Below, in pieces: positions 1 to 53,173 of a DNA stretch of 53,173 bases (position 1 is the stretch's first letter; every line of letters starts with the position of its first letter). This DNA comes from Ginglymostoma cirratum (Eukaryota): the NCBI GenBank assembly GCA_024137785.1, contig JAHRHZ010000155.1, positions 677,992 to 731,164 on the forward strand. Direction: 5' to 3'. The notes under the pieces are model-generated. The model ran no database searches. It saw nothing but the letters and a program-made list of their open reading frames with translations, and was not told where the DNA came from. The translations under genes were made by a program, and so were the position numbers.

Positions 1-82
1 GAAGGGTCCAGGCCCGAAACGTCAAGTTTTCCTGCTCCTATGATGCTGCTTGACCTGCTGTGTTCATCCAGCCCCATGCTTG
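1..82 (+). mobile_element. Penelope-like element terminal repeat fragment
   Basis: gaagggtccaggcccgaaacgtc...gatgctgcttgacctgctgtgttcatccagc; related copies at 2000-2050, 46050-46130 and 53077-53165. Confidence 0.65.
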
Positions 83-94
83 AAAGAATGACAA

Positions 95-900
95 TATATT
101 TTTCAAGTCAGAATGGTGAATGGCTTCGAAGGAGAGCTTGCAGGGGGTGTTGTTTCCATGTATCTGTTGCCCTTGCCCTTCTAGTTTGAAGTGGTTGTGC
201 ATTTGGAAGGTGCTGTTCTCAGGAGACTTGGTGATTTTCTGCAGTACACTTAGAGACGGTTCACACTGCTGCTACTGAACATCAGACGTAGAGGGAATGG
301 ATATTTGTGCACAGAGCGCCAATCAAGCAGGCTGCTTTGTCCTGGATGGTATCGAGTTTCTTGAACATTGTTGGAGCTGCGCCCATCCAGGCAAGTGGGG
401 AGTATTCCAACACAGTCCTGACTTGTGTCCTGTCATTGATGGACAGACTTTGGTGAGTTAGGAAGTGAGTTATTCAGTGCAAGTTCCCTCGCCTCCGAGC
501 TGCTCTTCCAGTCATTAAATTTTAATGGTGAATCTAGTTCAATTTCTGATAGTAAGAGATTCAGTGATGGTAACACCATTTAATGACAAGGGATGATGGT
601 TAGATTTTCTCCTTTTGGAGATGGTTATGTGACGTAAATGTTACTTGTCACTTGGCAGTGCAAATCTGGGTATTGTCCAGGTCTTGCTGCATTTGAATAT
701 AGACTGCTTCCATGTCTGAGGAGTCATGAATTGTGCTGAACATTGTGCGTGTCTCTCCTTCTGACATTATCATAAAAGAAAGGTCATTGTTGAAACAGTT
801 GAAGGTATTTGCTCAAAGGACAATACTGTGAAGAACTCCTGCACAGATGTCACAGAGATGAATGACCTCCAACAACCACAACACCTTATTCCTGCTGAAG
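95..900 (-). mobile_element. Decayed LINE-derived repeat (CR1/L2-like)
   Basis: The same family recurs at 5940-6240, 9260-9450 and 43750-44830. No intact ORF. Confidence 0.5.
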
Positions 901-1499
901 TCCATCATTACTGTATCCATTCTATGTTTTATTTCATCATTTTTAATATTATCTAAAATCCTGAAGTATGCAATTTCTTCTTGGGTACTTGGCAACTTTA
1001 ATGTCATTCCTTTTTGTTGTTAATCTCAGCTTTTCAACTACCTGGGAGTTAGTTCATGTCGACAAGATCACTATTTGGATGTTCCCAGACCTGATCTTAC
1101 CAAAAGAAGTGTTTCTACAGTATCTGTATCCATCATGTTGTTAACTTACTGGAAATGAGGATCAAACAGTAAAGACATGTCTTTTCCATCAACTATTCAT
1201 TCCGTTGAATTCTTGAATTGCTTCTTTCCCAGTTTGAAATACTTATATAACGTGCGTGTGATTGTAGACGTAGAAATGAGCTGTGGGGACTCTTGTGACT
1301 CAGTAGTAGTGCCCCAACCTCTGCGCCAAAAGGTCTGAGTTCAGGTTCCATCTGCTCCAGAGGCATGTCATACCATCTCTGAACAGGTTGATTATAAATA
1401 TCTGCAACTACATTAGGGGATCTTGATCAAAACTAATATGATTTCATGAGGTACTTATACACACTAATTTTAGAATAGGCGGCAGTCAGCTGTGATTGG

Positions 1500-2060
1500 A
1501 GCCTTTATTTCCAACAGTGAGACCAAGCGGAGGCTTGGAGACCGTTTTGTAGAGCACCTGCTCTCTGTTTGCGACAAACGACAACACCTTCCAGTCGCTA
1601 ACCATTTCAACTCCCCCTCCAACTCCCTGGGCGACATGTCCATCCTGGGCCTCCTCCAGTGTCACAATGACGCAATCCAGAAACTGGAGGAGCAGCACCT
1701 CATATTCCACCTTGGGAGCCGACAACCCAATGGTCTCAATGTGAACTTTACCAGTTTCAAAAACTCCGTACCTGTGGCTTCATCCCATAACCAACCCTCT
1801 CATCCCTGCCTCCTTGACCTGACACAACCTGACAACTTGTCCATCTTCCACCTATCCACTCCTCCCACCTCACTGACTAATCCCCCCACTGCCTACTTGC
1901 ACTCACCTATCAGCATGCCACCTACTTCCCCCAGCCCCACCCCCTCCTTGCTCTATTTATTTCAGAGCTCCCTTCCCCTTCCCCCATTTCTAAAGAAGGA
2001 TCCCAACCCAAAATGTCAACTTTCCTGCTTCTCTGATGCTGCCTGGCCGGCTGTGATTCT
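1500..2060 (+). mobile_element. Penelope-like retroelement remnant (GIY-YIG endonuclease C-terminus plus 3' end)
   Basis: ETKRRLGDRFVEHL...PVANHFNSP...LEEQHLIFHLGSRQPNGLN is typical of the PLE GIY-YIG C-terminus. Confidence 0.8.
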
Positions 2061-2689
2061 CTAAGGTTTAAATCAAAGCATTTTGGCAGGTTTGCACCAA
2101 TTTGGAGGCAGTAGAAAAGATAAATCAACTGCTTGAGACTGATAGTAAAAACTGTGACATACCTTCCACAGATTACTGACCTTCACACCACCAGCACAAC
2201 TTACTGAGAGAAAACATACCTTGGCAAAAAAAGTGATAGAACTATGTGAAAATAGCTTTGAAACTTAAATAGCTGTGCACAGTTTTGCTGACGTTATGTA
2301 AAGGATATAGAGATGGTGAGAAGACACATTAAAGTAGTTAAAAGCACAATACCAGCTCTGTGAGGTTTTATGTTTCGCTTCATAAGGTATCGATGTGAGC
2401 TGAGTAAATGAAGGTTTGCAAAATTTTGACATGTTTTAATAAAGAAATTTGCAATGTTCACTTCCAAAAAGGTGCATAGAGAGAGAACATCAATGTTAGA
2501 GGTTCAGAGCAAAACAGCTCCCCCTTTTCTCTCAAACTTGCTTCACGTTTTCACTTGGACATTCAAGAAGTTGAAGATCTTGGGAGGTGTACAGTGGGAA
2601 CACATTGATAGAAAATGTTACTTTGCACTTTATAAGTAAACTCAGCAAAAATATAACAAGGACATAATAAGAAATATCACAAGAAAGTG

Positions 2690-3600
2690 AGAACAAGAGA
2701 CAAAAATAGAAATTGCTTGAAAAGCTCAGCAGGTCTGGCAGCATCTGTGGAGAGAAATCACACTTAATGTTTCTGGCCAGTGACTCTTCTTCAGAACTGA
2801 TGGTACCTATGAAAATGTCAATTTATATGCAGAAGATAGAGTGGGGGGGAGCAGGTAAGGAGTAAATGATAAGTGGGGACAGAGCCCAAAGAGAGAGAAG
2901 AGCAGCTAGACAGACAAAGGAGTGGGTAATGATCTGGCTAGGAGGGTGAATAGCTGTTAATAGAGACTGTTAGTGGCTAACAATGGGTAGTATGTAATGG
3001 CAGACTATGTGATAAAAAGGCCTGGTTGTTGGGATTAGGGTAAGGACATGGGAGAGCTCAAGCCCTAAAGTTATGAAACTCGATATTGAGTCCAGAAGGC
3101 TGCAGGATCCCCAGGTGGAAAATGACGTGCTGTTCTTCCAGCTTGTGCTGAGCTTTGCTGGAAAACTGAGCAAGCCTGAGACAGAGATGTTGGCCAGGGA
3201 ACAAGGTGTTGTGTTGAAGAGGCAGGCAACTGGAAGTTCAGGGTCTTTTTTATGAACAGGATACAATTGTTCTGCAAAGCAGTCACCCAGTCTACGCTTT
3301 GTTTCCCCAATGTAGAGGAGACATTGTGAGCAGCAAATGCAGTAGACTAGATCATGTGAAGCATAGGTAAAGCGCTGCTAGGATACTGGGGAGGAAACAA
3401 ATGGGTAGGTGTTAAAATTTTGGCAGTTGCAGAGGAAGGTGCCATGAGGCTGTCGGGAGATGCTAGGAGTGAAAGAAGAGTGAATCAGGGAACAGTCCTT
3501 GCAGAAGGCTGTCAAGGGAGGGGACAAGAATATGTCTGGTGGTGATATCTCGCTGGAGAAATAGAGGTGGAACAAAAATGATTGAAACCAAGCAGAGGTC
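2690..3600 (-). mobile_element. Penelope-like retroelement remnant
   Basis: Minus-strand HKKDPELPVACLFNT...ISVSGLL with the family 3' terminal motif. Copies also at 21160-21770 and 26095-26680. Confidence 0.7.
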
Positions 3601-6499
3601 CTGTAAAGATATAGAATTTGCCATGGGGGAATATTGTAACAATGAAATCTGCAGCAGTGAGAAAACTGCTTTGTTCAAACAGGAAAGTTCTCTGTTCATA
3701 TACTTTCACTTTCCTCATCCATGTCATTAATATATGTTATCAAAAATTATGACTTCAGCATCGACCCTCATCAAACACTCGGTTGCCAGCCTGAAAATTA
3801 ACCATTATTCTAATCTTTTATCTTCAATTAGTTAGCCAAACCTCTATCCATCTTCATGTATAAGCTCTCAGACTCATCTTTTTAAGGAGCCTAATATGTG
3901 ATATTTTGCTACATGCCTTCAGTAAATCTATATTCCATCCACTGTTTCACCTTTATCTATTCTGCTTAATAGCTCCTGAAACATGGGAGCACTTATCACG
4001 GGGAATATTGTTCCTGCCAAATCTGCAGGAGTGAGAAAATTCCTCTCATCACAAAATCAGAGTTTTCATTTTATATTAAAGGCGTTTACAGGCCAATTCC
4101 ATTTGCACTTCAATAGGCATTAAAGTTTGAAGCACATGCCACACAGATCTCCTTGAGTTTATCAGAATGACAGCACTGAGTTTAATCAAGCTTAAAAAAT
4201 AAAGTATTAAAATAAACAGATTTCTAAATTCTGTAATGTACGCACGCACGCACACACTAATATATAAGCAATGTGATGGGGCACAGGGGAAATAGAACAA
4301 TGGGAAATTTGAGGAGAATGGAGGGAAAGTGGGTACTGTTTGTCCAGATATTGTGAATAATATCAACCCCACACAGACTGCACTGGTTAAAGAAGCTCGT
4401 TCACTACAGCCATCTCATGAATAATTCTGAATGGAGAAGACATGTTGTTCCTTTCATTGATGATCACATATTAATAATGAAAAAAAAGTGATGAATTAGC
4501 TATTGAGATGTTAAAGTGATTGTACAAGGAGGTCGCATTACCAGGAATCAACTGTTGAAATATTAAAGCAATAAATTTGAAACTGTTTAAGCATGCTGAG
4601 CTTAATATTTATTTTTAGCACTCACTCATTCAGTGAGCTGTGGTGGAGTCAGCACTCTGTAGGAACAGAATGCTCAGGGCAGACTCAGTCCCAAGTGATT
4701 GTTACTTAAGGCTGTTCCAAAATAATAGTTGCATGTAGTTTTGCCCAGAAATAGGAGCGGGTCTAATTGCAAGTTTTTCTCTGGTCTGTTCAGGTCAGGT
4801 CTTGGAAAGGAGTTTAGAGATGGAAGGCAGTGAGGCTTTAAGTTATTGAGTGCATCACCATGTGTTCTATTTAGTTGGACATCCGAGAACTATTGAGTGC
4901 TTCTGTATGGAACACTGTAAGAAGGCCCAAAGACTGAGTATCAGACAGTTGTTAGGACATAGGCAAGTTGTTTGAGGAGTTGGCAAGCAGATCAATGATG
5001 GTGACGGTGTCCCTGAGAACCTGTCAAGCTCTACGAGGTCAAAGGGAGTGTGTGCTACTCATTGTTTAGTGCAAGAGAGGGTGGATGAGAAAGCACAAGG
5101 ATAAATTTCTTGATGTAACTGAGCAAAAAAAGAGGTCAGGGAAAATCATCGGTAGGGAGGAATTTGATGCAGCTACCTCTCAAGTGGAAGAAGAAACAAG
5201 GCTGTTTTGTACCCGTGAAAGAGCACAGCAGTATCATTTACAGATTAATTGAAGGAAGACCCAGAAAATTAGGGTAGTCGATTCAAATGGGAATATTCAT
5301 TGAGGTACAGCACAATGCAATGTCTCTGTAGAACAGTTCAAGGTAAGGTTGGGAAAAGCGAAGAATTAAAAACTCTTTTAAGATAAATGAGATGTATTAA
5401 TCTAACGTCAATAGAGTCTGTGAGCATAAATTCAGAAACGTGTGTGTCATGATCACATTTATGACTTGATTATCATATATTTTTAATGTACAGTTGGAAT
5501 TCATGTTGTACATGTATTGTTCATTACACTATTTCTCAAATTTTGCGAAGTAAACTTTATTCTTACTTATCTAAAACGGTGGTTTATTGTATTTTATTCA
5601 TGTCTTCAGACTGCTGGATATCACACTTTGTCTCCTGTAAAACAAAAGTTGTGGCCCCTCACTGGATTGTAGCATTCAGTTGGCATGTATCCATGAACAT
5701 GCTGAAGATTTTTGGAAAAGCAGATAAATCTATTTTATACTCATAACACAACTGTCATGACTTAATTATGACCCTCCAACAATGTGGCGCTAAGTCAGTA
5801 CCAACCATCCTACATGGTACTCCCTCAGTACTGAACCTCCGACAGTGCGACATTCCCTTAGTACTGACCCACCAAAATTACAATGTTTCCACTGTTTTGG
5901 CGCACACCCCAGTCTTGCACCAAGGCTCCTTAGACAGCATCACCCAAACCCATGACCATTTCCATCTGGAAGGACCAGGGCAACAGATACATGGGAACAT
6001 CATCCCCTGCATGTTTCCCACCGAGTCACTCGGGAAAATGGCAGTAAAGTGGATCTGAGGAATGTGTGATCAGCCATGTTCTTTTTGAATAGCAGAGCAG
6101 GCTCAAGGGGCCAAATGGCCAATTTCTTATGGCCATAGGGTCACTCTCTATTTTGACTTGGAAATAAATCGCTGTTCCTTCAATGTCACTGTCAAAATCA
6201 TTGAACTCCCTCTCCAACAGCATTGTGCAAGCACCTACCTACAGCACATGGACAGCACCTTTACTGGGGAAATTACAGACAGGCAGCATGCCCACAACTT
6301 GTAAATAAATATGCAAACAGCCTGTGCAGAATGTCAGCCTGGGTCATGGCATTCAGATTCTAGACTGGGGACTGCAGCAATTCAATTACCACCTTGGGAC
6401 CAGGTTAGATACACCATATGAACAGCTGCCCAGCTCTAAGTTTGGTTCAAATGATCAACAATTTGCTTATACTGCAAACTGTTATGGAATTTATCACAG

Positions 6500-6647
6500 G
6501 CTTCCTACTTCCTCATTTTGACTTGGTGTGTCAGCCTTTTCTAATTAAAAAAACAGATGGAACAGCAGAGGAAAATGCCATTCAACCCGAGCAGAGCATC
6601 TTAGCACTTACTCCCCAGACGAACTGACAGGCAGGTCCTCGGTAAGT
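6500..6647 (+). promoter_or_regulatory. Putative promoter / non-coding first exon with PU.1-like ETS site
   Basis: TACTTCCTCATT at 6506-6517 (reverse AATGAGGAAGTA, close to the PU.1 consensus) followed by a consensus donor G|gtaagt at 6641/6642 in non-repetitive sequence upstream of the acceptor at 7704. Confidence 0.35.
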
Positions 6648-6719
6648 AACATTATGGTTGGAATTCACTTCAACAACCAACATCATCCTTTGTTCATGCT
6701 GTCAGTTTTTAAAGGTACC

Positions 6720-7225
6720 GTTTCATTGGAAGCAGCTCAGAACAGATTCACCAGGATGATTCCCGGTATGGAGGGATTATCTTATGTGCAAAGATTAAAC
6801 AGGTGGAAACTGTACTCACTGCAGTTTAGAAGAATGAGAGGTGATCTGATTGAAACATATATATGTCTCAAGGGGCTTGACAGGGTGAATTCTGAGCAGA
6901 TGTTTCACCTCATGTGAGAGCCTAGGACCAGAGGGCACAGTTTCAGAATAAAGGGGCACGAATTTAAACTCAGATAAGAAGGAATTTCTTTTCTCAGGGG
7001 GTTGTGAGTCTTTGAAACCCCTTGCCAGGGAGATCTGTGGGGGCAGAGTCCTTCTGTATATTCAAGGCTGAAATAGATTCTTAATCATTAGAGGAATCTG
7101 GGGTTACAGTCAAAACACAGGGAAGTGGACATGAGAAATGTTGGATCAACCATGATCCAATTCAATGATGGAGCAGGTTCGAGGGGGCAAATAGCCTGCC
7201 CCTGTTCCTATTTCTTGTGGTCTTA
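6720..7225 (+). mobile_element. CR1-type LINE 3' fragment
   Basis: QNRFTRMIPGMEGLSY...LYSLQFRRMRGDLIETY, the CR1 ORF2 C-terminal motif. Confidence 0.85.
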
Positions 7226-7282
7226 ATTTTAAAACCAGATTCCAATGATTGATGTCTTTGAAACATTTTTACTTACAAGTGA

Positions 7283-7592
7283 GCAACATGGTGGATCAGT
7301 GGTGAGCAATGCTGTCTCAAAGCTCCAAGAACCCGGGTTCGATTCCATCCTCGGGCAACTGTCTGTGTGGAGTTTGCACATTCTCCCCGTGTCTGCATGT
7401 GTTTCCTCTGAGTGCTTTGATCTCCTCACACAATCCAAAGATGTGCAGGCTAGGTGGATTGGACATGTCAAATTGTCCACAGTGTTCAAGGATGTGTTGA
7501 TTAGGGGGATGGGTCTGGGTGGTATGCTCTGAGTGTCGGTATGGACTTGTTGGGCGAAAGGGCCTGTTTCCACACTGTAGGGATTCTATGAA
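7283..7592 (+). mobile_element. tRNA-derived SINE (HE1/V-SINE-like)
   Basis: A/B box-like head (ggtggatcagtgg...gggttcgattcc), core gtgtggagtttgcacattctccccgtgtctgc, LINE-derived tail. Confidence 0.8.
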
Positions 7593-7732
7593 ATAACATC
7601 TGGGCATACAGATCAAGTCTGTGAGGACACTATCTCAAAGCAGTTCCGATCTCTCAACAGCTGTCAGAAAAAGGTGAGGTCTGTTTTACTCCTTTCTCTT
7701 TCAGAAGCTGATGAAATATCTGGGAGTGGACA

Positions 7733-7772
7733 ATGATCAGAAAATCTTACTTCCTGCTACTACTCCTTCAAG
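7733..7772 (+). CDS. Siglec exon: signal peptide MIRKSYFLLLLLQ
   Basis: ATG at 7733, basic N-region plus poly-Leu core, phase-1 donor G|gtaatg. Splicing to 13026 gives MIRKSYFLLLLLQAGLAQEW. Polypyrimidine acceptor tttctctttcag ends at 7704. Confidence 0.85.
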
Positions 7773-10700
7773 GTAATGTCATCATCAGCTCGGACAGATT
7801 TATGGTTAATAGTTTTGAAAAAGATCATTTTTATTGTACTATGATTTGGAACTAATTCAGCAGTGAGCTGGTGTGCAAACTCACACCATGTCCAATTCAC
7901 CCAACAACCTTGTGCTCACTGACATACACTGGCTCCCAGTCTCACAACAGCATTGGAGGAGCTAAGAGATCTCAGAAGGTTCAAGGGTTGGTGGATGTTA
8001 TAGAAATACTAAGTGGGAGAGTGGAGGGTTTGGAAATAGTTGGAGACAATCATAAAATCGAGGTATTGACGGACAAGGTACTAATGTAGGTCAGCAGGTA
8101 TGGAATGCAGGGATATTTGAGAAATGTGAATAAAACCTGGAGGGTGATGTGGATCTCAATGTCAGCATTCTGCTAGCAGTGGCCTTACATTTGTGCTTTT
8201 GCTGATTTTAGTCTGAATGTCCCACAGCAGCTCCTAGGATAAACAAGAGATATCCTGATTGCCTCTGATCTGCTGCACTGTGTAAATTTCACAGACTCTG
8301 AGACCATAACAGCTCCAGAGGAAATCAATTAGCCTGAGAAGGCAGTGGAATCAGATTGCAAACGAAATTTGAAAAGCAGGAATTGAAGGAATATTGCAAC
8401 TGGAAACATTTTCATTGCTATGGGGAAAAGAGGAGGTTATGGGGACTAATTTGGGAGATCTTTCAAAGAGCTGACCCAGGCACAATGGATGGAGCAGTCT
8501 CCATCTGTGCTGTATAATTCTGCAATCCAGTGAATTAAGTTCCTTACCAGCAATGTTTCAGTTTCCTGATGAAATCATAGCTGTTCCAGATGGCCCGGAA
8601 ATAATTCGCATCTGGTATTACGCTACTGTGTGCACAGCTAAGTTCTGTTTGAACCACAAAGACTGTGAGACCATCTGTGAAAGCTGTGTGCCCAACATAG
8701 GGGAAACTCCATCACATGCAGAGCTCAGGCTAGAGGCACTTTGCTGAGTGTTTCATAGTGTCTGGGTCGATGTAGGGTCGATGCTGAGCTTGGGGACAAG
8801 TCAGTCTCCAATGCTGCATCAGAATCACCAATACAGCAATGTGAAGTTTGGAACAGAGATAATCCCTTAACCAATGGGATCCAAAGAGACCACTTAGTCA
8901 GTGAGGGTCAAAAGAAATCTCTCAGATGAGGGAATCCAAAGGAATCCCTTAAACAATAATGATGCGAAGAGATCGCCTAGACAATGAGAATTCAAATAGA
9001 TCCCTTAGACAATAGAGTTCCAAATACATTCCACAGACAATGAAGAATCAGATAAATCCCTTAGACAATAAGGATCCAAACAGATTCTTTGGATAATGAG
9101 GATCTAAACAGATTACTTGGACATTGAGGATCCAAAGTGATTCCTAACAGCCAATATTATCAAATTGAGGGTAATGACTTTCAACGGATCCTCAGTAGAT
9201 TTATTCTATCACTGAGAGAGAGAGACAGGGAGGGAGAAACACAGAATGAGTGTGAAACGGCTTGGAGCTGATTGGCTTGGAGGGGAACCTGCAAAGGGTG
9301 GTGGTCCCATGTATCTGTTGCCCTTGTTATTCTAGATGGAGGTAGTCGTGGGTCTGGAAGGTGCTGTCTGAGGATCTTTGGTGCATTTCTTCAGTACATA
9401 TTGCAGATAGGACAAACTGCTGCTACTGATTGTCAGTGGTAGATGGAGTGGGCCTGCAATTGAAGACTGAAATGAGGAAGAATTTTGAGTTTTTGGAAGT
9501 CTCCTCACTTGAGAGTGGTGGCAGATGGGTCATTCAATATATTCAATGCTGAAAGAGGAGGAGTTTTGATTAAAAGCAAGTCAATGCATTATAGGGGGCA
9601 TGCAGGAAAGCGGAGTTCAGTTCACAATCAGATCAACTTGTTGCCTAATCAGGTTGGAGGGGCTGAATGGCCTCTTCCTGTTTGTATTTCTTCTGAAATA
9701 TAAGTGGACAGTTCTGGAGAAACTCAACGGGTCGACTTCTACCTGTGGAGAGAGAAACAGAGTTAACATTTCTTATCCAATATGACTATTCCTCAGAACG
9801 CCTGTTATTTGTGTTTTTGACTTATCAAACCTTCTCCCCTTTCTCAAACTTGTAAATCCCCTGATGAAGAACTGATGAACACTGAGAAACTGTGTTGGGT
9901 TTGCTCAACACTGTCAGATATTCTCTGGATTGGCATGTTTCTGTTCATGATCAGTCATCGTCTTGGAGAAAAGGAAACTCAACTGTTTAGGGGAAGTTTT
10001 GTTCTTTAAAATTAAAATTCAAACCTTCTTTGAGTCTTTTCGTCATCTCCATGGGGTGAAGTTTTTGCTTGTTCTTATTAGATTGAAGCTGGGATCTGAT
10101 TGTGTCTGTATTCTATCAATAGAGAATCCTTCACCACATTAGAAACAGTTGGTGGAAAGGCAGTCAGTATGGAGAAAGATAACGGCAATGAATTTGCAGA
10201 CAGGGCATAAAGTTGGCAAATGCAGTTCAACACAGACTAATGTGAAGTCCTACGTTTTGTGTTGCAAAGACAGGAACTTTGTTGAAACTTTTTATCTTGC
10301 ATTCATCAGGGCAGACTCAAGAATGGCAAATTTTAGGGGAAACAATCTACATGAGAAAAAGGTGCTGATTGGTTAGCAAGTAAATAATCAATCAGAGTTA
10401 ACTTGTCTTTTTTTTTCAAGTTAAAGAAAAGCTTGGAGGGATACCTGTTCCCTGTTGCATTCTCCATGGCAACTGTTGATGAGCATCCACATGGATTCAG
10501 CAACCTTTTCTCTTGCTACATAAGTTGTTCTTCACTTTGAAACTTGCTTTTATTGAGTCTGTTCTACTGAGTATAAGATGAAAAGTTTCAAAAGCATGTC
10601 TCTCTTTTCAGCAATGTTCAGGTTCAATCCTACCAAACAACTGTTAATACGTTTTGGCAGGAAAACTATTGCTCAGACTGTCAGGGTTTAACTTGGGCAT

Positions 10701-13700
10701 TGTGTGATTAAAGGTTCATACTATTTTTATGCTTTAATTTGTCATTTGGATTTTGGCAGATGGATGTGTGTCAGTTCTGCAAACATTTTTTTAGATTAAA
10801 CAAGTTGAATAAACAAAATGAATTGAAACAGTGACCTATGCACATGAATTCCAACATAGCACGTGATTGCTCTGAAGTGCCTGGGAGAAACCTACAGTGT
10901 TAATGGGTAACTTGTTCATACTGTTGAGTTTATGACAGGAAGGTTAAACACATTAAGGGCATTAGTTTAGCTTTGACTTAAGAACAGAATATTCAAGGGC
11001 TCAGTTCGTAACATTCAGGAGGTCACTTCAGAAGGTTGAAAAGTTCCTTGCTGCAGGAGAATCATTTTTTAGTATCATAGAATCACGGAAGAGTTACAGC
11101 ACAGAAGGAAGCCATTCAGCCCATCATGCCAGCATCAGCTCTTCAAATGCCTCATTGCCTAGTGCCAATCTCCAGCCCTTAACTTCTATTCCTGCATACT
11201 ATTTCTATCCAAATAATCATCTAATGTGACTGTTCAATGACTCAAATGCTCCTGCTGCATTTCCTGGCAGTGCATTCCACACCCTCATTACTTGCTGGGT
11301 AAAAATGTTTATTCTTACATCGCCCTAGCTTCGTCTGCACATCCATTTAAATCTATGCCCCTCTCGTTCTTGTTCGTTTTATGAGTGGGAACAGCTTCTT
11401 CCTATCTATTCTGTCTAGAAACCTCACAACAGGGTAGGTACAGAGAGGGTGTTTCCGTGATGGGAGAGTCTAAGACTAGAGTGCACAAACTCAGAATAAG
11501 GTGCCGCATATTTAAGACACAGATGAGAAGGAATTTCTTCTCTAATGATAGAGAATCTGTGGAATTCTTTACTGCAGATGACTGTTGAGGCTGGGTCATT
11601 AACTATATACAAGGATGAAGTGGATTTTTAATCAGTTCATGGAGAAAAGGCAGAAAGAGGAGTTGAGGATTATTAGTTCTGCCATGATCTCATTGAAGAC
11701 TCAATGGGCCAAATAGCCTATACCTTTACCTACATTGTGTAGTTTATGGACGTCCTGCTAAATTTCTATTGAATGTTGATAAAACCCTACGAAGGATGCT
11801 GTAGCTTTCATCTCCATCCCATAAAGAGGATATCGAGGGGTTGGAGATGTGCCAAAGAGATTGACAAAGATGATCCCAGACATTGGTGGGGTGGAGGGGA
11901 GTGGTTTACACATCAGGAAATTATTTCCAATCAAGCAAAATTTCTTCTCTATTGGAAGAAAAAAGCCTGAGGGATGACCCCATGGATGTTGACAAAGTTT
12001 TGAAAGTTTGAGTGGATTGAGGGAGAATATTTCATTTTGTGTGAGAGAGCATATGTTTGGCCAACAACAGAAGACAGGCACCAAGAAATCCAATGAGGAA
12101 TTTGGGAGAAACAGAGAGTCAGGAGGAATGTGGGACTCACTTCCACAGGGAGTGGGGGAGGCGATGTGGAACTCACTCCCATAGGGAGGGGTAGAATTTG
12201 GGACCAGCTCCCGCACAGAGTTGGGAGGAGAATGTGAGATTCACTCCCACAGACAGTAGTGAAGGGGAATCATGTCGATGTATTAATTGGGAGCACTAGA
12301 TAAACATATTAGGGAGAAGGGAGTAGAAGGTTATGATGATAGATTTTGATGAAGAGAGATGGGAGGCTCAGGTGCAACATTAACAGCAGCATGGATGTGT
12401 TGACCCAAATCGCCTGTTTCTCTGTCACAATTATCCATTATTCTTGGTCTCGCTGGTCTGTCTCATCATTGTCTACATCAAAGACATTGACCTCAAACAG
12501 TCCTCTAAGTGATTGCCTGCTTCCTGATTCCCACAATTAAAACTGCCATCCGCACAGCACCATTATGTTAGGGATATTAAACTGTATTATAAATGAGATT
12601 GGGAGTCTGTAATTACTAATCTATCTGAAAAGGAATTCTTCAAACAAAAAGGTTTAAGAATCACTGCCTTAGACTATGAGGATCCAGGAAAGTGAGCATC
12701 TAATCAGTGATTCATGCTGGTGATAAGGGTGCGACTTCTGAGGACTTCTCGTCCATTGTGCTGCCCTGTAAATCAGCTCAGAATGCATGTCCATTGGTGT
12801 GTCTTGTAGAAACTGTGTTGAGTGGAAGACTAGCTTCACTAAGCAGGACCGTGAGAACTGTGAGACAATGTAGGATGTACCTGTCCATCTGCTATGTAAC
12901 CTTGGGGAGTTCCTTGTAGATGGTCCACACTGTAGCCACCGTGTATGAGTGACAGAGGGAGTGAATATCGAGTCTAGTGGATCTACAGGCCATTCAGTGC
13001 TAAATACTGATATTTCTCTTCACAGCTGGACTCGCACAAGAGTGGCAAGTCCACACTCCACCTGAGGTGACGGTACAGGAAGGTCCCTGTGCACATATTC
13101 CGTGCCGCTACACTTACCCTTCCCATCTAGCAAACCAACCACGAACCGGAATCTGGTTTAATAACAAGGATTGGAAAACATCATCAACAGCCTTTCACTC
13201 CAAGGATCATAGTCGCGAGTTGGGACGGTTCTACCTTCGGACCCAACTGTCTGGAAACCTGAAAAATGGAGACTGTTCTTTGATTATAAATAGCATCACA
13301 CAGGAAGACGCAGGACCTTATTATTTCAGAGTAGAATTTGACATCAGGAACAGTTACAGCTACTATCCTGTAACCCAGCTTCACGTTTCTGGTAAGTGCT
13401 GAGTTATAATTACTTAACAATCCTATTGTACATTCAATGGGAGAGGACACAGGTCTGAGCTCTTAGTTTTATAGGTGTGTTAACCAGGTGTTGTAGCTTT
13501 CAGGGTTTCATTTATTTGTTCTCCCAGATCCACAAACTTATTACAGGTGACAGCATCCACATCAGAGCCTGAACAGAAACTGAGCTGCAGACAATGACAT
13601 CATCCACCTTAGTGAATCCTCCCCTCCTGTCTTCATCCAGCAACATTATCCCCACAGACTGGTGTGGTGACCGTGTGGCATTATAACTAGGTCACACCTC

Positions 13701-16700
13701 GACCTGACCACCGTCTCTGGCACATTCTCCTCCTTTGAACATTTCAGCACTTTCACCTCTCTTTCAAAATCCCCTTGCACTATTATCCTCGTAGCTGCCA
13801 TAAGAATGTTCTCACCGTGATAGCTTTACTGCTCCCCTCCCTCAGCGTCTGCAACAAAAGACTTCCCGTCCTTGGAGATTTCATTTCTGTGTTCATGTTT
13901 GACTGCTCTGATGATTCCTGGCTTGTCTTCCACATTCTACCCTCTGGAAAATCCAGGCCACCTAAATCTTATTTCACAGCAAATCCCACTCTGCTACCAA
14001 ACCCCTGCATTCGCTGGCGTACGCTGATTCCTCATCAACCATATAGTCACAAAATCATACATAATGGAGCAAACCCTTCAGTCCAATTCGTCGATGCCAA
14101 CCTAATTCCCCAAACTAAACTAGCTCCATTTGCCCACATATGGCCCATATCCATCTAAACCTTACCTATTTATGTGGCTGTCCAAATGTCTCTTAATTGT
14201 GGTAACTGTACCTACATCTACCACTTCCTCTGGCAATTTATTCCACATACAAACCACCCTCTGTGTGATAAAATTATTCCTCAGGTCCCTTTTACATTTT
14301 TCTCAGCTCACCTTAAAATTATGCTGTCTCATTCACATCCTTGTTACCATCCTCTTCCTGTAATCATCTTCAGTTCCATGGGAGATCTCGAGTTCTGTCC
14401 TCTTGTGGACACCTGTCTTTACTTGTCTCACCGATGGTGTATTTATCATTCTAGTTGGCTGGAATTCAGGAATTCACTTCCTGAACCTCTTGCCTCTCTC
14501 TTCTGACATCCTGCCTAAGACCATAAGAAATAGGAACAGGAGTAGGCCATTCGGCCCCTCTAGTCCATTCTGCCATTCAGTAAGATCATGGCAGATCCGA
14601 CATTCCTTACATCCACTTCCTGCATTTTCCCCATAACTCTTGATTCCTCATCAAAAATCCATAAACTTCACCCTTAAATATACAACGACTCTGTCCCCAA
14701 ATGTTCTCTGTGGCAAGGAGTTCTAAAGACACTTAACCCTCAGAGAGAAGAAATTCCTCCTCATCTGAGCCTTAAATTGGCACTCCTTTAATCTGAGACT
14801 ATGTCCTCTGGTCCAAGATTCCCCCATGAAGTACAACATCCTCTCAGCAGTTACCCTGTCAAGCCCCTTCAGAATCCCATATGTTTCAATGAGATCACCT
14901 CTCCTTCTTCTAAACTCCAGTGAGTAGAGTCCCAACTTGTTTAACCTTTGCTCAGAAGACAATCGCTCCATACCAGGGATCATCCTAGTGAACCTTTTCA
15001 ATCCAGCCTCAGTTTGTGATAACCCAGTGTCTGATTCTCAATAACCCGCTGATAGCTTCCAATTCAGTCCTGGAGAAAACTCTAATACTGACATGAATAT
15101 CAATGATCCAATGTATTGACTGTGCCCATCAATGTTGTCGGGTGATCCACTCTCCTGTATCTCTCTCATCGTGTTGAAAAATCTCAGAGACAAAAAAGAC
15201 TCACATTTCTGTAAAAATCAAAAAGAACTGCAGGTGTTGTGAATCAGAAACAAAAAACAGAATTTGCTAGAAAAGCTCAGCAGATCTGGCAGTACTTGTG
15301 AAGAGAAATCAGAATTAACACTTCAGGTCCAGTGACCCTTCCTTAGAACCTTTGTTTTTGTCTCATATTTCTGTAGTGCCTTTCACCGTCTCAGGATATT
15401 ACAAACAGCTTCACAAACAATGAAGCAATTCCACAAATAGAGTTGCTGCTGCCATGAGGGATTCACAGTCACCATATAAGACAAACTCCAAAAAAAACAG
15501 GATTGTCATCAAAAATCTGATCACATATTTCATTGTTCTGGCTGAGATTATTACCAATCGTTGCTGTCCTGTTGCAGGCAGGATTTAATTGGAATTTGGC
15601 AGATTTCAGAGAAAGTGAGGAGCCAGTCCTCCCTGGGCTCTGAGCTGCTCCCCCTCCTGCACCCAGCATTGTCCAATCACAGGTGGTGGAGTGAAAGTGT
15701 GTTAAACGGAGTGACATAAACTTCACCAAGTCAGAAAAGAGGAAAGTCTTTACTGATCATTGTACTCGGTTCGAATATCATCCTGGTGAAAGTGTCTTCT
15801 CTTGTGAGATGGTTACTTCTATTTTAACAGCCACTTTACATTATATGTATCTAAAAGGATCCATTCTCTGTGTGTTAGATTTCACAGATAAGCCCACGAT
15901 AGCCTCTGTGGAAATTATCGCAGGAAAGCGTGTGAGCCTAAGATGCACCTTCAACACAACGTGTACTGGAACCTCTCCTGCCTTAACATGGGTCACTCCC
16001 ACTGCCGTACGTGGATCAGTCTCAAACACTGTAACTCAGCATGGTGTCACTCTGACCTATACTTCTGTTCTGACCCTGACACCATCACTCAGACACCAGG
16101 GACAAACTCTCACCTGTAGAGTGAGTTATCCAACTGTTTCTTCAAAGCAGACCCTCGTACTAACAGTGCAATGTAAGTATCAACATCCTTCATTCGACAT
16201 TAGGCGCAACAGTTTACAATGTGCTCAGGAAGATCTGACGAATAATGGAAATAGAACTGTGCAATTAAATACTGTCTGACAGTGCTGCACTCCCTCGGCA
16301 CTGAACCTCTGATAGTGCGGCGCACCCTCAGTCCTGACCCTCTGACAGTGTGTCATTATCTCAGTGCTGAACTGTTGGTCCTAATGACCTTTCTCTTAAC
16401 AAAGAAGGTGCATCGATATCACTCCTTTCACATTCTAACAGCCTTTCAATGCTTCACATTCAGTGAAAGTGAATCTGTTTTATTTGCTTTTAGATCCACC
16501 ACGGAATCTCGCAATTACTTCTCTTTCTGTGATTAAAGATTCATCGATTAATATAATTGAGGGGAATTCTGCAGTGATAATCTGCTCTGTTCAGAGCATC
16601 CCAGATTCTAACCTGATGTGGAGACATTTTAATGTCATAATGAACAGAACAAGTTCCAACAATGAGCTGTGGTTAGAGATTCGTCACATTACGTCCAGGG

Positions 16701-19700
16701 AGGCAGGAGACTATCAGTGTCGGGCAGAGAATGAACATGGAGCAATGGTGGGCTCCATAACCATCAATGTGGAATGTAAGTCAATGTACATATGTTTCAA
16801 CTTTACTCACTGGCACACACACAGGACCTCATGTGCCCCAATCAGGCACATGCACAGGGAGATTGGAGACTATAAGTGTGTAGCAGAGAATGAACATGGA
16901 GCAGTGGAGGGCCTCATAACCATCAATGTAGAATGTGAGTGTACGCAGACTTCAACATTTCTCTCACATACACACACCAACACACGAGTACAGTCCTGCA
17001 GACACACACATGTGACATGTCCCCTCTCTCAGTATTGCACTGGAGCATCAGTATGAGCTTCAATTCTCTGCTGAACGAATGCAAATTCCAGATTAACCAG
17101 ATACTGTCTTGAACCAACAATCCCCTGCATACATGACGATGGATTTCTTTGTTGGATCCATTTATACTGTGTAAGCGCTGGTGAACATTGTAACATTTAG
17201 GGAAAAAGAATTTCAATGCTTGCTGCCTGGAAGGAAGCAAGATAAACATTGTGCTGCTCAGAAGGTTTCTGTAGCAGCCTGATTGCCTCTGTTTGGAGCA
17301 TGGGATGAATCCTAAGAGCATTTTTATAGCGCCATGTAATCAGGAGTCAGGAGATGTTCTAGGAGCCAGTGAGTGCAGCCAAGTGGTATAGGTAAAGCTC
17401 ATTAAATGCTTAGAGTCATAGAATCAAAGAGCTGTACAGCACAGAAACAGACCCTTTGTTCCAAACCGTCCATGACGACCAGATATCCTAAATTAATCTA
17501 GTCCCACTTGCCAGCATTTGGCCCATATTGATCTAAACCCTTCCTATTCACAAACCAATCTAGGTGCTTCTTAAATGTTGTAACTGTACCCGCCTCCACC
17601 ACTTCCTCTGGCACCTCTTGCCATACACGCACCACCATCTGTGTGAAAAGGTTGCCCGTTAGGTCCCTTTTAAATCTTTCCCCTCCCACATTAAACATAA
17701 GCCCCTGAGTTTTCAACTCACCCACCCTGGGGAAAACATCTTGACTATTCACCCTATCCATTCTCTTCATGACTTTACAAATGTCAGTCAGGTCACCCTT
17801 AAGCCTCCAATGCTCCAGGGAAAATAACCCCAGCCTGTGCAGCATCTCCGTGTAGCTCCGACTCTCCTACCCTGGGAACAGCCTTGTAAACCCTTTCTGA
17901 ACACATTCAAGTTTCACAACATCCTTCCTTTCGCACGGAGACCAGAACTGAACGCTGTATTCCACAATTGGCCTAACCAATGTCCTCGACAGTGACAGCA
18001 AGACCTCCCAACTCCTGCAGGCAATGCACTGACCAATATGCAAGCATACCAAATGCCTTCTTCACTATCCAAATCTACCTGCGACCCTACTTTCAAGGAA
18101 CTATGAACCTGCACTCCAAGGTCTCTTTGTTCAGCAACACTCCCAAGGACCTTATCATTAAGTATTTTGGTCCTGCACTGATTTGCCTTTCCAAAATGCA
18201 GCACTTCACATTTATCAAAATTAAATTGAATCTGCCACTCCTTAGACCATTGGCCTATCTGATCACGGTCCCATTGCACTCTGAGGTAACCTTCTTCGCT
18301 GTCCACTAAACCTCCAATTTTGGTTCCTCTGCACACATGCTAACCATACTTCTTAAGTTCACATCCGACTCATTTATGTAAATGATGAAAAACAGTAGCC
18401 CCAGCACCAATCCTTGCAGCACATCGCTGGTCACAGGCCTCCAGTCTTAAAAGCAACCCTCCACCACCACCCATCAATGATATGAGGCCCAGTGTATGAC
18501 TCAGAACATATCTCTGATCAATTACTAAATCAAATAGTGTTGCTGAGACATCTCTGGGATCAAATCCAATGCATTGCTGCTTAGGCTTTGGGAATATTGT
18601 GAGGATGTGAAAGATATTTTCTTCTTTTCAGAATGAACAGCACCCTAATTGGTGGGGGAAGGAGCCTACACTGTGACAGTTTACGTTGGCAGTGTCCATC
18701 AGGAGTGTCATACAGCAACTACCACGCAGAAATTTTCAAGGATTCACATGTCAGAGTCATAGAGATGGTTATGGAGTCTTGCTGTGCACTAGGTTTGCTC
18801 ACAATATTCTCCCCCTTTGTCTCTAGATGCGCCACGGAATCTCTCAATTTCTTCTCTTGCTGTGATTAAAGATTCATCGATCAATATAATTGAGGGGAAT
18901 TCTGCAGTGATAATCTGCTCTGTTGAGAGCTTCCCAGCTTCTAACCTGATGTGGAGACATTTTAATGTCACAATGAACAGAACAAGTTCCAACAATGAGC
19001 TGTGGTTGGAGATTCCTCATGTCATGTTCAAGGAGACTGGAGAGTATCAGTGTATGGCTGAGAATGATCATGGAGTAGTAGAGAGGTCCATAACAATCAC
19101 TGTGGAATGTGAGTGTACACAAACTTCAACATCAAGGGGCAGGACAGTGGTCAGTAGGGGTGCCACAGTGGCTCAGTGCTTAGAACTGCTGCCTCACACC
19201 ACCAGGGACCCTGGTTTGATTGCACCCTTGGATGACCATCTGTGTCGAGTTTGCACATTGTCCCGTGTCTGCATTAGTTCCGTCCGGGTGCTCCAGTTTC
19301 CTCTTGCTTGCAAGATGTACAAATGAATTGGATTGGCTATGCCAGATTGTCCGGTAGTGTCCTGGGATGTGTAGGTTAGATGTGTTAGCCATGGGAAATA
19401 CAGGGTAGGGGGATGGGTCTGCATGTGTGATGCTCTTCAGAGGGTCAGTGTGGTTCATTGGGTCGAATGGCCTGTTTCCACACTGTCAGGAATCTACAGA
19501 AAAATAATTATACACACACAAACACAAGAGTGCAGACACATGTGTGGCATGTCCCCTCTCTCAGTTATTGCACTGGAGCATCAGTACGAGCTTCAATTCT
19601 CCATTGACTGTAAAGATACTGCCTTGAACCAGAAATCGCCTGCACAAGGAATTGTAGATTTCTTTGCGGTGAATTTATTTTTATTGTTATATCCATATAA

Positions 19701-22700
19701 AATCTAGGAATCCATAAAAAACTGCAACTTTCAGAGAAAAGAATTCCAGGGCTTGCTCCGTTCAAACCCGTCTAAATACAAAGGTGGGGTTTGCTGCGAG
19801 ATTTTAAATATCTCATTCAGATCAGTTCAAGGGTCAGCCACCATTTAAGCTTCAATTGTTCAGACAGTTAGTTGGGGGAAGAAAGAAAGCCAGGAGCTGG
19901 CTCTGTGCAGGATCTCTGCTCTCAGCTGTACTACTCTGAGAAAAGAATGAGGCCGCAGTGGAGGCCACATAATTGGCAACTGACAACAAAATTCTGTTGT
20001 TGCAACTCTCTGCACACTGCAATACTTCAGCTGTTGGTCGCAGGATTTCAAGCTCTCCTTGGACAATTTGGTTAATGAACTCTTTCTTTCTCCACAAATG
20101 TTGCTTGATCTGTTGAGAATTTCAAGGTTTTTCAGTTTTCATTTTAGATTTTGAACTATTTTCCCAACACTGGATAGTGAATAACTGGATAGCTTTTTCT
20201 TAGTAGGCAATATTATCAAAAGACATGAATTAAATGTAGCTAAAGGGAGACGAGACAGAGATCGCAGTGATCTGATTAAGTGGTGAAATAGGCTCCAGGC
20301 CTACTCTTGTTCCTCAAATTTTTCCCAATTATACATTCTTCAGTCTATCTATGTTGTCTTGCACTCTTCTCAAATTTGTTGGCTGTGGAATGTGTCTCTT
20401 CACTAAGCTCTTCTATATAATATAGCTGGATGTATGTCTTCATACAAATATTATCAAAAATATGTTACAGTACAGAGTGTTTCCAAAAATAACTCAAATC
20501 CCCAATTTGCTTTGCAAACAAGGTTTGCTAAATATTCTGCTATGCTGGGCTTTAAAGACCTCAGAATGCAAAAATTAGCATGGGCTCAGTGTTTGATCAA
20601 AAACTTTGATGTCAAGAATGCTTACTGACATCCTGTGAGTTTCTTTTTAATTGGATGAGATGGCATTCAGATACTGTTCTGCTCTCCTCGTGTTAACATA
20701 TAAGGATTAGATTTTTGTGAGCTAATGGGAGCATGAAAATTGAATTCCATTTTCACAATTGCTGTTTTTGTAAAACCACATCTCAGGATGTGGGCGTAAC
20801 TGGCAGATTTATGGTCAGTCCACACGGTGACTTTTCTCATTATGTTACTTCCTTCTCCATTGTAATATGTGTGGTGAAAGTGCTAATCTGATCCATGATT
20901 TTTCTTGTGCAACTGAATGGCCAACTAGACCTCTGAAGAGTGAAGTTAGGTGAACTAGAGACCCATGCACAGGCCAGATTGGACAGGTTTTGCATGCTCT
21001 GTTTGTTAATAGAAAGTGGTGACTAGTTAGGTTTTTAAAACAATAAAAATTGCATGGCACTTTTTAAAAACTTACTTTTTTTATTTCCAATTTCATTCAC
21101 TGAATTCAAACTTTAAAAATTGTGATGGGAGGTTTGATTGCAAATTCTACAGATTGTTACAAAAACAGAAATTGCTGCAAGGGCTCAGCAGGCCTGGTAA
21201 CATCTGTGGAGAGACATGAGAGTTAATGTTTTGGGTTCAGTGACCCTTCCTCAGAACTGATGGTCGCTAGGGAAAAGTTGTTTCTTTTACATTGGATAGA
21301 GTGTTGGGAGGGTGATAAGGTGTAACCAATCAGTGAAGATAGAGCCCAAAGGCACAGATGAACAGTTGGACAGACAAAGGTGTGGATAACAATCAGACTA
21401 GAAGAATGGATAGGTAATTTGGACCATTAGTGGTTAACAATGCGTTGTGTATAATAGCAGACCACGTGATAAAAAGGCACAGGTGTTTAGAGGCTGAAGA
21501 ATGCCTGGTGTTTAGGGATTGGGTCAGGACATGGAAGAATTTGCCTCAAGTCCGAAAATTGTTGAGCTCAACATTGAGTCCAGGAGACTGTAGAATTCCC
21601 ATGGGGAAAATGAGGTGCTTTTGCTCTTGCTTGCGCTGAGCTTCGGTGGAGTACTAGAGCATGTGCAAGACAGATGATGACGAGGGAACACAGTAGTACA
21701 TTGAAGTGGCAGGCAATGAGAAGCTCAGGGTTTCTGTCTACAAAAAAGGATCATGTGCCTCCAGTTGAAGGCAGTTAGAAGTGTGCAGAGAGATGACAAT
21801 AGCAGTGGTGGAGTTACAGCAGTGAATAATAAGACAGGCACGATGTGTCCCAAGTACAAAATGACAATGATTTAGTGTTGAGGACTGCCATATGGATGAT
21901 TAACAGTTCATTTGTTTTATTACACACAATACATTTTATTTGAGCTGTTTCACCTCAGTATTACTCTGACTATTGAGTACTATTTAAGTAAAAGTGCATG
22001 ATTTTGCAAACTTAAAAATTTTTAGCCAATCTTCTCCAGCATTGTTCAGTATGGCATGAAAAATGTCATAGAGATATACAGCATGGAAACAGACCTTTCA
22101 GTCCATCTTGTCCATGTCGAGCACATATCCTACATAAATCTCATCCCATTTGCCAGCATTTGGCTCAGATCCATCTAAACACTTCCTATTCATATACATA
22201 TCTAGATGCCATTTAAATTTGTATTCATACCCGCATCCACCACTTCCTCCGGCAGCTCATACCATACAGGCACCACCCTCTGTGTGATAAAGATGTTCCG
22301 TAGGTCCCTCTTATACCATTCCCCTCTCACCTTAAACCTATGTCGTCTGGTTTTGGATCACCCATCCCGGGGAATAGACCATGCCCCTCATGACTTGTAA
22401 ACCTCGAATAAGGTCAACCCTCAGCCTCCGACATTCCCAGGAAAACAGTCCCAGCCTATGCAGCATCTCCCTGTAGCTCAATCCTAGCAAAATCCGCAGA
22501 ACCCTTTTCTCGACTTTTCTAGTTTCACAACATCCTTCATATAGGAGGGAGACCAGAATTGAACACAATACTCCAAAGCCAACACCATATAAAGCTGCAA
22601 CATGACCTCTCAACTACTAAACTCAATGCACTGACCAATCAAGGCAAGCATAATAAATACCTTCTTCACTATCCTATCTACATGTGACTCCACATTTAAG

Positions 22701-25700
22701 GAACTATGAACCTGCACTCCAAAGTCTCTCTATTCAGCAACGCTCTCGCGGTAGTTGCTATTAAATGCATAAGTCCACTCTGATTTTTCTATACAAAATG
22801 TAGCACCTACATTTGTCTAAACTCCATCTGCCATTTCTCAGCCCATTGGCCCATCTGATCATGATTACATTGTACTCTGAGTTAACCTTCTTCACTGTCC
22901 ACTACACCTCCAATTTTAGTGTCATCTGCAAACTTAGTAACCATACCTCAGATGTTCACATCCAAATTGTATAAATAGCCGACAAAACACAATAGACCAG
23001 CACCGATCCTTGTGGTACACCACTGGTAACAGCACTCAGTCTTAAAAGCAACCCTCCGCCGCCACCCTTCAGTGTTATGAGGCCCAGTGTACGGCCCAGA
23101 ATCAATTATTCATTCAAATAGCGAGGAATTGCTATCCGTTATAAATGAGATTTGAATGAGATTTCAAGATCCACTGGGTCACTAATGTATGGGAGTGTTA
23201 CTGAAACATCTTTGGGATCTATCTTCAACTCATTTAGTATTTGATAAGTTCTGTGAGAGTAATCGATCATAGTCTCGCTGTTAACTTTGAAAAAATAATA
23301 GAAGTTGTGTATATATTGCCAATTGTATTACTGTTCTAACTTTGGCTAGTTACTTTTTTCATTTGTTAACACCATTGAATGTTGTGAATTTATTCTCCTT
23401 TTAGGTAAGTGGCATCTCATAATTTGTCTCTTTAAAGTAAACCTGCTGGTCCTTCACCAGTTGGGAACCCGGTGATCTGGTCTGCGATCATAACATATCC
23501 CTCAATGTTCTGTTAATCAAATTGAATTTTTTGCTGCCAAGGCTTTGGGAATATCGTGAGGATGTGAAACACATTTTCCTTCTTTCAGAATGGGCAGCAC
23601 CCTCATTGGTGGATGGAGCAATCTAGGTTGTGACAGGTTACATTGGCAGTGTCCTTCTGAAATGTAATACAACAACGTCCACTCAGAAGGTTATGGGGGA
23701 TCCACATATCAGAGTCATAGATATGGTTGTGGAGTCTTGCTGTGCACTGTGTTTGCTCACAATATTCTCCTCCTTTGTCTCTAGATGCGCCACAGAATCT
23801 CTCAATTTCTTCCCTTGCTGTGATTAAAGATTCATCAATCAATATATTTGAGGGGAATTCTGCAGTGATAATCTGCTCTGTCGAGAGCTTCCCAGCTTCT
23901 AACCTGACATGGAGACATCTTAATGCCACAATGAACAGAACAAGTTCCAACAACAAGCTGCGGTTGGAGATTACTCATGTCATGTTCAAAGAGACTGGAG
24001 AGTATCAATGTGTGGCAGAGAATGAACATGGAGCATTGGAGAGCTCCATAACCATCAATGTGGAATGTGAGTGTACACAGACTTCAACATCAAGGGGTGG
24101 CATGGTGACTTAATGGTTAGACCTGCAGCCTCATGCCACCAGGGACCCTGATTTGATTCCACATTTGGCAACCATCTGTGTTAAGTTTGCACGTTCACCC
24201 TGTGTCTGCATGGGTTCCCTCCGGGTGCTGCAAATCCTCCCACTTGTCAAGATGTGCAGGTTAAGTGAATTGGCTACGGCAGATTGCCCTGTAGTGCCCC
24301 AGGATATGCTGATTACATGTGTTAGCCAATGGAATTATAGTGTTGGGGTGTGAGATGCTCTTCACAGGGCTGATATAGACTTCTTTGGATCGATTGGCCT
24401 GTTTCTACACTGTAGGGATTCTATGGTGACAAAGCTCTCCCATATGCACAAACACACGAGTACAGCCCTGCAGACACATGTCTGACATGTCCCCTCTCTC
24501 AGTTGTTGCACTGCACAATCAGTATGACCTTCAATTCTCTGTTGACTGACAGGGCACTGCCTTAAAACAGCAAACCCCTGCACAGAAAATTGCAGATTTC
24601 TTTGCAGTTAAATTATTTTTATTGTTGTATCCAAATGTATTGTGTAATCCAGCAATTGGAATATTCAGGGAACATGAATTCCAGGGCTTACAACATTCAG
24701 TCCTGCCTAGGGATAAAGGTATGGTTTGTTGCAAGGTTTTAAATATCTCATTCACATTAATTCAAGGGTCAGCCACCATTAAAGTTTCAATTGTTCAGCT
24801 GGGGGGAAGAGTGAGTAATCCAACAGCTGGCTCTGTGCAGGATCAATGCTCTGAGCATTGAGAAAGTTTTGAGGCCTTCGTGGAGGTCGCATAATTGGCT
24901 GGTGACGGCAAATTTCTGCCCTTGCAACGCTCTGCACATTGCAGTACCTCAGACATTGGTGGCAGGATTTCAAGCTCTCTGTGAAAAATTCGGTCAATGA
25001 ACTCTTTCTTTCTCCACAAATGCTGCTTGATCTGTTGAGAATTTCAAGGCTTTTCAGTTTTCATTTTAGATTTTGAACTTTTTTCCCAACACTGGGTAGT
25101 GAATAACTGGATAGCTTTTTGTTAGTAGGAAATGTTATCAAAAGACATGGGTCACATGTAGAAAAATGGAGACAAGATATAGATCTAACTAAGTAATCTC
25201 ACAGTAATCTAACTAAGTGGTGAAATAGGATCCAGGGCTTACATAGCCTTCTCTTGTTCCTCAAATTCCTCCTAATTATTCATTTCTCAATCTATGTATG
25301 TTGTCTTGCATTCTTCTCAAATTTGTTGGCTCTGGCGTGTGTCTTTTCACTAAGATTTTCAATGTAACAGAGCTAGATGAATGTTGTCATATAAGTATTA
25401 TCAAAAATATGTTACTGTGCACAGTATTTCCATTAAATACTCCAACCCCTGTTTGCTTTGCAAACATGTTCTGCTAAATATTCTACTACTGAGGGCTTCA
25501 AAGACCTCAGAATGCAAAAATTAGCATGGGCTCAGTGTTTGATCAAAAACTTTGATGTCAAGAATGCTTTCTGATATCCTGAGAGTTTCTTTTTAATTGC
25601 ATGGGATGGCTTTCAGTTACTGTACTGCTCTCCTTGGGTCAACGTACAAGGATTAGATTTTAGTGAGCTAATGGGAGCATGAAAATTGAATTCCATTTTC

Positions 25701-28700
25701 ACAATTGCTGTTTTTATAAAACAACATCTCAGAATGTGGGCATAACTGGCAGATTTATGGTCAGTCCACATGGTGACTTTTCTCATTATGTTACTTCTCC
25801 ATTGTAATATGTGTGGTGAAAGTGCCAATCTGATCCATGCTATTTATTTGTGCAACTGAATGACCAACTAGACCTCTGCAGAGTGAAGTTAAGTGAACTA
25901 GAGACCCAGGCATAGACAGGTTTTGCATGCTCTGTTTGTTAATAGAAATTAGTGACTAGTTTAATTTCTAAAACAATATAAATTGCACAGCACTTTTTTA
26001 AAATTTACGTGTTTTAAATTTCAAATTTCATTAACTGAATGCAAACTTTTAAAATTGTCATGGGAGGTCTGAATGCAAATTCTATGGATTGTTACAAGAA
26101 CAGAAATTGCTGCAAAGGCTCAGCAGGTCTGGCAACACCTGTGGCGAGAAATGATAGTTAATGTTTTGGGTCAGTGACCCTTCCTCAGAACCGATGGTAG
26201 CTAGGAATAAATTGTTTCTATTAGATTAGATAGGGTGGTCGGAGGGTGATAAATTGCAACCGATAGGTGGAGATAGAGCCCAAAGACACAGACGAACAGT
26301 TGCACAAAGGAGTGGACAACAACGATACTAGGAGAATAGATAGGTAATTCGTACAATGAGTGGTTAACAATGCGTTGCATATAATAACAGTCCACATGAT
26401 AACAAGACCCGGTGTGCAGGGGTTGTGTCAGGACACGGGAGAAGGTGCCTTAAGTCCTAAAATTGTTGAATTCAACAGTGAGTCCAGAAGACTGTAGAAT
26501 TCCCATGTGGAAAACGTGGTGCTTTTGCTCTACCTAGCGCTGAGCTTCGCTGGAGTACCAGACCGTGTCCAAGACAGATGATGACGAGGGAACACAGTAT
26601 TGTGTTGAAGTGGCAGGTAACCAGAAGCTCAGGGTTTCTGTCTACAAAAACGACATTGTGCTTCCGGTTGAAGGCAGTTAGAAGTGCGCAGAGAGATGAC
26701 AACAGCGGTGGTGGAGTTACAGCGGTGAACAATAAGACAGGCACGATGTGTTCCAAGTGCAAAAATGACATGATTTACTGTTGTGGGTTGCCACATGGAT
26801 GATGAACAGGTCACCTGGTGTTTTATTACACAAAATGCACTTTATTTGAGCTGTTTCACCTTAGCATTAACCTGACCATTGAGTACTATTTAAGCAAAAA
26901 TACATGTTTTTGCACACTTGAAAACCTTTAGCCAATCTTCTGCAGTATTGTTCAGTATGGCATGAAAAATACAGTCATAGAGATATACAGCATGGAAACA
27001 AACCTTTTGGTCCATCTTGTCCATGCCGAGCAGATATCCTACATCAAGCTCATGCCATTTGCCAGCATTTGGCTCATATCCATCAAAACCTTTCCTATTC
27101 ATCTACCCATTAAGATGCTTTTTAAATTTGTAATCGTACCCATGTCCACCACTTCTTCTGGCAGATCATAGCATATACGTACCACTCTCTGCATGATAAA
27201 GATGCCCCTTAGGTCCCGTTTATATCTTTCCCTCCTCACCTTAAACCTATGCCCTCTTGTTTTGGACTCATCCACTCCAGGGAAAAGACCACATCAATTT
27301 ACCCTATCCATGCCCCTCATGATTGTAAACCTCTATAAGGTCAACCCTCACCCATCAAAACCCCAAGGAAAACAGTCCCAGTCTATGCAGCATCTCCCTC
27401 TAGCTCAAACCCTCCAACCCTGGCAACATCCTCATAAATCTTTTCTAGACCCTTTCTAGTTTCACAACTTCCTTCTTATAGGAGGGAGACCAGGATTGAA
27501 CACAATACTCCAAAACCAATGCCATATAAAGCTGCAACATGACCTCCCAATTACTGAACCCAATGCACTGACTCTTAAAGGCAAGCATACCAAACGCCTA
27601 CTTTGCTATCCTAGCTACATGTGACTCCACATTCAATGAACTGTGAACCTGCACTCCAAGGTCTCTTTGTTCAGCAACACTCCCGAGGAACTTACTATTA
27701 AGTGTATAAATCCTGCCCTGATCTTTCCTTACAAAATGCAGCACCTCGCATTTGTCAAAATTAAACTCCATCTGCCATTTCTCAGCACACTGGCCTATTT
27801 GATCATGATCACATTGTACTCTGATTTAACCTTCTTCACTGTCCACTACACCTCCAATTTTAGTGTCTTCTGCAAACTTGGTAAACATACCATCTATGTT
27901 CATGTGCAAATTGTTTAAATAACTGCAAAAAGCAATGGATCAGCACCGAACCTTGTGGTACACCGCTGGTCACAGGCCTCCAGTCTTAAAAGCAACCCTC
28001 CACCACCATCCTTCAGTGATATGAGGCCCAGTTGATAGCACAGAACATATCCCTGATCAACTACTCATTCAAATAGCAAGGAATTGCTATCCCTTATAAA
28101 ATTTGAATGAGATTTCATGATCCACAGGGTCATTAATGTATGGAAGTGTTGCTGAGACATTTTTGGGATCTATCTTCACCTCATTTAGTATTTGATGAGC
28201 TCTGTGGGGGTAATTGATCACGGTCTCGCTGTTAATTTTGATAAAAATAATAGAAGTTGTATATATATTGCCAATTCTATCACTGTTCTAACTTTAGATC
28301 ATTACATTTTTCATTTGTTAACACCATATAATGTTGTGACTTAATTCTGTTTGTCAGTAAGTGGCATCTCAAACTATTTAAAGAAAGCCTCCTCGTCGCT
28401 CAACAGATGGGAACTTGGTGATCTGGTCTGAGATCATAACATATCCCTCAACATTGAGCTGATCAAATCCAATTCATTGCTACTAATGGCTTTGGGAATA
28501 CGGTGAGGATGCGAAAGACATTTTCTTCCTTCAAGAATGGACAGCACCCTCATTGGTGGGAAGACAAACCTACAGTGTGATAGTTTACATTGGCAGAAAT
28601 ATAATACAGCAATTTCCACTCAGAAGGTTATGGGGAATCCACACATGTCAGAGTCATAGAGATGGTTATGGAGTCTTGCTGTGCACTATGTTTGCTCACA

Positions 28701-31700
28701 ATATTCTCTTCCTTTGTCTCCAGATGCGCCACGGAATCTCTCAATTTCTTCCCTTGCTGTGATTAAAGATTCATCGATCAATATAATTGAAGGGAATTCT
28801 GCAGTGATAATCTGCTCTGTCGAGAGCTTCCCAGCTTCTAACCTGACATGGAGACATCTTAATGCCACAATGAAAAGAACAATTTCCAACAATGTGCTGT
28901 GGTTGGAGATTCCTCACATTACATCTAGGGAGACTGGAGAGTATCAGTGTGTAGCAGAGAATGAACATGGAGCAATGGAGGGCTCTATAACCATCATTGT
29001 GGAATGTGAGTGTACACACACACAGGCACCTCCATATTGTGTGTGTGAATGGGGTGGGCAAAGTCGGAAATTACACCAGGTTATAGTCCAACACCTTTGT
29101 GAAATCACAAGCTTTCGGAATGTTGCTCCTTTGTCAGGTGAACAAACCGGACTTCACCTGATGAAGCAGCAGTGCTCTGAAAGCTTGTGACTTCAAATAA
29201 CCCTGTTGGATTATAAACTGGTGATGTGTGACTTCTGACTTTAACCCTGCAGAAACACACAAATGGGACATGTGTTGCACTGGAACATCAGTATGGGCTT
29301 AAATTCTCTGCAGAAGGAATGGAAATTCTATATTAACAAGATGCTGCCTTGAACCAGCAATGCCCTGTGTAGATAACCGTAGATTTATTTGTGGTGAAAT
29401 TATTTTCGCTGATAGATCCATTTGTATTGTGTAAGCGAGCACCTGGTGAACATTGTAACATCCAAAGAATAAGCATTCCAATGGTTGCACATTCATTCCT
29501 GCATAAACAAAAGGGTGCGGTTTGTTGCAATAACTTCAGTAAGTCTCTCAGATGAGTTCAAGAGCCAGCAGCTGTTTAGGTTTGTGTTAATAAAACAATG
29601 ATTGGGGAGGGGTGGGGGCGGTTGCTGTTAGCTGTACTGCTCTGATAAAGTTACTGAAATGGCCTGATTTTGTCTGATTGGAGATTGGGGTGAAATCCCA
29701 GGAGCTGTTTTATATCTCACCACAGTTATGAATCAGGAGATGACCTGGGAAGCCAATAGTTAATGCTAAGTATCACAGCTTGAACTCACAGGAATATATC
29801 TTGAAGTTGTGTAAGATCAGAGGCTCAGAAGATGCTCGTTAATAATTCAGAAAGTGAGGAATTGCTATCCCTTTTAAAGCTTTAAAGAGCTGATGATCTA
29901 AAAATCAGGCCCTTTCAGTAACTTTATCAGAGCATTACAGCTAACAGCAACCCCCCCACCCCCAATCATTGTTTAACTGATGTCTGGGTATGTTACTGAG
30001 AAATCTGTGGAATTAACCTTTATTTAGTTTTGGAAGAGCTCTATGGTGTGATTGATTACACTTTCTGTTATCCATATTTACCGCACATTAATTTTGGACA
30101 TTGGCACAGGAGCAAGTGTAGGCAAATCAAGGTCTTTTAGTGAAAATTTGTAGCTTGGGTTGTGGATGCAGTTGTTTGCTAGCTCACCGAGCCAGCTGTT
30201 TTGTGTACAGACATTTTGTTACCTTTCTGGCAAGCTCATCAGTGTGACCCCTAATTGAAGCGTTAATGCTCTGTTTCCTTCCGGATTTATATGATCCTCT
30301 AGTGTGATGGTCTTGTGGCTGCCAGGTCTGTTGTTTTAACAGCGGTCTGTATTTGGGGTCTATTTCTACGTGTTTGTTAATGGACTCCCGTGTTGAGAAG
30401 CAGGCTTCCTGAAATTCCCTCACATGTCCAGTGTTCGCTTGACCTAATCGAACTGATGGCTCTCATCGTCCGTGTGGATTGAGACAAGTGAATATTGGTC
30501 GTGTCTTTTTATTGTCAACTGGTGTTCATGTATCCTGGTCATCAGTTTCCTTCCTGTTTGTCCAATATAATGTTTGTTGCATTCACTGCATGGTACTCTG
30601 TATATCACATTGGTCTTGTTTACGGTCAGTGTGGGATCTTGTCTTTGATAACATTTGGCGCAGCATTGCCCTAGGTTTGTGTGCAATCATGATCTCATGT
30701 GGTTTTAGGAGTCTGGTAGTCATTTCTGATGCATTTTTGGTGTATGGTAGCATTGCCAGTTTCTTCTGTTGTTCCGTGTCCTCTGACTCATTTGTTTTGC
30801 AGGCATCTGCGGACAAAACTTCTTGGGTATCCCCTGTCGCTGAAAACTTTGTGTAGGTGTTCCTCTTCCATTCTCTGGAGTTCTGGTGTGTTGCAGTGTG
30901 ATGCAGCTCTGTTTGTGTATGGTGGGGTGGTTGCTATTGAAGTTAAGGATTTGGTCCGTGCGTGTGTGGTCTTCCTGGGTACTCGGGTCCAGAATTCACC
31001 GTTAGTCAGTCTCTCTACCATTACATTTAAGAACGGGAGCTGTTTGTTGTTTTCTTCCTCTCTAGTGAAATTTATGTTTGTGAAGATGTTGACAAGTTGG
31101 TGGTTTACTTCTACTTTTGTGCGTTTGATTATTACAAATGTGTCATCCACATATCTTACCCACATGTTTGGTTGGACTATAGGAATTCATTAGTATTCAT
31201 CTCGTATTTCATTCTCTGCATCACTGCTTCTGTGACGAGGCCTGAAATGGGTGATCCCAACAGGATGCTGCTGATCTGTTTGTATAACTGTCCGTTGAAC
31301 ATGAAGTGCATTGACAGGCATAAATCTAGCAGTTTCAGTAGGCTGTCCTTGCTGATGGTGGTGCCGGTGTTCAGGGTCGGTGCTCCTGGTCCGTCTAGTA
31401 GTGTGGCTAGTGTCTCTCTGGCTAACGGTACGTCAATGGACGTAAATAATGCTATAACATCAAAGAAGATCGTGATTTCATCCTTGTTGATTTTTGTGCC
31501 CTTGAGTTGAGAGAGAACTTCCTGGGCGAATGGATAGAGTGTGGGAATCCGCTAAACAGATCAACGGCACACTGATTGGTTCACCAATCTCAAGTCTCAT
31601 CACGGAAGCAGTGATGCAGGGACTGGAATACACAGTCCTTCCTATAATCCAACCAAAAGTGTGGGTAAGATACGTGGATGACACTTTTGTAATAATCAAA

Positions 31701-34700
31701 CGCACAAACGTAGAAGAAACCCACGAACTTGTCAACAACATCTTCGCAAACATAAATGTCACTAGAGAGGAAGAAAACAACAAACTGCTCCCGTTCTTAG
31801 ACATAATGGTAGAGAGACTGATTCACGGTGAATTCCGGACCTAAGTATATAGGAAGGCCACACACACAGACCAAATCCTTAACTTCAGTAGCAACCACCC
31901 CACCATACACAAACAGAGCTGCATCAAGACACTATTTAAATCAGCTGCATCACACTGCAACACCCCAGAGGTCCAGAGAATGGAACGGGAACTACACAAA
32001 GTTTTTACTGACAACAGATACCCAAGGAGATTTGTCTGCAGCTGCCTACAAAACAAACGAGAGTCAGAGGACACAGTACAACAGAAGACACTAGCAGTGC
32101 TTCCCTACATCAAAAATGTATCAGAAATGACTACCAGACTCTTAAGAACGCATAAGATCATGAGCGCACACATGCCCACAGCGACATTGCACCAAACGTT
32201 ATCAAAAACTGAAGACCCCATACCAACAGTAAACAAGACCAATATGATATACAGAATACCATGTACTGAGTGCACTAAACATTACATTGGATAAATAGGG
32301 AGGAAACTATGCAAACACCAGCTGGCAGTAAAAAGACACGACCAATATTCACTTGTGTCAATACCCACAGACAAGGGCCATCAGTTCAACTGGGTCAAAC
32401 TGACCATACTGGGACAAGCGAACACTAGACAAGGGAATTTGATAGCCTGGTTCTCAACACAGGACTCCATTAACAAACAGAAATAGACTCCATATATAGA
32501 CCACTGCTAAAACAAGAGAGCCAGAAGCGTCAAGACCATTACACTAGAGGATCATATAAATCTGGAAGGAAGCAGCACAACAACGCTCTGGCTAGAGGTT
32601 GCACTGATGATGTTGCCTAAAAGGGGAACAAAACATCTGCACAGCATAGAACAACCAGCACGGCGAGCTAACAAACAACTGCAATAGGCCATTCAGCCCC
32701 TCAAGCTTGTTATGCCATTCAATGAGATCATGGCTGATCAATGGACGAAGTCCATAAACCTGCTTTTGACCCATATCCCTTAATACCTTTGCTGAACAAA
32801 AGTTTCTGTGTCAGATTTAAAAGTAATAACTGATCAAGTATCCACTGCCATTTACAGAACAGAGCTCCAAACCTAGAATCTAAGTTGGATATATGTTATA
32901 GATTCTATCACTATTCCAATTTTGGATAAGTTTCTTTTGTTGAAACTTTGGAATTCTGTGACTTTATTTTCTTTGTAAGTCGATGGCATCTCAAACATTG
33001 TCTCCTTTAAAAGAAAATTTCCTGATCCCTCACTAGATGCTAACCTGGTGATCTGCTCTGGGATCATAACATATCCCCCAATGTTCCATTGATCAAATTC
33101 AATTCATTGCCGCTAAGGCTTTGAGAATATTGAGGATGTGAAAGGAACTTTCTTTCAGAATGGACAGCTCCCTACAGTGTGACAGTTACATAGGCAATAT
33201 CTGTCAGAAGCGTAGTGCAGCAACTACCATGGACAGATAGTTATGAGGAATCCACATAGCGCATTCAGAGAGATGGATATGGAGTCTTGCTATGAACCGT
33301 GTTTGCTCACAATATTCTCTTCCTCCATTTGCAGACCCACCACGGAATCTCGCAATTACTTCTTTTGCTGTGATTGAAGATTCATCGATCAATGTAATTG
33401 AGGGGAATTCTCCTGTGATAATGTGCTCTGTTGAGAGTTTCCCAGCTTCTAAACTGACATGGAGACATCTTGATGTCACAATGAACAGAACAAGTTCCAA
33501 CAATGAGGTGTGGTTGGAGATTCCTCACATTACATCCAAGGAGACTGGAGTCTATCAGTGTGTGGCAGAGAATGAACACGGATCAATGGAGAGTTCCATA
33601 ATCGTCGCTGTGCAATGTGAGACTACCATTACATTTGTTCATTGTTACATCTTCAGAGAAGCCATTGGCATTGTCTTGTTTCTTCAAGCCTCCCTCATTC
33701 CACTGCTCCGATGTTATCTATGATCTGATTTTTCTTTATTCTTTTCTGTTTACTGCATATTTCTCCTACAATTGTTGCTGAGACAAAGATGGTTCTTCAC
33801 TAAGTCCTTACCTGTCTATCTCAATCTAACTGGACCTAACACACTCTTGACTCCTATACTTCCATTCTCTTTATCTAAGCCCTTGACTTGTCTTGTTCTG
33901 CATCCAGCTGAATCCGACCACCCTTGGGCACACCCACATTTCAAAACCTGTTACCTTCCTCTCATCCACTTTCTTCAGGGTCTGACCCTCACATTCATTG
34001 AGTATGACCCTCCACATTACCCTGCACCCAACGTTTTCTCAGTTTCAGGCTGTTTTCAGATATTTAGATTGAAGTCACTGGTCACAGTGCTTGCTGTTAT
34101 TTTTCTAAGCTAAATTAGAGTTCTGGATGTAATTTTAATATTTATTCTTGAGCCAAGTATTGGAATTTGTCCACTCTCCCCATCTCAGTACACCCAATCT
34201 TGATATCCTCATTGCCATTTACAGTCATTAGGTTGGCCGTTGCTGCATACATGTCGGCCATTGCTGCATTCACCACCAGTTCGAATGTCTCCCTGCGTTC
34301 TTGTCTGGGTCTATCATACACTCCAGCTCTTGCTTTGTTCTGTTTGTGTGTGTAGTGCCGTCTGCACACCAGTGATTCCACAGCCGTATCCCTACAAACA
34401 AATTTATATCCCAAGAGACTCTGAGATTTACATTATCTATGACAGGCATTAGGATGCTTGTAAACACAGACAAACATTTCCCAAACACTTTCCGCTTTTA
34501 AGACATTTTTAAGTTAAACCTTCTGTATGGTGCTTTCAGTCAGTAACCAAAGATCTCCTTATGTAGCTCAGGATAATGTTTTGCCAGAAGGAGGTGAAAA
34601 ATGAGGGAGGTAGTTCCAGAGATTCAGGCTTCACGCAATTGACTCAGGAAATACACAAGAGGCCGGAACTAGAAAAGTAGAGATCTTGGAGGGTGTGGGG

Positions 34701-37700
34701 CACAGGGATTACCTGCTGATTCTTCTCTGCTCTTGTTCCAGATCCCCCACGGGAGACCAAAGCGTCCATCAGTGGAGCCTCAGGTGGGATCAGAGAGGGA
34801 AACAACGTCACATTAACCTGCTCCAGTGAAAGCGTCCCATCGATATCTCATTACACCTGGTTCAGGATCGAGGGAAACACCAGCACCTGTTTAAACACAA
34901 GCAGCCGGATTCTGTCTTTCACACCAGTAACGCGGAGGGATGATGCAGATTTCTATTGCACAGCGACAAACCCATTGGGTAACAGCAGCTCCAACACAAC
35001 CCACCTGAATGTGGAATGTAAGCAGTTTACTCTGTCTATCTCTTCTTAAAACTCAGGGGCTGTCTATCTGAGAGCAGCTTACACACTGCAGTTTAGAATA
35101 AAGAGCGTAACCTCCCCACTGCTGTAATCTGTCTCTCACTGAGACATACAGCATGATATCAGGATTGGTAATTAATAGCTTGGCTGCTAAGGAGCATCAT
35201 AAAGGAGAAGTGAGAGGGGCATGGACTATTAGGAAGGGAATATCAGAACTTTAGTTCCTCGGCAGGTTCTGGAAGATGCAGTCACAATGGATGGGCGATT
35301 GAAACTTGGCAAGGTTCAAGAGGTCATAATTGGAGGAGGGCAGAGATCTTGAAGGGTTGCAGGGGCCGGCAGAAGTTACAGAGAAAAAAAAGTGGGTAGG
35401 GAAAGATTTGAAAACAAGGATGGGAATTATAAACTGGTGTTTCCAGACTGAGCAACAATGTTGTTCAGCTAAAGACAGAGTGCAACTATTAATTCCAGAG
35501 TGGTGCAACTTAAGACATAGGCAGTAGAGTTTTCGATGAGCTGAAGTTTACAGAGTGTGGGAGATGGGAGAGCGTTTAGAAATGAATTTGGAGTCGAGCA
35601 AGACACTGAAGGCGATTTTGGCGTAAATATCATAACTGTACTATATTTGGCTAATTGTTATCGTTCGCTTCTCAGATGGTCCAGAGATTTCCTGGGAGTC
35701 GGAATGTACTCGGAGGTCAGAGGGGATCACCTGCGTCTGTGTGGCCAACTCCAACCCTCCTGGAGACCTCACCTGGCACCTGCTCCATGCCAACCTCAGC
35801 GGTAACCAAACACACGGAGGCTTTGTGTCACAGCAGCTCAGAGCTGGGCATCAGGTGATGGGTTTCCTGATCCTGATGGCACACCAGGATGAAGATGAAG
35901 TGATGGGATCATGCTCGGTTCGAAATCCGCATGGTGCAGCCACGTTCAAGGTGCATCTTTGGGTCAAAGGTGAGCAGATTGACTCTGGATCGATCTTGGC
36001 TTGGCTGGTTATACCCTAAACTCTAGAATCCCCTTCTTCCCCATCTTCACCTCCTTTATGATGCTCTTTCCCACCAGCCTCTGACCAGCACGTCCTCAGA
36101 GTTATAGAGTAGAGTTCGAGAGTAATACAACATGGAAACAGGCCCTTCGGCCTGTTGGCTATGGTGCCCACTCAGCTATTCCAATGGCCTGCATTTGGTT
36201 CATATTCCTCTAAACCTTCCCATCCATGTACCTATCCAAATGTTTGTTAAAATGTTGTTATTGTACTTGCCTCAAACAATTTCTCTGGCAGGCCATTCCA
36301 TATTTGCACCACTCTCTACATGAAGAAGTTGCCCTTCTTAAATCTTCGGTGATTCTTAAACCTTCGCCCTCTCACCTTAAACCTATGCCTTCTGAGTTTC
36401 AATTTCCCATTGCTGGGAAAAAGGCTATATGCATTCATCCTATTTCTGCCTGTCATGATTTTATACACCTCAACAAGATCACCCCTCATTCTCCTACGTT
36501 CCAAGGAATAAAGTCCTATCCTGGTCAACCTCTTCCTATAACTCAGGCCTACTAGTCCTCGTAAGTCTTCTTTGCACACTTCCCAGCTTAACTATGTCTT
36601 TCCTATAATAGGGTGATAAAAACCGTACACAATACTCCAAGTGCGGCCTCACCAATGACTCATACAACTGTAACATAATATCCCAGTGTTTCAGCCGATG
36701 AAGGCCAGCATGTTAAATGCCTTCTTCATCACCCTGTCCACCTGTGAAACCGCTTTCAAAGAACTATCTACTTGTACTCCTAGGTCCCTCTCCTCAGAGC
36801 CTTACCATGATTTGACTTTTCAAAGTGCAACATCTCACACTTATCTGTATTGAATTGCATTTGCTAATCCTCAGCCCACTTCCCCATCTGATCAACATCC
36901 CTCTAATTTTTAATAATCTCCTTGCTATCAATGACACCTACTAATTTTATATCATCCACAAACTTACTAATCATGCCTTGTACATTTCATATCCAGACCA
37001 TTTATGTAAATAACAAAGTTCCCAGCACCGACCCCTGTGGCACACCACTTGTCACAGGCCTCCAGTCCAAGAAACAACCTTCAACCATCACCCACTGCTT
37101 CCTACCATCAAACTAATTTTGAATCCAATTAGCTAGCCTCCCTGGATCCTAGGCGGCCGAACCTTCATAACTAGCCTGCCGTGCAGGACCTTGCCAAAGG
37201 CCTTACTAAAATGCATATGGTCAACGTCCACAGCCCTACCTCATCTATCCTCTTTGAAGAGGTAAAAAAAACTCAGAATTTGTCAGATGTGACTTCCTGC
37301 CCATAAATCCATGCTGACTATCCCTAATCAGACCTTGACTATCCAAATACTGGTTGATCCTGTCCCTCAGTATCGTCTCCAATAACTTGCCTGCCACTGA
37401 TGTCAGGCTCACTGGCCTGTAGTTCCTTGGCTTGTCTTTGCTACCTTTCTTAAACAATGGAAAATTAGCTACCCTCCAGTCTTCTGGAACTTCACCCATG
37501 GCGAAAGATGAAGCAAAAATCTCTGCAATTTCTTCCCTAGCCTCCCACAATGTCCGAGGACAGACTTGATCAGGCCCAGGGGATTTATCCACCTTAATGT
37601 GATTGAAGGCTGCAAACACCTCCTCTCTCATAATATGTATGCGGCCCAAAACATCCCTATTTGTTTCCCTTATTTCTTTAGCATCCATGATTCTCTGCTC

Positions 37701-40700
37701 AGTAAACACTAAGGAGAACACTGAGGAGAAATATTCATTAAAAATCTCCCCCATCTCTTGTGGCTCCACACATAGATGGCCGCGCTGATCTTTAAGGGGT
37801 CCTATTCTCTCCCCAACCACTCTTTTACTCTTAATATAGCTATTGAACTTCTTGGGATTATCTTTAATATTTCTGCCAGATCCGCCTCATGCCCTCTTTT
37901 TTTGCTCTTCTGATTTCCCGCTTAAGTACAATCCTACACTTTTTATAGTCATCTAGGGATTCACTTGAGCCCAACAGCTCAAACCCAATGTATGCCTTCT
38001 TTTTCTGGACCAGAGCCTCAATATCCCTCGTTAGCCAGCTAGATCCCTAAACCTGCCAGCTTTTCCCTTCACCCTAACAGGGACATACTATCCCTGGACT
38101 CTTGATATCACACTTTTAAAAGCCTCCCGTTTGCCAGTCATTTCTTTTTATTCAAACATTCACCCAGTCAACCTTTACTAGATCTGCTTAATGGCCCCAA
38201 AATCAGCCCTGCTCCAATTCTGCACCTTAACCTGTGGACCCGTCCTATTTTTTTTCAATAACTATGTTAAAACTTAGTGTTATGGTCACTGGACCAAAAG
38301 TGCTCTGACTGACACTGGAGTAACTTGCCCAACCTCGTTTCCTACGCGGAGGTCCAGTGTTGCACCCTCCTGAGTAGGGCCCTCTACATCCTGATTTAGG
38401 AAACTTTCTTGGACACTTAAACAAATTCCACTCTGGTGGCCCAGTTAATGCAGGGTAAATTAAAATCTCCAACCAATATTACTGTGTTATTTCTGCAGCT
38501 ATCTGCAATCTTTCTACATATTTGCTCCTCTACTACCCACCGGCTGTCTGGGGGTGTGTAATGCAATCCCAACAGGGTGACCTTCTTATTTCTAAGTTCT
38601 AACCATATGGTTTAATTTGATGATCCCTTAAGAATATCCTCTCTAAGCTCTTTTGTTTTGTCCTCCCTTATCAAAAGGGCAACTCCTCCTCCTTGCTTAC
38701 TTGTACTTCTGTCTCACCTGTAGCTTCAGTATCCTGGAACACTGAGCTGCCAGTCTTGCCCTTCTCTCAGCCATGTTTCCGTTACGGCTATAATATCCCA
38801 GTCCTCAGAGCCAATCCATGCTCTGAGCTCATCTGCCTTAGCAGTCAGGCCTCGTGCAGTGAAATAAATGCACTTTAAACCAGAAGTCTTTTCCCTCCCT
38901 TTACTGTGTCCCTGGCTATCCTGAATTGTAAACTCTCAATGGCTAATGTATTTTCCCCTGACTTCTCGATGGCCCCTCTCTTATTCAGAGTCCCACCCCA
39001 TTACCAGACTAGGTTAAACCCTCTTGGGTAACACTGGTAAATCTTCCCTCAAGGTTATTGTACTCCCTCCAGCTCAAGTGCAACCCATCCCTCTTGTACA
39101 GGTCACCTCAACCCAAGAAGAGATCCCAATGATCCAAGAACTGAAAACCCTGCCTTCTACACCAGCTCCTCAGCCACGCATTCATCGGGCCTATCTTTCT
39201 AGATCATAGAATCCCTAGAGTGTGGAAACAGGCCCTTCAGTCCAACTAGTCCACACTGACCCTCAGAGCATCCCACCCAGACCCAGACGCATCTCTTGAT
39301 AACTGACCAAATATACACATTCCTGAACACTATGGGCAATTTAGCATGGTCAATCAACCTAACCTGCGCATCCCTGGACTGTGCGAGGAAACTGGGGCAC
39401 CTGAAGGAAACCCACGCAGACACAGGGAGAGTGTACAAACTCTGCACAGACAATGGCCTGAGGGTGGAAGTGAATCGGAGTCCGTGGCGCTGTGAGGCAG
39501 CAGAGCTAACCACTCAGTCCCCTTCTATTTTGATCTTCACTGGCATGTGGCACTGGGAAGAATCTGGAGATCACAACCATTGCAGTGCCAATAGCAACAC
39601 TGGATAAAACTCAGGTCAGGCCATTTGGCGGAGGCCATCAGGAAGCACTTTCTTTACAAACTGAGGTGGAAATCTGGAACTCTCACCAACGTTCCCCATT
39701 CCCCCACCCCGCCAAAAAAATCTCTAATTGAAAATAAAGAGAGGCAACGCTGCAGGGGACAGTGGACAGTAAAGTAGTGTTAAGTTGGTGAAGATGTCCA
39801 GCTCATTGAGGGAGGGGAGGAGTCTTACCATGGAAGCAGGTGGGGTAGCATGCAGGTGGTTGGGGTTGTTAGTGCGGCAGGACTCTTGAGGCTGGACGCG
39901 AGGCCGGCAGCAAGGCAGAGCTTGGGGCATCGTCAGGGCTAGGCTGGGGGAATTCAGATTATTGGCAGACTCGGCAGCAGGTCCGATCACAGTGGTTCAG
40001 GCTAACAGTGAAGACAAGGCTTTGAGTTGGGAGGTGTGCCTGGATGGGTGGAGTTCGGGCTGTCCTGGGGAAGAGGAGCAGAATAGCACTGGATTGTTAG
40101 GGAGTGGGAAGGTGCCTGGTCAGAGGAGGAGTAATTGTCAGATGTCCAGGTTCACGGTTCAGGTGAGGTGAAATTGGAGGCTGTGTGGTCAGTTGGGAGT
40201 TGGGGAATCAGTTTAAAAGCTAACTGGATGTTAGTACAAGCTTTTAATTGTCTGAACATAAAGAAAGTGCTCCCCTCTGATTTGAACGGGCTCTGTCAGA
40301 GTGTTCCAGACACAGGGAAATTGGCAATTGGAACTTCCAATTTCCTGGACAATTCGCATGGATGCACCTGCTTGTGGGATTCTGCAGGATCCTGTCACCC
40401 AACTCCAATCTGCGGTGATCCAGCAATCAACTGTCCATCAGACAGTTGAACTGTCCAATGTAAATTTGAATGATTCACAGATTACATCCAAAACGATTGA
40501 ATATATTGCTCATATTATCACAGAATCAGAAGTGTGATGATTGCTCTATTGAAGGTAATGTGACTGCCAATTTTTGCACAACAAGATTCCACAAACAGCA
40601 ATGTGACAAAGAACTGATGATCAATTATTTGGTACAAAGACAGAGATTAGAAAGTGGATCACTAATGCCCCATTAGTGAAGGAAACCCACTGTTTTCTCC

Positions 40701-43391
40701 CAGTCCGTGCATACATGATTACAGTCTCAAGCTACAACATGGTTACCTCTTAACTGCCCTCCTCTCTCAGTTTGTGGGGGTTAGGAAAAAGACACCTCAC
40801 AACCTTTCAAGGGACAATGAAGGAGTATTAAATGTCAACATTGCTTGAGAATAAATTCTGAAAAATGGAGTGCGTTGCTTCTCATGATACAACAGTGTCA
40901 TTCCAGCGTGGTAATTAATGGCTATGTTTACAGGTAGAGACTTCAATAAATGGACAGTAGGACTGGTCATAACTGGAACTGTGTTCAGCATTTTCCTGGC
41001 TGGAATCTTAATCTTACAGAGTGTGGACAAGTAAGTATGAATACATCATTCGATTTTATTCTAAATATTTACTTTCACTTTCATCCCTACAGTTGGTGAC
41101 TGTTCTCTTCAGGTGAGGTACCAGGCAGTACTTCTGTAAGTGGTTCCCTGTGTCCCCATGATCCAGAGCGGGCCTTTCATTGTGTGTCCAGATTAGAAGT
41201 TATAAGTTGTTGTGATATGGAATACGCTGCCTGATGAGGAGGTAGAAGCATATTCAACAGGAACTTCCAAACATGTAACTGTATCTACGCTGCACTGATT
41301 CTGACTTACAACAACCGCACTTTGATATTGTGATATTGCAGGAGAAAGACAGCAATTGAGCAGACAGCTTCGAAGACCAGTGACATTGCATTGACCTACA
41401 GTCAACTCTCTGTGAAACACCAGGTAAACAAGAGGCGGTTTACACTCACTTTGAAGCTTTAAGCTCAGCATTTAAACAATGCAAAATGTTGCAACTGACA
41501 AATCCAAGGATTTTCTCTGCATTAACATCACTTTTTCAAAGCTGCCAGCAGTGACAGGACTTTGCACAGGACAGTCACAGAATCCCTACAGTGTAGAAAC
41601 AGGCCATTTGGCCCATCAAGTCCACACCACCCCTCCATAGAGGATCCCATCCAGTCGGCATATCCATGGGCAATTTAGCATGGCCAATCCACCTAACCTG
41701 CACATCTTTGGAATATGGAAGAAAACCCATGCAGACATAGAGAGAACATGCAACCTCTATGCACACAGTTGCCTGAGGCTGGAATTGAACCCAGGTCCCA
41801 GGCGTTTTGAGACACAGACACACCTCCCTCCCATCAAGTTAAACAAAGATCAAATTCCAGCCAAACGGAATGTGGAACAGGGACAGGAGTGTGGAAGTTG
41901 TGCGCAGCGAAGATGATTAAAAGGCAACGTCTGTCCCAGACACATTACCCATGGATTTCTATCCGTAGAGCAAGTCATGGCTCAGTGGGCAGCACTCTCA
42001 CTTTCCCTTTCTGAATCAGAAGGTTTAATAACCAACTCCACAAATTTAAACATAACCTGACAAAACTGTCACTTTGGGGAGTACCACACTGTCGGAGGAT
42101 CATACTGAGAGTGCTGCCCTTGTCCTAAAGAAGGGTCATTATACTTCAAACATAAACTGCCTTTTTTTCACAAATGCTGCCAGACCTGCTGAGTTTCTCC
42201 AACAGTTTTTGTTGTCATTGTTTCAGACCCCGAGCATCTGCAGTTTTGTTTCATTGTTCAAAAATTGGTTGATGTCAACTGTTTGCGGGACCTTTCTGTG
42301 CACAAACAGCTGCTGAATGCCTACACTACAACAGTGAATACACTTCCAAAAGGAGCTCTCTGTGAAGGTGTTTTGGAACGTTCCGTATGAGGGAAGAAGA
42401 GAGATCAAATCTAAATTTAGAGTCAAACTATGCCATTCCACCTGAGAGGAGAAAGGATTGAGACTAGGAGGGGCACAGAGACAGACAGAGGCAAAGCAAG
42501 CGAGAGACAGACAGAGGAAGTGGGCGGTGGTGGGGGGGGGAGGGAGGGAGCAAGAGAATGAGTGAGAGAAGGTTAAATCAACCGAACGGTGAAAATCGTT
42601 TACGAGGCTGTGCAATAACTGAACTCAAATATGCCAATAAATGTTGAGAATATCACTTGTTTCCGTTTCTTGATGGATCTCCGCACTGCTGGAGTTGCCA
42701 TCTTTAAGACAATAGATTAAACCACTCCTTCTGCCCTGGGCACAATTTGGAAGAGAAGCTGTGAGCAGTTCTCCTCATTGTCCTGGGTCCTATTTCCACC
42801 AAAAACAGAATTAACAAAATGAAGTAATGTAAGTTATTCTAATACTGCTGTTGAGAAATTTGTTGTATGCAAATTGGCTGCTGTGTTTCCTATATTACAT
42901 CAATGACTAGAGTTCAATAAATAAAGTCCTTCAGTGGCTGAGGAGCATTTGGGATGTTCAATCTCTGTGAACAACGAATTTTAGCCTTCAAGGTAAGCAA
43001 GAGGTGGAAGTTAAACCCACAGAATCATGATTGACTCTCACGAGGCTGTGCAATAATATAAACCTATCCGTGCCAATAAATGATGAGAACATCTTATATT
43101 TCAATCTCTCTGCAGGGTTCTCAGAACATGGTAGTTACTGACCCTCAGAACACAACCAGGGACATAACTAGAGAGGAGGACACACCAGCTCCCCAGGGTG
43201 TCTCTGAGGGTCCCGTGGGAAAGGAGATGCTGAACACGGGGACCCCAGAAGAACTAAAGACCTCCTCTACACCAACATCAATTTCTCAAAGCTGCCCGGC
43301 AGTGACAGTGCTGAGCACAGGGGCAAGGACACAGAATACGCAGAGATCAGATTCCAGCCAAAGTGAGAAACCCAGAGAGGGGTCTGAGTAG
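7733..43391 (+). CDS. Siglec-family receptor gene, spliced CDS of 13 coding exons: signal peptide, V-set, 8 C2-set Ig domains, TM, cytoplasmic tail with tyrosine motifs (~1040 aa)
   Basis: All exons have AG/GT boundaries and join in consistent phase (phase 1 between Ig exons, phase 2 after TM, phase 0 before the last exon). V-set shows Siglec hallmarks. No one-to-one mammalian orthologue can be assigned by eye. Confidence 0.93.
8860..9145. repeat. Degenerate ~28-bp minisatellite (~10 copies)
   Basis: Unit approximately gatcccttagacaatgaggatccaaaga. Confidence 0.75.
12120..12260. repeat. Degenerate ~35-bp tandem repeat (~4 copies)
   Basis: Unit approximately ggagaatgtgggactcactcccacagggagtggg. 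Confidence 0.55.
13026..13391 (+). CDS. Siglec exon: N-terminal V-set sialic-acid-binding Ig domain
   Basis: Acceptor tttctcttcacag, donor G|gtaagt. VTVQEGPCAHIPC (extra Cys for inter-domain disulfide), GDCSL, and DAGPYYFRVE with the essential Arg at 13328-13330 and no F-strand Cys, followed by SYSY. Confidence 0.96.
14520..15005 (-). mobile_element. CR1-type LINE 3' fragment
   Basis: KRFTRMIPGMERLS...LEFRRRRGDLIETY on the minus strand. Confidence 0.85.
15879..16172 (+). CDS. Siglec exon: C2-set Ig domain 2
   Basis: DFTDKP...CTFNTTC...W...TSVLTLTP...HQGQTLTCRV matches the Siglec domain-2 pattern with its extra Cys. Acceptor ttag (an in-frame alternative cag lies 9 nt later), donor T|gtaagt. 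Confidence 0.94.
16494..16775 (+). CDS. Siglec exon: C2-set Ig domain 3 (repeat copy 1)
   Basis: 282 nt, YPPRNL...EGNSAVIICSV...W...GDYQCRAENEHG; tttag acceptor, T|gtaagt donor. Confidence 0.93.
17410..18475 (-). mobile_element. CR1-type LINE 3' fragment (RT C-terminus)
   Basis: QFNFDKCEVLHFG, RDLGVQVH, LVRPIVEYSVQFWSP motifs. Confidence 0.85.
18827..19108 (+). CDS. Siglec exon: C2-set Ig domain 4 (repeat copy 2)
   Basis: 282 nt, open frame, ctctag acceptor, T|gtgagt donor, paralogous to copy 1. Confidence 0.92.
19155..19500 (+). mobile_element. tRNA-derived SINE (HE1-like)
   Basis: Same head and core as the 7283 copy. The paralogous copy at 24098-24425 sits at the same position after the exon. 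Confidence 0.75.
22060..23075 (-). mobile_element. CR1 LINE fragment (duplicated with the intron)
   Basis: Paralogous to 17410-18475, with the same junction (...cttaaaagcaaccctcc...atgaggcccag). Confidence 0.8.
23785..24066 (+). CDS. Siglec exon: C2-set Ig domain 5 (repeat copy 3)
   Basis: 282 nt, open frame, ctctag acceptor, T|gtgagt donor. Confidence 0.92.
24098..24425 (+). mobile_element. tRNA-derived SINE (HE1-like)
   Basis: Paralogue of 19155-19500. Confidence 0.75.
26975..28015 (-). mobile_element. CR1 LINE fragment (duplicated with the intron)
   Basis: Paralogous to 22060-23075. Confidence 0.8.
28724..29005 (+). CDS. Siglec exon: C2-set Ig domain 6 (repeat copy 4)
   Basis: 282 nt, open frame, ctccag acceptor, T|gtgagt donor. 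Confidence 0.92.
30140..31535 (-). mobile_element. Penelope-like element, minus-strand copy (RT plus GIY-YIG, decayed)
   Basis: WVRYVDDTF RT motif; VIYRVPCSECNKHYIGQTGRKL GIY-YIG motif; frameshifted. Confidence 0.9.
31540..32685 (+). mobile_element. Penelope-like element, plus-strand copy (RT plus GIY-YIG, decayed)
   Basis: QINGTLIGSPIS, WVRYVDDTF, MIYRIPCTECTKHYIG; contains stops and frameshifts. Confidence 0.9.
33335..33616 (+). CDS. Siglec exon: C2-set Ig domain 7 (repeat copy 5)
   Basis: 282 nt, open frame, tttgcag acceptor, T|gtgaga donor. Confidence 0.9.
34742..35017 (+). CDS. Siglec exon: C2-set Ig domain 8 (CD22-like)
   Basis: Not in the ORF track; read by hand as YPPRETKASISGASGGIREGNNVTLTCSSESVPSISHYTWFR...DDADFYCTATNPLG...HLNVE. 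ttccag acceptor, T|gtaagc donor. Confidence 0.92.
35676..35969 (+). CDS. Siglec exon: membrane-proximal Ig domain 9 (MAG D5 / Siglec-5 D4-like)
   Basis: YGPEISWESECTRRSEGITCVCVANSNPP...W...SCSVRNPHG has the C-x8-CxC-x4-P pattern of the MAG domain-5 type. ctcag acceptor, G|gtgagc donor. Confidence 0.92.
36110..39195 (-). mobile_element. Long decayed CR1 LINE (ORF1 remnant, endonuclease, RT, 3' end)
   Basis: KSPGPD...VPEDWRVAN...NYRPVSLTS...QHGF RT N-terminal motifs; RRRMRGDLVEVYKI C-terminus. Confidence 0.88.
39205..39515 (-). mobile_element. tRNA-derived SINE (HE1-like)
   Basis: Reverse complement of the 7283 family. Confidence 0.75.
40934..41030 (+). CDS. Siglec exon: transmembrane segment
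   Basis: GRDFNKWTVGLVITGTVFSIFLAGILILQSVDK: about 22 hydrophobic residues with no charged residue in the core. ttacag acceptor in phase 1, AA|gtaagt donor in phase 2. Confidence 0.88.
41342..41423 (+). CDS. Siglec exon: cytoplasmic juxtamembrane segment with ITIM-consensus LTYSQL
   Basis: attgcag acceptor in phase 2 gives the KRK stop-transfer sequence, then TAIEQTASKTSDIALTYSQLSVKHQ. CAG|gtaaac phase-0 donor. Confidence 0.8.
41575..41815 (-). mobile_element. tRNA-derived SINE (HE1-like)
   Basis: Reverse complement of the 7283 family. Confidence 0.72.
43116..43391 (+). CDS. Siglec terminal cytoplasmic exon (ITIM/ITSM-like motifs present in a shifted frame, stop 43364-43366)
   Basis: ctctctgcag acceptor. 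The phase-0 frame reads GSQNMVV... to TAG 43389-43391. The -1 frame reads DLLYTNINFSKL...DTEYAEIRFQPK*, a classic Siglec tail. Confidence 0.82.
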   Translation, partial: GSQNMVVTDPQNTTRDITREEDTPAPQGVSEGPVGKEMLNTGTPEELKTSSTPTSISQSCPAVTVLSTGARTQNTQRSDSSQSEKPREGSE

Positions 43392-43727
43392 CCAATATGG
43401 TTGGATAATAACAATGAAGAGAAAATGACATTGCTCAATTTTGTTGTTGGTTCTGAACATGCTTTCCAATTGCTGCAGCTTTTTCATGCCCTCAAAGGTT
43501 GCACAAAGCTCATCAATAATTTTACATATATTAGTAGAAGCAGTTGTAATGAAGCTTCAAAATGCTATAATCATTTGGGAACTTTGGTTCCAAAATGGAG
43601 GAATGATGCAGATTTATTCTGAAAGCAGTGATCCATAACAGAAGTGCTGTTAATAGCAGCTTCCAAAGCAGTAGCACTGAGAGAAAATGACCTGACCTGA
43701 TTAGAAGATAGTTAAATTTGAATTCCA

Positions 43728-43733
43728 AATAAA
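43728..43733 (+). terminator. Possible polyadenylation signal AATAAA
   Basis: First AATAAA seen about 340 nt after the terminal exon stop. Confidence 0.3.
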
Positions 43734-44989
43734 ACATGGAATTAAATGCCCAATGGTAACCATGTAACAATGAGCTAAATAGTCTGCTTCTGCTCCTCTG
43801 TCTTGTGGTTTAATCTTTGTTATTATCAAAAAAACCCATCTGGCTCAATAATGTCCTTTAGGGAAGGAAATGTACTGCAATATATGCAAGTTCAAAAACC
43901 CACAGCAATGCAATTGATTCTTAACTGCCCCCTGAAATGGTCTAGCAAACTACTCAGTTGTGTCAGCCTGTGAAAACTTCTCAGAAAAAGGAACAAAACC
44001 AGACAGACCACCAGACACTAATCTCAGCTCTGGAAGTAAGAACGGCAAAATCCTCTTTACCAACATCAAAAAGAATGTGCCAAAATTTGAACTGATCCAG
44101 CAACTCAAGACTGGATATCCACGATGCACGCGTGAGCCATCAACAGCAGAACTGTACTCCAATACAATCTTCAACCTCATGGCCCAGCATACTGCCCAAT
44201 CTAGCATTTAAATCAGGCCAGGAGATCAACCCTGGTTCAATAGAGAGTGCAGGTGGGCATGCCTAAAAATGGAAACCAAAAGAATTGTGGATGCTGTAAA
44301 TCAGGAACAAAAACAAAGTTGCTGGAAAAGCTCAGCAAATCTGGCAGCATCCGAGAAGGAGAAAACAAGAGTTAACATTTCGGATCCGGTGACCCTTCCT
44401 CAGAGCTTTTGTTTTTAAAAATAGGGTGTTCACCTGGTGAAGCAACAATACGAGCAACAAATATTAAACAGTGCTAAAGCGACAGGTCTGCAGTCCTGCC
44501 AAACCAAGTTCTGAATGGTGATGGACAATTAAACAACTCTCTGGAGGAGAAGGCTCCACAAATATTCCATCTGGAACTGCACATCAATGCAAAAAATAAG
44601 ACCAACATTTCTGCAACAACCTTCATTCAACAGTGCCAACTGGGTGATCTGTCTCAGTCTCCTCCTGAGGTTCCCCAGCATCACAATGGCGGTTCTCTGT
44701 CAGCTTGGTTTACTCCACTTAATAGCAAGGAAAGGCTGATGCCACTGGACACTGCAAAGACTATGGACCCTCACAATATTCTGCAATTTTGCAGCATCTC
44801 GAGCCAAGCTGTTCCAGTGCATCTACAACAGTGGCATTGAAAGAAAAGAATAGTAATTTACTGTCACTTGTATCTTTCCAAAACAAACTGAAAAAACTGT
44901 TTAGTCGCCAAACTCCAGCACGTGTATTAACCACAGAAATCATATGTAAAAAAAAATTAAGACAAAATCCATCTTTCTTCAATTCACAG

Positions 44990-45238
44990 GTGATAGGTTC
45001 CCAAAGTCAAAGAAAAGACAGGAACCACATTCTCCCCCGTTGCAGAACACTAAAGCCGCCAAATCTCAGGGTGCACGACCGTGCTGACGAAAATGCTACA
45101 GAAGCCACCTCGGGGACCCAGCTTGTTGCTGAGCTGCAGCTGAGGCAAAAGACCAGGTTGGGCCGTTGGAATCCCAGGCCGGAAGACACCGCAGAAGCTG
45201 CCTCAAGGAATCCCGGGCCGTACCAACCTCATCGCTGA
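44990..45238 (+). CDS. Candidate alternative terminal exon (82 aa, no ITIM)
   Basis: Strong polypyrimidine acceptor atctttcttcaattcacag, open in phase 0, GC/CpG-richer than the flanks, not recognisable as a repeat. Confidence 0.4.
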   Translation: MIGSQSQRKDRNHILPRCRTLKPPNLRVHDRADENATEATSGTQLVAELQLRQKTRLGRWNPRPEDTAEAASRNPGPYQPHR

Positions 45239-46157
45239 AGACTCCACCGATTAGGGCAGTTGTAATCCCAGACTAGACCTATCACGCTGCCAAAGACAAC
45301 AAAGCACTGAAGCAGATCAGCACACCACAAGACCCACCAGGTCACGGCCGCAGTGGCCACAAGGAATGCCCACATTGTCTCCAGTACTGCAGCAGCCTCC
45401 CAAAGCATCCTTCCTCCACTGAAGCCGTTAAAAGCAGCAATATGGAAAATTGTTGAGTAGAAACTTTTATCTCAGCTTCCGCATCAAACTGCATTTCAAT
45501 AGCAATTTACACAGCCTCAGGATATCCAAAACAAAAGCAGAATTTTGAAATGTCGTCATTGGTGGATTGTGGAAAATGTGATGGCAAAATTATGCACAGA
45601 AAGATCCCACCTGTAACGTGATGATTAACACAGCCATTTTATTTTGAGTAATGTTGCTTCCCGGTTAACTTATGAACTATGGAGAGCTCCCCCGTGATGT
45701 TTCATGGAATAATGACTGTGGGTTCATTCACATTGACCCGGGAAGTTAAACTTGGCTCGGATTAATGTCTCAATTTACCATTGGTGGCTGTGCCTGTCAT
45801 GCTGATGAGAATCTTGTAATGCTCAATTGTATGTTAAGGATTTATCAAGCCTGCACGTTGGTGTATTTAAAACAGCAAAACACATCACAGATTATGTTGC
45901 AGATATTATTGCCAACTAACTGATTTCTATGTGTAATTTGCAGACTGACTAACTGCAGACAGTCACAGCACACACACAACACATGAAGTCAGGTCGAGCC
46001 AGACAAAGTGAGACAGAGACAGACCAACACAGAAAAGGAGTGAGATAACAAAGTGTAGAGCTGGATGAACACAGCAGGCCAAGCAGCACCAGAGCAGCAG
46101 GAAAGCTGACGTTTCGCATCTGGACCCTGCTACTATCACAGAAAAGGAGTGGATTGG

Positions 46158-46335
46158 GAGGAGAGAGAGAGAGAGAGAGAGAGACGGAGACGGAAAGCGA
46201 GAGAAAGAGAGAGAGAGGAGACAGCAAGAAAAAGACAAGAACAGTTAAAGGAAAAAAAGCAAGCGGTAGAGAAAGAAATAGAGACATAAGGAGACAAACA
46301 GAAAGAGGGGGAAAAAGAGACAGAGACAGACACAA
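46158..46335. repeat. (GA)n microsatellite and purine-rich low-complexity tract
   Basis: Direct inspection. Confidence 0.85.
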
Positions 46336-46679
46336 ATAAGATGCACAGCATAGGAAACAGGTGAACCTATTAATTCATGTTCTCTCTACTGGGTGCAGTG
46401 AGGAACTGGAACTTTTTTTAAAATACATTTACGGGATGTAGGTGGGACTTCTTTTAAAATACATTTACGGGATGTAGGTGTCACTGAAAGGCTTCATTGC
46501 TGATTTGTAACTGACCATGAGAAGATGCCGGTGAGCTGCCTTCTTCATCCTCTGTGATCACTTAACAAGAGAAATGCACAGAGGTGTTAGGGAGAGTTCC
46601 AGGACTTTGACCCAGCAACACTGAATGAATTACCATATATTTACAAGTCAGGATGGTGAATGGTTTACAGTGGAATGTT

Positions 46680-49090
46680 CCATATAGCCCACAAAGAAAT
46701 AGGCATAACTGAGGTCCATGCGGGTAGCCATAGCCACAAATTGGAACTTGAAGTTTGGTGTTGACATTACAACATTTATGTTGCCACCGCCCAAACTCTT
46801 TCTCAAGTACATCAATGACATAGTCAGTACTCTTTCCATTTCTCATCTTAAGTTGGAAAAATTCAAATTTGCTTCTAATTTTGACACTGCTCTCACTTTC
46901 ACCTTGTCTATCTCTGGCTCATCCCTCACTTTCCTCAACATTTCTGTGGGTAGACTCACCACCAATATCTACTACAAACCTGGCAACTCCCAGTTACCTT
47001 GACTATACATCTTCACACCCTACTTCCTGTAAAGACTCTATTCCATTCTCCCAGTTTCTTTGCATCTGTTCCGATGATGCCAACCTCCACAAAACATACT
47101 TCTGAACTGTCCACCTTCTTCCTCAACCGAGGATTCCCCGCCACTGTGGTTGACAGGGCCCACAGCCATGTCCAACCCATCTCCCACACTTCGGATTGCA
47201 CTCCTCTTCACTCCCACAACAGTATGACGATACTATGACTGACTGACTTGCTGAAGAGGTGGAGGAAATTTCAGCAGGTGGAGGAACGTCAGGAGGCATT
47301 CGACAGGCTGAAAGCTGTGTTAACCACTACCCCAGTGTGAGCCACACCGAATTACACAAAGCCATTCAAGGTGGCGATTGATGGGAGTGATTTGGATGTT
47401 GGTGCTGGACTCTTGCAATGAGATGACAAGAAGATAGAGAGATCTATTGGATATTTTTCCAGAAACTTGAATAATCAACATATATTCGACGATTAAGAAG
47501 GAGACCTTGAGTTTGGTGTTGTCGTTACAACATTTATATTGCCAGTAATATGCCAGAGATAACTGTATATACTGATCTTCACAATTTCATATTTTTGGAA
47601 AAATTTAAGGATAAAAATTCCAGACTGTTTAGATGGAATTTATTATTGCAGCCATGTGGCAGGACATGAGAAGCTAACTGCTGACACGTTGTCTGGATTT
47701 TGTTGAAGGAAGACGGAAGTGTTTGGTGGAGGGAGGGAAAAGTGGACTGAAATAGACTGTAGGAGTAAATGTTTGCATGCTTAGAGTCAATGCAACGCGT
47801 TTGTATTGTTGTGAACTAATAGCATAAGACTGAAGATTTTTTAAAAATGAACTTATATCTTTGAATATTAATGGATTTTTTTTTTTTAAAAGTGGGAAGG
47901 TGTGATGATTCTGTGGCTTTAAGAGGCATATTTTGTCCTGGGTATTTTCAGAACGGTTGAGAGGGACAGGTGCCGAGTCAGCCTACTTAGAGCTACTAAA
48001 GTAAACAGTTTATGAAGCCTTGGGGTGTTTTATTTTAAATGCTGGGACAATAGAAGCAACCTGAATGAGTGGGGTCAAGCTGTTACAGAACCAGGATATT
48101 TAATTTTAGTTTCTCAGTCGTAGCTGCTGGGGTCTTGAAGGTGGATGTGGAAGTTATTTTTCCTCTCTCATTGACAGCTAAAAGCTCAGGATTCTCTTTC
48201 TGCTGCTAGAATTACATGAGACAGTCTGTTTTGCTGAATTTTCCTTTTGCCGGGGGTGCATATATGAGATGTTACTGTTTTGAAACAGTTACTGTTTAGT
48301 CGTTAAATAATCAAGTATTCTGATAAATCGTCCAACAGAGTTAAGTTATTCCAATTTCTTCTTTCTTTTATTGTATGTTACCTCTAGTGTATGAATAATG
48401 AGAGATTTGCTTCAAATCAGGTAGGGAAAAATGGTTAGGGTCTAGGCCATCACCCTCAGATTTTGAGGGGTTTGGTCTGGTCCATAACAACAACGAAAAG
48501 GTCCCCCTGATCCTTACTTACAATTCTACCAACATCCACATCCAAAGAATCTTTAGCCACCATTTGTGCTATCTCCAGCAGGATGCTGCCAACACTGGAC
48601 ACACATTCCCCTCCCCTCCCGTGTCAGCCTTCCAGAGGACCATTCCTTCCCAGACACCGTCATCCAATCCATCACTCACATTCCCCCAACCCATTTTCCC
48701 TCTGACCCACTCCCCATAGTATCTTCCCCTGTAATCACAAAAGATGTAAATACTGCCTGTTCACTTCCTCCATCCTCGTTATCCAAGACTCTAGGCACCG
48801 ATTTATCTGCACTTCACTCAATCTATTCATTTTACACAATATGGTCTATGCTGTACTGGTGAGACAGAACACAGACTGGGAGACCACACTGCAGAATACC
48901 TACATTCTGTCTGCAAAAATGAGCCTGAGTTTAATCTTGCTTGCCTCAACTCACCACCCTGTTCCCTGGCCAACATCTGTCTCAGGCTTGCTGCAATGCT
49001 CCAGTGAAGAATTGCACCTCATTTTCCACTTGGGGCCTGCAGCCTTTAGGGCTCAATATCGAGTTCAACAATTTACAACCTGAGCACCTT
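46680..49090 (+). mobile_element. Decayed Penelope-like element interrupted by an LTR element at ~47223-48489
   Basis: TNIYYKP...SYLDYTSSHP.SCKDSIPFSQFL RT C-terminus on the left, GLLQCSSEELHLIFHLG endonuclease end on the right. Confidence 0.7.
47223..48489 (+). mobile_element. Gypsy-superfamily (Gmr1-like) LTR retrotransposon remnant: RNase H, PPT and 3' LTR (47901-48489)
   Basis: QEAFDRLKAVLTT...PFKVAIDGSD..VGAGLLQ...IGYFSR...RLFRWNLLLQ RNase H motifs; purine tract aaaagtgggaagg directly before TGTGATG; LTR ends in CATAACA. Confidence 0.82.
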
Positions 49091-49869
49091 TTCTCACGTT
49101 TTTATCCCAAACCCTACAAACCAGACCTTGTTATCACATGGGCTGCCAACACAACCAACCTGTCAGCTACCGGGAACAAATTACTGTGGAGGCAGAATCT
49201 GAACTGAAAACAAAAAATACTGCAAATCACAGCAGATCAGGCAGCATCCATGGTGAGAAAGCAAGCTAATGTTTCACATCTAGATAACTCTTCATCAGAA
49301 CTCTGGATGCTGCCTGACCCATTCCAGCCTTTTTTTTCTTTTCACCACCGTTAGCTCCTAATGGTTCCTGTTAGCAACTATTTATTGTCCAAGACTGACC
49401 TTTATCCATTCCTTTGGCTGCTCAGCTGTTGTTCTGTCTCTCTGGGCTCCATTTCATGCTTATTCGTCTCGCCTTCCCCCGCATTATCTTCAGCACATAT
49501 ATCAATCTTTTCTGAGTTACAAACAGTTCTGAAGAAGGGTCATTTGGAGCTGAAATGTTAACTATGTTTTCTGTCCATAGATACTGCAAGGTCTGCTGAG
49601 GTTTTCCAGCAATTTCTGTTATATACGATACACACTGCTGCAAATGTGCGTGTGAAGCAGAACACAATTATGCAGAATCACCTTGGTTTCCGAGAGGAAA
49701 CTGTGGTTCACAAGTCAGTTTGACGCATGTGAGGCTGTAATTAGCAGTGTTGACATTGGCTGACCAGAGGATTTGAAATATGTGGATTTTGACATATTAT
49801 TCAACAAGTGTCACACAAAGGTTTCGTGAGACTCTGGGGACTGCAGGAAAATGTTAACATTGAATTCTG

Positions 49870-50090
49870 ACAGTGTGGAAGCTGGCCATTCAGCCCATCG
49901 AGACCACACCTACGGTACTACCCTATCCCTGTAAGCCTGCATTCCCATGGTCAATCCACCTAACCTGCACATTTTTAGTTTGTAGGAGCTCCCGGAGGAA
50001 ACTCATGCAGACACGAGGAGAATGTGCAACCTCCACACAGACAGCCGCCCAAGGGTAGAATTGAACAGGGTTGCTGGCACTGTGAGAAAG
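49870..50090 (-). mobile_element. tRNA-derived SINE (HE1-like)
   Basis: Reverse complement of the SINE core. Confidence 0.65.
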
Positions 50091-50339
50091 TGTTGATCCT
50101 GTGCAGGTAATTAGAGTTGGATTTGGCCACTGATGTCTCATTCCCAGAAAAATTTTAGCAACATTCAGTTTAAAAGTCCAATTCACACAATAAACTTCAC
50201 CACAACACTCCTGTTACATTAAAAATCTCCACATTCCTGTTTTCCCAAGATAGACACAGATCCCTCCTAAATTCAAGTAATTCAGATCTAGTTAAAAAGT
50301 TCCCACTTGTTACGATCTCAGCTAATGGGAATGCGGAAG

Positions 50340-52350
50340 ACATCAGGTGCCATAGTGAAACCTGGATTGATAGATCATATCACATTCTGAAGTGGAGGGT
50401 GAACAGCTGGAGGTCATTATGCACATCGGTGGAAATGATGTAGGTAGACAAAGGGATGGGGTCCTGCAAAACGAACGCAGGTATTTAGATAAGAAGTTAA
50501 AAAGCAGGACCTCAAGGGTCGCGATCTCTGGATTACTCCCAGTGCCATGTGCCAGTGAGGATAGAAAGAGAAAGTTAGGCCAGATGAATACATGCCTGAG
50601 ATGGTGGTGTAGCAGGCAGGTTTTCATTTCTTGGATCATTGGGATCTCTTCGGGGTAGAAGTGACCTATACAAAAAGGATGGGTTGCACCTAAGCTGGAG
50701 GGGGTACAAGATCCTTGTGGAGAGATTTGCTAGTGTTACCCGGGAGGGCTTAAACTAGTTTGACGGGGGTGGGACTCTGAATAAGAGAGGGGCTGTGGAG
50801 AGTCAGGGGAAAATAAATTAGCCGTCAAGAGCAAGTTTAACGTTCAGGATAGCCAGCGGCACAGTAAAGGGAGGGAAAAGACTTCTGGTGCAAAGTACAT
50901 TTATTTCAACGCATGAGGCCTGACTGCTATGGCAGATGAGCTCAGAGCATGGGTTGCCTCTGACTGGGGACTGGGATATTATAACCATAATGGAAACATG
51001 GCTGAGAGAAGGGGAGGACTGGCAGCTCCATGTTCCAGGATACAGAAGCTACAAGCGTGACAGAAGTACAAGAAAACGAGGAGGGTGGAGTTGCCCTTTT
51101 GACAAGGGAGGACAAAACAACAGTGCTTAGAGAGAGGATATTCTGAAGGGGTCATCAAATGAGACCATATGGTTAGAATTTCGAAAGAAGGGGATGGCCA
51201 CTCTGTTGGTACGGTATTATAGACCACCAAATAGCCAGCAGGTACAAAAGATGTGTACGGAGATTGCAGACACCTGTCGGAATAACAGTAGTATCAGTTG
51301 GAGATGTTAATTTGCCCGGTATTGACTGAGCCACCTAGAGTGTAAAAGGCCTGGATAGGGTGGAATTTGTCAAATATGTCCAAGAAAGTTTCTTAAATCA
51401 ATACGTAGAGGGCCCTACTCAGGAGGGTGCAACACTGGTCAGGCAAGTGAGTGAAGTGTCAGTCGGAGAGCACTTTGGGTCCAGTGACCATAACTCTCTT
51501 AGTTTTAACATAGTTATGGAAAAAGATAGGACAGGTCCACAGGTTAAGGTGCTGAATGCGAGCAGGGCCAATCTTGGGACGATTAGGCAGGACCCTAGCC
51601 ACCGTTGATTGGGTGAGTCTGTTTGAAGGAAAAGGAACGAAAGGAAAATGGAAGGCTGGGAAAATGGAAGTGTGGTATCAAGAGCCCAGGGACAGCATGT
51701 CCCTGTTAGGGTGAAGGGAAAAGCTGGCTGATGAGGGACATTGAGGCTCTGATCTGGAAAAAGAAGGAGGCGTACATTGGGTTTAAGTCATTGGTGAGGC
51801 CACACTTGGCATATTGGGTACAGTTTTGGTTACCCTATTATAGGAAAGACATAGTTAAACTGGAAAGGGTATAAAGATGACTTACGAGGATGTTGCCTGG
51901 ACTGGCAGGCCTGAGTTATAACGAGAGGTTGGATAGGATAGGACTTTATTCCTTGGAATGTAGGAGAATGAAGCATGACCTTATTGAGATGTATAAAATC
52001 ATGAGGGGCGTAGATAAGATGAATGCATATATTCTTTTCCCCAGGGATGGGGAATTGAAAACTAGAGGGCACAGGTTAAGGTGAGAGGGGAAAGATTTAA
52101 GGAGGACCTGAGGGGCAACCTTCACAACGAGAGTGGTGCGTATATGGAATGGGCAGCAAGAGAAGGTGGTTAAGGCAGATACAATTGCAACTTTAAGAAA
52201 CATTTGGATAGGTACATGGACAGGAAGGGTTCAGAGGATGTGGACCAAATGCAGGCAATTGGAACTAGCCGAGTGGGCACAATGGTCAACACGGACCAGT
52301 TTGGGCTGAAGGACTTGTTTCAATGTTGTATTACTCTATGACTCTATCTT
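50340..52350 (+). mobile_element. Decayed CR1 LINE with esterase-like ORF1, endonuclease and 3' end; RT core deleted near 51790
   Basis: VIMHIGGNDVG...VAISGLLP (SGNH-like ORF1), DIITIMETWL, GSSDHN (APE endonuclease), RRMKHDLIEMYKI, tail actctatgactctat. Confidence 0.85.
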
Positions 52351-53076
52351 AACATAGTACCTAAGCAAGGATGCAGATTGTCCTCAACAGAATAGAAGTT
52401 AATTTCACAAAGGAAGAAAAAAAATAAAAACCAAACGTTATGCTTCACTGGTGGTACCCTGAAAATTAAGCCTCATTATTCCTAGAATTGTCACAAAAGT
52501 TGAAGGTTTTATATGAGTAAGCAATATTTCCCAATGTACTGGTCTTTTAGGTTGACAGAGAGCACAGATCACATTTCTGAACTTAACGATGTCTATTTAT
52601 TACCAATCAAAAGATTCTAGCCACAGCTAAATAATCATTAACTGTTGACACATACCTCTACTGCTAAACCTTAAACTACTAAAAAAACCCAATACATACA
52701 TACATACAGACACACGTACAGACGGAGAAAAAAACAACTGGGGTCGTGGACGGTGGGAGGAATGGGAAAGCCTTTCAATGGTAGTTGAATTGTCTCTTCT
52801 CTATGGGATTCGCCGAGATATCACACCCCTATCTCAACTCTCCAAGCTTATGATTCCAGCTGAGGCTGTTACTGGAAATGAGATCTCAGACTGAAACTTG
52901 GCTTGACAAATAACATTTTGCTTTCTTTTGTTTTTAAGAAGGTAGTCTCACTAAAACACAAGCACATAATGTTTATTACACAGATGAAGTGAAGATAAAA
53001 TGGAATGAAGTAAACTATTTGTACGTAGCATGTGTTTACAGATTCTGAAAACAAATATGGTTAAAGCATGAGATAA

Positions 53077-53168
53077 CAAGCATGGGGCTGGATGAACACA
53101 GCAGGTCAAGCAGCATCATAGGAGCAGGAAAACTTGACGTTTCGGGCCTAAACCCTTCATCAGAAAAT
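53077..53168 (-). mobile_element. Penelope-like terminal repeat fragment with hammerhead-like motif
   Basis: Reverse complement of positions 1-82; minus strand reads CTGATGA-AGGGTTTAGGCCC-GAAACGTC. Confidence 0.65.
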
Positions 53169-53173
53169 TTTAT

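Follow-up and report, generated by a model that had tools for sequence, protein, structure and literature searches.

A Ginglymostoma cirratum gene for a nine-domain Siglec belongs to a variable elasmobranch family and carries its terminal ITIM pair out of frame

RESULTS

The window, that is, the whole stretch of 53,173 nucleotides of Ginglymostoma cirratum DNA that was analyzed, carries on its forward strand 13 exons (7733-43391) whose splicing as modeled yields a type I protein of 1,044 amino acids with an open frame throughout (Table 1). Each of the 12 introns has GT-AG ends. The TAG at 43389-43391 coincides with the end coordinate given in the original prediction. The locus is a real G. cirratum gene, and its product is a Siglec of nine domains that is predicted to be a receptor for sialic acid. 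The spliced exons agree with the nine Ig domains that had been predicted, including a D2 and five repeated C2 domains. Ig families scored above the Pfam curated cutoff in eight of the nine domains, and the Pfam search of D9 returned no family match; the D9 domain type is also present in P0207 and P0177. The whole protein contains 21 sequons, and the first 13 residues of the signal-peptide exon are identical in the whale shark (P0025) and zebra shark (P0026) orthologues.

Table 1. Features of the nine-domain Siglec gene (positions within the window)
Feature	Position	Strand	Remarks
Start codon and signal-peptide exon	7733-7772	+	40 nt, phase-1 donor
V-set exon	13026-13391	+	Pfam V-set and Ig_CD22
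D2, C2-set exon with extra Cys164	15879-16172	+	Pfam C2-set_2
D3, repeat 1	16494-16775	+	282 nt, phase 1-1; Pfam Ig
Remnant of a further repeat exon (3' third), own GT donor	16853-16933	+	Outside the model
D4, repeat 2	18827-19108	+	Pfam Ig; best PDB stretch MAG D3, 31 bits
D5, repeat 3	23785-24066	+	Pfam Ig; within 5.5-kb duplication
D6, repeat 4	28724-29005	+	Pfam Ig; 5.5-kb duplication
D7, repeat 5	33335-33616	+	Pfam Ig; clusters with the final repeat in whale shark and zebra shark (SH-aLRT 99)
D8, CD22-type C2 exon	34742-35017	+	Best PDB match CD22 d7, 40.5 bits
D9, membrane-proximal, MAG-D5/Siglec-10-D5 type, 4 Cys	35676-35969	+	Best PDB match MAG D5
Transmembrane (TM) exon	40934-41030	+	Helix without charged residue; X1 and X18 run contigs coincide with the exon exactly, 0 differences
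First tail exon, LTYSQL (Tyr945, 41397-41399)	41342-41423	+	82 nt
Last coding exon	43116-43391	+	91 codons to TAG
2-nt insertion site (A run) relative to paralogues	43220-43222	+	From tail alignment with 18 relatives with intact tails
Unread ancestral frame including the family's stop position	43223-43366	+	33/47 residues identical to P0034 tail
Likely 3' UTR	43392-43877	+	AATAAA at 43728

When homologue proteins were searched against the window with tblastn, neither an extra Ig exon nor a second Siglec gene was detected, the sole exception being the half-exon remnant, whose 27 residues are identical to the end of whale shark repeat 1. Degenerate copies of the last exon lie at about 41500-41900, and a repeat element rich in contig joints lies at 41575-41760. 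An AlphaFold model of the V exon made without an alignment reached a pLDDT of 37 and was left out of the analysis.

The PDB match list of the V domain is headed by 18 Siglec chains, sialoadhesin being the top match by less than 2 bits. In alignment, Arg115 (13328-13330) coincides with the arginine of FRFE in sialoadhesin and of FRLE in Siglec-8, as expected of the V-set with an essential arginine that had been proposed; this residue is kept in 106 of the 115 scored V domains of 78 homologues. Three cysteines lie in V (35, 40, and 97), which has none at the usual F-strand position, and three lie in D2 (158, 164, and 215). Judged from these positions, an intra-sheet bond in V and a V-to-D2 bond would fit the Siglec cysteine pattern. 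Among the five PDB matches of D2, nectin ranks first, and MAG D2 and Siglec-8 are included. C2-set domains follow V in a type I membrane protein, and the identification as a shark Siglec is supported. D8, which a 100/98 tree split assigns to the CD22-type domains and which does not group with MAG D4, bears out the CD22-like C2 domain originally described; the MAG-D5-like domain and the uncharged TM were likewise recovered, as D9 and as the helix noted in Table 1.

Transcription was assessed from contigs of runs whose type is unrecorded or guessed, one of which (X1) also contains intron pieces, and contig support covers the TM exon onward. The TM-tail splice was read from aligned contig pieces: in X18 record 9, the TM-exon piece and the last-exon piece are separated by 82 letters, exactly the first tail exon. 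The predicted junctions found in the contigs are those leading from the TM exon across this exon to the last one. X1 record 7 spans 43113-43877 (765 nt, 0 differences, 0 gaps) and crosses the insertion; X18 record 14 likewise ends at 43877. Among the matches listed, X1 is the only one of the three runs from the source organism with a contig over the insertion, and record 29 of X4, from a related organism, also crosses it, with 5 differences and 0 gaps.

The translated tail comprises 120 amino acids with a single tyrosine, within LTYSQL, where several tyrosine motifs had been predicted. The terminal motifs of the family lie instead in the unread frame, as the ITIM LLYTNI (43262-43279) and TEYAEI (43331-43348), followed by a stop at 43364-43366. 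Past codon 35, the last exon is tyrosine-free and Ser/Thr/Pro-rich, these residues making up 42% of the last 57 amino acids. The same shifted, tyrosine-free tail is common to the whale shark and zebra shark orthologues, whose V domains are 91% and 88% identical to that of this gene; with the shifted tail alone as the query, only these two of 27 candidates matched. LTYSQL is kept in the whale shark, the zebra shark has lost the proximal tyrosine too (LTSSQL), and the arginine is retained in all three species. No stop has yet closed the unread frame, whose identity to P0034 is 70%, versus 64% for the in-frame stretch upstream. An assembly error at the frameshift was rejected because both orthologues carry the same tail, and contigs of X1 and X4 span the insertion. 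By our pattern, the terminal ITIM and TEY pair is in frame in 25 of the 78 homologues. The translated tail of this gene lacks the terminal ITIM and ITIM-like motif of inhibitory CD33-related Siglecs and the several ITIMs of CD22, and its TM lacks the charged residue by which activating CD33-related Siglecs engage an adaptor. The designation "inhibitory" is doubtful here, since neither this gene nor either of its two closest orthologues has the terminal pair in frame.

The 78 homologues come from 20 named species of sharks and rays, in keeping with the expansion that had been suggested. The family plan is V-C2-(C2)n-C2-C2, with n ranging from 0 to 10 in 17 single-V relatives and equal to 5 here; P0025, P0026, P0046, P0034, and P0066 have the V, D2, repeat, D8, D9, TM, and tail exons in common with this gene, and catshark P0046 has the identical nine-domain plan. 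Nine domains are no class of their own but one value of a variable repeat count. Of the proposed nine-domain hybrid fitting no mammalian class, the CD22-type D8 holds, but the hybrid plan is family-wide; "hybrid" is also overstated because a CD33-like V with a MAG-D5-like last domain is the plan of mammalian Siglec-10 too. RefSeq names are inconsistent ("CD22-like" for P0025, Rhincodon; "hemicentin-1-like" for P0026, Stegostoma), and a literature search, partly swamped by unrelated papers, found no description of elasmobranch Siglec clusters or of this family.

The five repeats of this gene probably arose by tandem duplication. A 5.5-kb unit (18559-24082 and 23516-29021) is duplicated at 82% identity, and repeat copies are 70 to 84% identical in protein, values on which duplication by the assembly was rejected. 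Repeat counts are 6 and 8 in P0025 and P0026 versus 5 here, and repeats form species-specific clusters, with support of 100 for Heptranchias and 98 for S. canicula; V, D2, D8, and D9 are 87 to 94% identical to the whale shark. Long stalks occur with intact ITIMs in P0034, P0046, and P0069, and stalk length and ITIM loss are therefore uncoupled. The family also holds near-identical pairs of an inhibitory and a TM-charged form. In Pristis, a family member and CD22-like proteins lie on a scaffold of equal length, and such shared scaffold lengths of relatives offer only a hint of a gene cluster.

In approximately unbiased (AU) tests on V+D2, grouping of the family with MAG was rejected (p-AU 0.0055), as was grouping with shark CD22-like proteins (p-AU 0.0041; three rows, two RefSeq-named), upholding the separation from these classes that had been proposed and speaking against one-to-one orthology with MAG or CD22. 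The V+D2 tree, which has no outgroup and lacks mammalian CD22 and Siglec-1, places the family with 11 tetrapod rows and one darter row on one side of an 83/71 branch, which weakly suggests a position beside tetrapod CD33-related Siglecs. This nearest group in the tree, of the Siglec-10/-11 type, is like the family in its V-C2-C2-C2-D9 plan and in a terminal ITIM with a TEY-type motif; this gene differs from it in its nine domains, its CD22-type D8, and its out-of-frame terminal motifs. The near-identical inhibitory and TM-charged pairs recall Siglec-11/-16 as described in PMC5701461. This gene shares with CD22 the CD22-type C2 domain found in D8, but only one such domain and one tail tyrosine are present here. 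In alignments, relatives with five domains follow MAG D1-D5 in the same order, the repeats matching D3 best and D9 matching D5, although the family has only about 30% identity to MAG and is multi-copy and fast-changing, and this gene has nine domains.

DISCUSSION

We consider it somewhat probable that this carpet-shark Siglec, with its ITIM pair out of frame, serves in adhesion or capture as a long-stalk receptor for sialic acid and has little inhibitory signaling. Carboxylate contact by the essential arginine, elevation above the glycocalyx, and the roles of SHP-1/2 and DAP12 are established Siglec biology. On these grounds, Arg115 would bind the sialic-acid carboxylate, and eight heavily glycosylated C2 domains would raise V above the cell's own glycocalyx and favor trans ligands, as in sialoadhesin. 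Loss of the tandem ITIM/ITIM-like pair would leave weak SHP-1/2 recruitment, and the uncharged TM would preclude use of DAP12. Because both terminal motifs go unread, the product is likely more a long-reach adhesion receptor than an immune brake. The likeness to sialoadhesin, which has 17 Ig domains, is one of functional analogy only, in a long stalk and little tyrosine signaling; this protein has nine domains and another repeat type. As for origin, an ancestor with five domains may have gained copies of its D3 exon through tandem duplication, the exons being symmetric and of phase 1, with the insertion arising later, in the common ancestor of G. cirratum, whale shark, and zebra shark.

Nearest to the original prediction is a still inhibitory Siglec that signals through the single proximal LTYSQL. 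This motif fits the ITIM consensus [I/V/L/S]xYxx[L/V] given in PMC7226832 and is kept in the whale shark, so some inhibition is possible, and several paralogues (e.g., P0052, P0059, and P0020) have a tyrosine at this position. We regard an inhibitory role as rather unlikely: the zebra shark lacks the tyrosine, as do most of the 18 aligned relatives, and the motifs conserved in the family are the terminal pair. A transcribed gene in early decay, its frameshift fixed by drift in a redundant cluster and its product without a selected role, would account for the frameshift, the remnant half exon, the degenerate last-exon copies, and the many paralogues. Nonsense-mediated decay is not expected for a stop within the last exon. 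Decay is nonetheless improbable given the 12 of 12 GT-AG introns, the intact Ig cysteines and arginine, an open frame of more than 1,000 codons in three species, and the identity of V, D2, D8, and D9 to the whale shark.

More doubtful still is a minority product in the ITIM frame, reached by a -1 ribosomal slip or an alternative splice acceptor, which would give two tails from one exon. The heptamer G GGA AAG (43217-43223) is in phase, and a -1 slip there reaches the ITIM frame, open to the family's stop. However, slippery heptamers whose last base is G have a weak effect in eukaryotes, four further in-phase heptamers occur elsewhere in the coding sequence, and no downstream stimulatory structure was found (z-scores of +0.7 to +2.4 in nine of nine windows). 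The zebra shark protein has VEK at the heptamer, so the GGG triplet cannot be kept, and the unread frame is changed in 5 of 29 conserved columns, versus 1 of 29 in P0034, P0052, and P0059 (range in intact paralogues, 0 to 8). Programmed -1 frameshifting was rejected as without support, and no joint among the contig joints listed supports an alternative acceptor. Least credible is the reading that this shark gene is orthologous to MAG or CD22 and has extra domains. In its favor, the alignment of the five-domain relative P0066 covers the entire MAG ectodomain in a single stretch (E 1e-60), RefSeq calls the whale shark orthologue CD22-like, and the best 120 of 283 MAG homologues include no chondrichthyan. 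Against these points, the AU tests reject both groupings, and sharks and rays hold separate CD22-like proteins. Family members have 27 to 31% identity to gecko MAG, versus 55% for the frog MAG and 41% for that of paddlefish, and with P0066 the mammalian CD22 D1-3 chain scores 66 bits, versus 132 bits for MAG D1-3. By these sequence comparisons, one-to-one orthology with MAG or CD22 appears largely refuted.

PMC7226832 describes fish as regularly having only Siglec-1, CD22, MAG, and Siglec-15, without inhibitory CD33-related Siglecs, and PMC9008986 places the diversification of CD33-related genes in mammals. The elasmobranch family described here, with its ITIM-pair tails, its candidates for paired activating forms, and its weak link in the tree to tetrapod CD33-related Siglecs, bears directly on when the CD33-related system originated. 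The domain count of nine is by itself unimportant. Tentatively, sharks and rays may have a complete CD33-related Siglec system of their own, one that is co-orthologous to the tetrapod cluster and in which this gene would be a member turned by one frameshift into a sialoadhesin-like receptor. That system would comprise ITIM-pair receptors, near-identical TM-arginine partners, forms with YxN tails or with several V domains, and stalks that vary in length, and, if it is real, CD33-related Siglecs would date to the first jawed vertebrates. The gene offers a natural experiment in which, within the same ectodomain family, two bases switch off the inhibitory pair in one carpet-shark lineage.

Gene model and domain architecture

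A six-frame scan detected nine Ig-like open stretches on the plus strand between 13.0 and 36.0 kb, and reading of the splice sites yielded 13 coding exons with GT-AG at every intron, all nine Ig exons being symmetric and in phase 1. Eight of the nine domains scored above cut-off against Pfam V-set, C2-set or Ig. In a PDB search with the V exon, the top 18 of 23 matches were Siglecs (sialoadhesin, Siglec-8 and MAG at most 3 bits apart), and Arg115 aligned with the essential arginine of these proteins. Cysteines follow the Siglec pattern (three in V, three in D2), the transmembrane (TM) helix contains no charged residue, and the protein, with 21 sequons, has a long, predicted glycosylated stalk. 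Together, the exons, Pfam and PDB matches, Arg115, cysteines and uncharged TM place the nine-domain architecture of the original prediction far beyond chance, and the gene is a genuine Siglec. Another ATG, out of frame and 22 nt ahead of the start, begins a short frame that crosses the first junction; a similar peptide occurs in the basking-shark models P0039 and P0040, and this frame is possibly a conserved upstream ORF.

Features of the gene and its surroundings, in window coordinates
Feature	Position	Detail
Upstream frame	7711-13083	33 codons
Coding region	7733-43391	1044 codons; ATG 7733, TAG 43389-43391
Remnant 3' third of a repeat exon	16853-16933	in frame with D3; protein identical to end of whale-shark repeat 1
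Two inverted copies, broken reverse-transcriptase element	30167-32683	intron 7; 77% identical; weak RVT_1 match below cut-off
LINE-like element fragments	36100-39200 and 50570-52350	weak RVT_1 match 37248-37886, minus strand
82-nt exon	41342-41423
Degenerate copy of last exon's ITIM region	41500-41900	interrupted by repeat at about 41575-41830
Degenerate copy of intron end preceding last exon	42566-42690
Open frame with LLYTNI and TEYAEI	43217-43366	last exon; TGA 43364-43366
Two extra bases	43220-43222	A run

Domain number and domain origin

The V exon search gathered 78 homologous proteins among 122 candidates. The 77 named ones represent 20 species of sharks, rays and skates, with no holocephalan or bony fish among them, in a word-seeded search that favours close relatives. 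Seventeen relatives share the plan V-D2-(repeat)n-D8-D9, with n of 0, 1, 2, 4, 5, 6, 8 or 10. The gene's own repeats are 70-84% identical to one another, and D4-D6 lie within a 5.5-kb tandem duplication (82% identical). Nine domains thus represents one state of a number that varies, and not a class of its own; catshark P0046 likewise has n = 5. A quick tree of 51 repeats clustered those of Heptranchias and S. canicula by species and interleaved the gene's five with whale-shark repeats. Another copy may have taken the place of D3, with which the remnant repeat exon is in frame.

The supposed hybrid character was traced domain by domain. The five-domain relative P0066 aligned in one stretch with the entire MAG ectodomain (E 1e-60), the gene's repeat matched MAG D3 best, and D9 matched MAG D5. 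The best PDB match of D8 was CD22 d7, and a domain tree (57 rows, 90 columns) placed D8 among CD22-type domains, across a 100/98 split, with the repeats falling alongside MAG and Siglec-10 D3/D4. D8 is thus CD22-like, as predicted, and not a simple MAG D4. When 1.84 billion representatives were searched with a profile, the best 150 of 2566 matches included MAG, Siglec-10 (manatee, wombat), Siglec-11/-13/-16-like proteins of amphibians and CD22-like proteins of sharks. Under the domain profiles of this analysis, MAG and Siglec-10 are both V-C2-C2-C2-D9. The combination of a CD33-like V and a last domain of MAG-D5-like type is thus a ground plan held in common. Since the CD22-type C2 followed by D9 occurs family-wide, and also in paddlefish P0176 and Heptranchias P0118, this combination reflects old exon shuffling and is no feature of the gene alone. 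The mixed domains are real, but an elasmobranch family has them as its ordinary plan. The data also contain at least three other Siglec groups of elasmobranchs (P0090, P0097, P0099, P0103, P0118, P0129); in one, D9 is close to the family's and V+D2 is distant, which suggests exon exchange within a cluster.

Phylogenetic placement

Three unrooted trees, built without Siglec-1, Siglec-15 and mammalian CD22, were compared: a quick one of V+D2 with 96 rows and two careful ones, of V+D2+D9 with 44 rows and of V+D2 with 40 (the 44-row set minus 10 rows plus 6). The family formed one group in all three (99/96 in the 40-row tree), separate from MAG (100/99) and from the CD22-like rows of sharks (100/99). 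In the 40-row tree, it shared one side of a weak 83/71 branch with 11 rows from tetrapods and one from a darter. Rows labelled CD33-related were those named Siglec-5, -10, -11, -13 or -16, plus five (two unnamed, one "MAG-like" axolotl, two differently named turtle) included for their tail motif and their place in the tree. AU tests on V+D2 rejected grouping the family with MAG (p 0.0055) or with shark CD22-like rows (p 0.0041), and so argue against the one-to-one orthology that would have undone the original prediction; these groupings came from that prediction, but the trees had been inspected beforehand. The best 120 of 283 MAG homologues included no chondrichthyan protein and hence no true shark MAG, and the "MAG-like" entries of sharks share about 30% identity with gecko MAG.

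RefSeq already annotates relatives as Siglec-like. Passages of published work describe fish genomes without inhibitory CD33-related Siglecs, with no mention there of sharks (PMC7226832), an ancient set of Siglec-1, -2, -4 and -15 (PMC9008986, PMC9630641), Siglecs as one of the families enriched at the ancestor of jawed vertebrates (PMC8455134), and a Siglec cluster placed at Tetrapoda (PMC13262535). Literature searches, with the main Siglec-evolution review outside their coverage, returned no description of the family or the frameshift.

A shared frameshift in the cytoplasmic tail

The translated tail has 120 residues and a single tyrosine, in LTYSQL. Of the predicted tyrosine motifs only this one is in frame; LLYTNI and TEYAEI lie in another frame of the last exon, displaced by two extra bases identified by alignment with 18 relatives with intact tails. 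The nearest homologues are P0025 of the whale shark, with 91% identity in V, and P0026 of the zebra shark, with 88%. Both end in the same tyrosine-free stretch, and they were the only matches among 27 candidates when the shifted 58 residues served as query. No listed entry is 100% identical to the gene's protein, which probably comes from a carpet shark near these two species. An assembly error is ruled out by these shared tails and by gap-free contigs across the insertion from runs X1 (record 7, 43113-43877, no differences) and X4 (a related organism, 43122-43278, five differences, several yielding P0025 residues). The shared frameshift, which removes the terminal ITIM pair, is the part specific to the gene. 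Degenerate copies of sequence in or next to the last exon lie upstream of it (table).

Contigs from 4 of the 19 listed runs, of guessed or unrecorded type, were aligned. Record 9 of X18 matched the TM exon and the beginning of the last exon without differences. The two pieces are 82 letters apart, as long as the intervening exon, and the record stopped at 43213, short of the insertion; X19 record 22 covered 43238-43390 only. The predicted splicing is thereby upheld from the TM exon onward, the stretch aligned. Because run type is unclear and X1 also contains intron pieces, the contigs show that a spliced form exists and say nothing on site or amount.

Possible function

We lean modestly towards a signalling-poor adhesion or capture receptor. 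From established Siglec biology, Arg115 would bind sialic acid, the long stalk could reach past the cell's own glycocalyx, loss of the terminal pair would leave weak or no SHP-1/2 recruitment, and DAP12 would not be used. Inhibition through LTYSQL is the foremost rival, though an unlikely one; in zebra shark P0026 the last tyrosine is lost and the Arg retained. That the gene is in decay appears improbable. The unread frame has changed in 5 of 29 conserved columns, where 16 paralogues with intact frames range from 0 to 8, and is identical to the intact-tail paralogue P0034 at 33 of 47 residues. Use of this ITIM frame, for example by slip, was worth testing, since G GGA AAG stands at the insertion site in a phase that lands on it, but no folding was found downstream (z positive in nine of nine windows) and the gene holds four further in-phase heptamers; we rate it slightly below decay. 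Orthology with MAG or CD22, whose groupings the AU tests reject, is very improbable.

Tail classes within the family

Five of the 78 homologues (P0002, P0024, P0055, P0057, P0070) combine a short tail with a TM-helix arginine, and P0002 shares 95.7% identity over 376 aa with the same catshark's P0009/P0010, which bear ITIM tails. These and the ITIM forms look like paired activating and inhibitory receptors; Siglec-11/-16 are described as such a pair in PMC5701461. A third class (10 of 78, e.g. P0030, P0033, P0036, P0063) ends in two YxN-type motifs and has no ITIMs. Models P0001, P0002, P0003 and P0006 carry 4-7 tandem V-set domains, and some may be fused gene models. Overall, a family with three tail classes is a more interesting object than the nine-domain gene.
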